Below are positions 1 through 64,000 of a stretch of 64,000 bases of DNA, in pieces. Source of the DNA: Candidatus Latescibacterota bacterium (GTDB taxonomy: Bacteria > Latescibacterota > UBA2968 > UBA8231); NCBI GenBank assembly GCA_964291625.2, contig OZ220089.1, positions 544,001-608,000 of the forward strand, read 5' to 3'. The notes under the pieces are model-generated. The model saw only the letters and a program-made list of their open reading frames with translations. It was not told the DNA's origin and made no database searches. Both the position numbers and the translations under genes were made by a program. Position 1 is the first letter of the stretch. Each line of letters begins with the position of its first letter.

Positions 1-62
1 GGCGGGTGGGACGGTCCGCGGTGGCGGCGGCGCGGGAGAGGTGAGGGGGGTGGAGGCCTGCT

Positions 63-91
63 TTGACGCTGTCCCGACCCCTGGGTATACT
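63..91 (+). promoter_or_regulatory. sigma70-type promoter for clpP
   Basis: TTGACG(63-68)-17 bp-TATACT(86-91). It lies inside the track ORF start at 41, so the real start is downstream. Confidence 0.75.
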
Positions 92-133
92 CGCAGGCCG
101 CACCGCGCAAGAGATCCCCGGAGAGAGATGAGG

Positions 134-745
134 ATGGCAGAGACGGAGAAGGAAGAGGGACTGCTGAAGGAGTTCAGCGAGCGCAACATCGAGCACTCGC
201 TGCTGAAGGCCCGCAAGATCTTCCTGTGGTCGCCGGTGGACGACGACTCGGCCAGGGCGGTGGTGACTCGGCTGCTGTCCCTCGACGCCGAGGACGGCGA
301 GACCGAGATCGTCCTCTACATCAACAGCCCCGGCGGCTCGGTCCACGACGGCCTGGCGATCTACGACGCCATGCAGGCGGTGCGCGCCCCGGTGTCGACG
401 GTCTGCACCGGCCTAGCGGCGAGCATGGGGGCGGTGCTGCTGGCCGGCGGCGAGAAGGGCCGCCGCTTCACCTGGCCCCACGCGCGCCTCATGATCCACC
501 AGCCCCTGCTCCTGGGGACGATCACCGGGCGGGCCACCGACCTGGACATCCAGGCCCGCGAGATGATCCGCACCCGCGAGGAGATCCACCGCCTCCTCGC
601 CCTGCACACGGGTCAGGAGGAGGAGAAGATCGCCCAGGACACCGACCGCGACTTCTACATGTCCCCCCAGGAGGCCCGGGAGTACGGCCTCATCGACGAC
701 GTCGTCTCCAGCAGCGCCCTGCCGTCGCCCAACGGACAGAGCTGA
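134..745 (+). CDS. clpP: ATP-dependent Clp protease proteolytic subunit
   Basis: YINSPGGSV, GLAASMG (catalytic Ser), MIHQP (His), DTDRDFYMS (Asp). Start is ATG 128 or 134 after a GA-rich RBS. Confidence 0.95.
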   Translation: MAETEKEEGLLKEFSERNIEHSLLKARKIFLWSPVDDDSARAVVTRLLSLDAEDGETEIVLYINSPGGSVHDGLAIYDAMQAVRAPVSTVCTGLAASMGAVLLAGGEKGRRFTWPHARLMIHQPLLLGTITGRATDLDIQAREMIRTREEIHRLLALHTGQEEEKIAQDTDRDFYMSPQEAREYGLIDDVVSSSALPSPNGQS

Positions 746-794
746 GGGAGGCCAGCCCCACGATGCCGCGCCCCTGCCCGGGGGTGCGGCATTC

Positions 795-1607
795 CTATGT
801 CTGGCAGCGGGTGCAGTAGAAGGTGGAGCGGCCGGCGATGGCGCGGTTGCGCAGCGGCCGATCGCAGACCAGGCAGCCCTCGCCGGCGCGCCCGTACACG
901 GCCAGCTCCTGCTGGAAGCGCCCCCCGGCCCCCGAGCCCAGGTAGTCGCTGATCGTGGTGCCGCCCTGGGCCACGGCCCGCTGAAGGACCGTCTTGATCT
1001 CCTCCACCAGGCGTTCGGCGCGCCGGGGGCCGATGCGGCCGGCCGGCGTGGTGGGGCGGATGCGCGCCCCGAAGAGGGCCTCGCAGGCGTAGATGTTGCC
1101 GAGGCCGGCCACCACCCGCCCGTCGAGGAGGAGGCTCTTGATCGGCCGGCTGCGCCCCCGGGCGGCGCGGCGCAGGTACCCGGCGTCGAAGTCGTCGGAG
1201 AGGGGCTCCACCCCGAGGCGGCGGAGCCAGGGGCTGCGCTCCAGCTGCCGGGGGGTCAGGACCTGGAAGAGCCCGAACCGCCGGGTGTCGGCGTAGACCA
1301 GGGGAGGCCCCTCGTCGAGGGTGAGGACGACGTGGTCGTGGAGGAGCCGCCCGCCATCGCGGAAGACGAGGTTCCCCGACATGCCGAGATGGACGAGAAG
1401 CGTGCGCCCGGAGGAGAGCTGCAACAGCAGGAACTTGGCCCGCCGCCGGGCGCCGGTGAAGCGCTCCCCGGCCAGGGAGCGCACCCGGGCCCGGGAGAGG
1501 GGCTCCCGCAGGCGCAGGCCGCTGGTCCAGGCGCCGGTCACGGTGCGGCCCACCAGGTGGGCGGCCATGGCGGCGCGGACGGTCTCGACTTCGGGCAGCT
1601 CGGGCAT
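795..1607 (-). CDS. mutM: Formamidopyrimidine-DNA glycosylase (Fpg)
   Basis: N-terminal MPELPEVE, HLGMSG, H2TH GLGNIYACE, C-terminal zinc finger CLVC...CTRCQ. Confidence 0.96.
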   Translation of the reverse strand: MPELPEVETVRAAMAAHLVGRTVTGAWTSGLRLREPLSRARVRSLAGERFTGARRRAKFLLLQLSSGRTLLVHLGMSGNLVFRDGGRLLHDHVVLTLDEGPPLVYADTRRFGLFQVLTPRQLERSPWLRRLGVEPLSDDFDAGYLRRAARGRSRPIKSLLLDGRVVAGLGNIYACEALFGARIRPTTPAGRIGPRRAERLVEEIKTVLQRAVAQGGTTISDYLGSGAGGRFQQELAVYGRAGEGCLVCDRPLRNRAIAGRSTFYCTRCQT

Positions 1608-1714
1608 GGAGGCTCTCGCGGCGCGTCATGGTACCCGGCCCCCGGGTGGCGGGCAAGGCAAGGATTGTTACATTCGCCGGCCCCTCACCAGACACCAATG
1701 GAGACCAAGACTGC

Positions 1715-3016
1715 ATGGACCTGACACGCCAACCCCCCCGACGCCCCTCCAACACCGGCATGGCCGGGATCACCGGCCTGGCGCGCATGGCCGACAAGGC
1801 CCGTGGCCATAGGGCCGAGACGATCGGCGAGTTCAAGTACGGCGACGACTCCGGCCTCGACCGGGAGGTCCTCGCCCTCATCGGCGTGGGCGCCGACGAC
1901 TTCGCCGACGCCGCCGAGAGCATGTGGGACCGCGAGCTGGACGACTGGGTGCGCGGCCGGATGACCTGCTCGCAGGAGGAGATCGAGAGCTTCAACCAGG
2001 AGCAGACGACGAAGGTGCCCCAGGACGACCTGCACCGCCGGCTGCTGAAGGAGCGGCTGGCGAAGTACGCCCCCGGAAACACCGAGATCACCACCGTCTT
2101 CGCCTCCATCGAGCTCGACGACTGGGGCGCCTTCCGCGACGAGGACCTGACGGCGCGCCCCCCGCGCTCGGGATACGTGCGCAGCGTCCTCGGCATGGTG
2201 GCTACGGCCCGCATGGCCGACAAGGCGCGGGCCCACCGCGCCGGACGCATGGGCGACTACCGGTACGGGGATGACTCCTTCTTCGACCGCACCCTCCTGG
2301 AGTTCCTCGGCCTGTCGGCCGCCGACTTCGAGGAGGGGGCCTGGCGCAACCCCAACGACACCGAGCTGGGCGAGTGGATCCTGGAGCGCGTCGAGGCGCC
2401 CGCGCCGGGGGCGGTCTCGGCCCTGAACGCCCGCCTCGCCCGCCACGGCGAGGGCCACCCCGACTGGGCGGAGCGCTTCCGCCAGCGCCGCGACGAGATC
2501 TGCCCCGAGCGCAAGGACGTGACCACCTACTTCGAGCTGCAGGACATCGACGACCAGGCCTGCTTCGGCCTCGTCGACCTGAACCTGCGGGCGCCCCGCA
2601 GCCCCTACGACGCGAGCCTGGGGGGCCTCCTCTGCCTGGCGCGCATGGTCGACAAGGGGCGTGCCCACAACGCCGGCCGGCTGGGCGACTACTGGTTCGG
2701 CGGGGACTCCGGCCTGGACCGCCGGCTGCTGGAGCACCTCGGCCTCTCGCACGAGGAGTTCGCCGCCGGCCTGAAGGAGCACGCCGACGACGAGGCCGTC
2801 CTCGCCTGGCTGGGGGACCGGGTGGGCGGCGAGGAGGAGAAGGCCGCCCTCAACGCGACCCTGCAGGGCCTGGCGCCCTCGTCGGACCGCATGAAGAGCT
2901 ACCTCACCCGCGCCGTCCGCGGCCTCGACCCCGGCCGCTGGGACGTGAACAGCTTCCTGGCCCTCACCGAGCTGGACGACGAGATCACCTTCGCCCGCCT
3001 GCGCGCCCGGGTCTGA
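1715..3016 (+). CDS. Protein with three tandem DUF5069-like domains (433 aa)
   Basis: Three copies of DL..(P)PR.....G...LARM.DK.RA...G..G.Y.YG.DS..DR.LL..LG. ATG 1715 follows a GGAGA RBS. Confidence 0.75.
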   Translation: MDLTRQPPRRPSNTGMAGITGLARMADKARGHRAETIGEFKYGDDSGLDREVLALIGVGADDFADAAESMWDRELDDWVRGRMTCSQEEIESFNQEQTTKVPQDDLHRRLLKERLAKYAPGNTEITTVFASIELDDWGAFRDEDLTARPPRSGYVRSVLGMVATARMADKARAHRAGRMGDYRYGDDSFFDRTLLEFLGLSAADFEEGAWRNPNDTELGEWILERVEAPAPGAVSALNARLARHGEGHPDWAERFRQRRDEICPERKDVTTYFELQDIDDQACFGLVDLNLRAPRSPYDASLGGLLCLARMVDKGRAHNAGRLGDYWFGGDSGLDRRLLEHLGLSHEEFAAGLKEHADDEAVLAWLGDRVGGEEEKAALNATLQGLAPSSDRMKSYLTRAVRGLDPGRWDVNSFLALTELDDEITFARLRARV

Positions 3017-3020
3017 ACCA

Positions 3021-3755
3021 ATGGCAGGGCGGGCGGAGCGGCCCCTCATCGGGATCACCACCTCGCTCTCGGGCCAGGAGGGTGAGAGCCGCCAGGTGCT
3101 CGACCGAGCCTACGTGGAAGCCGTGGAGCGCGCCGGGGGCTGTCCCGTGGTGGTGCCGGTGTCGGCTTCGGCCGAGAGCCTGCGGCCCCTGGGCCGGATC
3201 CTGGACGGCCTGGTGATCACCGGCGGCCCGGGCATCACCGACGGGCTGGTGGGGAACCTGCCCGAGGACCTGCCGCCCACGCCGGAGATTCGCACGCAGA
3301 CCGATACCCGGGCCTTCGAGGCCGTGCGCGGCCGTGACCGCCCCGTCCTCGGCGTCTGCTACGGCATGCAGTTCATCAACGCCCGCCTCGGCGGCACGAT
3401 CTGGGCCGACGCCCAGGCCCAGCTCGGGGCCGGACCCCACTCGACGGGGCGCAACAACGGCGAGCCGGTCTTCCACGACGTGGAGGTGACGGCCGGCTCC
3501 CGGCTGGCGGAGCTGGCCGCCGGCGAGCGGCGCGTCAACAGCCACCACGTGCAGGCCGTTGAGCGGGTCGGCCGCGGCCTGCGGGTGAGCGCCCGCAGCC
3601 CCGACGGCGTCATCGAAGGCCTGGAGAGCGACGACGGCGGCCTCATGGGGGTCCAGTTCCACCCCGAGAGGATGGCGGGCACCGCCTGGGAGAGGCTCTT
3701 CGAGGACCTGGTGCGCCGGGCCCGTCAGCCCGACCGCCAGCTCTCCCCGTCCTGA
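3021..3755 (+). CDS. Peptidase C26 / gamma-glutamyl-gamma-aminobutyrate hydrolase family (class I glutamine amidotransferase)
   Basis: RPLIGIT, DGLVITGG, LGVCYGMQ (nucleophile Cys), VNSHHVQAV, GVQFHPE. Confidence 0.9.
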   Translation: MAGRAERPLIGITTSLSGQEGESRQVLDRAYVEAVERAGGCPVVVPVSASAESLRPLGRILDGLVITGGPGITDGLVGNLPEDLPPTPEIRTQTDTRAFEAVRGRDRPVLGVCYGMQFINARLGGTIWADAQAQLGAGPHSTGRNNGEPVFHDVEVTAGSRLAELAAGERRVNSHHVQAVERVGRGLRVSARSPDGVIEGLESDDGGLMGVQFHPERMAGTAWERLFEDLVRRARQPDRQLSPS

Positions 3756-4444
3756 CGGCTGTCGACCTGGATCAGCTCGTCCCGCTCCAGGACCCAGGCG
3801 CTCAGCCTCCCCCCGTACACGCATCCCGAGTCCAGTCCCACCGCCCACGGCCGTCCACCCTCTTCCGGGTCCCGCCGCCTGACCACGAGTCCGCCCACCG
3901 CGTCGTGGCCGAAGACGATCACCCGGCCGGGCAGGGGCTCGATGGCGTCGTGCCACCGCCAGCCGTCGAGGCCGCCGTCGGGGGGCCAGGTGCGGATGGT
4001 GAGGAACTCGTCGCGCGAGGTGCCGGCGGGACCCCGCTCCGGGTGGATGCCGGCGTGGGCCAGCAGAAACCCCTCTCCCTCGATCGACAGCGGCGTCCGC
4101 TCCAGCCACTGCAGCAGCTCGTCGAGGACGAGCCGCAGGGCCTCGAAGGTGCGGCGCTGGTCCGGACGCCCGAAGCGGACTTCCCTCCCGGCGCGGTGAT
4201 CCCGCATCTGCGCCATGAGGCGGTCGTCGTGGTTTCCGAGGACCATCTCGGCGCCGGTGTCGCGAAGGATCTCCCAGACCCGCAACGGCTCCGGGCCGCG
4301 GCTGAAGGCGTCGCCCGTGAGCAGCAGGCGGTGCGACGACGGGGAGTACCCGGCGCGATGCAGCAGTTCCTCGAACTCGACGGCACAGCCGTGGACATCG
4401 CCTACGAAGAGGGTGTCCCGGCGGGGTTCATGGAGGTGTCTCAT
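3725..4444 (-). CDS. Metallophosphoesterase, ApaH/PrpE (Ap4A hydrolase / Ser-Thr phosphatase)-like
   Basis: VGDVHGC, GDAFSRGP, LGNHD, HAGI, VFGHDA, GLDSGCVYGGRLSA motifs. Confidence 0.88.
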   Translation of the reverse strand: MRHLHEPRRDTLFVGDVHGCAVEFEELLHRAGYSPSSHRLLLTGDAFSRGPEPLRVWEILRDTGAEMVLGNHDDRLMAQMRDHRAGREVRFGRPDQRRTFEALRLVLDELLQWLERTPLSIEGEGFLLAHAGIHPERGPAGTSRDEFLTIRTWPPDGGLDGWRWHDAIEPLPGRVIVFGHDAVGGLVVRRRDPEEGGRPWAVGLDSGCVYGGRLSAWVLERDELIQVDSRQDGESWRSG

Positions 4445-4500
4445 TCTTTGTAAATCTGGTGAACGGGCCGTACCATGGGAACCACCAAAGGAGGAGCGTC

Positions 4501-5445
4501 ATGCGCACCTGCCTCGCCTCCCTGCTGGCCCTGAGCGCCTTCCAGGGCCTCGCCACCGGCACCCACGCCCACGTGGGCGACGAGATCTACCCCTTCTTCG
4601 AGTTGCTCGACGAGGACCTGGACCGCATCGACCTGACCGACGGCAGCGTCGAGGACTGGCTCGAGGTCATCGGCGAGCCCCCGCTCACGGCCGTCGACTT
4701 CTACTGGGGGTACTGGGGAGAAATGGCATACGATCCATCAGACGTGGACTTCCGCATCTGGCTCGCCTGGCACGAGGACAGCAGCACCCTATGGATCGCC
4801 ATGGAGCGCTTCGACGATCTCTACCTCAACTTCTACGACGGAGAAGGACCCTACAGACCGTATGAGATGCAACTATGGGACTCCAGCATCCGGTTCATGG
4901 TCGACGGCGACCATACCGGCGGGACGTACAGCTACTTTCTCGGAAGGAACTGCCATGACTGCACGCCCGACCAGGTCCTGGAGAACTACCGGCAGGCCCA
5001 GGAGTGGGTGGCGATCGCCGAGACGCCTGACGGCGAGCATCTCGAGCACTACGGGCCCAGCGAGTGGGTGGTTGGGGAGCCATATGCCGACGCGGGGGGC
5101 GGCGTCATCGGCAAGACCCCGGCGACGACCGTTACCGAGTTCAGGGTGACGCCCTTCGACGATCTGATCTACAACGACGAGGCCTCCTCCGAAGCTTCAC
5201 AACTCTACCCGGGCAAGACGATCGGGTTCTCGATAGCCACGCGGGACTACGACGATACCGAATGGAAGGATGGGCATGGTCCAGTCGCGACCCCAATGTC
5301 GCTGACCGGTACGACGCAATCCCTGATCCACGCCGACTTCTTCGTCGACGGCCTGCTCATCGGCGCCGGCGATGATCCATCCCTCTACGACGACGCTTCC
5401 GCCGTGGAACCCTCCTCCTGGGCGCGAATCAAGGCGAGCTTCTGA
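4501..5445 (+). CDS. Secreted acidic protein (possible CBM9/DOMON-like fold) with C-terminal SAVEPSSWARIKASF tail; paralog of 34750-35658
   Basis: AAGGAGGAG RBS before ATG 4501; signal peptide ending THA-H; motifs shared with the paralog (VEDW, YDP.D.D.RIW, DGDHTGG.Y, VTPFDDLI, FVD..LIG). The fold is inferred. Confidence 0.75.
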   Translation: MRTCLASLLALSAFQGLATGTHAHVGDEIYPFFELLDEDLDRIDLTDGSVEDWLEVIGEPPLTAVDFYWGYWGEMAYDPSDVDFRIWLAWHEDSSTLWIAMERFDDLYLNFYDGEGPYRPYEMQLWDSSIRFMVDGDHTGGTYSYFLGRNCHDCTPDQVLENYRQAQEWVAIAETPDGEHLEHYGPSEWVVGEPYADAGGGVIGKTPATTVTEFRVTPFDDLIYNDEASSEASQLYPGKTIGFSIATRDYDDTEWKDGHGPVATPMSLTGTTQSLIHADFFVDGLLIGAGDDPSLYDDASAVEPSSWARIKASF

Positions 5446-5447
5446 AC

Positions 5448-6929
5448 ATGCTCTTCATCGACGACCACCACATCCACTCCAGCCGCGGCGTCGTCCGGCG
5501 GGTCCACCGGCTGGACAAGCACCCCGACAACCCGGTGAAGCACTTCACCGATCCCTGGGGCTCGACGCTGGCCAACCACGGCGGCTTCGAGATCGATCCG
5601 GCCACGGGCGAGTTCGTCCTCTGGTACTCCACGCGGCCCCTCGATCCGGAGGGCGTGACCGACGCCCGCTTCATCTGCCAGGCCCGCTCCGACGACGGCG
5701 TCCACTGGGAGACGCCGCCCCTGGGGCTGTTCGAGTTCCGCGGCAGCCGCGACAACAACATCTGCGTCGTCAACTACCCGTACTCCGGCGTCTACCCCGG
5801 GCCCCACGAGCTGTCCGGGCCGTGCATCGCCCGCGACCCCCTCGACCCGGACCCCTCGGCCCGCTACAAGATGGCCCTGTGGCGCTACAACCGGGACCAC
5901 GACCCGGAGACCGGGAAGCGGCTCTACGAGTCGAAGGACACGCCGTACCCGACGGGTCTCTACACGAACACCTCCCCCGACGGCATCCACTGGCCGGCCC
6001 GCGAGCGGCTCGTGCATACCCACGCCGACGGCTTCGGCGACACCTACACCTGGATGCTGGACACCCTTCGCGGCGGCTACCGCCTCTTCGGCAAGCGCCT
6101 CTACTGGGACAACCGCTGGGCCAGCGGCAAGGTGCGCGACGGCGAGCCCGGCACCTGGGTGCGCCTGCGCCACACCTGCTCGAGCCCCGACTTCGCCTCG
6201 TGGTCGCCCCACGTGCCGATCCTGCCCATCGACGAGCACGACCGGCCCCGGGACCAGGTCTACATGAACAACGGCTTCGTGTACGACGACATGTACCTCG
6301 GCTTCGCCCAGATCCTGCACGCCCTCGACGACTGGGCCATGGACCTGGATCTGGCCTGCTCCCGCGACGGCGAGGAGTGGCTGCGGCCCCCCGAGGCGCG
6401 GTGCATCATCCCGCGGGGCGAGGGCACGGCCTGGGACAGCGGCCGCATGGCGATCTTCCCCTCGGCGCCGGTGCCGCGGGAGGGGCGGCTCCACTTCTAC
6501 TACACCTCCGCCGCCCAGTACCACTCGCCGGCGCCGAAGCGCGAGATCCCTCCCGGGGTGGAGAAGCCCCCCGGCCTGTGCCTGGCGACGCTGCGGCAGG
6601 ACGGGTTCGCCGGGATGCGCGCCGATGGCGGGGGCCTGATCCGCACGCGGCCCCTGCGCATCGACCACCCTGACCTGCTGGTCAACGTCGACGCCGGCGC
6701 AGGGGGCTCCTGCCGGGTGGGACTGCTCGACGAGGGCGGCGCCCCTCTGGCCGGGTACGGCCCGGACGACATGGAGCCGATCCGCGGGGACCACCTCGGC
6801 CAGCCCCTGCGCTGGCGCGACCGGGACTCGGTGGCGGGCCTTCACGGCCGCTGGATCACCCTCGAGGTGCATCTGCAGGGCGCCGAGTTGTTCGCCGTCC
6901 ACAACCGGAACGCCGCGCCCCGGGGCTGA
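5448..6929 (+). CDS. Five-bladed beta-propeller glycoside-hydrolase-like protein (GH32/GH43/GH117-like)
   Basis: KHPDNPV; Asp-box-like ARSDDGVHW, TSPDGIHW, SSPDFASW, CSRDGEEW; LATLRQDGF before a beta-sandwich C-terminus. No signal peptide. Confidence 0.7.
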   Translation: MLFIDDHHIHSSRGVVRRVHRLDKHPDNPVKHFTDPWGSTLANHGGFEIDPATGEFVLWYSTRPLDPEGVTDARFICQARSDDGVHWETPPLGLFEFRGSRDNNICVVNYPYSGVYPGPHELSGPCIARDPLDPDPSARYKMALWRYNRDHDPETGKRLYESKDTPYPTGLYTNTSPDGIHWPARERLVHTHADGFGDTYTWMLDTLRGGYRLFGKRLYWDNRWASGKVRDGEPGTWVRLRHTCSSPDFASWSPHVPILPIDEHDRPRDQVYMNNGFVYDDMYLGFAQILHALDDWAMDLDLACSRDGEEWLRPPEARCIIPRGEGTAWDSGRMAIFPSAPVPREGRLHFYYTSAAQYHSPAPKREIPPGVEKPPGLCLATLRQDGFAGMRADGGGLIRTRPLRIDHPDLLVNVDAGAGGSCRVGLLDEGGAPLAGYGPDDMEPIRGDHLGQPLRWRDRDSVAGLHGRWITLEVHLQGAELFAVHNRNAAPRG

Positions 6930-7057
6930 GACCGCGGGGCTCTCAGCCGCTCCTCGTCCACGATCGCGCAGGGCCTCGGGTTCGGACAGAGCGGGGGCTT
7001 GCCCGGTCCCCGGGCCGTGGGGGTTCCACCATCCCGCCCATCCCTTAGTTTCCTCTC

Positions 7058-9001
7058 ATGCTCTCCGTCTCGAACCTCGCCAAGGTCTACGGCGACCGCA
7101 CCCTCTTCGCCGATGTCTCCCTCATGCTCAACGCCGGGGAGCGCTACGGACTGGTGGGCGCCAACGGCTCCGGCAAGACGACGCTGCTCAACATCCTCGC
7201 CGGTGAGCTGGAGCCCAGCGACGGCGAGATCAGCCTGCCCAAGCGGGCCCGCGTCGGCGTTCTCAGCCAGGACCAGTTCCTCTACGAGGAGCACTCCATC
7301 CTCAACGTGACCCTCATGGGCCACCGCGAGCTGTGGCAGGTCCTGACCGAGAAGGAGACCCTGCTGGCGAAGGCCGGGGAGAGCTTCGACGCCGACCGCT
7401 TCGCCGAGCTGGAGGCCCGGACCGAGCGCCTTGACGGGTACACCGCCGAGGCCCGGGCGGCGGCCATCCTCGAGGGTCTCGGACTGCCGGCGCGGGTCCA
7501 CCACGATCCCCTGTCGACCCTGTCGGGCGGCTTCCGGCTGCGCGTGCTGCTGGCCCAGGTGCTGGCCGGGGACCCCGACGCCCTGCTCCTCGACGAGCCC
7601 ACCAACCACCTGGACATCCTCGCCATCCGCTGGCTGGAGACGTGGCTGCGCGACTTCCCGGGGATGCTGGTGGTCATCTCCCACGACCACCGGTTCCTCG
7701 ACAACGTGGCCACCCGCATCCTCGACGTCGACTACGAGACGGTGCAGCTCTACACCGGGGACTACACCGCCTTCCTCAAGGCCAAGGTGGGCGAGCGCGA
7801 ACGGCGGGAGAAGGAGATCGCCAGCCGCGAGCGCGAGATCGCCCACCACCAGCAGTTCGTCGACCGCTTCCGCGCCAAGGCGACGAAGGCGCGCCAGGCG
7901 ACGAGCAAGCTGCGGACGATCGAGAAGATCACCGAGGGCATGGAGGAGCTGCCCGTCAGCTCGCGCCGCTACCCCACCTTCAAGCTCGCCCAGCGGCGCG
8001 ACAGCGGCCACCAGGTGCTCACCGTGAAGGGCGTGAAGAAGGCCTTCGGCGACAACGAGGTCCTCCACGGGGTCGATCTCTCCGTTCAGCGCGGCGACCG
8101 GCTGGCGATCATGGGCGCCAACGGCATCGGCAAGTCGACCCTGCTCAAGATCGTCATGGGCGATCTGGCCCCCGACGCCGGCACCGTGGAGTGGGGCTAC
8201 GAGACCCACCCCGGCTACTTCGCCCAGGACCACCGCGAGCGCTTCCAGCCGGAGATCACCGCCGAGGCCTGGGCGTGGGAGACCTGTCCCGACCAGTCGA
8301 TCAGCTTCGTGCGCGGCCACCTGGGCCTGGTGCTGTTCTCCGGCGACGACGTGGAGAAGCGCCTCCGCGATCTCTCCGGCGGCGAGGCGACGCGCCTCGT
8401 GTTCTGCCGGCTGGCCATGGAGCGGCCCAACGTGCTCGTCCTCGACGAGCCCACGAACCACCTCGATCTCGAGTCGATCCACGCCCTCGTCGAGGGTCTG
8501 CAGTCCTACCAGGGCACGGTCCTCCTCGTCTCCCACGACCGCTGGCTCGTCAGCCGGCTGGCGACCCGGATCGTCGAGATCCGTGAGGACGAGATCCGCG
8601 ACTTCCACGGCAGCTACGAGGAGTACGTGAGCTACTGCGGCGACGATCACCTCGACGCCGACCAGGTGGTCCTCAAGGCGCACAGCCAGCGGCGGCGCAA
8701 GGCGGAACCCGGCCCCGGCGGCAACGGCCGGAGGCGGTCCCGCAAGGCGGCGGGCGAGGGGCGGGAGCAGCGGCAGGCCGAGCGCCGGGAGGAGAAGCTG
8801 GCGGGGCTGCTGGAGCGCGTGGAGACGGCCGAGTCCCGCCTCCGCGAGATCGACGCGGCCTTCTGCGAGTCCGGCTTCTACGCGAAGACGCCGCCCGGGG
8901 AGGTCCGCCGGCTGAAGGAGGAGCGCTCCCGCCTGGAGCGCCGGGTCTCGGACCTCACGGCGCGCTGGGAGAGCCTCGCCGAGGAGTCCGGCGCCGGCTG
9001 A
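7058..9001 (+). CDS. ABC-F family ATPase (YbiT/Uup-like) with C-terminal coiled coil
   Basis: Two Walker A motifs (GANGSGKT, GANGIGKS), LSGG signatures, two LDEPTNHLD, no TM segments. Possibly leaderless: TAGTTT at 7046-7051 and no RBS. Confidence 0.93.
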   Translation: MLSVSNLAKVYGDRTLFADVSLMLNAGERYGLVGANGSGKTTLLNILAGELEPSDGEISLPKRARVGVLSQDQFLYEEHSILNVTLMGHRELWQVLTEKETLLAKAGESFDADRFAELEARTERLDGYTAEARAAAILEGLGLPARVHHDPLSTLSGGFRLRVLLAQVLAGDPDALLLDEPTNHLDILAIRWLETWLRDFPGMLVVISHDHRFLDNVATRILDVDYETVQLYTGDYTAFLKAKVGERERREKEIASREREIAHHQQFVDRFRAKATKARQATSKLRTIEKITEGMEELPVSSRRYPTFKLAQRRDSGHQVLTVKGVKKAFGDNEVLHGVDLSVQRGDRLAIMGANGIGKSTLLKIVMGDLAPDAGTVEWGYETHPGYFAQDHRERFQPEITAEAWAWETCPDQSISFVRGHLGLVLFSGDDVEKRLRDLSGGEATRLVFCRLAMERPNVLVLDEPTNHLDLESIHALVEGLQSYQGTVLLVSHDRWLVSRLATRIVEIREDEIRDFHGSYEEYVSYCGDDHLDADQVVLKAHSQRRRKAEPGPGGNGRRRSRKAAGEGREQRQAERREEKLAGLLERVETAESRLREIDAAFCESGFYAKTPPGEVRRLKEERSRLERRVSDLTARWESLAEESGAG

Positions 9002-9157
9002 GCCGGGAGGTCCGGCGGGCTACGGGGGCGGCGGGTCCCCGGGCTCGGCTGGAGCGCCAGGTCTCGGACCTCACGGCGCGGTGGGAGAGACTCGGCGAGG
9101 AGTCCGGCACCGGGTAGCGGCAGGTCCGGCCCGGCTACGGGGCCGGGGGCTCGGCTG
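8933..9157. repeat. Diverged tandem direct duplication (116-bp period) across the convergent gene junction
   Basis: Copy 1 from 8933: ctggagcgccgggtctcggacctcacggcgcgctgggagagcctcgccgaggagtccggc. Copy 2 from 9049: ctggagcgccaggtctcggacctcacggcgcggtgggagagactcggcgaggagtccggc. Confidence 0.92.
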
Positions 9158-11420
9158 CGTACAGGAAGGGCCGCCGCCAGATCCCGCCCATGTGGTGCTC
9201 GTTGTGCACGCGCAGGGCCAGGGTGCGGGTGCCGGGGGCGAGCCGGCCCGTCAGGTCCACGTCCCAGTCGAAGCGGTAGCTGTTGTGCCAGTACATGGGG
9301 CGCCAGTCCCGGTAGCCGGCGAGATATCCGTCGACGTAGAGCCAGGCCTTGCCGAAGAGGCCGGGAAAGTGGACGCCGAGGGCCCGCTCCGCGTCGGCGG
9401 CGCTCACCTCGATGTCGGTGCGGTACCACACGAAGCCGTTGTACTCGCCCCCGCCGGGGCCGGCGACGCCCTGGGCCTCCATGTAGAGATCGGTGCGCAG
9501 GGGCCGCCAGGCCGCCAGGTCCAGCTCCGGCCGGCCCCAGGCCTGGTGCAGGCCGGCGTCGTGGGGATCGGTGCGGAAGCTCCATAGCAGCGGAAGCCTC
9601 TGCACCAGGCGGCCGGCGGGGCCGTCGGTGAGGGCGTGCAGCTCCCGGTACTGCTGCACCTCCCCCGGCCACCAGGCGTCGCCCTTCTCCAGGCGGGTGG
9701 TGGTGAAGGTGGGGCTCATGCGGGTCAGGGAGTCGCGCCAGGCCAGGCCGCGCTCGCCGGCGCGCACGGCGGCGCCGTAGTCCCCTTCGGTGGCGGCCCG
9801 GTCGACCATCTCCACGTAGGACTGCAGGACGCCGTACCCGGCCTCGACGAAGCGCACCCGGCGCGCGAAGAGATCCTCCGGGGGGCGGTCGCCCACCAGG
9901 GCACCGGCCGCGGCCACGTGCGGAGCCAGGCGGCTCACCAGTTCCGGCGTGTAGACCATGGGGGCCAGCCAGAACTCGTGCTCGTGGGAGAGGGTCCGCT
10001 CCCAGGCCTGGTGGATCGCCTGCCAGTAGGCGCGCATGGGGGCTGCCGCCGGTCCCCAGAAGTCGGCGTGAAACCGCTCCAGCTCGGCCTCCACGTCGGC
10101 GTCCGGGTCCCAGTAGAGGAGAGCCCGCAGGTAGAGGTTGAGGAAGGTGGTGGCCATCGCCCCCCGGCTCTCGGTGTCGACGCCGAGGATGCCGGCGTCG
10201 CGGTAGTGGCGCACGTCCTGGCGGACGGACTGCACCGAGGGGTTGGGGATGTCGCGCCAGACCAGCATGCCCTGGTCGTAGTCGTAGATGATCAGGCGGC
10301 CCTGCATCGTCTCGGCCCAGCGGTACATGACGTCGCGGTACTCCTGGCGGGGCGGGCAGCGGGGATCGTCCATGCCGTGGATGGGGCAGACGTCGATCGG
10401 CGCCAGGTAGGCCACCAGGGGCTCGGCGGCGGCGATGCGGCGCTGGGGCGGCAGGGTGATGTTAGAATAGGCGAGGAAGCCGATGCGGCGTCCGGGGAAG
10501 CGGGCGTGGGTCAGCTCGGCGACGCCGTTGTAGAGGGCCATGAAGGGATCGGTGAGGGCCGGGGACATGAAGTTCTTGTCCCACAGGCCGGCGGCCAGCT
10601 CCGCGTCGGAGGCGCAGGCGAGGTCGTAGAGCCCGTCGTCCATGCCGAGGGAGACGGCCGGCGCGCCCTCGGCGAAGCGCTCCATCACCTGGCCGGCCAC
10701 GTGCCGGATCGTGACCGGGTCGGAGAGGCAGATCGACTGGGCCGAGGAGTCCGCGCCCACCAGCTCCTCCACGTAGTGGCCGAGGGCGTGGCCCGCCGGC
10801 ACCGACAGGTTGTTCATCCGGTTGCGGCGCATGAACTCCTGCCGGCCGCTGTTGTCGCCGATCCAGGAGAGCCAGTAGCGGCGCACCTCGAAGGGCGGCG
10901 CCCAGGCCAGGTCGAGGCTGTCCACGGTCAGCGTCGGCTTGCGGGGGATGCTGGCGCCGAAGTCGGTGGGCAGGTACCAGCGGCAGCCCCAGCGCCGCAG
11001 CAACTCCACCGCCGCGTAGTAGTGGGACTCGTCGTTGCTGCCGGCCAGGTAGACCCGATCCCCCCGGCGCCGCGCGACAATGGCATCCGCGCGCAGGACG
11101 GGGTCGGGCTTCTGCAGGGCCGCCAGGCGGGGTCCCAGGGAGGGGTCGGCCTCGAGGGCGGCCCGGCCCACCAGCAGCAGGGGAGCGGACTCGGACAGGG
11201 CCTGTTCGAGTTCGGCCGTTCCCTCGACGAGGGGCAGCCGTGCGCCGCTCATCTCCTCGACGTAGCGCACCAGGTCGGAGGCCGCGCGCCGCTCCCACTC
11301 CCCCGCCTCCGGGTGCACCCCGACGCGGGCCCGGCCGCGTCCCTCCTCGACCACGACGAGGGGATCGGCCGCCAGGGCCGCGGCCAGCCACAGCAGGCAC
11401 AGGGCCGGTGCGTATCGCAT
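9135..11420 (-). CDS. Secreted DUF4838-family protein with C-terminal sugar-binding (GH2 N-terminal-like) domain
   Basis: Signal peptide; AASDLVRYVEEMSGARLP; LRRWGCRWYLP; P.FEVR; RALLYWDPDAD; C-terminal GFVWYRTDI...GGIWRRPFL. Confidence 0.75.
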   Translation of the reverse strand: MRYAPALCLLWLAAALAADPLVVVEEGRGRARVGVHPEAGEWERRAASDLVRYVEEMSGARLPLVEGTAELEQALSESAPLLLVGRAALEADPSLGPRLAALQKPDPVLRADAIVARRRGDRVYLAGSNDESHYYAAVELLRRWGCRWYLPTDFGASIPRKPTLTVDSLDLAWAPPFEVRRYWLSWIGDNSGRQEFMRRNRMNNLSVPAGHALGHYVEELVGADSSAQSICLSDPVTIRHVAGQVMERFAEGAPAVSLGMDDGLYDLACASDAELAAGLWDKNFMSPALTDPFMALYNGVAELTHARFPGRRIGFLAYSNITLPPQRRIAAAEPLVAYLAPIDVCPIHGMDDPRCPPRQEYRDVMYRWAETMQGRLIIYDYDQGMLVWRDIPNPSVQSVRQDVRHYRDAGILGVDTESRGAMATTFLNLYLRALLYWDPDADVEAELERFHADFWGPAAAPMRAYWQAIHQAWERTLSHEHEFWLAPMVYTPELVSRLAPHVAAAGALVGDRPPEDLFARRVRFVEAGYGVLQSYVEMVDRAATEGDYGAAVRAGERGLAWRDSLTRMSPTFTTTRLEKGDAWWPGEVQQYRELHALTDGPAGRLVQRLPLLWSFRTDPHDAGLHQAWGRPELDLAAWRPLRTDLYMEAQGVAGPGGGEYNGFVWYRTDIEVSAADAERALGVHFPGLFGKAWLYVDGYLAGYRDWRPMYWHNSYRFDWDVDLTGRLAPGTRTLALRVHNEHHMGGIWRRPFLYAAEPPAP

Positions 11421-11453
11421 TCCATCTCCTCCTCGAAGGGCGCCCCTCGGCCG

Positions 11454-11482
11454 TTGATCCTCCGGCGGGCAAGGGCTATCCT
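11454..11482 (+). promoter_or_regulatory. sigma70-type promoter for the anSME operon
   Basis: TTGATC-17 bp-TATCCT in the divergent intergenic gap. Confidence 0.55.
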
Positions 11483-11518
11483 AGCGCCGCCCTCTCGCCC
11501 CCCGCGACCGCCTTTCAG

Positions 11519-12874
11519 ATGACGCAATCACCGACGCTCACCGCTCCCTCGGCCTGCCACGTCATGGCCAAGCCCTCGGGCTCGGTCTGCAACATCGACT
11601 GCACCTACTGCTTCTACCTCGAAAAAGAGAAGCTCTACCCCGACGCCGGGCGCAACTGGCGCATGAGCGACGAGGTGATGGAGCTGTACGTGAAGCAGTA
11701 CATCGAGGCCCAGGACGTGCCGGCCGTGAACTTCGCCTGGCAGGGCGGGGAGCCGACGCTGCTGGGGGTCGACTTCTTCCGCCGCGCCGTGGAGCTGCAG
11801 AAGCGCTACGCCGGCGGCAAGGAGGTGACCAACGCCTTCCAGACCAACGGCATCCTCCTCGACGACGAGTGGGGCGAGTTCCTGGCCCGGGAGAGCTTCC
11901 TCGTGGGCCTGTCGATCGACGGTCCCCGGGAGCTCCACGACCGCTACCGCGTCGACAAGGGGCAGAAGCCGACCTTCGACCGCGTCATGGCCGGCCTGGA
12001 GGTGCTCAAGAAGCACGGCGCCGAGTTCAACACCCTCACGGTCCTGCAGAACCACAACGCCGACCACCCCCTCGAGGTCTACCGCTTCCTCAAGGAGATC
12101 GGCTCCGGGTTCATGCAGTTCATCCCCATCGTCGAGCGCCTCACCGGCGACCCGGACGAGACCGGCCTGGAGTTGGTGGCGCCCGAGTTCGAGGGCCGGG
12201 CGGCGGTCACCCGCTGGTCGGTGGGTCCGGCCCAGTACGGCCGCTTCCTGTGCGCCGTCTTCGACGAGTGGGTGCGGCGCGACGTGGGCCGCTTCTTCGT
12301 GCAGATCTTCGACGTCTCCCTCGGCAGCTGGCTGGGGCAGGACGCCTCCTTGTGCATCTTCGCCGAGACCTGCGGCAACGCCCTGGTGATCGAGCACAAC
12401 GGCGACCTCTACTCCTGCGACCACTTCGTCTACCCCGAGTACAACCTCGGCAACGTGCGCGAGCACACGATCCGCGACATGGTGGCCAGCCCCGAGCAGC
12501 GCCGCTTCGGACAGGACAAGGCCGACGGCCTGCCGCGCTACTGCCTGGAGTGCGACTACCGCTTCGCCTGCAACGGCGGCTGCCCCAAGCAGCGCTTCGA
12601 GCGCACCCCCCACGGCGAGGGGGGGCTCAACTACCTGTGCCGCGGCTACAAGATCTACTTCGGCCACGTCGATCCCTACATGCGGGTCATGGCCGATCTC
12701 GTGCGCCGCGGGCAGCCGGCGGCCGGCGTGATGGACTGGGTGCGGCAGAGGGACGCGGCCCGGGCGGCGCCGGCACCGCCGAAACGCAACGATCCGTGTC
12801 CGTGCGGGAGCGGACGCAAGTTCAAGCGCTGCTGCGGCAACGCCGCGGCCATGACCAGGACGGGAGAGGGATGA
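11519..12874 (+). CDS. Anaerobic sulfatase maturase (radical SAM/SPASM) with C-terminal SEC-C motif
   Basis: AKPSGSVCNIDCTYCFY, FAWQGGEPTL, SPASM cysteines (CDH, CLEC, CNGGCPK, YLC), RNDPCPCGSGRKFKRCC. ATG 11519. Confidence 0.93.
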   Translation: MTQSPTLTAPSACHVMAKPSGSVCNIDCTYCFYLEKEKLYPDAGRNWRMSDEVMELYVKQYIEAQDVPAVNFAWQGGEPTLLGVDFFRRAVELQKRYAGGKEVTNAFQTNGILLDDEWGEFLARESFLVGLSIDGPRELHDRYRVDKGQKPTFDRVMAGLEVLKKHGAEFNTLTVLQNHNADHPLEVYRFLKEIGSGFMQFIPIVERLTGDPDETGLELVAPEFEGRAAVTRWSVGPAQYGRFLCAVFDEWVRRDVGRFFVQIFDVSLGSWLGQDASLCIFAETCGNALVIEHNGDLYSCDHFVYPEYNLGNVREHTIRDMVASPEQRRFGQDKADGLPRYCLECDYRFACNGGCPKQRFERTPHGEGGLNYLCRGYKIYFGHVDPYMRVMADLVRRGQPAAGVMDWVRQRDAARAAPAPPKRNDPCPCGSGRKFKRCCGNAAAMTRTGEG

Positions 12875-13776
12875 TCGACGTCGAGCTGAAGTCGGACGAG
12901 GGCCGGGTCGCGGTGAACGTGGACGGAGGGCTCTTCGTCGAGTACGTGTACGGCCACTACATCTGCCGGCCGTCCTTCTACCCCGTGCTCACCCCCACGG
13001 GACAGGCCCTGACGCGGGCCTACCCCTTCGCCGACGTGGAGGGCGAGAACCAGGACCACTACCACCACCGCAGCATCTACACCGCCCACGGCCTGGTGAA
13101 CGGCCACAACCTGTGGGACGAGGGTGTCCGCGGCCTGGGCCACGGCTCCATGCTGCAGCGAGGGGAGCCGCGGGTGAGCGCCGCCGGGGGCGAGGCCGCC
13201 ATCGACGGCGTCGTCGACTGGTTCGGCCCGGCCGGCCAGCGGCTGCTGGAGGAGGAGCGCTGCTTCCGCATCGCCGCCGAGGGGCCGCTGCGCGTCCTCG
13301 ACCAGCGCAGCGTCCTGCGCGCCCGCCACGGCGACGTCACCTTCGGCGACACCAAGGAGGGCGGCCTGTTCTCGATCCGCGTGCCGACCTCGATGGACGC
13401 CAAGGACAAGGGACGCATCGAGAACTCGGAGGGGGACGTCTTCGACAGCGGCCAGGGCGAGGAGACGACCTGGGGCCAACGCGCCGCCTGGGTCGACTAC
13501 TCGGGGCCCCTGGCCGACGGCTCGCAGTGGGGCCACACCGTCGTCGACCACCGCTCCAACCCCTGGCACCCCACCCACTGGCACGTGCGGGGATACGGCC
13601 TGTTCACGGCCAACCCCTTCGGACTGCACGACTTCCTGAAGGACGAGAGCGCCGACGGCAGCTGGACGATCCCCGGCGGCAGCGAGGCGGTCATGCGCTT
13701 CCGCCTGATCGTGCACCCGGGGCGGGGTCCGGACGGCCGCGTGATGGAGTTGATCGACGAGTTCCAGGCGGCCTGA
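12871..13776 (+). CDS. PmoA/DUF6807-family protein (not a true methane monooxygenase)
   Basis: ATGA overlap with the anSME stop; RP.FYPV.TP.G...TR.YP, DHYHHRSI, FGDTKEGG, WHVRGYGLFTANPFG. Confidence 0.75.
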   Translation: MIDVELKSDEGRVAVNVDGGLFVEYVYGHYICRPSFYPVLTPTGQALTRAYPFADVEGENQDHYHHRSIYTAHGLVNGHNLWDEGVRGLGHGSMLQRGEPRVSAAGGEAAIDGVVDWFGPAGQRLLEEERCFRIAAEGPLRVLDQRSVLRARHGDVTFGDTKEGGLFSIRVPTSMDAKDKGRIENSEGDVFDSGQGEETTWGQRAAWVDYSGPLADGSQWGHTVVDHRSNPWHPTHWHVRGYGLFTANPFGLHDFLKDESADGSWTIPGGSEAVMRFRLIVHPGRGPDGRVMELIDEFQAA

Positions 13777-13788
13777 GGCCGGCGCCTC

Positions 13789-15501
13789 TCAGGCCAGACC
13801 CACCACCTCGCCGTCGGCGTCGAGGTCGAGGTTCATGAAGGCCGGCTTCGACGGCAGCCCCGGCATGCGTCGGATCTCCCCGCACAGGGGCACCAGGAAG
13901 CCGGCTCCCGCCGAGAGCACCACGTCCCGCACCGGCAGCACGAACCCGGAGGGCACGCCCCGCAGCTCCGGGTCGTGCGACAGCGACAGGTGGGTCTTGG
14001 CCATGTTCACCGGCAGGGACCCGAAGCCGAGATCCTCGTAGCGCTCGATGGTACTCTCCGCCTCCGGGGACAAGTCGATTCCGTCGGCGCCGTAGATGCG
14101 CGCCGCCACGGTCTCGATCTTGTCGCGCAGGGGCGTCTCCTCCCCGTAGAGGAAGTCGAAGCTCGAGCCCGACCGGCAGGTGTCCACCACGGCCCGGGCC
14201 AGCTCCGCCCCTCCGGCCCCGCCGCGGGCCCAGACGTCGCAGACGGCCGCCGCCGCGGCCCCCAGGCCGGGGGCCGCCTCGAGGACCCGGTCGACCTCGG
14301 CGTCGGTGTCCCCCGAGAAGCGGTTGAGGGCGACCACGGCCGGCACCCCGAACTCGCCCACGATGCGGATGTTGGCCGCCAGGTTGTGCAGCCCCTCATC
14401 AAGCCACGCCATCTCCTCGGCGGCGCCGGACTGCCGCTTCTCGGGAGCGCCGCCGTGGGACTTGAGGGCCCGCACCGTGGCCACGACGACGGCGCAGTCC
14501 GGCCTCAGGCCCGAGTAGCGGCACTTGACGTGGCAGAGCTTCTCGAAGCCGCAGTCGGCGCCGAAGCCGCTCTCGGTGACGAGGTACCCCTCCCCCATCA
14601 GGCCGAGGGCGATCTCGTCGGCGACGATGGAGCTGTTGCCGTGGGCGATGTTGGCGAAGGGCCCGGCGTGGACCAGGACCGGCGTGTTCTCCAGGGTCTG
14701 CATCAGGTTGGGCATCATGGCGTCCTTGAGCAGGACCGCCATCGCCCCGGCCGCGCCCAGGTCCTCCGAGGTCACCGGCCGCCCGGCGCGGTCGAAGGCG
14801 GCCACGACCCGCCCCAGCCGGGCGCGCAGGTCCCCCAGGTCCCTGGCCAGCGCCAGGATCGCCATCACCTCGGAGGCGGCGGTGATGTCGAAGCCGCTGC
14901 GCCGGCGCACGCCCTCGCCGCCCTCGCCGACGACGATCTCGCGCAGGGCCCGGTCCCCGAGGTCGACGACCCGCTTCCACACGACCCGGTCCGGGTCGAT
15001 GTCGAGCCGCTCCAGGCCGCGCCGGCGCAGGCGCCTGTCGCTCAGCCGCTCCTCGTGGTAGAGCCGCGAGTCCAGGGCGGCGGAGAGCAGGTTGTGGGCC
15101 GCGGTGACGGCGTGGATGTCGCCGGTCAGATGCAGGTTCATCTCGTCCATGGGGATGACCTGCGCGCGGCCCCCGCCGGCGGCTCCCCCCTTGATGCCGA
15201 AGGTCGGCCCCATAGAGGGCTGGCGGATCGTGGCGATCGAGGTGTGGCCGAGGGCGTTGAGGGCCTGACTGAGGCCGAGGGTGGTCGTCGTCTTGCCCTC
15301 GCCGTACCGGGTGGGGGTCATGGCCGTGACGACGACGTACTTTCCCGGCCCGCCGCGGCTCCGCCGGTCCACGGCATCGAGGTGGATCTTGGCCTTGTGG
15401 CGGCCGTACAGGTCGATGTCGCCGTCCGACAGCCCCAGTCTCGAGGCGATGCCGGCGGCCGGCTCGGGGGTCGCCGCACGGGCGATGTCGAGATCGCTCA
15501 C
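13789..15501 (-). CDS. fhs: Formate--tetrahydrofolate ligase
   Basis: TPTRYGEGKTTT, RQPSMGPTFGIKGGAAGGG, HAGPFANIAHGNSS, MAKTHLSLSH, MPGLP. GTG 15501 after a GGGAG RBS; upstream TTGCCG-18-GATATT promoter candidate (15527-15556). Confidence 0.95.
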   Translation of the reverse strand: MSDLDIARAATPEPAAGIASRLGLSDGDIDLYGRHKAKIHLDAVDRRSRGGPGKYVVVTAMTPTRYGEGKTTTTLGLSQALNALGHTSIATIRQPSMGPTFGIKGGAAGGGRAQVIPMDEMNLHLTGDIHAVTAAHNLLSAALDSRLYHEERLSDRRLRRRGLERLDIDPDRVVWKRVVDLGDRALREIVVGEGGEGVRRRSGFDITAASEVMAILALARDLGDLRARLGRVVAAFDRAGRPVTSEDLGAAGAMAVLLKDAMMPNLMQTLENTPVLVHAGPFANIAHGNSSIVADEIALGLMGEGYLVTESGFGADCGFEKLCHVKCRYSGLRPDCAVVVATVRALKSHGGAPEKRQSGAAEEMAWLDEGLHNLAANIRIVGEFGVPAVVALNRFSGDTDAEVDRVLEAAPGLGAAAAAVCDVWARGGAGGAELARAVVDTCRSGSSFDFLYGEETPLRDKIETVAARIYGADGIDLSPEAESTIERYEDLGFGSLPVNMAKTHLSLSHDPELRGVPSGFVLPVRDVVLSAGAGFLVPLCGEIRRMPGLPSKPAFMNLDLDADGEVVGLA

Positions 15502-15656
15502 AATCGTCTCCCTGGCAGGCCCGGCGAATATCGCTCGCCCTCCGGAGACCCGGCAAATCCCCCGGCTCCCGGCGGCTCCGGTGCGCCGGGAGCCCCGCTT
15601 CACTTTCTTTCACCCGGAACCACGCCGGGTCGGCCCCCCTCACCCACGGAATCTGT

Positions 15657-16661
15657 ATGAAAGCTACCAGGGACCTCATCATCGGCGCCTTCGCCACGGC
15701 CCTCCTGGGCTTCGCCTTCGCCAGGATCGAGCTGGTCGAGGCGCTGCAGGGCATGACGCGCTATTACCAGCGGATGGAGTTCGGCGAGGCGGTCGCCGCC
15801 GTGCCCGCCCTGGTCCTGGTGATCGTCTGGTTCGCGGCGCAGCGCTGGCGCGAGACCTCGCGGCTGACCCGAGAGCTGAAGCGCACCGAGGCCCGCCTGC
15901 GCCAGGCGCGGGAGAAGGGCCGCTCCCTGGAGGACCAGCTCGGCGGGGCCAGCCGGATGGCCGCCATGGGAGCCCTCACCGGGGGGCTCGCCCACGAGTT
16001 CAACAACGTGCTGCAGCCGATCATCACCCTGGCCGAGATGAACATCGACTCGAGCGAGTCGCAAGAGGAGAGCCGTATCCGCACCCGGCACATCCTCAAG
16101 GCCGCCGAGCACGGCACCGAGATCGTCCGCGGCACCCTCGCCTTTCCGGCCGGCGGCACCCAGGAGACCGAGGAGCTGTCCCCGGCTCCGGAGCTGGCGG
16201 AGATCGCCGCCCAGGCCCAGGAGACCTACCGGGGCCGCATCCAGGTGGAGGTCCGCGCCGCCGAGGAGGCCGGCACCATCCGCGTCAACCCCACCGAGTT
16301 CCGGCAGGCCATGGCCAACCTGCTCAAGAACGCCGCCGAGGCGATGCGCGAAGGCTCCGTCGTCATCGGCCTCGACGCCGTCACCCTCGACGCCCGGGGC
16401 GCCGGCTCCCGGAGTCTGGCGGCCGGCCCCTATGTGCGCGTCACCGTGGCCGACGACGGCCCCGGCATGGCCCCCGAGGTGACGGCGAAGGTCTTCGAGC
16501 CCTTCTACACCACCAAGGAGGCCGGGAAGGGCACGGGCCTGGGCCTGGCGGTGGTGGACAGCCTGGTCCGGGGATGGAACGGCAGGATCTCGGTGCAGTC
16601 CTCCCCCGGCGAGGGAGCGTCCTTCGAGATCCTGATCCCGAGATCGGAAGGGGAGGACTGA
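15657..16661 (+). CDS. Two-component sensor histidine kinase (two N-terminal TM helices)
   Basis: H-box GLAHEFNNVL, N-box NLLKNAAEAM, DDGPGM, FEPFYTTK, GTGLGL. Confidence 0.92.
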   Translation: MKATRDLIIGAFATALLGFAFARIELVEALQGMTRYYQRMEFGEAVAAVPALVLVIVWFAAQRWRETSRLTRELKRTEARLRQAREKGRSLEDQLGGASRMAAMGALTGGLAHEFNNVLQPIITLAEMNIDSSESQEESRIRTRHILKAAEHGTEIVRGTLAFPAGGTQETEELSPAPELAEIAAQAQETYRGRIQVEVRAAEEAGTIRVNPTEFRQAMANLLKNAAEAMREGSVVIGLDAVTLDARGAGSRSLAAGPYVRVTVADDGPGMAPEVTAKVFEPFYTTKEAGKGTGLGLAVVDSLVRGWNGRISVQSSPGEGASFEILIPRSEGED

Positions 16662-16664
16662 ACC

Positions 16665-17063
16665 ATGGCCAAGGTGCTGATCGCCGAGCACGACGAGGGG
16701 GTGCTCAACGCCCTGGCCACGCTGCTGCGGAGCGCCGGCCACGAGGTCTTCGAGGCCGATCGCTGCGAGGACGCCCTGGAGACCGTCGCCTCCCAGGGCC
16801 CCGATATCCTCCTCACCGACGTGAACATGCCGGGGATGACCGGGGTCCAGATGATCAAGAGGCTGCGCAGGAGCCACCCCACCATCGGCATCATCGCCAT
16901 GTCCGGCGGCGGCATGCACCAGAACCCGGAGCTGGCCACGACCCTGGCCAGTATCGCCGGCGCCGACCGGGCGCTGGAAAAGCCCTTCAAGAACGAGATC
17001 CTGCTCTCGAGCGTGCACTCCCTGCTGGCCACGGCCCGGAGACCCCGCGCCGGGCGCAGGTAG
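16665..17063 (+). CDS. Stand-alone response regulator receiver protein
   Basis: KVLIAEHD, LLTDVNMPGMTG, IIAMSG, KPF; no output domain. Confidence 0.9.
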   Translation: MAKVLIAEHDEGVLNALATLLRSAGHEVFEADRCEDALETVASQGPDILLTDVNMPGMTGVQMIKRLRRSHPTIGIIAMSGGGMHQNPELATTLASIAGADRALEKPFKNEILLSSVHSLLATARRPRAGRR

Positions 17064-17094
17064 GCGAGAGCGATCCCTGAGAAAGGATGATTCG

Positions 17095-17610
17095 ATGAGA
17101 CTTCAGGCAGCAGGCCGCCCCCGTACCTGGACACCGACCCTGCTCGTGCCCCTGACCCTGCTCTTCCTGGGCTGCGGCGACGACGAGGCCCCGACCGAGC
17201 CGGAACCCTCCCCGCCGGATGCCGAGGAGGCCGCCCGGGCGCAGGCGCAGGCGCTCTTCACCAGCCTCGAGCCGGTGGTCGGCAAGGCCCTGGAGCTGAT
17301 GCTCACCGGGGGCGGCACCCTCGAGGGCGAGCAGGGAACCCTCACCGTCGCCGGCAGCACGATGACCCTGGAGTCGTTCTCGGCCGACGGCCAGCTCGTC
17401 CTCGACGGCGAGCTGGTCCTCGACCTTCTCGCCCAACCCGTGACCTTGAAGGGGGACCTGGAGGCCAGCGGGCTGGAGGGCCGGGAAGGCTCGGTGCCCG
17501 TCGAGGTGGACGTCACCATCGACACTTCCACCGACCCGCGGACCTACGGAGGTACCGTGACCATCGGCGAGGACGTGTACGACCTCGACGAGTTGTTCGC
17601 CGAGGAGTAG
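17095..17610 (+). CDS. Hypothetical lipoprotein
   Basis: Lipobox LFLG-C, a Pro/Glu linker and a beta-rich body; AAAGGA RBS. Confidence 0.7.
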   Translation: MRLQAAGRPRTWTPTLLVPLTLLFLGCGDDEAPTEPEPSPPDAEEAARAQAQALFTSLEPVVGKALELMLTGGGTLEGEQGTLTVAGSTMTLESFSADGQLVLDGELVLDLLAQPVTLKGDLEASGLEGREGSVPVEVDVTIDTSTDPRTYGGTVTIGEDVYDLDELFAEE

Positions 17611-17653
17611 CAGGCTGACAGGGGCGGCGCGAGCGGCTCCTCCCACCGGATTC

Positions 17654-17696
17654 GGAGACCCCTCGGAAGGCCGTGCGCGCCTCCCGAGGGGTCTCC
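17654..17696. terminator. Strong stem-loop (terminator or REP-like) after the lipoprotein gene
   Basis: ggagacccctcggaaggc / gcctcccgaggggtctcc, 18-bp stem with one mismatch; no U-tract. Confidence 0.45.
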
Positions 17697-17856
17697 CGCG
17701 ATGTTGCTCCCCATTCCGCCCGGGGGTACCTTCAGCGGCTCCAACCCCGGCGGTCGAGCGCGCCAAGGTGACGCCCGTCGACAACCTCCGGACCTCCGGT
17801 GACAAGGCCTGCCGACCGGCCTCCAGCAGACCGGGGATGAGACCTCGCCCGCTACC

Positions 17857-20800
17857 GTGCCCCCACCACTGAATCTCCAGGGCCTTCCCCTCCGGCTCGT
17901 CGACCACCACGGGCCCGCGGGGATCTGCCGCGGCCGGCGAGGTCCCGGGGAGATCCTGGCCGATGGTTCCCTGGCCTTCGGCTCCCGCCCCTTTGCCGAC
18001 ACCTCCGTCACCGTCCCCGAAGACGCCGGTCCCGAGGCGGCCCTGGCGGCCCGGCTGTGCGAGCGGGCGGCCCGCCTGGTCTCCCGGCGCTTCGAGGGCG
18101 ACACCCATCTGACCGAGCTGGCCTCGGGTCTCGCCGGCAGCGAGTGGCCGCTGGCCCTGTGCCGCGGCCACGAGCGCCTCCTCGACTTCGACGGCCGGCG
18201 CCTGTGGCTGGCGGCCGACGCCATGGCCGCCCTCGGCCTCGGACTGGAGGCAAAGGACGACCTGAGCGCCGAGGTGCCCGAGCGCCTGCGCGGCTTCGAG
18301 CTCCTCCTCGCCCTCGGGCTCTTCGGCCAGCTCGACGTGGTCCGCGGCGCCTCCCTGCGCCAGGCCCTGCACTGGGTCGTCGACCTCTACGGCCGCCTGG
18401 GGCGGCCGGACCAGGCCGTGCTCCTGGCCCTGCTCGAGGGCCCCGGAGAACTCGACGCCGGCAACCTGTTCTCCTCCTTCCTCCGCCGGGGGAGCCGCGA
18501 GGAGATCGTCGGCCGCGACCGCTGGATCACCTGGATCCTCGGCCAGGACCGCCTCGACCTGCCCTACGACCGCCGGGCGGCGGGCGAGATCCTCGACAGC
18601 GACGCCGACGTGGACGACAAGCGCCTGCTCCTCTACGGGGTGCTGCGCGACTACGACCGCGACCTGGAGGCGGAGAACATCCGCCGCCTCTCCCGCGAGA
18701 TCCGTTCCGCCGGACAGGAGCTGGTCTTCGGCCGCATGAGCCGCGCCTTCCATAACCAGGGGGCGCTCTTCGCCGATGCCGTGCGCCTCACCCCGACGCC
18801 GGCCTGGAAGCCCCTGGCCGAGGAGGCCTGGGCCGCCGCCGACGGGGCCGCGGCGCTGCAGTCTCCGGCGCTGGAACTGCGCCTGCTGCTGGAGGCGGGC
18901 CGGCCGGTCTCCCTGATCCAGATGGAGGGCGCCTGCGAGCGCTACGAGGAGGCCGCCCTCGACGCCCAGCGCGACGACCTGATGCAGGGCCTGCGTCGGG
19001 CCCGGGCCCTCGTGGAGGACCACGGCGACGAGCTGGCCGGCCCCCGGCGGACGGCCCTCGACGTCGATTCGGTGAGCGGCCTCGTGCGCCGGCGCCTCGG
19101 GCTTGTGGAGCGGGTGCGCGCGGAGCTGCTGCGCTCCCCCGCCGCCAACGCCGCCTACGTCGTCATCAGCCAGCGCCCCTCCCCCACCGGCTCCCACCTG
19201 CTGGTGAAGATCAACGAGTTCGAGGAGCCCTACCTGGGCAAGGCCGACAACCTGACGAAGCTGGCGCGCCTCGCCGGCGACCGCCTCTACTCGAGCCCCG
19301 ACTACCGCTGGCTGGAGGTCGCCGACCACTGGATCGAGGCCATCCCCCTGTTCATCAAGGAGGAGGTCCTGGTCGACGACGAGGGCGTCGAGTCGACGCG
19401 CACGGTGATCGACATCGACGGCATGGAGGAGTCCTTCCGCGAGGAGATGGCCGACCACTGGGCCGCGAACCTGCGCGACGTGGCCGACTCGGAGTGCGTC
19501 TCCGCTGCCCGCTGGCTCCTGTGCCGGGAGACCGGAGCCGACGGGGACGAGGCCGCCGCCCTCGACTGGGCGCGCGCCTCGGACGGCGACCTTTGCGGCG
19601 ACATCGCCTGCGCCGCCGCCCTCGTGTCCCGCCTGGCCGCCGAGAACGCCGGCGATCTGCGCCGCCGCATCGAGGGCGAGGAGGAGGAGCCCTTCGAAGC
19701 CCTGTGCGCCCTGTTGTCGGCTTGGCGCGCCGAGCCCGGCTCGAGTCTGGCCAGGGCCCTGGCCCGGTCCCGCGACGAGCCCTGGTCCGCCCTCGTCGAT
19801 CTGGAGGCCGAGGTCGGCGAGTCCCGCGCCCGCTCCCTCCGCGCCAGGGCCCTCGAGCCCCGGCGGCCTCTGCCGGTGCTGCACGTGCTCACCACCCAGT
19901 CCGCGGGCATGACCGATGGCTACATCCGCACCTGGCTCGAGGAGTCGATGGCCCTGCGCAACGTCGCCGCCGACCGCGGGCTGGAGGCCGAGGTCGACGA
20001 GCGGCGGGCGTTCTACCGCCTGCGGCTGAGCGCCCTGGGCGAGCGGGTGGTCCGCGAGCTGGGCATCTGGGTCGAGGTGGAGGAAGCCGCCGCCGAGGAG
20101 GATCTCGACGAGGGCGCCGCCGTGTCCCGCGTCGTCGGCCGCAACCGCTCGGTCCAGGAGGAGGTCGCCGTCCTCGGCACCCTCATCGAGCTGGCCGAGG
20201 AACGCGGCGGCGAGCGGGAGCCCGGCGACGTGGCCGACCCGGCCGAGGTCGGGAGGCTCTGCGAGTCGGAGGACGGGGACCTGGCCCGCCAGGCCCTGGA
20301 GCGGGTGGCGGAGCGCAACGGCCGCCAGCTCGAGGAGGAGGTCGACGCCCTGAGGTCCGCCGAGCCCGCCCTCTCCCGGCCGGAGGCCCTCGTGCGGGTG
20401 GTGGAGGGCGACGAGGACTACCGCCAGGACCTGGAGAGCTTCACCCGCTTCCTGGCCCGCCGCCGCCTGGTGGACGACTGGTCCCGGCAGGCAGGCGTCG
20501 ACGGCGACGACCGGCGGCGCACCTACCTGCGCCGGTTCCAGCGGCTGGCCAAGACGACGGCCCGCAAGCAGGTGCTGCTGCGCCACGGTCTCGCCCACCT
20601 GACCCTCGACCCCGCCTACCGCTACGCCGCCGCCGGGGGCGACAAGCGCTACCACCTGCTCTACACGCCGAGCCGCGTCGACCTCGGCCACCGGGAGCGG
20701 GAGTCGGTGGAGACCTGGTCCCAGTGGGTCGGCGGCGCCGACCGCGCCTCGGCGCGCGCCGGCAGAGAGATCTACGGGCTGATCAACAAGTCGGTGCGCA

Positions 20801-23800
20801 GCTACGACAGTCTGGCCGAGCCCGAGATCCTGAAGACGGGCGAGAACGCCAGCATGGCCTCCCACTTCGCCTTCTCCAACGCCCTGTCCCTGATGGTCTC
20901 GGCCAGCGGCCACGGCGACATCGAGGAGATGGGCGACCAGATGAGCCGCCGGGGCGACCGCGTCATCCATCCGGCGGGCGAGGGCTACGGCGGCTACTGC
21001 GTGCCCAAGGACGGCCTCTTCCTCGAGTTCGTCCTCACCCTCGGCCGCGCCGAGAAGCTGCGCCAGCTCGGCGTTCCCGCCGAGCACCACGACGGGGTGG
21101 CCGGCGCCGCGGCGGAGCTCCTCGGCCGCCGCGACGAGTTCGCCACGCGCTTCGAGTGGGAGGCCTGGGCCGCCGGCGCCCTGGGCGGCGTCGACGGCCT
21201 CGGCGGGTTGTTCGCCGTCCGCGAGGGCGAGGGGGGACCCGTTCCCGTCTTCCAGATCACCCGCCTGGCGGAGGTCCTGGAGGGGCTGGGAGAGCCGGAA
21301 CCGCACGACGCCGAACGCGCCACCACGGCGCGGGTGGCGCGCTGGGGCGTGCACAAGATGGTGGCCGGCGCCGAGCACGTGAACCGCTTCATGCCCTTCT
21401 TCAAGGTCTGGCTCACGCGGCGCGCCCTGGCCGAGGCCGCCCGCCGCCACCCCGCCGCGGCGGCCGCCCCGGTGGTGGTGCTCACGGCGGAGTACAAGCC
21501 CGACACGCAGGACGGGCGGTTCGCCGCCGGCATGCGCAAGTTCGAGATCCTGTGCGGCACGGCGGACCACCTGCTCCACGCCCTGGACGCGGAAGGCCAG
21601 TCCCTGGCGGGCCTGCTGTCCGAGGGCTTCGACGGCGCCGGCCGCCGCGGACGGACGGGTCAGGCCGCCGCCGCCGCCGGCCTCGACCCCGACGATCCGT
21701 CGACGCCGGGAACCCTGCGCGAGCTCTTCCCCGAGCCGATCCGGCCGGCCGAGATCCGCGTCGTCTCCCCCACCGGCCTCTCGACCCAGGACCTGCTCGG
21801 CTACACCAGCGACACGAGCCTGGAGGCGATCGCCGAGGGCGCGCATCAGGAGCTGACCGCCGCCGGGTTCAGCGGCGCCGAGATCGAGGCCAGCCTGGCC
21901 ACCTACGGACCGCACCTGGAGCGCTGGGCCGCGGCGGCCGACATCGACGCCGGCCTCCGGGCCGACCTGTCGCGGCGGCTCTCCGGACGGCTGCACGCCC
22001 TGGCCCTGCAGGTCCTCGGTCCGGAGCGCTCCTACGAACGCGCCCTGCAGGGCGCCGACGTCCTCGACACGGGCATTCCGCACGCGGCCCTGCTGCGGAT
22101 TCTCGAGGATCCGGCGGCGGTCTGCCGCCTGATGCTGGAAGGCCATCCCGACAGCGCCCTGGTCATCGTCGACGGCGCCTCCGGGGCCCGGCGGCGCGCT
22201 CTGAACCGTCTCGACGTCATGCTCTGGTTCGCCGCCGGAGAGCGCTACGGCCGCGAGCCGGTCTACGCCGGCATCGGACTGGGGAGCCGCACGGTCGAGG
22301 GCTGGCGCCAGGCGATGCGGCGGCAACGGCGCCGCGCCCGGCGTCTGGCGGAGGCCCTGGGCGCCTCCGACGCCGGAGCCGCTGCCTCCGAGTACGGGCA
22401 GATCCTGGCCGAGGTGCGCCTCGGCCAGGAGGCGGAGCTGCAGCTGGCCGAGGTCGACAAGCTGCGCCGCTTCCAGCGCCTGCGCCGGCGCGACGAGTTG
22501 GTGGCCCGGTCCCTCGCCCGCCTCGCCGGGGGTTTGCCCCTGGAGGAGCTCAGCTTCGCCGACTTCCTCGTCCTCGGCGGCGTCTTCCTCCTCGACGGGG
22601 CCCCTGCGGAGGAGATCGACGACCGGCGGCGCGGCCTGGGTCTCGGCGCGGGGGACCCGGACTCCCGGGAGCTGGAGAGCCTGCTCCTGCACCCGGCCCG
22701 GCCCCCGGAGCTGGAGGAGTTCCGCGAGGAGAAGGGCCTGGAGAGCTCGAACAAGGCGGCCGAGGACCGTCCCGTCGCCGCCCTGGAGGCCCGCAGCCAG
22801 TTGCGGACCCGCATCCTCCGGGCCCGGGCCCTCCACGAGCGGCGCCGCGGCGCCGAGTCCGTCGACGGCCGGCCCGCTTCCTTCGAAGAGGCCCGGGCCG
22901 CGGCCTTCGAGGTCCTGGGAGACCACGGCACCGTTACCGACGCGGCCTTCGGCGCCTTCATCGCCCATGCCCGCACCGCTCTGTCGGCCCTCGTGAGCGA
23001 GCAGTACGACGAGGGCCAGGCGGACGACGCCCAGCGCTTCCTCGACAACCTGTCGCAGTTGTTCCTCGGTCACCAGATCGACCCGGAGGACTGGCGCCGG
23101 ATCGCCGGCGGCTACGAGGACGTGGGCGACTTCGGACGCCTGGCGCAGGCCGTGGTCGAGCGCGAGGGGGCCGGCGCCGCCGGCCACGGCCTGCGCCAGG
23201 TGGCGGCCGGGGCCGAGCTGTTCTACATCCTCCTGGCGGTGGAGACGACCCTGCCCTACACCCGGCAAGGGGCTCCTCCCGACCCCGAGGGACTCTGGCG
23301 CTCCCTGGCGGACTTCTTCGCCGAGACCATAGACGACCACTTCCACGAGTACCGGCCCTGGGTCTACTCCCGGGGAGTCGGCTTCGCCTCGTACTCGGGC
23401 GATTCCCTCTACGAGCTGGCCGTCGAGCACCACCGATGGCTGGGGCGCCATCTGCGCGGCGTCGTGGCCCATCACACCGAACTGGCTGGCCGGACCTCGG
23501 AGGACCAGGACCTGCTTCTGGGGCGGCATGAGGGGGATGCCGCCGCCGACCCCATCGGCGTCACCGCCGCCTCCGGGCCGGAGCGGCGCTGGCGGGCCTA
23601 CGGACAGCTGCGCGAGCTCGCCTTCATGCGCAACGACGGCTTCCCCATCCCCCCCGTGTTCGCCGAGTTCGATCCCGGCCTGATCGACGCCGACCGGCGA
23701 GTCAACCACCTGATCGCCCTGCCCGTGGGCCGCACCCACTACTCACGGGCCCTGGTCGAGGGGCCGACCCTGTCCCGGGAGCTGACCGCCGCCGGACGGC

Positions 23801-25275
23801 CCGGGACCAACCTGATCATCAGCCGCGGCGTCGACCTCGTGGACGATCCGGGGGCCGGCCGGCCCGTCGTGCAGATCCGTTCCGGCCACCTCTACGTCTC
23901 CCGGGAGGAGTACGCCGCCGCCCTGGTCCGCCACCGCGGTCTCGACGCGGAGTCGGCTCGCGAGCGGGCCGAGGCCGAGGGCACGCCCAAGGGGGTCCGC
24001 CTGGCCGTGCGCTTCACGCGCCCCCTGACGGCGGCCGTCGTCTACCCCTTCCACGGGGATCCCCGGTACCACCAGGGGCGCCTGGAGGACTGCGGCCTGC
24101 CCTACTCGGTGCAGTCCCTGTTCCACACCTGGACCACCTACGACAAGGCCAAGTACCCCGACATCTTCGACGAGACCACCGGCGTCGACGTGCCCCACGA
24201 GATCGACTGGCTCGCCGCCGACACCCGGCGCGCGCCCTCCGAGAGCGTCGCCAGGAACTGGATCGAGAACGGGCTCGATGGCTCGGACTACCCGGGGCTG
24301 CGTGAGTTCGCCCGCCGTCACCGCCTGGTGATGATCAAGGACGCCGCCGAGTCGGGGGGCCGGAACGCCCGGGCCTTCGTCCTTCGACGGCTCGCCGCCG
24401 CCGCCGTCGACGAGGCGGAGCTGGAGCGCGCCGTCGACTTCGTCCACCAGATCAGCCTGCGCCACAACGTCGCCATCCAGGAGGTGATCCTGTCGTCGCC
24501 GGAGGCCTGGGCCACCGACGACTTCCTCGATTCCTTCGTACGCCGCCAGGTCGTCGAGTGGGGCTCCGCCGTCGAGCGCCGGCGCCGGCCGCGCTCGCCG
24601 ATCTACGGATCGCACCGGGTGATCGTCTCGTCCGACGATCCGGCCGCCGACCTCCCCCTCGAGGAGCGCTGGCACCTGTCGCACTGGATCACCCTCAACA
24701 GCAAGCAGCTGATCACCAACGTCGGCCGCGGCGGCAGCCTCGAGCGTTTCCTCCCCGAGATCGTCCAGCCCTCCTGCCGCCAGGCCCTCTTCGACGGCCT
24801 GGCCGCCGCCGCCCGCGGGGTCATGGAGGCCTTGAGCGCCTATGCCGGGCGCGGCGCCGAGGCCTACCGCCGCGACAGCGGCAGGCCGGTGGGCCGCGAC
24901 CTGACCGGACTGTCGTACGGAACGCCGCGCTACATGATGCTCGACTTCCTGGTGACGCCGCGCTTCGCCGAGGAGGGAGACCTGGTCGAGGTGAACCGCG
25001 AGCCGGGCGTCGAGCCGGTCTTCGTCCTGCAGCACGGGGACCGCCGCTTCCCGGGCACCCTGTCGGGCTGGCGCGTCGTCCTGATCGAACCCAACATCGG
25101 CGTCGGCCTGTGGGACCGCGTGGCCCTGCGCGAGGAGGCCCACGAGCGCGCCGCCAGCGAGGCCGACCGGCGGCCCTTCGACTGGGACCGGGTCGGCGAG
25201 AACGCCCGCGTCGTGCTGCGCGACCTCAGCCGCGCCGGCGAAGACTACCTGAAGGCCCTCGAAGGGCAGCGGTGA
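17857..25275 (+). CDS. Giant 2472-aa fusion: insert-expanded UDP-glucose/GDP-mannose 6-dehydrogenase-like region plus C-terminal ATP-grasp ligase
   Basis: GC3-rich coding frame. Dehydrogenase motifs: EILKTGEN, GEGYGGYCVPKD, AEYKPDTQDGR, YERALQGADVL, IVDG...YAGIG. ATP-grasp motifs: YDKAK, MIKDAAESGGR, IQEVI, ITNVGRGG, MLDFLV, LIEPN. The GTG start is uncertain. Confidence 0.8.
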   Translation: MPPPLNLQGLPLRLVDHHGPAGICRGRRGPGEILADGSLAFGSRPFADTSVTVPEDAGPEAALAARLCERAARLVSRRFEGDTHLTELASGLAGSEWPLALCRGHERLLDFDGRRLWLAADAMAALGLGLEAKDDLSAEVPERLRGFELLLALGLFGQLDVVRGASLRQALHWVVDLYGRLGRPDQAVLLALLEGPGELDAGNLFSSFLRRGSREEIVGRDRWITWILGQDRLDLPYDRRAAGEILDSDADVDDKRLLLYGVLRDYDRDLEAENIRRLSREIRSAGQELVFGRMSRAFHNQGALFADAVRLTPTPAWKPLAEEAWAAADGAAALQSPALELRLLLEAGRPVSLIQMEGACERYEEAALDAQRDDLMQGLRRARALVEDHGDELAGPRRTALDVDSVSGLVRRRLGLVERVRAELLRSPAANAAYVVISQRPSPTGSHLLVKINEFEEPYLGKADNLTKLARLAGDRLYSSPDYRWLEVADHWIEAIPLFIKEEVLVDDEGVESTRTVIDIDGMEESFREEMADHWAANLRDVADSECVSAARWLLCRETGADGDEAAALDWARASDGDLCGDIACAAALVSRLAAENAGDLRRRIEGEEEEPFEALCALLSAWRAEPGSSLARALARSRDEPWSALVDLEAEVGESRARSLRARALEPRRPLPVLHVLTTQSAGMTDGYIRTWLEESMALRNVAADRGLEAEVDERRAFYRLRLSALGERVVRELGIWVEVEEAAAEEDLDEGAAVSRVVGRNRSVQEEVAVLGTLIELAEERGGEREPGDVADPAEVGRLCESEDGDLARQALERVAERNGRQLEEEVDALRSAEPALSRPEALVRVVEGDEDYRQDLESFTRFLARRRLVDDWSRQAGVDGDDRRRTYLRRFQRLAKTTARKQVLLRHGLAHLTLDPAYRYAAAGGDKRYHLLYTPSRVDLGHRERESVETWSQWVGGADRASARAGREIYGLINKSVRSYDSLAEPEILKTGENASMASHFAFSNALSLMVSASGHGDIEEMGDQMSRRGDRVIHPAGEGYGGYCVPKDGLFLEFVLTLGRAEKLRQLGVPAEHHDGVAGAAAELLGRRDEFATRFEWEAWAAGALGGVDGLGGLFAVREGEGGPVPVFQITRLAEVLEGLGEPEPHDAERATTARVARWGVHKMVAGAEHVNRFMPFFKVWLTRRALAEAARRHPAAAAAPVVVLTAEYKPDTQDGRFAAGMRKFEILCGTADHLLHALDAEGQSLAGLLSEGFDGAGRRGRTGQAAAAAGLDPDDPSTPGTLRELFPEPIRPAEIRVVSPTGLSTQDLLGYTSDTSLEAIAEGAHQELTAAGFSGAEIEASLATYGPHLERWAAAADIDAGLRADLSRRLSGRLHALALQVLGPERSYERALQGADVLDTGIPHAALLRILEDPAAVCRLMLEGHPDSALVIVDGASGARRRALNRLDVMLWFAAGERYGREPVYAGIGLGSRTVEGWRQAMRRQRRRARRLAEALGASDAGAAASEYGQILAEVRLGQEAELQLAEVDKLRRFQRLRRRDELVARSLARLAGGLPLEELSFADFLVLGGVFLLDGAPAEEIDDRRRGLGLGAGDPDSRELESLLLHPARPPELEEFREEKGLESSNKAAEDRPVAALEARSQLRTRILRARALHERRRGAESVDGRPASFEEARAAAFEVLGDHGTVTDAAFGAFIAHARTALSALVSEQYDEGQADDAQRFLDNLSQLFLGHQIDPEDWRRIAGGYEDVGDFGRLAQAVVEREGAGAAGHGLRQVAAGAELFYILLAVETTLPYTRQGAPPDPEGLWRSLADFFAETIDDHFHEYRPWVYSRGVGFASYSGDSLYELAVEHHRWLGRHLRGVVAHHTELAGRTSEDQDLLLGRHEGDAAADPIGVTAASGPERRWRAYGQLRELAFMRNDGFPIPPVFAEFDPGLIDADRRVNHLIALPVGRTHYSRALVEGPTLSRELTAAGRPGTNLIISRGVDLVDDPGAGRPVVQIRSGHLYVSREEYAAALVRHRGLDAESARERAEAEGTPKGVRLAVRFTRPLTAAVVYPFHGDPRYHQGRLEDCGLPYSVQSLFHTWTTYDKAKYPDIFDETTGVDVPHEIDWLAADTRRAPSESVARNWIENGLDGSDYPGLREFARRHRLVMIKDAAESGGRNARAFVLRRLAAAAVDEAELERAVDFVHQISLRHNVAIQEVILSSPEAWATDDFLDSFVRRQVVEWGSAVERRRRPRSPIYGSHRVIVSSDDPAADLPLEERWHLSHWITLNSKQLITNVGRGGSLERFLPEIVQPSCRQALFDGLAAAARGVMEALSAYAGRGAEAYRRDSGRPVGRDLTGLSYGTPRYMMLDFLVTPRFAEEGDLVEVNREPGVEPVFVLQHGDRRFPGTLSGWRVVLIEPNIGVGLWDRVALREEAHERAASEADRRPFDWDRVGENARVVLRDLSRAGEDYLKALEGQR

Positions 25276-26756
25276 GCGGCGACGACCGGCATCTCGAGGT
25301 CGCCTGGACCCGGGCCTGCGACGGCCTCGGCATCGGCCGCGGGACCCCCCTGGCGGCGAGCGAGGCCAGCGTCCTGCTCAAGTATCTCATCTCCGAACGC
25401 GCCTCGGTCCCGGATGGGACGGACTGCTGTGCCCGCGACCGCTGCCGCCGCGCCTGGGTGGGGTGGATGGCCGCCGGCGCCGAAGACCTCGACCGGGCCC
25501 TGAGACCGGGGGCGGCGCCGGCCGTGCGCGGAGTTCTGGAATCGGACGCGGAGTACGCCGGCCGCATCATCGACCTCGCCGTGGCCGACCTCGTGAGCGA
25601 GCCCATGGCTCCGGAGGTCTGCATCGAGACGGTACCCCTCGGCGGGCTTCCCCCCGGTGGGCGCTGGAACCACGCCGTGATCTTCGCCTCCGCCCCCCTG
25701 ATCACCCACGAGATCTATCCCCTGGCCGCCGACGCCTGCGTCCATGACGCCCGCGCCGGAGGGCCCTTCTACCGGGTCCTCGGCGTTCACGGAGACTGGC
25801 TGTCCAATGGCCGCGCCCGCCGGGTCCTGTGGCTCGACGCCGAGCGCGACCGGTTCTCCGAGGCCGCCCTCTCCGAGCCGGTCCGCCTGCACTCGGCGCA
25901 ACTGCTCGCCCTCGGACCGCAGCAGACGAGCTGCCACCTGGTCTGGGCCCGACGCCTGACCTGCCCCCTGGTCAACCCGGGCCCCCCCTCGGCCACGGCC
26001 GACGACAAGCACGGCCTCTCCCGGCGGTGGGGCGACGCCGGTCTCGAGGTGCCCGCGGGAGTCCTGGTGGCCCCGGGCCACCGCCTCGCCGCCCGGGACT
26101 TCCTGCACCGCACCGGGGAGATCGTGGTCAAGCCCAACGACGGCACCGAGGGACAGGGAGTGCGCTACTTGTCGGCCTCGGCGCCGGAGGCCGAGGACCT
26201 CCTGGACGCCCAGCTCAGCGCCTGCTGGGAGTGGGGTCCGGCGCGCCTCGAGGAGCGGCGGGACGGAATCGTCTGGCGGGATCCGGAGACCGGCAGTTGC
26301 CACAGCCTGGCCATCCGCCTGCACGTGGCCGCCGGCGCCGCGGGTCTGCGGGCCGAGTCCGGATACGCCCTGGTGGGAGCCGGCGTCGACACCCCCGCCA
26401 CCCGCGGGGCCGGGGGCCGCATGCGCCCCTTGCAGAGCGTCACCTCCTCGCTGGCCCTGCGCGCCAGCGGCGCCGGCATCGCCTTCGGCGGCGCCGACCT
26501 GGAAAGGACGAGAAGGCTGGCGGAGGCGGCCTCCGGCATCGTCGGCGGCATCGGCCTCAGCGGGGTCGACCTGGTCCTCGACGCCACCCCGGCGGGAGAG
26601 CTGGTGCCGGTGCTGCTCGAGCTCAACCCCCGCCCCGCCGGCCTGGCCCACGCCCGCTTCCTCCCCGGCTCCGGGGAGGGACGGATCGAAGCGGGTGTCT
26701 CGCTGGATGTGTGGGACGGCCTGGCCGCGCTCTGCCGGAAGACCACCGCCGAGTGA
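25272..26756 (+). CDS. ATP-grasp domain protein (494 aa)
   Basis: GTGA overlap with the giant gene stop; ADDKHGL...GLEVP, IVVKPNDGTEGQGV, SGVDLVLD, LLELNPRP. Confidence 0.8.
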   Translation: MSGDDRHLEVAWTRACDGLGIGRGTPLAASEASVLLKYLISERASVPDGTDCCARDRCRRAWVGWMAAGAEDLDRALRPGAAPAVRGVLESDAEYAGRIIDLAVADLVSEPMAPEVCIETVPLGGLPPGGRWNHAVIFASAPLITHEIYPLAADACVHDARAGGPFYRVLGVHGDWLSNGRARRVLWLDAERDRFSEAALSEPVRLHSAQLLALGPQQTSCHLVWARRLTCPLVNPGPPSATADDKHGLSRRWGDAGLEVPAGVLVAPGHRLAARDFLHRTGEIVVKPNDGTEGQGVRYLSASAPEAEDLLDAQLSACWEWGPARLEERRDGIVWRDPETGSCHSLAIRLHVAAGAAGLRAESGYALVGAGVDTPATRGAGGRMRPLQSVTSSLALRASGAGIAFGGADLERTRRLAEAASGIVGGIGLSGVDLVLDATPAGELVPVLLELNPRPAGLAHARFLPGSGEGRIEAGVSLDVWDGLAALCRKTTAE

Positions 26757-26758
26757 GC

Positions 26759-28615
26759 ATGGAGGCCCTGACCAGCCGGCTGGCGGAGGCTTCCCCCGGC
26801 GAGGTCCGCGACCTCGTGGCGGCGGCCGTTGCCCGGGCCCGCGAAAGCCATTCCTCCCGGTCCGAACGCCGCGCCTTCCTGCGCGGCCTGGTCCTCTCCC
26901 CCGGTCTGGCCCGGTCGCTGCAGACGGGGGCGGCCATCGATGCCCTGCGCGGGTCCCTGTCCTCCGGAGAGTGGGAGCAGCTCTTCGGCCCGGCGGCGGC
27001 GGAGGAGCTTCCCGGGCTCCTGGTGGCCGTGGTGGACGGACGGATCGACGTGGACCACGAGGACATCCTCTCCCTGGCCCCGGGAGACGGCGCGGCGCTG
27101 GCCGCCTCGGTCGGGGAGTTGTCGGCCTACGTCAGCGCCCTCGAGGGCAGCCGCCGACGGCTGCGGGGCATGCGCGCGGCCGTCATCCTCGCCTCCCTCT
27201 ACCGGCGGCTGCAGGACGGCGGGGCCTGGAGACGGCGGACGATTCCCGCCTGCGCCATCGACGGCCCCTGGATCGCGGCTCTGAAGGAGAAGAAGGCGGC
27301 CGCCGAGCTTCCCGCGGCGTACGAGGTCCGGGTGAACGAGCTGCAGCGCGAGGACATGCGCCGCGCCCTCGCAGAAGCCGCCGGTCCTCCTCCCGAGGCC
27401 GCATCGCTGGCCGCCGCCGACGGCGGCACCTTGTTCGAGGTGCGCGCCCCCCTGCGCCTCGGCCTGTCGAGCGCCAACGCCTCGGACAACCACATCCGCA
27501 GCAAGGAGCAGGGCGGCAAGACGCTGAACGCCGGCATCGCCCTCCAGGCCGGCGATTCCGGAGAGGTCGCGCCGCCGCTCCGCGTCGGCGTCCGGCCCCT
27601 GCCCGAGCCTCGGCTCGTGCTGCGCTCCCGCTCCGCCGACTTCCGGGCCGACTTCGAGATCGACCGCCGCGGAGACGCCGGGATCCAGAGCGAGCTGTTC
27701 TTCGCCTACCGCCGCGGCGGCGACGAGGCCCTGCGCATGGTCAAGCAGGGACTGGTGCACACGGGGGTCGTCCGTCCCGACTCCGAAGACGTGGTCGGCG
27801 ACGTGGCCGCCTTCTGCGGCGGCGGCGGCCTCGAGATCACCACGTCCTGCACCGTGCAGCAGGGGTCCGGCCTCGGCACCAGCAGCATCCTTGCGGCGGC
27901 GGTCCTCAAGCTCCTCTACCGCCTCGTGGGCCACCCCGCCGGCAGAGAGAACGGAGAGTATCCGGGGCTCTACGATCAGAGCGTGCTCCTCGAGCAGTCC
28001 ATCGGCCTGAACTCGGGATGGCAGGACGCCCGCGGGGCCCGGGGAGGACCGAGCGCGGTGAAGGACTTCTACGCGCCTCCCACCGACGGCCTGCCGGCGC
28101 CCGAGCTGACCTACGTCGACGTCGACGCCGAGGAGTTCCACCGCCGCGTGGTGCTCTTCGACACCGGCATCGCCCGGGCCGCCACCCGCGGCCTGAACGT
28201 GGTCATGGACGCCTACCTGTCCCGCCGGCGCGGGCGCTACGGGGCGATCCGCGAGTCCCTGTCGATCCACGACGAGATGGTCGAGGCCCTGGGCGCCGGC
28301 GACTACCCCGCCCTCGGGAGGCTGGCCAGCCGCTACTGGCAGCTGCGCTGCATCCTCGATCCGGAGGCCACCAGCCCCGCCATTCAGCAGCTCTTCGAGC
28401 CGCCGCTCTCCGACCTCACCGAAGGGGGAGCCCTCTCCGGCGCCGGCGGCGGCGGCTTCGGTCTCCTCGTCTGCCGCGAGGGCGAAGAGGAGCGCCTCCA
28501 CTCGTGTCTGAGGAAGCTGAGGGACCAGAGGGCCTATGCCCGGTCCGCCGTCGTCGCCTACCGCCTCGACGCCACCGGGCTGAAACTGACCGAGAGCCAA
28601 CCACCGCCGCCGTAG
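26759..28615 (+). CDS. GHMP-family sugar kinase, L-fucokinase/heptose-kinase-like, with about 220-aa helical N-terminal extension
   Basis: ATG 2 nt after the previous stop; VRAPLRLGL, GGKTLNAGI, QGSGLGTSS (GHMP ATP loop), SGWQD, LSGAGGGGF. Confidence 0.82.
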   Translation: MEALTSRLAEASPGEVRDLVAAAVARARESHSSRSERRAFLRGLVLSPGLARSLQTGAAIDALRGSLSSGEWEQLFGPAAAEELPGLLVAVVDGRIDVDHEDILSLAPGDGAALAASVGELSAYVSALEGSRRRLRGMRAAVILASLYRRLQDGGAWRRRTIPACAIDGPWIAALKEKKAAAELPAAYEVRVNELQREDMRRALAEAAGPPPEAASLAAADGGTLFEVRAPLRLGLSSANASDNHIRSKEQGGKTLNAGIALQAGDSGEVAPPLRVGVRPLPEPRLVLRSRSADFRADFEIDRRGDAGIQSELFFAYRRGGDEALRMVKQGLVHTGVVRPDSEDVVGDVAAFCGGGGLEITTSCTVQQGSGLGTSSILAAAVLKLLYRLVGHPAGRENGEYPGLYDQSVLLEQSIGLNSGWQDARGARGGPSAVKDFYAPPTDGLPAPELTYVDVDAEEFHRRVVLFDTGIARAATRGLNVVMDAYLSRRRGRYGAIRESLSIHDEMVEALGAGDYPALGRLASRYWQLRCILDPEATSPAIQQLFEPPLSDLTEGGALSGAGGGGFGLLVCREGEEERLHSCLRKLRDQRAYARSAVVAYRLDATGLKLTESQPPPP

Positions 28616-28634
28616 TCAACACGGAGAAGACGGC

Positions 28635-29402
28635 ATGCTGATGCAGGACTGCGCCGGTTTCGTCACCGGCGTCGCCAACCACCGGAGCATCGCCTGGGCC
28701 ACGGCCCGGGCTCTCGACCGCGAGGGCGCCCGGCTGGCCCTCGGATACCTGGGAGAGCGGGAGCTGGAGAGCATCGAGCGCATCACCGGCCAGTTGCGGC
28801 AGCCGCCCCTGCTGGTGCAGTGCGACGTCACCGACGACGAGTCGGTGACCTCCGCCTTCGAGGTCGTCGGCCGGGAGATGGGGTCCCTCGACTGCCTGGT
28901 CCACGCCATCGCCTTCGCCCGCCGGGAGGATCTGGACGGCCGTTTCGCGGACACCAGCCGCAGCGGCTACGACCTGGCCCTCGGCGTCAGCGCCTACTCG
29001 CTGAACGTCCTGGTGCGCGGCGCCGAGCCGCTGATGAAGCCGGGCGCCGGCGTCGTCGCCCTCACCTACCTGGGCAGCGAGCGGGCGATCCCCCGGTACA
29101 ACGTCATGGGCGTGGCCAAGGCCGCCCTGGAGTCGGGCATCCGCTACCTGGCCAGCGAGCTGGGGGAGAAGGAAATCCGCGTCAACGGGCTCTCGGCCGG
29201 GCCGATCCGCACCCTGGCGGCGCGCGGCATCCGCGATTTCAACGCCATGCTCCGCGTCCACGCCGAGCGCGCCGCCCTCAAGCGCAACAACGAGGTCGAC
29301 GAGATCGGCGACGCGGCCCTGTTCCTGTGCAGCCGGCTGAGCCGCGGGATGACGGGCGAGGTGATGTACGTCGACGCCGGCTACCGCATCATGGGCCTGT
29401 AG
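28635..29402 (+). CDS. fabI: Enoyl-ACP reductase (NADH)
   Basis: GVANHRSIAWA, QCDVTDD, HAIAFA, YNVMGVAKAALE, SAGPIRTLAA. Confidence 0.95.
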   Translation: MLMQDCAGFVTGVANHRSIAWATARALDREGARLALGYLGERELESIERITGQLRQPPLLVQCDVTDDESVTSAFEVVGREMGSLDCLVHAIAFARREDLDGRFADTSRSGYDLALGVSAYSLNVLVRGAEPLMKPGAGVVALTYLGSERAIPRYNVMGVAKAALESGIRYLASELGEKEIRVNGLSAGPIRTLAARGIRDFNAMLRVHAERAALKRNNEVDEIGDAALFLCSRLSRGMTGEVMYVDAGYRIMGL

Positions 29403-30100
29403 CCCGGCGGCGGCAGGTCGAGTCCGCGCAGCGCCGCCCGGGAGTGGCTGGCGGTGGTATCGTCCCCGCTCCGGGCCAGCGCCTCCAGGTGGACGCGCAG
29501 GAAGGCCGCCTCCTCCGGCACGTCGACGTCGTACCACGGCGGCATCAGTGACAGCCGCAGCCCACCGGGCAGGGCCGCCAGGGTCTGCTCCAGAACCCGG
29601 CCCGTCCCCCACTCGATCCCCCGGAAGACCGCCGGCGCCGCCGACGGCAGCGCCGCCGCCCGCAGACCGATGAGGTAGTAGCCGCCGTCGACGCTGGGGC
29701 CGATGACCACATCGGCCGACCGCAGCCGGCGCAGGGCCTCGTCTATGGACCATGGCGTCAGCGAGGGGCTGTCCGACCCGAGGAGGACGACACGGCCGCA
29801 GCCGGCGCCGACAGCCCGCCGGCAGAGGGCTTCCAGACGCTCTCCCAGCGGGCCTCCGGGCTGCCCCTCGAAGGCGAGTCCCTCGGGCGCGCCGAGGAGT
29901 GCACGCAGGCAGGACTCGCCCCCGGGCGGCTCCACGGCGACGATCTTGAGGCTCGCGGCGGAGGCCGCCAGGGCCTCGGCGCAGTCGCGCAGGAAGGCGG
30001 TGTAGAGCTCCGCCGCCTGGCCGGGGGTCAGCCGCGGCTGCAGCCGCGTCTTCACCCTCCCGGCGCGTGGCTCCCTGGCGAAGAGCACGGCGGCGGTCAG
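29381..30100 (-). CDS. DUF2064 / TIGR04282-type glycosyltransferase-like (CofC/MobA-like fold) protein
   Basis: FAREPRAGRVKTRL, Q..G.LGERL, LGSDSP, GPSVDGGYYLIG, WYDVD. Probable CTG start at 30100 after GGGAGGGG; the track uses GTG 30088. Confidence 0.82.
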   Translation of the reverse strand: MTAAVLFAREPRAGRVKTRLQPRLTPGQAAELYTAFLRDCAEALAASAASLKIVAVEPPGGESCLRALLGAPEGLAFEGQPGGPLGERLEALCRRAVGAGCGRVVLLGSDSPSLTPWSIDEALRRLRSADVVIGPSVDGGYYLIGLRAAALPSAAPAVFRGIEWGTGRVLEQTLAALPGGLRLSLMPPWYDVDVPEEAAFLRVHLEALARSGDDTTASHSRAALRGLDLPPPGYRPMMR

Positions 30101-30115
30101 GACGGCCCCTCCCGG

Positions 30116-30144
30116 TTGAAGAGCCGCGAGGAGGGCCGTATCTT
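30116..30144 (+). promoter_or_regulatory. sigma70-type promoter for the 30202-34490 operon
   Basis: TTGAAG-17 bp-TATCTT. Confidence 0.55.
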
Positions 30145-30201
30145 CGATGGTTTGCGCACGCCACCCACCCCCTTCAAAATCAGAGGAAGCGGAAGAGACC
30201 G

Positions 30202-31395
30202 ATGGCAGAGGTACATATCATCCGGCACCGCCCCGGCGCCGTGTTCTGCGGCACCTGCGAGGTCGTGCAGATCGACGACGACAGCAAGGTTACCCGCCTC
30301 GTGGAACCCAGCGGCAACGTGGGCACCCAGTACCCCAACGAGGTCGGCTCCGAGTGGTTCGGCACCATCGAGAATCTGAGCGCCGGTCTGACCCTGGGCA
30401 AGGCGCACTGGTCCGACGTGTACAAGACCGACGTCCTGTGGACGACGCCCTCCGCCTCCCGCGATGAGTGCGATCTCCGCAAGAACGACTTCAACGCCGT
30501 GTACGGCGCCATGCTGCAGGCCGTCACCGGGGGGCCGCTGCGCTCCAACCGGATGGCCCGCTTCACGCACCCGGAGGGCTTCCCCGACCCGGCAGCCCTC
30601 TTCGAGGTGCAGATCAAGGCCGCCGCGGGCGACGTCGAGATCGGCGGCGGCCGGCTCGACTTCGGGTCGTGGATCGACCATCAGCCGAGCGGCGCCTCGG
30701 TGATGCACCGCAAGGACGGCGAGACGATCACCACCCTCGGGCCGGACGTAGCCGAGGAGATGACCTTCGTCCTCGAGGAGCAGTACGCCCGCCCCTTCGC
30801 CGAGGCCGGCGTCGACTTCCGCACGCAGACGGTGTGGATGGAGATCCTCGTGGCCGTCGACGACGCACCGGACCAGGCCTGGAGCCGCATCGAGGTCGTT
30901 CGCCAGGTCTTCGAGGACTACTTCGGGGAGCACCGGCCCGCCGGGCTGATCTACCCGGTGTCGCGGATCCCCAACCTCGACGGCGTCGTCGAGCCGCAGC
31001 CCCGCGTCGTCAGCGGCGACGGCGTCGAGATCCTCCGCTCCGGCCGCCTGGAGCACGGCTTCAGTACCTGGACCGCCATCCGCCACGGCGGCATCACCGA
31101 GGCCATGGTGAGCGCCGTCGGCGGAGACGACGCCGGCGAGATCCTCGACGCCGTCGACACCCGCGTGAAGGAGGCCGGAGGCGCGGGGCTGAAGGCCGAC
31201 GGGGTGTTCAACAACGCCTACATCGGCGCCGGCGTCGACTCCGGCGCCAACCGGGAGTCCCTCGCCGCCTTCAATCCCTCTTTCACCCAGTGGTATGAGG
31301 GGACGGTGCCCGCCGGGCGCACGGCCCAGTACGTCGGCGGCGTGCAGCAGTCGGGGTTCGCCTACGGCGTCTCCAACCGGTCGATCTTCGCCTGA
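30202..31395 (+). CDS. Hypothetical protein with three divergent RidA/YjgF-like repeats (397 aa)
   Basis: TIENL...HWSDVYKTDV...DFNAVYGAML...FPDPAALFEVQ resembles RidA (ENL..VL...DVVK...DF..MN.VY...LP...VEIE). Two further degenerate copies: FEDYFGEHRPAG...IP...VVEPQ and AAFNPSFTQWYEGTVPAGRT. Confidence 0.55.
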   Translation: MAEVHIIRHRPGAVFCGTCEVVQIDDDSKVTRLVEPSGNVGTQYPNEVGSEWFGTIENLSAGLTLGKAHWSDVYKTDVLWTTPSASRDECDLRKNDFNAVYGAMLQAVTGGPLRSNRMARFTHPEGFPDPAALFEVQIKAAAGDVEIGGGRLDFGSWIDHQPSGASVMHRKDGETITTLGPDVAEEMTFVLEEQYARPFAEAGVDFRTQTVWMEILVAVDDAPDQAWSRIEVVRQVFEDYFGEHRPAGLIYPVSRIPNLDGVVEPQPRVVSGDGVEILRSGRLEHGFSTWTAIRHGGITEAMVSAVGGDDAGEILDAVDTRVKEAGGAGLKADGVFNNAYIGAGVDSGANRESLAAFNPSFTQWYEGTVPAGRTAQYVGGVQQSGFAYGVSNRSIFA

Positions 31396-31410
31396 GGAAG
31401 CCGGGGTCCG

Positions 31411-31905
31411 TTGCAGTCCGCAGCGATCGTCGACGAGTTGAAGAGGCAGGGCGTCACCCACGTCGTCGGCCTCCCCGACAACGGCTCGCGGGCCCTCTTC
31501 GAGGCGCTCTGGGCCGACGACGAGATGGAGGTCATCGGCGTCACCCGGGAGGGCGAGGCCTTCGCCGTGGCCAGCGGCCTCTGCCTGGGGGGCGTCACGC
31601 CCGTGGTCATCATCCAGAACACGGGCTTCCTGGAGACCGGCGACGCCTTCCGCGGAACGGCCTACAACATGGGGCTTCCGCTGGTCATGCTCGTCGGGTA
31701 CCGCGGTTTCCAGTCGATGGCCCCGGGCGCCGAGCGCGTCGACACGGCTGCAACCTTCTTCGAGCCGACCCTGAAGGCCTGGGACATTCCCTACTCGGTG
31801 CTCGATGACGAAGGCGACCCCCGCGCGCAGGTGGCCGGGGCCTTCGACCTCGCCCGCGAACGCTCGCTGCCGTCGGCGGTCCTCCTCGTGGGCACCACGG
31901 AATAG
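31411..31905 (+). CDS. ThDP-dependent decarboxylase alpha subunit (ComD / phosphonopyruvate decarboxylase N-half-like)
   Basis: GVTHVVGLPD, TREGEAFAVASGL, IIQNTG, LVMLVGYRG; TTG start. Confidence 0.85.
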   Translation: MQSAAIVDELKRQGVTHVVGLPDNGSRALFEALWADDEMEVIGVTREGEAFAVASGLCLGGVTPVVIIQNTGFLETGDAFRGTAYNMGLPLVMLVGYRGFQSMAPGAERVDTAATFFEPTLKAWDIPYSVLDDEGDPRAQVAGAFDLARERSLPSAVLLVGTTE

Positions 31906-31907
31906 CC

Positions 31908-32474
31908 GTGCTCGACAAGTACCGCTGCCTGAGCAGGCTCGCCGCGGCCCGGCGCGATGGCGACGTGGTGGTCACCACCATGAGCGTCGCCATGCCGTGG
32001 GCGGAGCTCTCCGACACCGCCCTCGACTTCGCCTCCGTGGACAGCGCCATGGGCCACGCCGCCGATCTGGCCTACGGGCTCGCCCTGGCCCGGCCGGACC
32101 GGCGCGTGCTCTGCCTGAACGGCGACGGCTCGACCCTGATGTGCCTGGGGACATTGGTGACCATCGCCCAGGGAGGGGCCGCCAACTACAGCCTGATCAT
32201 CACCGAGAACGGCACCTACGAGGTCACGGGAAACCAGCCCGTGCCGGGTGCCGGCGTCGTCGACTTCGAGGCCATGGCCCGCGCCGCCGGACTGCGCGAG
32301 GTGCACACCATCGACGACCCCGACGACTTCGAGCGCAAGCTGCCCCTCCACTTCGAGGTCGATGGTCCGGCGGTCTTCATCTGGCGCCTCGAGCAGGGCG
32401 GCGAGCCGGTGCCGCGGCCGGCGCGGCCGATCCGAGACCGCGCCCACGACCTGCGCGCCGCCCTCGCCCGCTAG
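31908..32474 (+). CDS. ThDP-dependent decarboxylase beta subunit (ComE-like)
   Basis: SAMGHA, ThDP-binding motif GDGSTLM...ENGTYEVTGNQP. Confidence 0.87.
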   Translation: MLDKYRCLSRLAAARRDGDVVVTTMSVAMPWAELSDTALDFASVDSAMGHAADLAYGLALARPDRRVLCLNGDGSTLMCLGTLVTIAQGGAANYSLIITENGTYEVTGNQPVPGAGVVDFEAMARAAGLREVHTIDDPDDFERKLPLHFEVDGPAVFIWRLEQGGEPVPRPARPIRDRAHDLRAALAR

Positions 32475-32478
32475 CCTC

Positions 32479-33720
32479 ATGTCCTTCCCCCGGATGGCCC
32501 CCTTCCGGCAGCACTTCGCCGCCGAGAGCCTCGACGACGTTCCCGCCGCGGTCTCCGCCGAGCTGGAGGGCAGCGGCCTCTCCGGCCGCATCCACCCCGG
32601 GCAGCGCATCGCCGTCACCGGCGGCAGCCGCGGCATCGCCAACATCGCCGAGATCACCCGCACCGTCGTCGCGGCGGTAGCCGCCGCCGGAGGCCGGCCT
32701 TTCGTCATGCCCGCCATGGGCAGCCACGGCGGCGCCACCGCCCGGGGCCAGAAGGAGGTCCTGGCCGGCTACGGCCTCCATCCGGCCGCGATGGGGTGCC
32801 CGGTGGAGGCCACCATGGAGGTGGCCGAGGTGGGCAGGCTCGACGACGGCACCCCCGTCCTCGTCAACCGGCTGGCGCTGGAGGCCGACGGGGTGATCGT
32901 CATCAACCGGGTCAAGCCCCACACCTCCTTCCGCGGCACCCATGAGAGCGGACTCGCCAAGATGCTGGCCATCGGTCTCGGCTGCCACCGGGGCGCCACC
33001 ATGGCCCATGCCCAGGGCGCCGAGGGCCTGGCCCGGCTGGTGCCGGCCCTCGGCGGCGCCCTTCTCGAGCGGCTGAACGTGCTCGCCGGCGTCGCCATCG
33101 TGGAGAACGCCCGCGACGAGACGGCCATGGTCGCCGGCCTGCCACCGGGCGACATCCTCTCCGGCGAAGCCCGCCTCCTCGAGGTGGCCCGCAACAACAT
33201 GCCCCGCCTCCTGGTGCGGCAGATCGACCTCCTGATCGTCGACGAGATGGGCAAGAACATCTCCGGCACCGGGATGGACACCAACGTCATCGGCCGCATG
33301 TTGCTGCCCGGGGTCGCCGAGCCCGACGAACCGGGGGTGTCGCGCATCTTCGTGCGCCGGCTCTCCGAGAATACCCATGGCAACGCAAACGGCGTGGGCC
33401 TGGCCGACGTGATCACCCGGCAGCTCTTCGATGCCATCGACTTCGAGGCGACCTACGCCAACGCCTTCACCTCGACCTTCCTCAACCGGGCCTACGTCCC
33501 CATCGTCAAGAAAGACGACCGCGAGGCGGTCGCCTCCATGCTCGAGGTCCTGCGCCTCGACGACGGCGGCGCCCTGCGCGCGGCCCGCATCCGCAACACG
33601 CTGGAGGTGGCGAACATCCAGCTGAGCGAGGCCCTGGCGCGCGACAGCGGCCACCCCGATCTGGAACGCCTCGGCGACTTCGAGCCCATGCGATTCACCG
33701 ACGACGGAGCCCTGGTCTGA
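32479..33720 (+). CDS. LarA-like (lactate racemase N-terminal / DUF2088-DUF362) family protein
   Basis: IAVTGGSRGIANI, PFVMPAMGSHGGATA.GQ, INRVKPHTSF, ESGLAKMLAIGLG, GKNISGTGMDTNVIGR. Confidence 0.8.
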   Translation: MSFPRMAPFRQHFAAESLDDVPAAVSAELEGSGLSGRIHPGQRIAVTGGSRGIANIAEITRTVVAAVAAAGGRPFVMPAMGSHGGATARGQKEVLAGYGLHPAAMGCPVEATMEVAEVGRLDDGTPVLVNRLALEADGVIVINRVKPHTSFRGTHESGLAKMLAIGLGCHRGATMAHAQGAEGLARLVPALGGALLERLNVLAGVAIVENARDETAMVAGLPPGDILSGEARLLEVARNNMPRLLVRQIDLLIVDEMGKNISGTGMDTNVIGRMLLPGVAEPDEPGVSRIFVRRLSENTHGNANGVGLADVITRQLFDAIDFEATYANAFTSTFLNRAYVPIVKKDDREAVASMLEVLRLDDGGALRAARIRNTLEVANIQLSEALARDSGHPDLERLGDFEPMRFTDDGALV

Positions 33721-34490
33721 CCGCCCCGGAAGACCCCTTCGACCTCTCCGGCCGGGTGGCGCTGGTCACCGGCTGCCGGCGCGGGATCGGCAGGGCGATG
33801 ACCGCCGCCCTGGCTCGGGCTGGCGCCGACGTGATCGGCGTCTCGGCGTCCCTGGAGGAAGACGGCAGCGCCGTGGAGCGGGAAGTGGCGGCCCTGGGCA
33901 GATCCTTCGCCCCCTACCGGTGCGACTTCTCCGACCGCGGGGCTCTGCGGGCCTTCATCGACCGCGTGCGGTCCGACCATCCGCGCATCGACATCCTCGT
34001 CAACAACGCCGGCACGATCCTGCGGAAAGCGGCGGCCGAGCACCCCGACGAGTACTGGGACCGCACCCTGGAGATCAATCTGAGCGCCCAGTTCGTCCTC
34101 ACCCGCGAGATCGGCGGCCGGATGGCCGACCGGGGGTGCGGAAAGGTGATCTTCATCGCCTCGGTCCTGAGCTTTCAGGGAGGTATCACCGTCCCCGGTT
34201 ACAGCGCCAGCAAGGGCGGGATCCACACCCTGACCATGGCCTTCGCCAACGAATGGGCCTCCCGGGGCGTAAACGTAAACGCCATCGCGCCGGGCTACGT
34301 GACCACCGACAACACCGAGGCGTTGCGTCAGGACCCCGGTCGAAACGCCTCCATCCTCGCCCGCATCCCCGCGGGGCGCTGGGGCGAGGCGGAGGACTTC
34401 GGCGGCCCCGTGGTCTTCCTCGCCTCGGAGGCCTCGCGCTACGTCCACGGCGCGACCCTGCTCGTGGACGGAGGCTGGATGGGGCGCTGA
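33717..34490 (+). CDS. kduD: SDR, 2-dehydro-3-deoxy-D-gluconate 5-dehydrogenase (KduD)-like
   Basis: FDLSGRVALVTGCRRGIG, NNAG, FQGGITVPGYSASKGG, ANEWA..GVNVNAIAPGY, VDGGWMGR. The N-terminus extends upstream of 33756 to a CTG at 33717 overlapping the previous TGA. Confidence 0.8.
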   Translation: MTAPEDPFDLSGRVALVTGCRRGIGRAMTAALARAGADVIGVSASLEEDGSAVEREVAALGRSFAPYRCDFSDRGALRAFIDRVRSDHPRIDILVNNAGTILRKAAAEHPDEYWDRTLEINLSAQFVLTREIGGRMADRGCGKVIFIASVLSFQGGITVPGYSASKGGIHTLTMAFANEWASRGVNVNAIAPGYVTTDNTEALRQDPGRNASILARIPAGRWGEAEDFGGPVVFLASEASRYVHGATLLVDGGWMGR

Positions 34491-34563
34491 GAACGGCCGT
34501 TGGCGGGAGATTTTGCCCTTGACAAGCCGAGAGTCTTTTCCCATTTATACCCCCTCTCACCAG

Positions 34564-34702
34564 CGGTTCTCTTTCTGCCTACCGTCCATTTGACCTGCCC
34601 ATGTAGGCAGTATTGTCGGAATCGCAATACTGTAAGGAACAGCAATGGTCTATCGGACCGAGAAAGGAGGAGAGGAGCCGATCTTCAAGAGACTGCACAG
34701 TC
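34564..34702 (+). promoter_or_regulatory. Candidate structured 5' leader RNA in an AT-rich intergenic region
   Basis: Nested inverted repeats: ctgcctac/gtaggcag, cagtattg/caatactg, ggtc/gacc, ctttct/agaaag, gactg/cagtc. Perfect TTGACA at 34519 upstream. Confidence 0.4.
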
Positions 34703-34749
34703 ATCGTTTCCATCCAACCAAATTCCTCTTTGACAAGGAGCCCTTCGCA

Positions 34750-35658
34750 ATGAGGAACTGCCTTTCAGTGCTTGTCGCTCTCGGCCTCGTCTTCGGCCTG
34801 GTCGGGAGCGCCGACGCCCACATCGGGGAGAGGATCTTTCCCCTCTTCGAGCTCGGCGACGACGACATAGCCGACCTCGACTTCACGGACGACACGGTCG
34901 AGGACTGGGAGGACGTGGCCGGCGACGCGACGTACCTGCCCGTCGACTTCTTCGCGGATCCGACCGTGGGCGACGGCGCCCAGTACGATCCAGCCGACCT
35001 CGACTACCGCATCTGGTCCGCCTGGAACAGCTCCACTGGTACGATCTGGTTCGCCATGGAGCGCATCGACAACGTCTACTTCGGCAGGGAGTACGACGGC
35101 AGCAGCCCGTGGAACTACGAGGCCATCGAGGTCATGCTCGACGGCGACCACACGGGCGGCGACTACACCGGTTCGGCCAACCCGGACTGGAACGATGAGG
35201 AGAAGAAGCTCAACAACAACCGTCACGCGCAGCAGTACATCGGCGTGGCCGACGACCCCTCCGGCCGTCACGTCTTCTATCTCGGCGCCGGCGCTGAGTG
35301 GGTCAACGACCTGCCCTACGCCGACGGCGGAGGCTCCTCCGTGGGCGACGGGCCGACGGTCAGTACCATCGAGCTCTTCGTCACCCCCTTCGACGACCTG
35401 ATCTGGAACAGCCCCGATGACAGCCAGGCTTCCGACCTGTTCGACGGCAAGCTCATCGGCTACCAGATCTCGCTGCCCGACACCGACAAGGACGTTGGCC
35501 AGGATCGGGCGTTCCACACCCTGTCCGGTCAGGCTGCGACCTGGCGTTTTGCCGAGCGCTTTGTCGACGCCCGTCTGATCGGTCTGGACGACACTGGAGG
35601 CCCGCCCTCCGCCGTCGAAGAGAACTCCTGGGGCCGCATCAAGGCCGGGATGAAGTAG
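34750..35658 (+). CDS. Secreted acidic protein with C-terminal SAVEENSWGRIKAGMK tail; paralog of 4501-5445
   Basis: AAGGAG RBS; signal peptide ending ADA-H; shared motifs along the whole length with 4501-5445. Confidence 0.8.
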   Translation: MRNCLSVLVALGLVFGLVGSADAHIGERIFPLFELGDDDIADLDFTDDTVEDWEDVAGDATYLPVDFFADPTVGDGAQYDPADLDYRIWSAWNSSTGTIWFAMERIDNVYFGREYDGSSPWNYEAIEVMLDGDHTGGDYTGSANPDWNDEEKKLNNNRHAQQYIGVADDPSGRHVFYLGAGAEWVNDLPYADGGGSSVGDGPTVSTIELFVTPFDDLIWNSPDDSQASDLFDGKLIGYQISLPDTDKDVGQDRAFHTLSGQAATWRFAERFVDARLIGLDDTGGPPSAVEENSWGRIKAGMK

Positions 35659-35691
35659 GGTAACCGGTTTCTACTTGTTGATTCCCATGTG

Positions 35692-35730
35692 AAGAGAGGG
35701 AGGAGCCCATTCCTCCCTCTCTTTGCACTT
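35692..35730 (+). terminator. Intrinsic terminator / stabilising hairpin
   Basis: Perfect 13-bp stem aagagagggagga-gcccat-tcctccctctctt, then tgcactt; a second small hairpin aagtag..ctactt at 35653-35676. Confidence 0.65.
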
Positions 35731-35875
35731 GAGACGCGTTTCGGCACAAACGATTCGAGTGGTGAACGCGACCTCTGCAACTGCCGCGCAGTCCCGGACC
35801 CAGCCTCCCAGTCTTCGGGGCCGTTTTCCGGGCTGCAGTCTATGCTTGTCTACTACAACGGGAGGGAGCAGGGGA

Positions 35876-38368
35876 ATGAGAATCGGGATCTTCGCCGCGC
35901 TGGTCTTCTCGGTATGGGCGGTCGAGTCCGGCGCCGAGTTGCGCCTGTTCTCCATTCCCGGGGATGGCGACACCTGGGCCGGCATCCGGCAGGGGTCGGT
36001 CTCCGAGAACACGTACATCGAGCTCGTCGATCTCGAAGGCTACGAGGACGGCATCGGCCCCATCTTCCCGGCAAGATGGATCCCCGTTCCCGAAATACCC
36101 CTCGACCTGACCGCCGAAGAGGCGGACGCGTCCCTCGACTCCCTGCTCCTCGCTTTCTCCTACCACGTGACCCGCACCGACGTGGTGGCACCGGAGGACG
36201 TGGAGTTGGAGGACGGCACCGTCCTCGCCGCCGGGTCCATCCTGATCCCCCGATGGAGCCCCTTCCCCCGCAGCCTGGAAGGGGTGCAGTTGCTGCGCCG
36301 GGCCGGCGTCACCGAGATCCATGCCATGATCAACGTGGCCGAGTCCTTCCCCCGCCCCCCGGGCGCCGACAAGTACAACAAGAGTCTGAACCTCACCTAC
36401 CTCGCGATCTGGGAGAGAGCCCTCACCGGCATCCGCCGCCAGGAGGGCCTGGCCCGCGTCTTCGACGGCGACCCCACCAGCCACTTCGCCCGCATCGACC
36501 GGGTAGGACAGGACGTGACCCAGAAGTGGGGGCTCTACGTCGACCTGGGGCATTACTTCCCCGTCCGTCTCTTCCGCCTCTATCCCAGCCTCGAGGAGCC
36601 GGTGCGCGTCTCCGCCTACACCTTCTATCGCGGTCTGCCCGACACCGAGACGGAGATCGCCGGCCTCAGCCTGGAAGATCCGAATACAGGGCCCCTGGGT
36701 TACCCCTTGTTCAGCAAGATCGGGGATACCTTTCCCACCTGGCTCCCCGAGGCCAGCGTGCCGGTCAACCGGCAGGACACGATCGCCGTGGTCTTCGACC
36801 CGCCCGTGCAGATGCGCTATTCGAGGATGGACTTCGAGACTCCGCTGGACTACGACCTCGCCGAGATGGAGTACTACGCCGACGGTTTCGTGCGCAGCGC
36901 GGTGTACACCTCCAACGCCCTGCCTCTGCCCCCGGCAACCCTGGGCCGGATCTTCTGGGACGAGGAGAAGATCGGCGATCCCACCCGGTCGAGGATGATC
37001 GTCCGCGTGCGCACCGGCTTCACCACCGAGCCCGACGTGCTGTTCCAGATCAACTATCTCGACCGCGAGGTGGAGTGGCGCCGGGGCGAGGGAAACGCGA
37101 ACATCGTCGACAGGCGGCCCGGTTCCACCACCTGGGGCGAACTGGTGGACCTGGAGTCCAAGGACTTCAACATCGAGGCACGCGACATCTGGAGCGCCGC
37201 CCTGCCCGAGGACCGCGCCTCCATCCGCCTGAGCCGCGAGGACTACATCGGGCTTCCGGTGAGCGTGCGCGGCCGCATCGAGCCCGATCTCGAGTTCTGG
37301 AGCAGCACCCAGGTGGCCACCAACGGCGACCTGGTCCCGGCCCCGAGCGGGCGGCCCTATGTGCAGGTGGAGGTGGCCTTCACCAGCCAGTCACCGGAGT
37401 CGGCCACCATCCTGCGCAACCTCCGCATCGAGTACTCGTCCCCGCAGAGCACCGACGAGCTCTTCGGCGAGATCGCCCCGGCGGCTGAGGTCATCGCCGG
37501 CCGCGACACCTCCTTCGTGCTGGCCCTCCAGGCTTCCCTCGGCGCCGGCAACAGCGGCTTCAACCGGCTGCAGGTCTCTACCCCGGTGCGCACCGGGGGC
37601 ATCGAGGAACTGGAGATGGACCTAGGCGACGGCCAGGTGCTGCGGTTGGAGAACGAGGGCGAGGCGGAGGGAGAGATCCCCGCTGGGCGGTTCCGGGAGC
37701 TGCACGTGGCCGACGATCGGTTCGTCCTCGGCTTCCCCCGCCTCGAGCCGGCAGGCGACGGGGAGGCGCTCGAGGTGCTTCTGAAGGCCCGATTCCGCTG
37801 CCGGGTCATCGACTTCCGCACCCCCTTCACCGCCAGCGTCTTCCTCGATACACTGGGCCTGGAGGTGGAGCGCGACTACAGCTCCAGGGGGATCCTCGCC
37901 CTCGCCGGCGGTGAGAGCGCCCTCGACACCCTGGCCTTCTTCCTGCCTCAGCAGGCGACCAGCCGCGACATCGTCGACTTCGCGGCGACGGACAACCTCT
38001 CCGACCGCAACTCGCTGATAGTCACCGCCGATATCTCCGCCCAGAGCAGCCAACTGGTGAGCAACATCCGCATCGGGCCCAATCCCTTCACCCCCAACGG
38101 CGACGGCATCAACGACGAGATGACCGTCTCACTCGACGTGCAGCGACTGGTGACGCCGAAGCCCGTCCGTCTGGAGATCTTCGATCTCGGCGGCCGGCGC
38201 CTGCATCTCATCGAGCGCGAGTTGGCCTCGGGCGGCTATTCCCAGCAGTGGGACGGCCGCGACGCCAACGGGCAGTTGGTCCCACCCGGCATCTACATAC
38301 TCAGCATCTCCACCGATGCCGATGACGCCGGCGATGCCAGGACGCGCACCGTCTCCGTAGCCTACTGA
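35876..38368 (+). CDS. Secreted protein with discoidin-like region and C-terminal FlgD-Ig/CHU_C-type domain (830 aa)
   Basis: Signal peptide; FDGDPTSHF...YVDLGHYFPV; C-terminal PNPFTPNGDGINDE...IFDLGGR...WDGRDANGQLVPPGIYI...VSVAY. Confidence 0.8.
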   Translation: MRIGIFAALVFSVWAVESGAELRLFSIPGDGDTWAGIRQGSVSENTYIELVDLEGYEDGIGPIFPARWIPVPEIPLDLTAEEADASLDSLLLAFSYHVTRTDVVAPEDVELEDGTVLAAGSILIPRWSPFPRSLEGVQLLRRAGVTEIHAMINVAESFPRPPGADKYNKSLNLTYLAIWERALTGIRRQEGLARVFDGDPTSHFARIDRVGQDVTQKWGLYVDLGHYFPVRLFRLYPSLEEPVRVSAYTFYRGLPDTETEIAGLSLEDPNTGPLGYPLFSKIGDTFPTWLPEASVPVNRQDTIAVVFDPPVQMRYSRMDFETPLDYDLAEMEYYADGFVRSAVYTSNALPLPPATLGRIFWDEEKIGDPTRSRMIVRVRTGFTTEPDVLFQINYLDREVEWRRGEGNANIVDRRPGSTTWGELVDLESKDFNIEARDIWSAALPEDRASIRLSREDYIGLPVSVRGRIEPDLEFWSSTQVATNGDLVPAPSGRPYVQVEVAFTSQSPESATILRNLRIEYSSPQSTDELFGEIAPAAEVIAGRDTSFVLALQASLGAGNSGFNRLQVSTPVRTGGIEELEMDLGDGQVLRLENEGEAEGEIPAGRFRELHVADDRFVLGFPRLEPAGDGEALEVLLKARFRCRVIDFRTPFTASVFLDTLGLEVERDYSSRGILALAGGESALDTLAFFLPQQATSRDIVDFAATDNLSDRNSLIVTADISAQSSQLVSNIRIGPNPFTPNGDGINDEMTVSLDVQRLVTPKPVRLEIFDLGGRRLHLIERELASGGYSQQWDGRDANGQLVPPGIYILSISTDADDAGDARTRTVSVAY

Positions 38369-38410
38369 GGCCCCCCGAGAGTCCGAGAGTACGGAAAGAG
38401 AGGAATCGCC

Positions 38411-41400
38411 ATGAAACGGCATCTGACGTTGGGGGCGTACATCGCCCTGGTTTCCCTGCCGGAGGGTCTCCTGGCCCAGGCCGATCCCGCCTACCGACTG
38501 CAGGGCAACTCGATCCGGGTGGACCGGGTCTCCCACTGGAACAACTGGATCTACCAGAACGACCTGGTCACCAGTCTCAACGCGCCCGTCGGGGGTGTGA
38601 ACATCCTCGAGGTCGGTGCAGGCGGCCTGCGGCCCGTGTTCTTCCGCCGCAACGTCAACGTCGCTCCCACGGCCACGCACTTCACCTACAAGGACCAGGT
38701 CCGCGCCCAAGGGGCGTTGACCCAGGGGGGGACCTCCGCCAAGTCCAACGAAGGCCTGGCCGACAACGTCATCGACGGCGACCTGACCACGTTCTGGGAG
38801 CCGGACACGCCCGCCGACTACCCCAGCCGCCTGGACGCTCCCGGCCACTTCCATCTCGACGGCCTGCGCGAGTGGGAGGTGGAGATCGACCTCGGCCGGC
38901 TGGTCTTCGCCGACAGCCTGACCTTCATCTTCCCCTCGGACCAGTTCGAGGGCGAGTTCCTCGGCCAGCCGGTCAAGGCCTTCGCGGTCTTCGCCTCCAT
39001 GGGCGAACGCTTCCCCTTTCCCCTGGGCAACAATCTGCGCTTCACCCTCGTGGCCCAGGCGTCGACAGGCGTTGTCGGGGCGGACGGCGTGGAGCTGGTG
39101 CCCGTGCCCGGCACGGAGGGGAGGTACGCGCAGATGACCTTCGGCCTGGTGCCCCTGGACCGGGCCGACTGGGATCTCGACGGCATCCCCGACATCAGCG
39201 GGACCTTCCTCCAGTATATCCGCTTCAAGGCCACGGCTTCCGATCTCTGGCGCGATGCCTTCCTCGGGTCGGGCGAGGAGGCCCGTCTCGCCTATGAGGC
39301 CCTGCCCGCCGAGCGGCGCGGCGCCGTCATCTATCAGCGCCTGACGGCCGGCGGCCTGCTCGTGGACCTCCGGGACGACGGCAACCAGACAGCCCGGGAG
39401 AAGCACCAGACCCTGCCCGAGGCCAAGCGCGGGCCGATCCTGTACTACGTCAAGGAGGTCCCCCGCCTCGCCGAAGTCCAGGTCTGGACCCGGGGCGACA
39501 ACTACGCCTACCAGCCGGAGAGCCGCGCCGGCGACTCCTTCGAGCACGGCGGCCTGGGCGCGCCCGAGCTGGCCACCGACGGCAACTACGACACGGAGTG
39601 GCAGGCCAATACCTGGTCGCCCGTCTACGTCAAGGGCACCGCCTGGTACGACCTGGGCGCCGTGTTCTGGGTGGACAACCTCTCCGTGGTCAACAAGCGC
39701 ATCAACCAGAGCAACCACGGCGCCTTCATCGGCCCCGGCATTCTGGTCTCCGACGGCACCCTGCTCAAACCGGTTGCCATGGAGGACCGCGGCGACTTCA
39801 CCCAGCTCGAGGACGGGCTCCAGTGGCACAACATCATCGGCGAGGAGAAGCTCACCAACCGCACGTCCAAGGTCCGCATCTTCCAGGAGGATTTTCCCCT
39901 GCGCAAGATCCGCTTCCTGCAGATCCGCGATCTCGACATAACCGGCTCCAGTTCCGGCCGGTACGGCGCGCTGGCGACCCTGGCCGAGTTCCAGCTCTTC
40001 GGCGAGGGCTACCCGGTCAGCGTCTGGGCCTACTCGCCCCCCATCGCCCTGACCGACTCGCGGGGCGAGTTCGTCCGCAAGACCCTGCCCCGCATCAGTT
40101 GGGAAGGCGACATCATCGTCCGCGAGACCGACCCCCTCACCGGCGAGGCGGTCGAGCGCTTCGAGCCGCTGCACAGCGATCCGGATGTCCGCCTCCAGGT
40201 GCAGACCCGCACCTCCGACCAGACCGACAGCCTCTTCACCTACTTCGAGGTCGTCTCCGTCGCCGGCAGCGAGGAGCGCACGGAGGTCACCAAGGATCGC
40301 CACGACCAGATCGCCCTGCAGTGGGCGGCCTGGGAGTACTGGCAGACCCTGCCCAGCGACCAGCGGCACGCCTCGCGCCACGACGACGACGGCGACGGCC
40401 TGGAGGACGAGGACGAGATCGACTTCAAGGACAACGACGGCGACGGCCTGGTCGACGAGGACGGCAAGAAGCTGCGCCGGGCGCCGCGGTCGACCTTCGC
40501 CAGGGACGGAGAGTTGGCCTTCGTCGGCTGGAGCCCCTGGAGCGAGAGCTACCTGCCCACCAACGGCCTCAGCCAGGCGACGGTCACCTCTCCCAACCCG
40601 CGCAAGTTCATCCAGGTCCGCGTCAACATCCTGTCGGAGGATCCCTTCAAGACGGCCCGCATCCGCAGCCTGCGCATCGACCTGGCGCCTCCCGTCGCCC
40701 TGGAGCTGGTGGGGGAGCTGGCCCTGCTCAGCGACGACGGTGCCGGGCGGGCGCTGACCGATCTGGATGTTCTGCCCACCGACTACACCCCCCCCACCGG
40801 CATCGATCCCCTCAAGGCCCAGCGGTTCTCCTACTTCATCCGTTCCGCCGGGCCCGATCCGACCGTGCGCGGCGGCTTCGACGAGGTGCTGATCACCACG
40901 CCCCGCGCCTCCCGCCTCACCGGGGTCCGTCTCGGCCGAGTGGAGGTCGCCCGCAGGTCCTCCGCCCTCGACCCGGAGCAGGAGGAGACCGCCGCGGTGG
41001 CCACCCGCTTCGACCACGTCTTCGCCCCCGGCGGCGACGGGGTCTTCCGCAACGAGGCCGGTCAGATCCTGGAGCAGGTGGCGGCCGGTGCCGACTCCGT
41101 CTGGGTCCGTTTTCCCTTCTCCGTCAACACCGGCCTGCCGGGGGGGGAGCACGCCCTCATCGAGGTGCAGTTCGAGTCGCAGAGCTTCCGGGAAGGCATC
41201 GAGTACACCTCCTTCGTGCGCTCCTCCGACTCGGAGGAGGTGGTCTTCCAGCGGGTGGACATCGACTCCCGGGACGCCACCGAGCTGGTGGCCTCCTCCA
41301 CGACGAGGGTGGGCCTGGCGGAGCTCGTGGGACCGCTGATTCAGGACGTGGCGCTGGCCCGGGTCTTCACACCCAACGGAGACGGCGTCAACGACGAGTT

Positions 41401-41656
41401 GCCTGTGAGCTTCGCCCTCCTGAAGGTGCTGCAGGAGCGGCCCCTGGAAGTGGAGTTCTTCGACCTGGGGGGCCGCCTCGTCGGCCGGGGAAGGAATACG
41501 GCGGGAGCCCCCAAGGCCGGGTACAACACCTTCACCTGGGATGGCCGTGACCCGGGCGGCCGGCTGGTGGCGCCGGGGATCTACCTGTGCCGGATCAAGG
41601 TCGAGGCCGACGTCGAGGACAGCCAGTTCATGCGGCTCGTCCACGTGGCTTATTGA
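38411..41656 (+). CDS. Secreted protein with two discoidin-like regions, DxDGDG Ca-binding motifs and C-terminal FlgD-Ig domain (1081 aa)
   Basis: VIDGDLTTFW..EIDLGR; ATDGNYDTEW..YDLGA; DDDGDGLEDED/DNDGDGLVDED; FTPNGDGVND...WDGRD.GGRLVAPGIYL...VHVAY. Confidence 0.8.
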   Translation: MKRHLTLGAYIALVSLPEGLLAQADPAYRLQGNSIRVDRVSHWNNWIYQNDLVTSLNAPVGGVNILEVGAGGLRPVFFRRNVNVAPTATHFTYKDQVRAQGALTQGGTSAKSNEGLADNVIDGDLTTFWEPDTPADYPSRLDAPGHFHLDGLREWEVEIDLGRLVFADSLTFIFPSDQFEGEFLGQPVKAFAVFASMGERFPFPLGNNLRFTLVAQASTGVVGADGVELVPVPGTEGRYAQMTFGLVPLDRADWDLDGIPDISGTFLQYIRFKATASDLWRDAFLGSGEEARLAYEALPAERRGAVIYQRLTAGGLLVDLRDDGNQTAREKHQTLPEAKRGPILYYVKEVPRLAEVQVWTRGDNYAYQPESRAGDSFEHGGLGAPELATDGNYDTEWQANTWSPVYVKGTAWYDLGAVFWVDNLSVVNKRINQSNHGAFIGPGILVSDGTLLKPVAMEDRGDFTQLEDGLQWHNIIGEEKLTNRTSKVRIFQEDFPLRKIRFLQIRDLDITGSSSGRYGALATLAEFQLFGEGYPVSVWAYSPPIALTDSRGEFVRKTLPRISWEGDIIVRETDPLTGEAVERFEPLHSDPDVRLQVQTRTSDQTDSLFTYFEVVSVAGSEERTEVTKDRHDQIALQWAAWEYWQTLPSDQRHASRHDDDGDGLEDEDEIDFKDNDGDGLVDEDGKKLRRAPRSTFARDGELAFVGWSPWSESYLPTNGLSQATVTSPNPRKFIQVRVNILSEDPFKTARIRSLRIDLAPPVALELVGELALLSDDGAGRALTDLDVLPTDYTPPTGIDPLKAQRFSYFIRSAGPDPTVRGGFDEVLITTPRASRLTGVRLGRVEVARRSSALDPEQEETAAVATRFDHVFAPGGDGVFRNEAGQILEQVAAGADSVWVRFPFSVNTGLPGGEHALIEVQFESQSFREGIEYTSFVRSSDSEEVVFQRVDIDSRDATELVASSTTRVGLAELVGPLIQDVALARVFTPNGDGVNDELPVSFALLKVLQERPLEVEFFDLGGRLVGRGRNTAGAPKAGYNTFTWDGRDPGGRLVAPGIYLCRIKVEADVEDSQFMRLVHVAY

Positions 41657-41682
41657 GACAGAGCAAACAAAGGGAGGAATCT

Positions 41683-44433
41683 GTGGACATAGCGAGGAGT
41701 TGGCGCCCCGGTGCGCTGGCAGTGCTGATGCTTGGAGTGACGGCTCAGGACCTGCCGGCGCAGGAGGACTTCGGAGCCCGGCTGGGTGTGCGCCGGGGCG
41801 GCGAAGTCCATTACGCGCCAACGGGCCCCGGCGTGCTCTTCGACGCCCTGGATCCGGCGGTCAAGAAGTGGTACGTGCCGCAGGAGTTGTTCAACGAGTA
41901 CCAATGGCGGCAACAGGAGTACACCAACTACGCCCGCCGGCACTATCAGCGATTCGTGAACACCAGTCTGGAAGGTGAGTACTTCTACGATCTCTACGGC
42001 AACTACGTCACCCGGGGCCGTCTGGTCTACGACTGGAACGTGGCGGCGCCGCAGACGTCGGGCAGCAGCCTCTTCAAGACCAACTTCTACGGCTGGTTCT
42101 CCAACCTGATCGTCGCCTCGGACCAGAAGGGCCAGTACTCCTATGCCATGACCGTCGGCGACCGCATCCGCACCACCCTGACGCCGATGACCTTCTCCAA
42201 GCCGTCCTTCGCCGGCATTCAGCTGGACATGGCCACCGACAAGTACGAGGCCACCCTCCTCGTCTCCCGTCCCAGCGCCCCCGGGAACATCGAGGGGCCG
42301 GAGGCGACCAGCACCGGCCGGTTCCGGTCGAACGACACCAACCTGCTCGGGGGCCGGGGCACCGTGCAGGTGGGCGACTTCGTCAAGCTGGGCGGGACCT
42401 ACGTGAACGCCTTCAACTCCTCCACCAAGGGACAGGCCTTCCAGGGCAACCCCTTCAAGGGGACCCTGACAGAGGGCCAGAACGCCGCCGACATCACGCG
42501 CATCGAGGTGCGCCTGAGCGACGATTCGCCCGAGGACGACATCGCCGGCGCCGCCTACTACCAGGAGGAAGTGATCATCACCACCATCGACGGCGAGCGC
42601 ATCAGCAACCGCCGCCGGATCGGCGACAGCAACATCCTCGACTTCCATCCCTCCGTGCAGGGAGGCTTCCTCAACCCCCAGGGCTTCCTCTCCGCCGACG
42701 GCCGGGAGATCATCGTCCTCATCTACGACCTCACGGGACCCCAGTACCAGGCTTCCTTCGGCCCCCAGCCCGAGCAGATCCGGAACATCGAGTTCCGCTT
42801 CCTCCTGGCCAACGACTACCGCATCGACCTCACCTCCGACCGCCAGCTCAACGACAACGACCAGCCGGTCCTGCTCTCCGAGGGCATTCCGGAACGGACC
42901 CTGCGGGCGCCGGGCAACGTTCAGGACGGCTCGAACCAGGGCTTCGTGAGCGTCAAGTACGGCCTGCCCGTGGCCAACGAGATCTTCGGCGGCACCATCG
43001 ACATCACCGACGTGGGCGGTTTCTTCCTCTCCGCCGAGTACGACCGCAACCGCCAGCACTTCCGTTATCCCCGGCGGACCGAGGTGGACGTGACCAATCA
43101 CCACTCCCACAACACCTCGGCCGACGCCTGGTTCGTCAACCTCTACAAGCGGTCCTATCCCTACTTCGGTTTCGGCGAGGTCTACAGTGTCGACGCCGGC
43201 TACAGCACCAGCACCTACCTGGCGGGCACCCTGAACGACGCCGCCGACATCCACTACGACAACGAGCTCCGCTTCGTCTACGAGTTCGTGGACGACAACG
43301 ACGATCAGGACCGCAATCCAGACTGGCGTCGGGCCAACTTCGGCCACGACCGGAGGGTTTTTCCCGGGTACGACGAGAACAACGACTTCATCAACGACTA
43401 CAACCAGAACGACACGGAGTACCGCCGCAACCGGCAGCCAGACTACGAGGAGCCCTTCCTGCGCTACTCCTCGGACCGGCCCGAGTTCCTCTTCGGCATC
43501 GACATGAACAACAACGGCGTCGTCGACCGCTTCGAGAACGACGACTTCCCCGACTACCTCTACAAGAGGGACCGGCGCGGCTACAATATCTACGCCGGTG
43601 CCCACCTGGGGCCCGAGGCGCGCCTCACCGTGGGCCGCCTCGACGAGCGCCAGCTGGCAGACGACCGCCGCAACGCCACCAACTACGTTCTGCTCACCTT
43701 CGACAAGGACTACGCGGGCCTGGGGCGCGTGCAGGTCTTCAACAACTACCGGCGGGCCCAGGACGACATCCGCGACCACGTGATCGAGTGGGTCGTCCTC
43801 GAAGGCTCGCGTGGAGAGCTCATCGACTACGACGATCCCCTGCCCTTGCGCGACGGTTGGGCCAACACCCTGTACCTGGGCTACCAGTACCGGGGGGATC
43901 GCCTTCAGATGCGCAACCGGGTCAAGTGGGAGGTCATTGGCCAGTCCAACTACTCCGAGCGCCCCGTGGAGCAGCGGAACCTCCGCGAGACGGCCTCCTT
44001 CGTGGGCGTCCTCAACAAGATCGACTACACCCTCGATCTCGGCGTTTTCAAGGTCCAGCCCCGGTGGAAGAGCGAGTTCCTGCGCCAGCGCCCCTCGCCC
44101 CGGGAGAACACCCTGGTGCGCGTGGCCACCACCGAGCTGCGCGAGCTCGGCTCCCTGGTCCTGCGCCTGCCGATCCTGTCCCACACGGAGCTGCAGACGG
44201 GTCTCGAGTACCTTCTCGTGAGGCAGTTCCGCGAGGAGTTGAAGACCCACCAGTTGCGCTCGGACCGCGACGAGATGGTCTATGCCCTTCAGTTCACCAA
44301 CAACGCGGAGTACGGCGGTTACGACCTGTGGACTCAGACCGGCTTCCGGGTCTCCCGCATCGACCGTGCCTCGGCGGACAAGGCGCGGACGGAGACGACC
44401 ATGTTCGTAACCATCTTCGCCGGCGTAGAGTAG
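41683..44433 (+). CDS. Probable outer-membrane beta-barrel protein of unknown family (916 aa)
   Basis: GGAGG RBS and GTG 41683; signal peptide; about 13 amphipathic strands in the last 300 aa ending TMFVTIFAGVE; acidic DxNxNG-type loops. Confidence 0.65.
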   Translation: MDIARSWRPGALAVLMLGVTAQDLPAQEDFGARLGVRRGGEVHYAPTGPGVLFDALDPAVKKWYVPQELFNEYQWRQQEYTNYARRHYQRFVNTSLEGEYFYDLYGNYVTRGRLVYDWNVAAPQTSGSSLFKTNFYGWFSNLIVASDQKGQYSYAMTVGDRIRTTLTPMTFSKPSFAGIQLDMATDKYEATLLVSRPSAPGNIEGPEATSTGRFRSNDTNLLGGRGTVQVGDFVKLGGTYVNAFNSSTKGQAFQGNPFKGTLTEGQNAADITRIEVRLSDDSPEDDIAGAAYYQEEVIITTIDGERISNRRRIGDSNILDFHPSVQGGFLNPQGFLSADGREIIVLIYDLTGPQYQASFGPQPEQIRNIEFRFLLANDYRIDLTSDRQLNDNDQPVLLSEGIPERTLRAPGNVQDGSNQGFVSVKYGLPVANEIFGGTIDITDVGGFFLSAEYDRNRQHFRYPRRTEVDVTNHHSHNTSADAWFVNLYKRSYPYFGFGEVYSVDAGYSTSTYLAGTLNDAADIHYDNELRFVYEFVDDNDDQDRNPDWRRANFGHDRRVFPGYDENNDFINDYNQNDTEYRRNRQPDYEEPFLRYSSDRPEFLFGIDMNNNGVVDRFENDDFPDYLYKRDRRGYNIYAGAHLGPEARLTVGRLDERQLADDRRNATNYVLLTFDKDYAGLGRVQVFNNYRRAQDDIRDHVIEWVVLEGSRGELIDYDDPLPLRDGWANTLYLGYQYRGDRLQMRNRVKWEVIGQSNYSERPVEQRNLRETASFVGVLNKIDYTLDLGVFKVQPRWKSEFLRQRPSPRENTLVRVATTELRELGSLVLRLPILSHTELQTGLEYLLVRQFREELKTHQLRSDRDEMVYALQFTNNAEYGGYDLWTQTGFRVSRIDRASADKARTETTMFVTIFAGVE

Positions 44434-44442
44434 GAGGTGATC

Positions 44443-45198
44443 ATGACCAGGTGGCTCATTCCGCTGTTTCCGGCCCTGCTGCTTTCGGCCTGTTCCTACC
44501 GCTACTACGCGGACCCCCTCACGCCCCTCAGCGAGGCCGAGCAGGGGGAGAACAAGAGCGTCGCCGACGACGGCACGGTCACCCACACGCAGGGCCGCCT
44601 CGAAGTCGGCCTGCGGCCCATGACCGACGAGGAGCTGAACCGGCAGTTCAGCTCCTTCTCCATGGACGGGGCGGACTCCCGCAACCCCTACACCTTCGGC
44701 AACTCCACCTATTTCCGCACCGGGGAGACGCCCCAGCGCTTCACCGTTTTCCGCGCTACCATCTCCAACTACCAGTACCCGAAGGTCTACCTGGATCCCG
44801 AGAGGGTCTATATCACCACCTCCAACGGCCGCAAGTACTACGCCCTGACCCGCGAGCAGCTCTGGATCTACTACCACCGCTACGTCGGCGGAGGCCACGG
44901 CGGCGGCGACCCCGGGATGAGCGGCAACGCACACCACGTGTGGAAGGAGAGGGACGGCATCCTGCGCAACACCATGTTCCCCGACCTGCCGGTCTTCAGC
45001 GCCCAGGAGGCCGAGGGGTACCTGGTCTTCAGGCCCCTGGCTCCCGACGTGGAGGAGTTGACCGTCCACATCCCCGGCCTGGTGGTGCGCTTCGACTTCA
45101 GGGGCGACCCGGCAGAGTCGGTGGACATTGCCATGCGCTTCGAGCGGGAGATCGGCCGCGTCTACCCGGACGGCAGCAGGGTAGCCACAAACGAATAA
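44443..45198 (+). CDS. Hypothetical lipoprotein; paralog of 53812-54606
   Basis: GGAGG RBS; lipobox LSA-C; ADDG.V...GRLEV.LRP.TD.ELNRQF, NPYTFG, RFTVF, FSAQEAEGYLVF, RFERE.GR. Confidence 0.8.
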   Translation: MTRWLIPLFPALLLSACSYRYYADPLTPLSEAEQGENKSVADDGTVTHTQGRLEVGLRPMTDEELNRQFSSFSMDGADSRNPYTFGNSTYFRTGETPQRFTVFRATISNYQYPKVYLDPERVYITTSNGRKYYALTREQLWIYYHRYVGGGHGGGDPGMSGNAHHVWKERDGILRNTMFPDLPVFSAQEAEGYLVFRPLAPDVEELTVHIPGLVVRFDFRGDPAESVDIAMRFEREIGRVYPDGSRVATNE

Positions 45199-45224
45199 CA
45201 AGGTCTCCTTCGGACCATCACCTG

Positions 45225-45267
45225 ACTGCGCGGTGCCGCCGCAAGGAGGCGCCGCGCAGTTTCTTTG
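45225..45267 (+). terminator. Rho-independent terminator closing the 35876-45198 unit
   Basis: Stem actgcgcggtgcc / ggcgccgcgcagt followed by ttcttt. Confidence 0.75.
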
Positions 45268-45274
45268 ACAGGAC

Positions 45275-46969
45275 ATGCCATCGATGAGGTGGAGATCTCT
45301 CACCCTGGGTCTGTGCGCGGCTCTCCCGGCGTGCGGCCCCCAGGCCGGGCCCGGCGATCCCGCGGCGGTACTGGCCACGGTCTCCGGGCGGCCGATCACC
45401 GCCCTGGATCTGGAAGAGTACGAGCGGACCCTGCCCTCCTACCTGCGATCGAAGAAGGAGGGAGCGGCCTCCCATGGAGAGCACCTCCGGAGCCTGGTCG
45501 ACAGGGAGCTGGTCCTGGGCGAGGCCGGCCGTCGAGGGCTGGACCGGCACCCGGACGTGGAGAGCGCCCTCTCGGCGATGGTCGATGAACGCGCCGCAGA
45601 AGAGCTGGCCGGAAGACTGGTCGACGCCCGCCTCTCGGTCACTGAAGAGGAGCTGCGCACCTTCTACGAGGAGGAGTCGCTGGGTTGGCAGGTCTGGCCC
45701 GCCCACATCCTCTCCGCCACCGAAGAGGAGGCTCGCGAAGTCATCCGCCTGCTGTCGGAGGGAGCGGATTTTGGCGGACTGGCACGGGAGCGCTCCCTGG
45801 CCGGCGACGCGGACAAGGGCGGCGATCTGCAGGCCTTCTTCGGGGCCTCGGATGCCGTGCCGACCCTGCGGGAGGGCGCCTTCCACCTCGAGGAAGGGCA
45901 GGTGAGCGAGCCGATCCGCACCTTCGAGGGCTACGAGGTGGTCAAAGTGCTGCGGAAACGGAGGCGGCCCTACGGGGAGTTGCGGCAGGAGATCTATCAG
46001 CGCCTGATGACGCGCAAGGGCTGGGAGCGGCGCACCGCCATCATCGACTCGCTCAAGAAGGCTCGCGGCCTGCGTCTCCACCGCCAAATGGTGCCGGCGG
46101 TCTTCGACGGGCTGCACGGCCGGGAGGTCGACCCGGGCCATGAGCAGGCCCCCCTGGTCGAGTACGAAGGGGGCGTCGTCACCGTCCTCGACGCCATGGA
46201 GGGGCTGCGCGACCTGGACAAGGACGCCCTGCCGCCTGACACTGCCGCCGTCGTCCGCGCACTCGAGGAGAGGTTGATCCCCGATTCCCTGCTGGTCCTC
46301 GAGGCCCGGGCCCGCGGGCTGACCGATGGGCCGGGCATGGTGGAGTGGCGGGAGAGGGAGCGCCTGGGCCTGATGGCCGCACGCCTGCGCAGCGACGTGG
46401 TGAAGGGCCGGGCCGAGGTGACGGAAGAGGAGGTGAGGGATCATTACGAGCGGAACCTGGAGTCCTACACTTCCCTGCCCGGCTTCATCTGGATGACGGA
46501 GGTCCTCCTCGACACCCGCGCCCAGGCCGATTCAATCCTCGCACGGGCGCGGGCCGGCGAAGGGCTGGAGGTGCTCGCCGCCCGCCACTCGGTGCGTCCC
46601 GGCATGAAGCCGGTGGGGGGGCACACCTTTGGGGACAGCGGCAGAGTCACCATCCAGCCCCTCTACAAGTCGCCGTACCGTACCGTCTTCGGAGACCGCA
46701 ACACCGAGGATGTGGGCGTGCTCCAGGGTCCGCTGGAGGTACAGGGGAGGTACAGCGTCTTCCGCCTGGATCAGCCTTTCGAGAAGGAGGCCGTGCCCTT
46801 CTGGCGGCTGCGCCGGCGCATCGCCGGGCAGATCCTCAGGCGGCGGGAGGCCGTCCTCTTCGAGAGCTTCCTCGATTCGCTGCACCGCGCCCATGCCGCC
46901 GAAGTGGTGATCCGCGAGGAAGCCCTCTCCCGTTACGTCGCCGCCCGTCAGAGCCTCGATCCCCCGTAG
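45275..46969 (+). CDS. Lipoprotein PPIase/chaperone with two parvulin (PpiC) domains, PrsA/SurA-like
   Basis: Lipobox LPA-C; AHIL...EEEA...L..GADFGGLARERS...KGGDL...GQVSEPIRT; second repeat EVLL...A..IL....GE.LE.LA..HS. Confidence 0.85.
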   Translation: MPSMRWRSLTLGLCAALPACGPQAGPGDPAAVLATVSGRPITALDLEEYERTLPSYLRSKKEGAASHGEHLRSLVDRELVLGEAGRRGLDRHPDVESALSAMVDERAAEELAGRLVDARLSVTEEELRTFYEEESLGWQVWPAHILSATEEEAREVIRLLSEGADFGGLARERSLAGDADKGGDLQAFFGASDAVPTLREGAFHLEEGQVSEPIRTFEGYEVVKVLRKRRRPYGELRQEIYQRLMTRKGWERRTAIIDSLKKARGLRLHRQMVPAVFDGLHGREVDPGHEQAPLVEYEGGVVTVLDAMEGLRDLDKDALPPDTAAVVRALEERLIPDSLLVLEARARGLTDGPGMVEWRERERLGLMAARLRSDVVKGRAEVTEEEVRDHYERNLESYTSLPGFIWMTEVLLDTRAQADSILARARAGEGLEVLAARHSVRPGMKPVGGHTFGDSGRVTIQPLYKSPYRTVFGDRNTEDVGVLQGPLEVQGRYSVFRLDQPFEKEAVPFWRLRRRIAGQILRRREAVLFESFLDSLHRAHAAEVVIREEALSRYVAARQSLDPP

Positions 46970-46982
46970 GCGAGGCTCATCC

Positions 46983-49004
46983 GTGCGGCTGAGGCTCGCG
47001 GCGCTGCTCGTCGGCCTGGGACTCGTGGCGCTCCTGGAGGGCGCCCTCCGGCTGGTCCCGGCCCTCCGGCCTCCGGCCTTCACCGTCCGCCTCGCCACGG
47101 TGGAGGACCGGACCCTCAACGCCGTCAATCCGGACTACCCGCAACGCTTCTTCGCCGGCGTTGCGGGGGACCTTCCCGCGGGCGGCGTCCGCATGACCCC
47201 CCGGCCCTACGTCGAACCCGCACCGCCGGAGGCCCTGCGGGTGCTCTTCGCCGGCGGGTCGACGGTGCAGGGCTTCCCCCACCCCAAGCGCCTGTCGGCG
47301 CCCTCCTGTCTCCAGGAGATGCTCCGGGACCTGCATCCCGGACGCCACATCGAGGTCTACAACGCCGGGATCACGGCCGCCTCGAGCTTCGCCGTTGCCC
47401 GCGCCGTGGAGGACGGTGTCCGGGCCCTGGAGGCCGACCTCGTGGTGGTCTACACGGGACATAACGAGCTCTACGGAGTGTACGGGGCCGCCTCCCTCGC
47501 CCAGGGCGGCCGGGGCCTGTGGAGCAAGAGGCTTCACTACGGGGTGATGCAATGGCGGATGACCCGCCTGGTGGTCCGGCTCCTCAGGGCCTTCGGCACC
47601 GACGAGGCTCAACCCGCGGACCTGCTGGAGACCATGTCGCGCACGGGCTCCGTCCCCGTGGACGACCCGAGACGGGAACGGGCCGCCGCCAACCTGGAGG
47701 CCAACCTGAGGGACGTGGCCGCCTTCTGCCGGGAGCGGGGCATCCCCCTGGTGCTCTGCACCCTGACCAGCAACGAGCGCGGCTTCGCGCCGGCCCGCGG
47801 CGCGCCCCCTCCGGGCGAGGAGGGCACGACGTACCTGGACCTGCTGCAGGCCGGCAGCCGCGGCCAGGCCTCCGCCGGCGCCCTGCAGGCCCTGGAAGAG
47901 GCCCGCGAGCTGCGCGAGGACGACGCCTACCTGCAATTCCTGCGCGGCCACCACCTGGAGCGCCTCGGGGACGGGTTGGCGGCGCGGCAGGCCTACCTGC
48001 AGGCCCGCGAGCTGGATACCCGGCCCTGGCGGGCGACGGCCCGGCTCACCGAGGTGGTGCGCCGGGTTGCGGCCGAGGAGGGGGCGCTCCTGGCCGAGGT
48101 GGAAGGGCGGTTCCTGGATCACAGCCCGGCCGCCGGCGTGGGCTGGGAGCTGATGGCCGACCACCTGCACCCCACCGCCGCCGGGCAGGCGCTGCTCGCC
48201 CGGGCCGTGGCCGCGGCCCTGCGCGATGCACCTCAACCCTGGGGATCCCCGTCCGAGGGGCTCCGGCGCCTCCAGGCCGACGACCGCTACCGCCAGCGCC
48301 TCGGAGACCTGCCCGTCGAGCAGCTCGCCGTCACCCGGGCCATGGCCCGCCTCTTCGCCTCTCCCCCCATGGACGAGGGCAACGAGAGCCGCGCCGAAGA
48401 TCTCCGCCGGCAGGGCGCCACCCTTGTTGCCGGGCTGAGCCCCGGAGAGCGGCGCGGGGTCGAGCGCTGGGTGCAGGGAGAAGGGCCGGACCTGCTGGCC
48501 CTGAATGTGGCCGAGGCCCTGTTCTCGGCGCGGGACTACCAGCGGGCGCGATCCTACTACCAGGCCTCCCGCCTGGAGCAGCCTTTCACGATCTGGAGCG
48601 ACTTGTGGGCCACCCTGCGCTGGGTCCGTTGCGGTCGGTTGGCTGGCCGCCCGCCGGACGAGACGGACAGGGCGGCCCTCGAGACGGTGCTGGATCGCCT
48701 GCGTTTCCTGGCCCCGGCGCCCGGATTCTCCCAAGGGCTGCAGGACTTCATCGAGGGGTACGCCCGCCACCTGCTGGGGCAAAGGGCCGGCGCCCTGGCC
48801 GCCCTCGAAGCGGCCATCCGGGATGAGGAGACACGGCGCAGGTTCTTCCCCGAGCTGCTCCATCTGCTCGTGATCGAGCTGATCGCCGCAGGCCGCCCCG
48901 GGGACGCCGAACGCTACGCGCTCCAAGTCTCCGCGGAGCTGCGCCAGGAGGCTGTCGGACGCGCCCTGGTGGAGCGCATCCGGGCAGGTGCAGCCCCACG
49001 CTGA
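46983..49004 (+). CDS. Membrane-anchored SGNH/GDSL hydrolase-like protein with TPR-like repeats
   Basis: N-terminal TM helix; block I AGGSTVQG, NAG, block III YTGHNE, block V DHLHPT; helical C-terminus. Confidence 0.78.
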   Translation: MRLRLAALLVGLGLVALLEGALRLVPALRPPAFTVRLATVEDRTLNAVNPDYPQRFFAGVAGDLPAGGVRMTPRPYVEPAPPEALRVLFAGGSTVQGFPHPKRLSAPSCLQEMLRDLHPGRHIEVYNAGITAASSFAVARAVEDGVRALEADLVVVYTGHNELYGVYGAASLAQGGRGLWSKRLHYGVMQWRMTRLVVRLLRAFGTDEAQPADLLETMSRTGSVPVDDPRRERAAANLEANLRDVAAFCRERGIPLVLCTLTSNERGFAPARGAPPPGEEGTTYLDLLQAGSRGQASAGALQALEEARELREDDAYLQFLRGHHLERLGDGLAARQAYLQARELDTRPWRATARLTEVVRRVAAEEGALLAEVEGRFLDHSPAAGVGWELMADHLHPTAAGQALLARAVAAALRDAPQPWGSPSEGLRRLQADDRYRQRLGDLPVEQLAVTRAMARLFASPPMDEGNESRAEDLRRQGATLVAGLSPGERRGVERWVQGEGPDLLALNVAEALFSARDYQRARSYYQASRLEQPFTIWSDLWATLRWVRCGRLAGRPPDETDRAALETVLDRLRFLAPAPGFSQGLQDFIEGYARHLLGQRAGALAALEAAIRDEETRRRFFPELLHLLVIELIAAGRPGDAERYALQVSAELRQEAVGRALVERIRAGAAPR

Positions 49005-49023
49005 CGTCTTTCTCCAGCCCGCC

Positions 49024-51117
49024 TCAGTCCCGGCCGGTACCGATCCGTCGATGGACTTCTGCGAGCAGGGCCTGAGCCTGGGGTGAAGGGCCCCTGGCCA
49101 GCACCTGCCGCAACCGCTCGACGGCGGCGCCGTGGCGTCCCTCTTCGGTGTCCATGAGGGCCAGGTTGACGTGGGCCTCCGGGTTTTCCGGGTCCAGCTC
49201 CAGGGCCTCCAGGAAGAGGGTCCGGGCCCTCTGAGTGCGCCCGTCGAGCAGGTGCAGGGCGCCCATGGCGACCAGGGCCTCGGGCCGCCTCTCCAGGGAC
49301 AGGGCGCGCCCATACGAGTCGAGGGCGGCCTCGGGCCGCCCGGCCTGGTGCAGGGCGCGTCCCAACTGGTAGTGGATCCGGGAGTCCCGCGGCCGGGAAG
49401 CCAGGGCCCGACGGAAGTGCTCGGCAGCAGCCGCGTAGCGCCCCTGGCCGTAGAGGAGACGGGCGTACTCGTAGTTGGCCATGCCGGATCCCGGATCAAG
49501 CTCCAGGGCGCGCAGCAGGGCGGCCCGGGCCTGCAGCGGCCGGCCCGCGTCCAGGTGGATGCGGGCGAGAAGCACGTGGGTGTCCACCCGCCGGGGATTC
49601 TCCGCCAGGGTGGCCAGGGCCGTCCGGCCGCTCTCCTCCAGGCGGCCCTGATGGTAGCAGGCCACGGCCAGATTGTGGCGCGCGTAGTTGTATCCCGGAT
49701 CCAGCTCCAGGGCCCGCCGGGAGTGGGTCTCGGACAGTGCGTACTCCCCCTTGCGCAGGTAGACCTCGCCCAGGTCGAAGTGGAGTTGGGCGTCCTCGTC
49801 GGTGGGGGCCGCCCTCCCCAGGTTGCACAGGACCAGGAGAACGGCCAGGAGCACCCCCAGCCTCGCCGCCTCCGGCCAGGATCTCCGGCGCAGGCTGCGG
49901 AGCAGACGCCAGGCCGCCAGGGCGGCAAAGACGATCAGCACGGGCAGGACCGGCATGCGGTAACGGGCGGCGGGGAAGAACAGCACGACCGAGGCCGTGT
50001 AGCCGAGAACGTAGAGCCGCAACAGGGCCGTTGGATCCCCGCGGATGCGGAGGCTCAGCCCCAGGCCGAGCAGGCCCAGGGGGGCGACCAGTCCGAAGGG
50101 CATGGAGAGGTGCCGGTCCCACAGCAGGAGACCGAGGATCCAGGAGTGCTGCCGGGCATGGTAGATGTCCTGGTTGCGCTTGACCTCCGGGCCGCTCCAG
50201 AAGTCCCGGGTCTTCCTGGCGAGGAGGCCGAGGTAGTCGAGGGGGTGGGAGGCAATCCAGGCCAGGCCCTTGCGCAGGAAGTAGGAGGACTTCGCCGCCG
50301 CGGTCACGTGGCCCGCCCTCGCCGGCTCGGAGACCATCTCCTCCCACTCCACCCCGGGCCGCAGGGCGACGGTGCGCTCGTAGTCGGCGTTGTTGCCTAT
50401 GAAGAAGTTGACGCCGCCGTTGGCCGAGACCAGGACCAGGCCCGGCTCGGCGGCCCAGTTGCGCACGGTGACGGGGAGGATCACGAGGAGTGCGCAGCCC
50501 GCGAAGGGCGCCAGGACACGCGCGGAGCGCCGCCGCCACAGGTGCCAGGCGCAGAAGAGAGCGACGAAGAGGAGGATGTTGGGGCGGGCGAGGACGGCCA
50601 GACCGGCCGTCACGCCGGCCAGGCCCCAGTCCCGGCTGCGCCCCCGGTCCTGGGCCACCACCAGGAGCTGGAGAAGCAGTAGGTCCAGGAATACCTCCAG
50701 GGGTACGGCCAGCAGCTCTCCCTCGAAGTAGAGGAAGGTGCCGCACAGGGCGGCCGCCCAGCCGGCGATCCGCGCCGCCGGCTCGCCGAAGCCGCGGCGG
50801 GCGAGGCCGTACACCAGCAGGCAGGAGAGGGCCCCCAGGAGGGCGTGGACGAGACGGATGCCGACGAAGTACGAGCCCGGCATGAGCCAGCAGACGAAGG
50901 CCAGCAGGTAGATGTAGAGGGGCGCCTGCCAGTAGGGCTCGGCACCGCCCCGGAGATCGCCGGCGGCGATGGCCAGGGCCTGGTCGAGGAAGGTGCGGGC
51001 GTCGACGACGGGTGCGTCGAAGAACGGGCTGGCGCCGTGCTGGTGGATGTAGCCCAGCCTCAGCGCCAGCGCCGCCAGCAGGAGGCAGCCGGCAAAGAGA
51101 CGGGACCCGCGGCCCAT
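49024..51117 (-). CDS. GT-C fold (ArnT/PMT_2, GT39-like) glycosyltransferase with C-terminal TPR array
   Basis: About 11 TM helices; first loop PVVDARTF, YWQAPLY, LARPN, GVNFFIGNN, ARYRMP; about 7 TPR repeats (ALELDP motifs). Confidence 0.85.
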   Translation of the reverse strand: MGRGSRLFAGCLLLAALALRLGYIHQHGASPFFDAPVVDARTFLDQALAIAAGDLRGGAEPYWQAPLYIYLLAFVCWLMPGSYFVGIRLVHALLGALSCLLVYGLARRGFGEPAARIAGWAAALCGTFLYFEGELLAVPLEVFLDLLLLQLLVVAQDRGRSRDWGLAGVTAGLAVLARPNILLFVALFCAWHLWRRRSARVLAPFAGCALLVILPVTVRNWAAEPGLVLVSANGGVNFFIGNNADYERTVALRPGVEWEEMVSEPARAGHVTAAAKSSYFLRKGLAWIASHPLDYLGLLARKTRDFWSGPEVKRNQDIYHARQHSWILGLLLWDRHLSMPFGLVAPLGLLGLGLSLRIRGDPTALLRLYVLGYTASVVLFFPAARYRMPVLPVLIVFAALAAWRLLRSLRRRSWPEAARLGVLLAVLLVLCNLGRAAPTDEDAQLHFDLGEVYLRKGEYALSETHSRRALELDPGYNYARHNLAVACYHQGRLEESGRTALATLAENPRRVDTHVLLARIHLDAGRPLQARAALLRALELDPGSGMANYEYARLLYGQGRYAAAAEHFRRALASRPRDSRIHYQLGRALHQAGRPEAALDSYGRALSLERRPEALVAMGALHLLDGRTQRARTLFLEALELDPENPEAHVNLALMDTEEGRHGAAVERLRQVLARGPSPQAQALLAEVHRRIGTGRD

Positions 51118-51166
51118 GGCCTCGAGACGGCCCTTCGCCGGCGCCTATGGACCGGGGATCAGCGGC

Positions 51167-53815
51167 TCAATAAGCGACGGAGAGGACGCCGGAGTGCCGG
51201 GTGGAGGTGTCGTCGGAGTCGACGGCGAAACGGTAGAGATAGATCCCGGGGGGCACGAGCAGGCCGTTCTCGTCGCGGCCGTCCCAGGTGAACCGCAGGG
51301 CGCCCGCCGCCGAGTCCCCGGCCTCGATCCGGGCCAGGCGGCGCCCGGACAGGTCGTGGATGTCGAGCTCCACCTCGACCTCCTCGGTGACGAGGAAGAG
51401 GTCGAAGGAGAACACGATCTCGTCGTTGATGCCGTCGCCGTTGGGGGTGAAGGGATTGGGGCTGACGAGAGGCGCCTGCACGACGCTGCCGATATCCTGG
51501 ACCACGACGAGCCGGGAGTTGGTGCCCACGTCGGGAGTGGCGTCCCCGTCCTCGGTGGGCTGGGGGATCGCGGTGTCTCCGAGCTCGTCGTTCCACAGGG
51601 AGCTGAGGAACTGCTGGGAGCCCCGGAAGAGCCGGGAGCGGAAGACGACCTCGATGTTCTCTCCGAACTGGAAGTGCCCGGCACCCATGGAAGGCAGCTT
51701 GATCGACAGCTTGTGGGCCCCGGTGACCGGGTCGGTGACGACAGACTGGGCGAACTGCCCCAGGCTGTCGGGGCTGCCCGCGACCGGGGCGAGACGGGCG
51801 GGATGGACCTCGAGGAGAGGATCGTCGCCGGTGCCGGCGGCGATCTCCGCCCAGGCCTGCCCGTCGACGCGCAGGGTGTCGATGCGGCTGTCGACGCTGG
51901 GAACGTCGATCTCGATCCGGTTGAAGACCATCGGATCCCCCGGCCCGAAGAGCGGCCGGAGGTAGTAGCGGAAGAGGGCCTCCTCGCCGAGGGGGACGCC
52001 TGACGGGAAGATCTCGGCCACCACGCCCCCGGAGACGAGGGGCGTGTCGTAGTCGAACTCGATGAAGTCGAGGAGGGCGGCGCCGTGCTGGGGGCCGTCG
52101 AAGTAGACGCGGAACTGGATGTAGCGGGTGCCTCCGGGCAGGGGAAGCTGGACGCCGGCATCGCTCCACTCGGACTCGGGCAGGCTCTCGTCGATGAGTC
52201 CGTCCGCCAGCTTGAAGGGCGCCGACCAGTAGCTCCAGCCACGTCTCCCGTCGGCGCCGACGTCGACGCCCAGCTCGTTGTAACGCAGCTCGCGCTCGGG
52301 GATGCGGCCGTCGGTGAGCTTGATCCAGGCGAAGAGGTCGAGAGGATCGCCTTGGTCGTCGCGGTCGTCCTCGAAGCCGGGGCCCAGCCGGCGGGCGTAG
52401 ACATGGGTGTCGAGCGAGTTGCCGACCCGGAACTGGATGCGCACATCGCCGCCGAGGCCGTCGCGGCGGCCCTTCCACCGGACCTTGCCCCAGTTGACCT
52501 GGTCGCCGGGCAGGTTCAGGTCGAACTGGCCTTCGTAGGCCTCCCGCTCGCCGCCGGAGAACTGCTCGATCTCGCGGTCGTAGCGGCGGGCGCGCGGCGT
52601 GGGGACACCCACGTCGATGACGGCCGAGGTGTACTGGCCGTCGATGGCGAAGCCGTCGCCGAAGTGGCCGAGCTCGGCGATCTGGCTGAGCTTGCCCTCG
52701 GGATCGATGGAACGGATGTCGACGCGGCCGGCGACATAGGTGGGGAAGCGCAGGTTCTTGATCACCGGGGTGAGCTGATCGCGGGTGGGGGAGACCAGGG
52801 TCCTGTTGATCCCGATGGTCTCGGAATGGAGGTTGATCCCGTGCTGGTCGCCGTATTGGATGTAGTAGTTGGCGATGGTTCCTCCCGGAAGGGTCGGATG
52901 GGGGCGGAAGGTTATGCGGTTGAGGTAGTAGTAGCCCATCAGGTTCATCGCGATCCCGCCGCGGCCGTACTTGGTGCTGTTGAACTCGGTGCGGAGGTTG
53001 CCGTCCACCGCCCTCTCCGCGTCCTCCCGGCGGATGACCCCCGCCGCCGCCCAGTAGTCGCCCGAGACGGGGTCGGAGACCTCGCGGCGGAAGCCGTACT
53101 CGCTCGGCACCACCATGTAGGGCCGCTGGGTGTCCTTGCCGGGGATGACCCCGCCGAACTCGCCGGCCTTGTAGCGCTGGTTGAGCATGTAGGCGAGGTT
53201 GCGCAGGCTGTCGAGGCGGATCGGCCGGATCCAGGTGGTCACGCCGCCGCCGTGTTCGGGCATGTCGGGATCCTCGTCCACGAGCCCGTCGCCGTCGTCG
53301 TCGACGCCGTTGATGGGATCCTCGTTGAGCAGGCCGTCCCAGTCGTCGTCGTACTGACTGTAGAGGCCGTCCTCGTTGAGCAGCCCGTCGCCGTCGTTGT
53401 CGATCTGCGGATCGGGACCGTCTTCGTTGATCAGCCCGTCGATGTCGTTGTCGATCAACTCGGGCGGGTCCTCGTCGATGAGGCCGTCGCCGTCGTCGTC
53501 GATATTGTTGTCCGGGTCCTCATTGAGCTGGCCGTCGCCGTCGTTGTCGACCTGCGGGTCCTCGGGGTCCTCGTTGATCGTGCCGTCGTCGTCGTTGTCG
53601 ATGAGGTCCACGGGATCCTCGTCGATGAGACCGTCGCCGTCGTCGTCGGCCAGCAGCTCCACCGCCCAGCTGCGCCCCAAGTCGAGGCGGCCCGTCACCG
53701 GCCGCAGGATCCATGGATGCGTGCCGTCGCCGACGCGCCAACTCTTGATCTCCGCCCAGCCGTCGCCGGCCAGGAGCAGGGCGCCCAGCAGAGCCAGTGT
53801 CGATAGCCTGATCAT
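51167..53815 (-). CDS. Secreted protein with eight acidic Ca-binding repeats, discoidin-like region and C-terminal FlgD-Ig domain (882 aa)
   Basis: Signal peptide; (D-[DN]-D-x-D-G-x-x-[DN]-E-D-[PG]) x8; AVDGNLRTEF; PNPFTPNGDGINDE...WDGRDENGLLVPPGIYL...LSVAY. Confidence 0.82.
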   Translation of the reverse strand: MIRLSTLALLGALLLAGDGWAEIKSWRVGDGTHPWILRPVTGRLDLGRSWAVELLADDDGDGLIDEDPVDLIDNDDDGTINEDPEDPQVDNDGDGQLNEDPDNNIDDDGDGLIDEDPPELIDNDIDGLINEDGPDPQIDNDGDGLLNEDGLYSQYDDDWDGLLNEDPINGVDDDGDGLVDEDPDMPEHGGGVTTWIRPIRLDSLRNLAYMLNQRYKAGEFGGVIPGKDTQRPYMVVPSEYGFRREVSDPVSGDYWAAAGVIRREDAERAVDGNLRTEFNSTKYGRGGIAMNLMGYYYLNRITFRPHPTLPGGTIANYYIQYGDQHGINLHSETIGINRTLVSPTRDQLTPVIKNLRFPTYVAGRVDIRSIDPEGKLSQIAELGHFGDGFAIDGQYTSAVIDVGVPTPRARRYDREIEQFSGGEREAYEGQFDLNLPGDQVNWGKVRWKGRRDGLGGDVRIQFRVGNSLDTHVYARRLGPGFEDDRDDQGDPLDLFAWIKLTDGRIPERELRYNELGVDVGADGRRGWSYWSAPFKLADGLIDESLPESEWSDAGVQLPLPGGTRYIQFRVYFDGPQHGAALLDFIEFDYDTPLVSGGVVAEIFPSGVPLGEEALFRYYLRPLFGPGDPMVFNRIEIDVPSVDSRIDTLRVDGQAWAEIAAGTGDDPLLEVHPARLAPVAGSPDSLGQFAQSVVTDPVTGAHKLSIKLPSMGAGHFQFGENIEVVFRSRLFRGSQQFLSSLWNDELGDTAIPQPTEDGDATPDVGTNSRLVVVQDIGSVVQAPLVSPNPFTPNGDGINDEIVFSFDLFLVTEEVEVELDIHDLSGRRLARIEAGDSAAGALRFTWDGRDENGLLVPPGIYLYRFAVDSDDTSTRHSGVLSVAY
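53267..53647 (-). repeat. Intragenic array of eight 16-17-aa DxDGDGLxxEDP repeats
   Basis: DDDGDGLIDEDP, DNDDDGTINEDP, DNDGDGQLNEDP, DDDGDGLIDEDP, DNDIDGLINEDG, DNDGDGLLNEDG, DDDWDGLLNEDP, DDDGDGLVDEDP. Confidence 0.9.
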
Positions 53816-54606
53816 CGCGCTCCTCCGTCGATTTCCATTGCGGCAGCGGTCGAGGGCTGGTTGGTCGAGAGCGTCCGCGTGCCGTCCGGGCTGAGGCGGC
53901 CCACTTCGCGCTCGAACCGGTAGCGGATGTCCACCGTCTCCACCGGCTCGTTGCGGTGGTCGAAGCGGAGAACAGTGTCGTAAATGGTCACCTCGACCCG
54001 CGAGACATCGGGATGGAGCACCGGGAAGACGAGATAGCCCTCGAGCTCCTGGCCGCTGAAGATGACTTCCTTCCGGAACATGCTGCGCCGGGCCAGATCG
54101 ATGCGCTCCTGGTAGCGGTCGTACTCGTTGCCCCGGTAACCGAGGACATAGGTCCGGTAGTAGCTCTTCAGCTGACTCACGTCGAGGCTCCAGTAGCGGC
54201 GGCCGTTGTCGGCCGTCAGCTCCACCTGGGTCGGGTCGATCTGAACCCTCGGGAAGGCGTAGTTCTTGACGTTCAGGTGAAAGACCGTGAAGCGGGACTG
54301 ACCCTCCCCGCCCTCCCGCAGCTCGGCGTCGCCGAAGGTGAAGGGGTTCGTCGAGACGGGCCCCGACCGGGAGTGGGAGGCGAACTGGCGGTTGAGCTCG
54401 GCGTCGGTGATCGGGCGGAGCCTCACTTCGAGGCGGCCCAGTGTGTAGGTCACCGCCCCGTCGTCGGCCACCGCTACCGCTTTCTCCTGCCCGTCGGAGG
54501 GCCGGAGTGGACCGGCGTAGTAGGTGTATCCACAGCCGCTGCCGAGGAGGAGGAGAAGGCTGGCCGCGGCCGGAGGCAGGCTCTTGTTCATTTGCATAGT
54601 TCCCAT
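53812..54606 (-). CDS. Hypothetical lipoprotein; paralog of 44443-45198
   Basis: Lipobox GSG-C; colinear similarity to 44443-45198; ATGA overlap with the downstream FlgD-Ig gene. The start may be 54606, 54597 or 54591. Confidence 0.8.
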   Translation of the reverse strand: MGTMQMNKSLPPAAASLLLLLGSGCGYTYYAGPLRPSDGQEKAVAVADDGAVTYTLGRLEVRLRPITDAELNRQFASHSRSGPVSTNPFTFGDAELREGGEGQSRFTVFHLNVKNYAFPRVQIDPTQVELTADNGRRYWSLDVSQLKSYYRTYVLGYRGNEYDRYQERIDLARRSMFRKEVIFSGQELEGYLVFPVLHPDVSRVEVTIYDTVLRFDHRNEPVETVDIRYRFEREVGRLSPDGTRTLSTNQPSTAAAMEIDGGAR

Positions 54607-54619
54607 TCGCGGAATGCCT

Positions 54620-54649
54620 AGCCTACGGCAGCCCGGAGGGTGCTGTCAA
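54620..54649 (-). promoter_or_regulatory. sigma70-type promoter for the lipoprotein / FlgD-Ig / GT-C unit
   Basis: TTGACA-18 bp-TAGGCT on the minus strand. Confidence 0.65.
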
Positions 54650-54665
54650 GGCGGCGCGGAGAGGT

Positions 54666-56174
54666 TCAGTACACCTGCTTGCGGTAGCGCTGGGAGTTGA
54701 TCCCCAGCTGCACGCGGTACTTGGCCACCGTGCGGCGCGCGATCCGGATGCCCTCCTTGCCGAGCTCGTCGGCGATGGCCTGATCGCTGAGGGGCTCCTG
54801 CTTGTCCTCGGCCTCGATCAGGGCCGAGATGCTCTCCTTGACGCTGCGCGCCGACACCTCCTCGCCATCGTCGCGCTGCACCTTGCTGTCGAAGAAGTGC
54901 TTGAGCTCGAAGACTCCGTGCGGGGTCTGCATGTACTTGCCGTTGCTGACCCTGCTGATGGTCGACACGTGCATGCCTACGGCGTCGGCCACGTCCTGAA
55001 GGACCATCGGCCTGAGGTGGGCCGGGCCCCGCTCGAACCAGTCCATCTGCGCCCGTACGAGGTAGTTGGCCACTTTCAGCATCGTCGCCCGGCGCTGGTT
55101 GATGGCGTTGATCAGCCAACGGGCGTCGTTGAGCTTCTCCGACACGTAGGACCGGACCTCGTCCTTGCGCCGGCGGCCGTTTGCCAGCTGCGCATAGGCG
55201 CGGTTGATGGTCAGGGACGGGAGGTTGCCGTCGGTAAGGCTGACGACCCAGTCCTCTCCCACCTTGTCGACCACCAGGTCGGGGGTGATGTAGTTGACGC
55301 TGGTATCGAGGGTGAGCATGCCGGGGCTGGTGAACCCGGCCTCCACGGCGGCGCCGGCGTTCGGGTGGAGTTGCTCGATCAGCTCCATGGCCCCCTTCAG
55401 CTCTTCGTTCTCCACGCCGAGGGCGCGCGTGATCTGCGAAAAGCGGCGCCGGGTGAGATCCTCCATGTGGTGGCGCACGATCTTCGTGGCCAGCTCCAGG
55501 TCGTGGTAGTTCTCCTGGCCCTCCTTCAACTCCAGCTGGATCAGCAGGCATTCGCCCAGATCGCGGGCGCCGATGCCGGGAGGCTCGAAGGTCTGTATGA
55601 CCGCCAGGACGCGTTCCACTTCTTCCACCGGGACCGCGACCGCCTCGGCGATCTCCGCGGCCGTGCACGTCAGGTAACCGCGGTCGTCGATATTGCCGAT
55701 GATGAACTCCGCCGTCTCCACGTCCGCCCCTTCCAGATCGCTCACCAGCAGCTGCTCCTGGAGCAGCTGGATCAGGGGAGTGACGGTGGTGATGCGGTTC
55801 TCCCGGGGCTCCCGGTCCTGCTCCCAGTCCGGGTCGTACTCGGTCGTCTCCTCGTTGTAGGAGTTCTTGTCGAGCTGATCGTCGAGCAGGGCGTCCCAGT
55901 CCATCTCGTCGAGATCCTCCGGAACCTCCTCCTCCTTCAGCTCCTGCTCTTCGAGGGCGGCTTCCTGCTCGCGCGTCTCCACCTCCTCCGGCTCGGCCTC
56001 GGGCTCCAGCTCCTCCTCCACCTCCACCGCTTCCTCGAGGAGCGGGTTGATCTCCATCTGCTGCTTGATCTCGAGCTCAAGCTCCAGAGTCGACATCTGC
56101 AGGAGCTGCAGCGACTGGATCAACTGCGGCGCCAGGCGCTGCTGCAGGCTGAGGTTCTGTGACAGGCGGAGCAT
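54666..56174 (-). CDS. rpoN: RNA polymerase sigma-54 factor
   Basis: Gln/Leu-rich region I (QQRLAPQLIQSLQLLQMS), PPGIGARDLGECL, HVSTISR, RpoN box ARRTVAKYR. Confidence 0.97.
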   Translation of the reverse strand: MLRLSQNLSLQQRLAPQLIQSLQLLQMSTLELELEIKQQMEINPLLEEAVEVEEELEPEAEPEEVETREQEAALEEQELKEEEVPEDLDEMDWDALLDDQLDKNSYNEETTEYDPDWEQDREPRENRITTVTPLIQLLQEQLLVSDLEGADVETAEFIIGNIDDRGYLTCTAAEIAEAVAVPVEEVERVLAVIQTFEPPGIGARDLGECLLIQLELKEGQENYHDLELATKIVRHHMEDLTRRRFSQITRALGVENEELKGAMELIEQLHPNAGAAVEAGFTSPGMLTLDTSVNYITPDLVVDKVGEDWVVSLTDGNLPSLTINRAYAQLANGRRRKDEVRSYVSEKLNDARWLINAINQRRATMLKVANYLVRAQMDWFERGPAHLRPMVLQDVADAVGMHVSTISRVSNGKYMQTPHGVFELKHFFDSKVQRDDGEEVSARSVKESISALIEAEDKQEPLSDQAIADELGKEGIRIARRTVAKYRVQLGINSQRYRKQVY

Positions 56175-56242
56175 CGTCACGGAAGTCGTAACTCACACTC
56201 TGGTAATGATTTGGGTCGTACAGGCGAAGACCTGCGAGGGCT

Positions 56243-56272
56243 AATGTACCCCGGTGGCCTCGAGCCTGTCAA
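56243..56272 (-). promoter_or_regulatory. sigma70-type promoter for rpoN
   Basis: TTGACA-18 bp-TACATT on the minus strand. Confidence 0.7.
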
Positions 56273-56278
56273 GGATTG

Positions 56279-56294
56279 AGGCACGGCGTTTGCT
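56279..56294 (+). promoter_or_regulatory. sigma54 (-24/-12) site in reverse orientation next to the rpoN promoter
   Basis: AGGCACGGCGTTTGCT matches TGGCACG-N4-TTGCW except at the first base; GG-N10-GC spacing is exact. Confidence 0.65.
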
Positions 56295-56323
56295 GCAAGC
56301 GTTCGCCACGCTGGCGACCCCTG

Positions 56324-57043
56324 TCATGTCAGGCGGAAACGGTCTCCCAGGTAGAGCCTCCGCACGTCCCGGTCCCGGGCCAGGTCCGGAGCGGTGCCCG
56401 AGGTCAGGATCACACCATCCACCATGATGTACGCCCGGTCGGCGATCTCGAGGGTCTCGTGAGCGTTGTGGTCGGTGATGAGGATACTGAGCCCCCGGGC
56501 GCGGAGCTCGCCGACGATGGCCTGGATGTCCTCCACGGTTCGCGGGTCGATGCCGGTGAACGGTTCGTCCAGCAGCATGTAGCGGGGCTCCGTGGCCAGG
56601 GCCCGGGCGATCTCGACGCGACGGGTCTCGCCGCCGGAGAGGCTGTCGGCGCGCTGACCCGCTCGGGCCTCCAGGTCGAGCTCGGCGAGGAGGCCGGCGG
56701 CGCGCTCCTCCCGCTCCCGGCGGGCGACGCCGCGAGCCTCGAGGACGGCGGAGACGTTCTGCGCCACCGTCAGCCCTCGAAAGATCGAGGTCTCCTGCGG
56801 CAGATAGCCGATGCCCCTGCGGGCCCGCTGATACATGGCCAGCCGGGTCAGTTCCTCCTCATCGAGCAGCACGCGGCCGCCATCGGGGCGCACGAAGCCG
56901 GTGATGCTGTGGAACGTGGTCGTCTTTCCGGCCCCATTCGGCCCGAGGAGGCCGACGACCTCGCCGGGACCGACATGGAGGGAGACGCCGTCCACCACCC
57001 TCCTCCGGCCATAGGTCTTGACGATCTCCTCGACGCGCAGCAT
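56324..57043 (-). CDS. lptB: LPS export ABC transporter ATP-binding protein
   Basis: MLRVEEIVKTYG, GPNGAGKTT, GYLPQETSIF, LSGGETRR, LDEPF, LITDHN, YLGDRF; directly upstream of rpoN as usual. Confidence 0.95.
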   Translation of the reverse strand: MLRVEEIVKTYGRRRVVDGVSLHVGPGEVVGLLGPNGAGKTTTFHSITGFVRPDGGRVLLDEEELTRLAMYQRARRGIGYLPQETSIFRGLTVAQNVSAVLEARGVARREREERAAGLLAELDLEARAGQRADSLSGGETRRVEIARALATEPRYMLLDEPFTGIDPRTVEDIQAIVGELRARGLSILITDHNAHETLEIADRAYIMVDGVILTSGTAPDLARDRDVRRLYLGDRFRLT

Positions 57044-57054
57044 CCGTGGTCCCC

Positions 57055-58944
57055 TCAGCCGCCCCGCCCGCCCGGCTCGAATCGTCCCTCGACACCCTCG
57101 AGGACCTGCACGGCCTGCACCACCCCCTCGCGCATCCTGATCTCCAGCCGCTCTCCCTTCACGTCGTTGAGGGAGACCTCCCCTTCGGAGCCACCTCCGG
57201 CCAGCCGCAGGCGGACGCGGGCGCCGCCACTGGCGACGATCCGGCTCAAGACGCCCTCCTCGTCGAAGCTCATCTCCATCCGCTCGGCGGTGAACCGGCT
57301 CAGGCGCTCCTCCGAGGGATCCCGGTGGATCGCCTCGACCCGGCCTTCCAGGTGCAGGCTGGACAGTCTGCCGGAGGCCAGCGCCGCCCGGCCCGAGCCG
57401 GCGCGCAGCCAGGTCCGGCCGTCGCCCCGCAGGCTCCCCCGCAGGTCGCCGGGCCACGTCAGGGCCACGGGCTCCCCCTCCGCCAGCTCGACGCGGCTGC
57501 TGTCCGCGGCGAGACGGCTGCGGGCGGCCCCGGCCCGGTGGACGAACTCGACCTCGCCGAAGAGGGACGCCGGTCCCTCCGGGGTGGCGTAGACGCCTCG
57601 GAGGGCCCTCAGCTCCAGGTCGGGCGGGGCCTCGAGAAGGAATCCGCCGGTCCCGGTCAGGCGCCGCTGCGAGCCTTCGAGGATCAGTGAATCGGCGCGC
57701 AGGGTCAGCTCGCCTCCGCCCCGGCGGGGGCGCGTCAGGCGGGCATCGCTCCACAGGACGAGCCGGGCGCCGGCGGCCCCCGACCTCAGCCGCCCGGAGC
57801 GCAGATCTCCCTCGAGATCGGCAGCGTCCAGCGCCACGGCCCCGAAGGCCTCCACCTCGTCCTCCGGGCGCACCAGGCGCAGGGAGTCGGCGGTGATCCT
57901 CCGGTCCCCCTCTCGCGCCGAGGCCCCGCCGGCGGCGAGGAGGGTGTCGGTGCCCTCGCTGAGGTGGAGCCTCCGCGCCTCCAGTCCCCGCCCGTCCACC
58001 TCGGCCCGCGCCGGATCTCCCTGGATGCGCCAGCGGTCGCCGTCCTCCTCGATCGAATCCGCCCACAGGCGGGCCTCGCCCTCGACGCGCACGCCGCCGG
58101 CGGCGGCGAAGCGCGAGCGGCCCAGCTCGACGTCGATGGCCTCCGCCGTCAGGCGTCTCTGGCGGCCGCTGTCCTCCATGGACGCGGCCCCTTCCAGCAC
58201 GACCCGCCGGGTGCGGCCGTCGTAGATGGCGCTGCGGGCCCCGAAACGGCGATCCCGCCAGCCCGCGCGAGCCTGCTTGAAGACGGCCTCCAGGCGGCCG
58301 CCGCGGACCCGCAGGTCCGCGGCGGCCGCCTCCATGTGCAGGGCCCCTGCCCCGTCGCCGCCGCCCTCAGACCCGGTGAAGATGCCGGTCACCTCTTCGG
58401 CCGACCACGATGCCAGCCCGCTGTCGCCCGCGAGCCGGGCGGCGCTGAGGCGGCCATCGGGCAGGAGCAGGTCCGCGGCCGAGGGAGCGCTCAGGCTGTC
58501 GGTGCCGCGGTCCCAGCCGAGGGTGTCGGCCGTGGCCGCGACCCCGGGACCCTCGGCCTCGGCGGTGACGTTCCCCGAGAACCCGACGACATCGTGGCCG
58601 TGGTCGATGAACAGGCGGTCGGCGCGGACCCGGGTCGCGGGCCGGTTCAGGGAGTCGGCGAAGGTCACGGTCACGCCGCCGTCGGCGCGGGTGATCCGGT
58701 CCGCCAGATCGGCGACGTAGGCGGCCTCGACGGCGACGGTGGAGATGCTGCCGCGCAGGTCGAGCTCCACCTCCCAGGACTCGCGCTCGATCCCCTCCGG
58801 GGCCTCCGGCTCCGGGGACGGCGGCCCCTCGGCGGCACCGCAGCCGAGTAGTCCGAGGAGGGAGAGGGCGGTCACGGCGCCGGCGAGGCGCCGTCCAGCG
58901 TTGCAGGGTGTGAGGGGGGCCTCAGGGGGCCGAGGCGCGGACAT
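57055..58944 (-). CDS. Extended LptC/LptA(OstA)-like beta-jellyroll lipoprotein (629 aa)
   Basis: Lipobox LLG-C; position immediately before lptB; LptC-like ESW...GGVTVTF...ADTLGWD; repeated (I/L)TADSL / GGV.VE OstA-type strands. Confidence 0.7.
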   Translation of the reverse strand: MSAPRPPEAPLTPCNAGRRLAGAVTALSLLGLLGCGAAEGPPSPEPEAPEGIERESWEVELDLRGSISTVAVEAAYVADLADRITRADGGVTVTFADSLNRPATRVRADRLFIDHGHDVVGFSGNVTAEAEGPGVAATADTLGWDRGTDSLSAPSAADLLLPDGRLSAARLAGDSGLASWSAEEVTGIFTGSEGGGDGAGALHMEAAAADLRVRGGRLEAVFKQARAGWRDRRFGARSAIYDGRTRRVVLEGAASMEDSGRQRRLTAEAIDVELGRSRFAAAGGVRVEGEARLWADSIEEDGDRWRIQGDPARAEVDGRGLEARRLHLSEGTDTLLAAGGASAREGDRRITADSLRLVRPEDEVEAFGAVALDAADLEGDLRSGRLRSGAAGARLVLWSDARLTRPRRGGGELTLRADSLILEGSQRRLTGTGGFLLEAPPDLELRALRGVYATPEGPASLFGEVEFVHRAGAARSRLAADSSRVELAEGEPVALTWPGDLRGSLRGDGRTWLRAGSGRAALASGRLSSLHLEGRVEAIHRDPSEERLSRFTAERMEMSFDEEGVLSRIVASGGARVRLRLAGGGSEGEVSLNDVKGERLEIRMREGVVQAVQVLEGVEGRFEPGGRGG

Positions 58945-60700
58945 CGGCGGTCCGCTCGGCCCGGTGGACCAGGGCCGCGTCGACGAACCCGGAGAACAGG
59001 GGCGCGGGGTTGTCCATCCGGGACTTGAACTCGGGGTGGGCCTGGGTGGCGATGAAGAACGGGTGATCGGGCAGCTCGATGAACTCCATCAGGCGCGTGC
59101 CGTCGACGCGGCGGTGGTGCCCGGAGAACACCAGGCCCTCCTCCTCGAGGAGCTCGACGAAACGCGGCGAGATCTCGTAGCGGTGGCGGTGACGCTCCAG
59201 CACCACCTTGTCGCGGTCGATCATGATCTGCCCGATGCGGAAGGACTCCTCGGGGGTGTCGAGGAGTTGGCGGATGCGCGCCCCGTCCTCGAGGATCCGC
59301 CCCGAGCGCTCGTAGATCTCGAGGACCCGGCTGTCCTTGCGCAGCACCGCGGCGTAGGCGCCGAGGCGCATGCTGGCGCCGTAGCGATTCTCCTCCAGGG
59401 CGTGCTTCTGGCTTTCCTGGATGGCCACCACCTGGTAGTCGGAGTCATCGGAGAACTCCTCGGAGGTGGCGCGCTCGATGCCGGCCACGTGGCGGGCGTA
59501 CTCGATGACGGCCAGCTGCATGCCGTAGCACAGCCCCAGAAAGGGCACCCCCTGCGCGCGGGCCAGGCGGATGGCGGCGATCACCCCCTCCGCCCCCCCC
59601 TCGCCGAAGGCCCCCGGCACGATGATGCCGCCGTAGTCCAGCAACTCCTCGACGCTGCGCTCACCGCTCTCGAAGTCGCGGCCGTCGATCCAGGTGATGT
59701 CCACGCCGGTGTCGCGGGACACGCCGGCGTGCAGCAGGGACTGGTTCACGGAGATGTAGGAGTCCGTAAGCTGGAAGTCGCCGATCTCGACGTACTTGCC
59801 GACCATCGCCACGGGCAGCCTGCGGGCCGGGCTCTTGCTGTGCTCCAGCAGCCTCTCCCAGCGGCCCCAGTCGGGCTGGCGGCGGGGATCGAACCCCAAC
59901 TTTGCCAGCATCTTCGCCCCCAGCCCTTCCTCCTCCAGGCGGACCGGGATGTCGTATATCGTGGCCATGTCCGGCGCCGAGATGATGTGCTCCTTCGGCA
60001 CGTTGGCGTTGACCATGATCTTCTTCTTGCGCACATCGTCGAGGGGGGACTCGGCGCGGCAGATGATGAAGTCCGGAAAGATGCCCTGCTGGGACAGCAG
60101 CCGGATCGCCTGCTGCGTCGGCTTCGTCTTCATCTCCCCCACGTGGCTGGGAATGGGCAGATAGGTGATCAGCACGTAGAGGAAGTGCTCCTCGCCGAGC
60201 TCACGCTCCATGCCCTTCACGGCGAAGAGGAACAACTCGTTCTCGTAGTCCCCGCCGGTGCCGCCGATCTCGATGAGGACGATGTCGAATCCCTCGCCGG
60301 CCTCGACGATGCGGCGCTGCACCTCGTCGGTGAGGTGGGGGATCGGTTGCACGGTGTGGCCGAGGTACTCGCCCCGGCGCTCGCGCTCGATGACGGTGTG
60401 GTAGATCTGGCCGGTGGTCAGGTTGTTGCGCCGCGGCAGGTCGATACCCAGGAAGCGCTCGTAGTTGCCCAGGTCCTGGTCGATCTCGCCGCCGTCGTCG
60501 GTGACGAAGACCTCGCCGTGCTCGGTGGGCCGCATCGTGCCGGCGTCGTAGTTGATGTAGGGATCGATCTTGACGGCGGTGGTGCGGTACCCGTACTCGC
60601 GGAGAATGCGGCCCATGGAGGCGGTGGTGAGCCCCTTGCCGACGCCGCTCATCACGCCGCCGGCGACGACGATGAACTTGGGACCCGCGTACTCCGTCAC
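58922..60700 (-). CDS. pyrG: CTP synthase
   Basis: GGVMSGVGKG, KIDPYIN.DAGTM, EHGEVFV, KTKPTQ, GLCYGMQ, ERHRHRYE, QAHPEFKS; GTG 60700 after AGGAAG. Confidence 0.96.
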   Translation of the reverse strand: MTEYAGPKFIVVAGGVMSGVGKGLTTASMGRILREYGYRTTAVKIDPYINYDAGTMRPTEHGEVFVTDDGGEIDQDLGNYERFLGIDLPRRNNLTTGQIYHTVIERERRGEYLGHTVQPIPHLTDEVQRRIVEAGEGFDIVLIEIGGTGGDYENELFLFAVKGMERELGEEHFLYVLITYLPIPSHVGEMKTKPTQQAIRLLSQQGIFPDFIICRAESPLDDVRKKKIMVNANVPKEHIISAPDMATIYDIPVRLEEEGLGAKMLAKLGFDPRRQPDWGRWERLLEHSKSPARRLPVAMVGKYVEIGDFQLTDSYISVNQSLLHAGVSRDTGVDITWIDGRDFESGERSVEELLDYGGIIVPGAFGEGGAEGVIAAIRLARAQGVPFLGLCYGMQLAVIEYARHVAGIERATSEEFSDDSDYQVVAIQESQKHALEENRYGASMRLGAYAAVLRKDSRVLEIYERSGRILEDGARIRQLLDTPEESFRIGQIMIDRDKVVLERHRHRYEISPRFVELLEEEGLVFSGHHRRVDGTRLMEFIELPDHPFFIATQAHPEFKSRMDNPAPLFSGFVDAALVHRAERTADVRASAP

Positions 60701-60755
60701 GCTCTTCCTCCGGCTCCTGTGGCGCCGCGGCGGCCCCGGAGCCGCGCGGAGAGGC

Positions 60756-61043
60756 TCACTCGATGATCCTGGGGACCCGGAAACACCCGTCCCTCGTGTC
60801 GGGCGCCTGGGCGAGCAGTTCCGTCCGTCCGTCGAAGGGCACGGCCTCGTCCCGGCGCAGGACGCCGGCCACCGGCGTGGCGTGGGAGGTGGGCTCCACG
60901 CCGTCGGTGTCGAGCTCGTTGAGCTTTTCCATGTAGGCGAGGATGCGGCCGAGCTCGGCGGTGAGGCGCTCTTCCTGCGGCGCCGACAGATCCAGGCGGG
61001 CCAGGGCCGCAACCCGCTTCACGTCGTCGATGGTGACCGCCAT
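60756..61043 (-). CDS. gatC: Asp/Glu-tRNA amidotransferase subunit C
   Basis: V..VAALARL...ILAYMEKLNELDTDGVEPTSH...LRRD...AP....FRVPRII. Upstream TTGCGC-17-CATATT promoter candidate (61090-61118). Confidence 0.93.
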   Translation of the reverse strand: MAVTIDDVKRVAALARLDLSAPQEERLTAELGRILAYMEKLNELDTDGVEPTSHATPVAGVLRRDEAVPFDGRTELLAQAPDTRDGCFRVPRIIE

Positions 61044-61180
61044 GGAAGCCTCAACGAAGAAGGCCCGGGGCAGGCCCGGGCGCCGGTGAAATATGCCCCG
61101 GCCCCGGGGCCGGCGCAAGAAAGCGGCATCCTCGGCTGCCGGTCCCCGGGAGCCGCCGGGCCGCCCTATATTCGATGGCC

Positions 61181-61666
61181 ATGGCCTCCCACCGCCCCTT
61201 CACCGTCGACCAGGCGAACGGCATGATCCCCTGGCTGGAGTCGGTCCTCGAACGGCTGGACCGGCACCGGGAAAGCTGGCTCCGGCACTACGAAGGCCTG
61301 CAGATCCTGCAGACCTTGTGGGGTGACGACGTCGAGTCGGCGGATAACCCGGACCACGCCGAGCTCCTCGACCACCGCCGCGCCATGGAGACCGAGTCAG
61401 CGGCGGTGGAGAGGATCGTGCGCGAGGACATCCTCGGCCACGGGCTGCGGTTCCCCGCCGGCGGCCTGGAACAGGGGATCGTCGACTTCCCCACGACCTT
61501 CGAGGGCCGCTGGGTCTACCTGTGCTGGCGCCGCGGCGAGCCCGGGATCGGCCACTGGCACGAGGTCGACGGCGGCTTCGGCGGACGCCGCGAGATCACC
61601 GACGAGCACGTCATCGGCATGGGTCGGGACGACGAGCTCCCCGACGATTCGGTCCTCGACTTCTGA
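61181..61666 (+). CDS. DUF2203-family protein
   Basis: FTVDQAN..IP.L, GIVDFP...EGRWVYLCWRRGEP.I.HWHE.DGGFGGRR. Possibly leaderless (TATATT at 61167-61172). Confidence 0.85.
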   Translation: MASHRPFTVDQANGMIPWLESVLERLDRHRESWLRHYEGLQILQTLWGDDVESADNPDHAELLDHRRAMETESAAVERIVREDILGHGLRFPAGGLEQGIVDFPTTFEGRWVYLCWRRGEPGIGHWHEVDGGFGGRREITDEHVIGMGRDDELPDDSVLDF

Positions 61667-61690
61667 CCGTCCGGCAGCCCGCCCCCTGCC

Positions 61691-61719
61691 TTGCCAGGGT
61701 CCCCACATGATGGTATCGT
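61691..61719 (+). promoter_or_regulatory. sigma70-type promoter for smc
   Basis: TTGCCA-17 bp-TATCGT with an extended -10 TG. Confidence 0.55.
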
Positions 61720-61801
61720 TCCACTGCTGCTCCCCAGCCGGTAGTGGTCCGCCCCCTCTCCCCCCTCCAGCGCCCGCGCCTCCGGCGAGGAGATTCCGGC
61801 C

Positions 61802-64000
61802 TTGCGCCTGACCCATCTCGACCTCTTCGGCTTCAAGTCCTTCCTCGACAAGACCGAGATCCCCTTCGGCCCCGGGATCTCCGGGATCGTGGGTCCCAAC
61901 GGCTGCGGCAAGTCCAACATCGTCGAGGCGATCCGCTGGGTCCTCGGCGAGCAGCGCGCCGGCGCCGTCCGCGGCCACCGCATGGAGGACGTGATCTTCG
62001 CCGGCACCCGGGGCCGCAAACCCCTGGGGATGTGCGAGGTATCGCTGACCATCGACAACGCCGAGCAGGGGTTGGCCATCGACTACTCGGAGGTGACGCT
62101 CACCCGCCGCCTCTTCCGCTCGGGCGACAGCGACTATCTGCTGAACAAGGTCCCCTGCCGGCTCCTCGACATCCAGAACCTGCTGATGGACACCGGCCTG
62201 GGCCCGGGAGCCTACTCCGTCATGGAGCAGGGGATGGTCGACGAGATCGTCGACGACCGGACCGAGAACCGCCGCCGCATCCTCGAGGAGGCGGCGGGGA
62301 TCACCAAGTACAAGGCCCGCCGGCGGTCGACCTGGAGCAAGCTCGAGTCGACGCGGGCGGACCTGCAGCGCATCGAGGACGTCGTCGGCGAGATCAAGCG
62401 CAACGTCGACCTCCTCGGACGGCAGGTGGGCAGGGCCCGCCGCTACCAGGAGCTCAAGGCCGAGCTCGACGACCTCGACGTGCGCCACGGACGGCACGAG
62501 TTCTTCTCTCTTCAGGAGCGGCTGCAGCCCCTGCAGCAGGAGTTCGACGAGCTGTCGAGAACGGTCGAGGCGGGGCTGACGAGGTTCACGGGCCTCGAAG
62601 CGGAGCTGGAGACGGAGCGCCTCGGCCTCACCGAGTCCGAGGGAGCCCTGCAGGAGGCCGGCCGGCGCCTCTCGCAGTGCCAGGAAGAGATCCACGCCCT
62701 CGACACGCACCTCGTCTCGTCGCGGGAGCAGCGCAAGGCCAGGGACGAGTCGATGCAGCGGGCCTCCGAACAGCGGGAGGAGTCCCGGCGCCAGCTTGGC
62801 GAGGCCGGGGCCCGCCTCGACGAGACCCGATCAAGCCTGGAGCGGTCGGAGGCCGAGGCCGCCGGAATGGCGGACCGCCTGCGGTCCCAGAAGGAGAGGA
62901 CCGGCGCCGCCGACGAGGAGTTCGACTCCGTCCGAGCTGGCCTGGAGGGCGAGAACCGCCGCCTGCGCGAGCTGCTGCGCGAGAAGAGCGAGGGCAGCGA
63001 GTCGATGGCCCGCCTGCGCAGCGAGCGCCAGGGGCTGGAACAGATGGCGGAGCACCTGCGCGCCGAGGCCGCCGAGGACGACGACGGCCTGAACCAGGCC
63101 CGCGGGTCGGTGGCGGCGGCCGAGTCGTTGCTGGAGACGCGCCGGGGGCGGATCACGGCCATCTCCGCCGCCCTGGACTCTGCCGCCAGGCGAGGGTCCG
63201 AAGCCGCCTCGGCGGCCTCCGCCCACGGCGGTCCCCTGGCCGACCTGCGCCGCGACATCGAGTCCGGGCGCGCCCGCCTGCAGGGTCTGGAGCGGCTGCG
63301 CTCCGGGTACGAGGGCTACGGCGGGGGAGTCCGGGAACTGCTCGTCGATTCCCCCTGCTCCGGGCTGTTCGAGGGCGTCCTCGGGGACCTGATCGAGGTC
63401 GAGCCAGGCCTGGAACGCGCCGTGGAGACCGCCCTGGGCGATGCCGTGGAGGCCCTCGTGGCCCGCGGGGACGAGGGCCTGCTGGAGGCCCTGGAGTACC
63501 TCCGCGGCCGCTCCGGCCGCGCCGGGATCTACCCCCTCTCCTGGCAGACCGGCCCCGGGGAACCGGCCGTGGACCCGAGCGGCGTCGACGGGGTCTCGGG
63601 GCCCTTGGCGGAGCGGGTCCGGGCGGGGGACCACCTGGCTCCGCTGTTGAACCGGCTGCTGCACAACACCTTCGTCGTGGACGATCTGCCCACGGCTGTC
63701 GCCCTCGCCCGCCGGCACCGCGGACTGCCCATGCGCCTGGTGACCGCCGGCGGCGAGGGGATCGGCACCGACGGCCGCCTGACCGGAGGCGCCGAGGCGC
63801 CGGAGGAGGGCCTGCTCCACCGGCGGCGGGAGATCGCCGAACTGCGCTTCGCTCTGTCCCGCCGGCAGGCGCGTCTGGCTGCTGCCGAGGCGCTGGCCGC
63901 GGCGGAGGTCAGGCGCTGCGGCATCCTCGATGCCCGCGTCGAGGCCCTGACCCGGGGGCTGGAGGACGAAAGCCGGGCCGAAGCCGGAGAGCGCCTGCAA
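61802..64000 (+). CDS. smc: Chromosome partition protein Smc (5' part; runs off the window; absent from the ORF track)
   Basis: TTG 61802 after GAGGAG; RLTHLDLFGFKSF, GPNGCGKSNIVEAIRWVLGEQ, MEDVIFAGT, LEEAAGITKYK; coiled coil; hinge region GVLGDLIEV...AVETALG. Confidence 0.95.
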   Translation, partial: MRLTHLDLFGFKSFLDKTEIPFGPGISGIVGPNGCGKSNIVEAIRWVLGEQRAGAVRGHRMEDVIFAGTRGRKPLGMCEVSLTIDNAEQGLAIDYSEVTLTRRLFRSGDSDYLLNKVPCRLLDIQNLLMDTGLGPGAYSVMEQGMVDEIVDDRTENRRRILEEAAGITKYKARRRSTWSKLESTRADLQRIEDVVGEIKRNVDLLGRQVGRARRYQELKAELDDLDVRHGRHEFFSLQERLQPLQQEFDELSRTVEAGLTRFTGLEAELETERLGLTESEGALQEAGRRLSQCQEEIHALDTHLVSSREQRKARDESMQRASEQREESRRQLGEAGARLDETRSSLERSEAEAAGMADRLRSQKERTGAADEEFDSVRAGLEGENRRLRELLREKSEGSESMARLRSERQGLEQMAEHLRAEAAEDDDGLNQARGSVAAAESLLETRRGRITAISAALDSAARRGSEAASAASAHGGPLADLRRDIESGRARLQGLERLRSGYEGYGGGVRELLVDSPCSGLFEGVLGDLIEVEPGLERAVETALGDAVEALVARGDEGLLEALEYLRGRSGRAGIYPLSWQTGPGEPAVDPSGVDGVSGPLAERVRAGDHLAPLLNRLLHNTFVVDDLPTAVALARRHRGLPMRLVTAGGEGIGTDGRLTGGAEAPEEGLLHRRREIAELRFALSRRQARLAAAEALAAAEVRRCGILDARVEALTRGLEDESRAEAGERLQ

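What the first reader, a model, noticed from the sequence alone, without database searches (positions are those of the whole stretch)
34750..54606. 20-kb candidate export / surface-display system: paralogous FlgD-Ig cargo, novel beta-barrel, paired lipoproteins, chaperone and glycosylation enzymes
Seen: every gene in the block is envelope-targeted. There are three large secreted paralogs ending in the same domain (FTPNGDG.ND...WDGRD..G..V.PGIY...VAY-stop), a 916-aa probable outer-membrane barrel, two similar lipoproteins each in the same unit as FlgD-Ig genes in two facing arms, a double-parvulin lipoprotein, an SGNH+TPR protein, a GT-C+TPR protein and a tail-motif protein at the head. A terminator at 45225 closes the core unit. 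Established: FTPNGDGxND/CHU_C-type C-terminal domains act as type-B T9SS sorting signals in Bacteroidota, where cargo genes sit beside a dedicated PorP/SprF barrel. Inference: this is an analogous but distinct cargo + barrel + lipoprotein module outside Bacteroidota, either a T9SS-like shuttle or a chaperone-assisted adhesin/S-layer/nutrient-capture complex. I saw no PorK/L/M/N, SusC/D or other named secretion genes here.
Basis: partly seen in the sequence, partly recalled or inferred. Interest (0 to 1): 0.82.

Follow-up and report, generated by a model that had tools for sequence, protein, structure and literature searches.

The report
Giant barrel module with tagged lectins
This block is one copy of an undescribed, many-times repeated gene set of uncultured Latescibacterota bacteria that joins a very large outer-membrane barrel of no known family to sugar-binding-like surface proteins with their own export tag and, in relatives, to a proton-driven membrane motor, so it probably builds an energised surface capture device.

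Summary
All ten genes are there. The 916-aa protein models as a 22-24-strand outer-membrane barrel (pLDDT 88) with two large outer inserts and no close solved relative. The genome has 25 such barrels, and 29 of 29 CTD proteins ending in xxY lie within 20 kb of one (5 of 106 other CTD proteins do). Barrel and lipoprotein share a range (106 and 104 of 168 phylum genomes). The system is not distinct from T9SS: the genome has SprA, PorU and PorV, and the cargo CTD folds most like PorU's. In 7 genomes of 3 distant families a PorV/PorP-like small barrel lies directly behind the cargo gene, followed by big barrels, a giant TPR protein and ExbB-ExbD. That small barrel, not the big one, is the likelier shuttle. 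In one sister genus this motor operon adjoins the window's block. Best reading (0.45): T9SS-exported lectin-like proteins serve an ExbBD-energised capture/import barrel. Function and binding are untested. The facing lipoprotein pair is genus-specific. The scan noted this module before on other DNA (e1-3113252, e1-6648975, e1-1376129).

The parts
34750..35658 (+). Secreted CBM9-like protein with C-terminal SWGRIK tail (302 aa)
   Evidence: Family profile hits Thermotoga CBM9 1i82 at E 1e-4; Pfam CBM9_1 in 4 of 38 members; present in 40 of 41 long barrel loci
35688..35727 (+). Hairpin after the tail gene, terminator-like
   Evidence: z -3.5, 1 of 200 shuffles; scanner hit; hairpin at this place in 23 of 25 orthologous loci
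35876..38368 (+). Cargo 1 (830 aa): signal peptide, base domain with inserted CBM32-like discoidin (about 36323-36895), Ig domain, PorU-like CTD (38045-38365) ending VAY
   Evidence: Model pLDDT 83, pTM 0.76; CTD vs PorU 6za2 Z 13.3, rmsd 2.4, 99 aligned; discoidin vs CBM32 4a42 Z 12.5, rmsd 2.6, 123 aligned
38411..41656 (+). Cargo 2 (1081 aa): long type with F5/8-like stretch, acidic DxDGDG repeats and the same CTD
   Evidence: Pfam FlgD_ig 28.7 bits, F5_F8 E 8e-4; paralogues
41683..44433 (+). Outer-membrane beta-barrel of no named family (916 aa), 22-24 strands, outer beta-rich insert (about 42424-42963) and acidic Asp/Asn-rich insert (about 43192-43572)
   Evidence: Model pLDDT 87.7, pTM 0.86; alternating strands and insert composition; generic barrel matches only; no Pfam/NCBIfam hit
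44443..45198 (+). Lipoprotein 1 (251 aa), family co-distributed with the barrel; DUF4352-like Ig fold is a weak lead
   Evidence: Lipobox LLSAC; 104 of 168 genomes; DUF4352 in 2 of 34 members at E 0.011, Atlas 0.79
45224..45261 (+). Hairpin plus U-rich tail closing the core unit
   Evidence: z -4.5; positional conservation 26 of 29; RNA contigs of two studies end at 45197 and 45188 while a DNA-like run spans it, a weak hint
45275..46969 (+). Parvulin (SurA/PrsA-like) PPIase lipoprotein (564 aa)
   Evidence: Rotamase 51 bits; two stretches in PRK00059; present in 41 of 41 long loci
46983..49004 (+). Membrane-anchored SGNH/GDSL-family protein (673 aa)
   Evidence: Lipase_GDSL_2 45.4 bits, cut-off 32.9; the 4 other hits in the genome lie at barrel loci
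49024..51117 (-). GT-C glycosyltransferase (PMT_2) with C-terminal TPRs (697 aa)
   Evidence: PMT_2 47.7 bits and TPR families; about 10 hydrophobic segments
51167..53815 (-). Cargo 3 (882 aa) with long DxDGDG acidic repeat array and the same CTD
   Evidence: FlgD_ig 43.4, CHU_C 29.3 bits; orthologue at the same place in three other genera
53812..54606 (-). Lipoprotein 2 (264 aa), paralogue of lipoprotein 1; this position was seen only in this genus
   Evidence: 48.7% identity to lipo1; arrangement in relatives

Best explanation
The block is one paralogous copy of a lineage-wide envelope machine. Shown: gene content, linkage, folds. Inferred steps: (1) cargo proteins go through Sec, are helped by the parvulin lipoprotein and perhaps glycosylated by the GT-C enzyme; (2) their xxY-ending, PorU-like CTD is a separate T9SS sorting class that leaves SprA on a shared PorV/PorP-like small barrel encoded elsewhere in this genome (C1:289072, near-identical copy C2:448606) and is probably not cleaved; (3) on the surface the CBM32-like and CBM9-like proteins act as binding subunits for the 22-24-strand barrel, whose acidic outer loops probably bind calcium; (4) an inner-membrane ExbB-ExbD motor, a TonB-like DUF4159 protein and an 1,100-aa TPR protein, shared in trans, energise the barrel. 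It would work like a SusCD utilisome built from unrelated parts, capturing and importing glycans or other polymers.
For: 29 of 29 xxY-CTD genes lie within 20 kb of a barrel, 5 of 106 other CTD genes do, and 9% of the genome is that close. Barrel and lipoprotein occur in the same families; 4 barrel-less genomes have no full-length xxY-CTD match, 1 barrel-bearing one has. SprA, PorU and PorV are present, SprA in 163 of 168 genomes. The CTD's best fold match is PorU. The order cargo, small barrel, big barrel(s), TPR, ExbB, ExbD, ExbD, lipoprotein recurs in families f8, f10, f13. The motor operon lies 20-24 kb from this block's orthologue in 18 of 18 near-complete genomes of genus g13 (coordinates; one read in full). 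DUF4159 proteins have an N-terminal hydrophobic segment, with His in 10 of 21 rows. Cargo and tail folds are carbohydrate-binding types. DUF6785 membrane proteins lie at 4 barrel loci, with FG-GAP/ASPIC, PcRGLX-like and sulfatase genes nearby. Shared shuttles for unlinked type-B cargo have a precedent (PMC12618676, abstract).
Against: No substrate, transport or binding was shown. The barrel has no TonB-dependent plug match and only about 80 residues before its first strand, so gating is unexplained. The window itself holds no motor, small barrel or catabolic enzyme; in this genus the motor operon is about 300 kb away. The 18 linked genomes are one genus and not independent. Small-barrel scores are under the family cut-offs (61-84 against 90 bits). 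CBM32 folds also serve non-glycan roles (one search lists IFT25 and DOC domains). His is missing from about half of the DUF4159 anchors. In two f1 genomes the operon has big barrels and no small barrel, which fits the big barrel being the carrier.
Confidence: 0.45

Rival explanations
1. The big barrel is itself the dedicated carrier and anchor for xxY-CTD cargo, an oversized stand-in for PorP/SprF; the module only displays adhesins.
For: Perfect xxY-barrel linkage; a cargo gene directly precedes the barrel in most loci, as for type-B pairs (PMC12618676, introduction); barrel number scales with cargo number (25 and 29), small barrels do not (2 near-identical copies); G107 and G098 operons lack the small barrel.
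Against: No PorP/PorV family match for the big barrel; a PorV-family gene takes the slot directly behind the cargo in 7 distant genomes; the motor operon would be unexplained; known carriers are far smaller (recalled).
Confidence: 0.22
2. An Agl-Glt-like trans-envelope motor that moves or tensions surface adhesins, or builds an envelope polymer, with no import role.
For: ExbB + two ExbD + TonB-like protein + giant TPR + several barrels + lipoprotein + adhesin-like cargo is the Agl-Glt parts list (PMC3169522, passages); GT-C and SGNH genes suit envelope-glycan work; GldM and GldN were not found.
Against: No TonB_C domain in the transducer and much larger barrels than GltA/B/H (PMC3169522 table); no phylogeny to AglR/GltD was run; 11-12 parallel loci with varied lectin domains suit substrate range better than one motility track (inference).
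Confidence: 0.17
3. A structural outer-membrane lattice: trimeric SlpA-like barrels with calcium-binding loops carry glycosylated S-layer-like proteins.
For: SlpA_C is the only Pfam family hit by barrel members (5 of 25, best E 2.9e-4); SlpA 8ae1 has the highest query TM-score, 0.30; the conserved N-terminal 80 residues are low-confidence in the monomer; acidic repeats and GT-C.
Against: TM 0.30 with rmsd 19 is generic; no SLH hit; barrel number per operon varies from 1 to 3; the motor linkage is unexplained.
Confidence: 0.1
4. An usher-like assembly platform that polymerises the Ig-domain cargo into fibres with the parvulin as chaperone.
For: About 24 strands with an inserted beta-rich domain; FimD appears among the generic matches (Z 11.8, rmsd 6.6, 320 aligned); cargo ends in an invariant aromatic strand.
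Against: By turn pattern the insert faces outward (my reading), whereas the usher plug is tied on the periplasmic side (recalled); the CTD is a complete PorU-like sandwich; no PapD-like chaperone hit.
Confidence: 0.05

Closest known systems
T9SS type-B CTD cargo with PorP/SprF carriers (SprB-SprF, PG1035-PorP-PorE; PMC12618676 abstract, introduction and one results section; PMC9143113 abstract; PMC12635249 passages)
   Same: Sec signal plus PNGDG-containing CTD; own sorting class; genes linked to barrels; PorV/PorP-like gene directly behind the cargo in distant relatives; SprA, PorU and PorV in the genome.
   Different: CTD under the TIGR04131 cut-off, folds like the PorU CTD and ends in xxY; the linked barrel here is a 916-aa protein of no known family; GldM and GldN not found; ExbBD-TPR-DUF4159 operon linked instead.
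SusC/SusD utilisomes and TonB-dependent transporters (recalled)
   Same: Large outer-membrane barrel, lipoprotein, surface glycan-binding proteins, ExbB/ExbD, many paralogous loci beside transporters and hydrolases.
   Different: No plug or TBDT family match, no SusD, binding proteins carry T9SS-type CTDs instead of lipid anchors, transducer is DUF4159 rather than TonB_C.
Agl-Glt / Nfs machinery and its core complex (PMC3169522, passages)
   Same: ExbB + two ExbD, TonB-like membrane protein, large TPR protein, outer-membrane barrels, repeated paralogous clusters.
   Different: Barrels of about 900 aa instead of 209-275 aa, T9SS-type cargo, no TonB_C domain; homology not tested by tree.
Deinococcus SlpA barrel (PDB 8ae1, 7zgx; Pfam SlpA_C)
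   Same: Very large barrel with large loops; weak Pfam and fold hints.
   Different: TM 0.30 or less; fewer strands by my count; no SLH domain found.

Membership tests
T9SS type-B cargo | CTD reaches TIGR04131 / CHU_C cut-off | tested here: inconclusive
   TIGR04131 21 bits against 35; CHU_C above 27 bits in 2 of 3 cargo; 62 of 62 family members hit CHU_C at E 0.01
T9SS type-B cargo | N-terminal Sec signal and SprA in the genome | tested here: met
   Signal-like N-termini by inspection; SprA 607 bits
T9SS type-B cargo | porP/sprF-family gene directly downstream | tested here: not met
   In the window the downstream gene has no PorP/PorV hit; in 7 distant genomes a sub-cut-off PorV-family gene is there
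T9SS type-B cargo | CTD uncleaved, protein held by its carrier | not testable with these tools
   Needs proteomics or pull-down
PorP/SprF or PorV carrier (for the 916-aa barrel) | Sequence family and size of about 300-400 aa | tested here: not met
   No family hit; 916 aa, 22-24 strands
Canonical T9SS (genome level) | SprA, PorU, PorV | tested here: met
Canonical T9SS (genome level) | GldK/L/M/N energy chain | tested here: inconclusive
   GldM and GldN not found, GldK only under cut-off; GldM_4th 0 of 61 genomes; no control genome passed a cut-off; GldL not searched
TonB-dependent transporter / SusC | N-terminal plug domain before a 22-strand barrel | tested here: not met
   No Plug or TBDT Pfam hit in 25 members; about 80 residues before the first strand
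TonB-dependent transporter / SusC | Same barrel fold | tested here: inconclusive
   Generic matches only, e.g. 3qlb Z 11.8, rmsd 4.4, 228 aligned
TonB-dependent transporter / SusC | Linked ExbB/ExbD motor | tested here: met
   At other loci of this genome and in relatives; not in the window
Agl-Glt core complex | AglR/Q/S-like motor plus TPR proteins in one cluster | tested here: met
   As a parts list
Agl-Glt core complex | GltG-type transducer with TonB_C domain | tested here: not met
   Transducer candidates hit DUF4159 only
Agl-Glt core complex | Phylogenetic placement with AglR/GltD homologues | not tested
   No tree was built
Chaperone-usher | Usher family domains and PapD-like chaperone | tested here: not met
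   No such Pfam hit in barrel members or scanned neighbours
SlpA/OmpM | SLH domain plus trimeric barrel | tested here: inconclusive
   SlpA_C weak in 5 of 25, no SLH hit; oligomer state not tested

The most novel reading that the evidence does not exclude
Latescibacterota have a class of proton-energised outer-membrane transporter unrelated to TonB-dependent receptors: a 24-strand barrel with calcium-binding outer loops, driven by an ExbBD-DUF4159-TPR chain and equipped with lectin subunits that a third T9SS sorting class (xxY CTD) delivers, in a T9SS that runs without GldLM/GldKN.
Probability: 0.35. Interest if true: 0.9.

Novelty: new variant of a known kind. Interest (0 to 1): 0.72.

Why it matters
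The module is in 106 of 168 genomes of the phylum, in all 76 of this family, and takes up to 25 barrel genes here; RNA libraries of sponge and marine communities hold it. It points to how these uncultured symbionts feed or attach. It adds a large barrel family with no solved relative, a C-terminal signal class that sorts cleanly with it, and a candidate role for DUF4159 as a TonB-like transducer. It also makes testable how a T9SS translocon works outside Bacteroidota, where the usual motor was not found. Seven paper searches found nothing on it: Latescibacter* with type IX secretion, T9SS or FlgD, DUF4159 with ExbB, two broader sets gave 0 papers, and one listed none on this module; the library lacks most subscription papers.

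Tried and rejected
Complex prediction of barrel (model residues 16-890) with the cargo 2 CTD gave no answer, score 0.00 in two runs, controls not folded; it is not used either way. Fold searches of the barrel found no close match: best query TM 0.30, best Z 13.8 at rmsd 11; the inserts were not folded alone, so a known fold there is not excluded. Profile searches of PDB sequences with barrel alignments gave only chance hits; the lipoprotein gave none. PF11751 found nothing in the genome, but no control rang. My scans of the SGNH gene, and its rows, used the antisense frame by mistake; redone. The terminator scan found 10 sites against 6.9 expected and missed the 45224 hairpin. Contig depth in RNA runs cannot rank genes, so the high depth over the tail gene is not used; one run (X1) is flat and may hold DNA. 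The cargo-core profile also hits one weak site (E 1e-8 to 1e-12) in 22 of 31 barrel-less f4 genomes and one strong site in barrel-less G032 (75% complete), and misses barrel-bearing G008, so cargo tracks the barrel less cleanly than the lipoprotein. One locus labelled Planctomycetota (L066) lies in a genome with 17 barrel matches; I treat the label as doubtful and claim no second phylum. 'Paired lipoproteins in facing arms' as a design feature was rejected. No tree was built.

Full report
Setting. The window is C1:544001-608000 of a 5.9-Mb, two-contig genome, 95% complete and 6.6% contaminated. Named homologues are labelled Ca. Latescibacterota or Gemmatimonadota. RNA libraries of sponge and marine communities hold the stretch (6 RNA runs of 3 studies at a share of 0.2 or more).

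Observation. The left arm reads tail, cargo 1, cargo 2, barrel, lipoprotein 1, PPIase, SGNH on +; the right arm reads lipoprotein 2, cargo 3, GT-C on -, behind rpoN. Gaps are 9-76 bases except 217 after the tail gene. Two hairpins punctuate the left arm: 35688-35727 (z -3.5) and 45224-45261 (z -4.5). A strong fold follows the same genes in 23 of 25 and 26 of 29 orthologous loci, with a U-rich tail in about half (crude shuffle). RNA contigs of two studies end just before the second hairpin while a DNA-like run spans it, a weak hint only.

The barrel. AlphaFold2 on 147 sequences gives pLDDT 87.7, pTM 0.86. From the pattern of short turns I count 24 membrane strands; the first two are weakly amphipathic, so 22-24. 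There is a low-confidence but conserved N-terminal 80 residues, a 180-residue beta-rich insert and a 127-residue insert that is 30% Asp+Asn and the best conserved region. Both inserts face outward by turn pattern (inference); calcium binding is inferred from DxNxD-like motifs. No Pfam or NCBIfam family matches the window protein; among 25 members only SlpA_C rings, weakly, in 5. Solved barrels match only generically (LptD, MtrB, SlpA, FimD, porins). phmmer finds 724 representatives at E 0.001.

The other parts. Cargo 1 models at pLDDT 83: a CBM32-like discoidin (Z 12.5, rmsd 2.6, 123 aligned) inside a base domain, an Ig domain, and a CTD whose best match is the PorU CTD (Z 13.3, rmsd 2.4, 99 aligned; PorZ Z 10.7). 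The CTD profile also hits FlgD and C5a peptidase domains with the same PNGDG motif, so the motif alone does not prove a type-B signal. The tail protein is CBM9-like. The lipoprotein has only a weak DUF4352 lead. PPIase, SGNH and GT-C families are confirmed.

Recurrence. This genome has 26 barrel ORFs (25 genes, one split in two) in 11-12 clusters and 11 lipoproteins, 9 of them at barrel clusters. Of 135 ORFs with a C-terminal CTD match, 29 end in xxY and all 29 lie within 20 kb of a barrel; 5 of 89 ending in K/R and 0 of 17 others do; 9% of the genome is that close (the profile was built from xxY domains, the class from the last residues). Of 59 loci from other genomes, 41 are 20 kb or longer: cargo in 41, PPIase 41, tail 40, lipoprotein 25, GT-C 4. 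Across 168 phylum genomes the barrel is in 106 and the lipoprotein in 104, in the same families; 61 genomes of four families have neither. Kin are not independent, so no statistic is given.

T9SS. The genome has SprA, three C25 proteins and a porU-porV pair above cut-off. SprA is in 163 of 168 genomes, including those without the barrel, so the module is an add-on, not the translocon. GldM and GldN were not found and GldK only under cut-off, without a positive control.

Other barrel clusters of this genome carry ExbB, one or two ExbD, DUF4159 proteins and a 1,080-aa TPR protein; DUF6785 membrane proteins lie at four, with FG-GAP/ASPIC, PcRGLX-like and sulfatase genes. In G135, G113 and G154 (three other genera) the window's block is conserved through cargo 3; in G135 it runs on into tail, lipoprotein, a 311-aa PorV/PorQ/PorP-like barrel, TPR, ExbB and DUF4159. 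The ExbB orthologue is 20-24 kb from the lipoprotein 1 orthologue in 18 of 18 near-complete genomes of genus g13 and 33 kb in G110, but about 300 kb away here (coordinates). In distant families the module is one operon: cargo, small barrel, one to three big barrels, TPR, ExbB, ExbD, ExbD, often DUF4159, lipoprotein. The small barrel directly follows the cargo in G011 and in 6 of 12 regions (G008, G015, G016, G022, G023, G031); two regions (G107, G098) lack it and four were cut short or differently arranged. ExbB was in 9 of the 12. The DUF4159 proteins begin with a hydrophobic segment that holds a His in 10 of 21 rows, as TonB anchors do (recalled).

Mechanism. Most likely (0.45) the xxY proteins are T9SS substrates of their own class, carried by the shared small barrel, and serve as surface binding subunits of an ExbBD-energised barrel that captures and imports polymers. 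Linkage, folds and T9SS presence are shown; export route, contacts, energisation and substrate are inferred. Rivals: the big barrel as carrier and anchor (0.22), an Agl-Glt-like adhesion or envelope motor (0.17), an SlpA-like lattice (0.10), an usher (0.05).

Literature. PMC12618676 (abstract, introduction, one results section) describes type-B cargo, cognate and shared shuttles, and calls T9SS exclusive to Bacteroidota; PMC11285876 (passages) allows other FCB phyla; PMC9143113 (abstract) and PMC12635249 (passages) describe carrier anchoring; PMC3169522 (passages) defines the Agl-Glt core complex; PMC4454575 (passages) covers Latescibacteria transport and those passages do not mention this module. 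Supplements were not read. Searches gave 0 papers; one search listed none on this module.

Verdict. A real, undescribed, lineage-wide envelope module. It fails a defining feature of each family tested, but its parts list follows known kinds (T9SS cargo with carrier; ExbBD trans-envelope motors), so I file it as a new variant, with a 0.35 chance that it is a new class of energised transporter. The scan noted the module before at other loci; what I add from this window is the CTD class count, the phylum profiles, the small-barrel position and the link of this block to the motor operon.

Noticed in passing
L081 (G000 C1:1101061-1104954): The PorU next to porV reads TAASA about 30 residues after its GHG motif, where another C25 protein of the genome reads ALSCL; the catalytic Cys (recalled position) seems replaced.
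   Followed up: partly
genome-wide; window 34750-35658: 54 ORFs end in an [ST]WGx[IVL]K tail, a second C-terminal tag; only about 10 of 29 CBM9-like tail proteins are at barrel loci, others form tandem arrays (C1:3.47-3.55 Mb, C2:1.083-1.089 Mb).
   Followed up: partly
window 54666-61012: rpoN, lptB, an LptA/LptC-like 629-aa gene and a CTP synthase-like gene lie directly upstream of lipoprotein 2 on the same strand, 59 bases from it; read-through into the right arm is possible in this genus.
   Followed up: no
G000 C1:4212351-4216405, C1:302499-305001, C1:1778360-1780567: One barrel, one cargo and one SGNH paralogue are each split into two ORFs; decay or sequencing error.
   Followed up: no
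G000 C1:289072 and C2:448606: Two 97% identical copies of the PorV/PorP-like small barrel; a similar pair is in most g13 genomes.
   Followed up: partly
L001, L004, L011, L012: Each three-barrel locus starts with one K-ending FlgD-Ig protein of about 620-750 aa before the xxY cargo; these are 4 of the 5 K/R-ending CTD genes near barrels.
   Followed up: partly
L081:2895-6413: A gene with an M6-peptidase-like stretch (by eye) and a CTD ending RLAVSR follows porV.
   Followed up: no
window 35936-37440: The cargo base domain has a weak fold match to a Haloferax tailed virus tail protein (9h4p, Z 9.9, rmsd 12.6).
   Followed up: no
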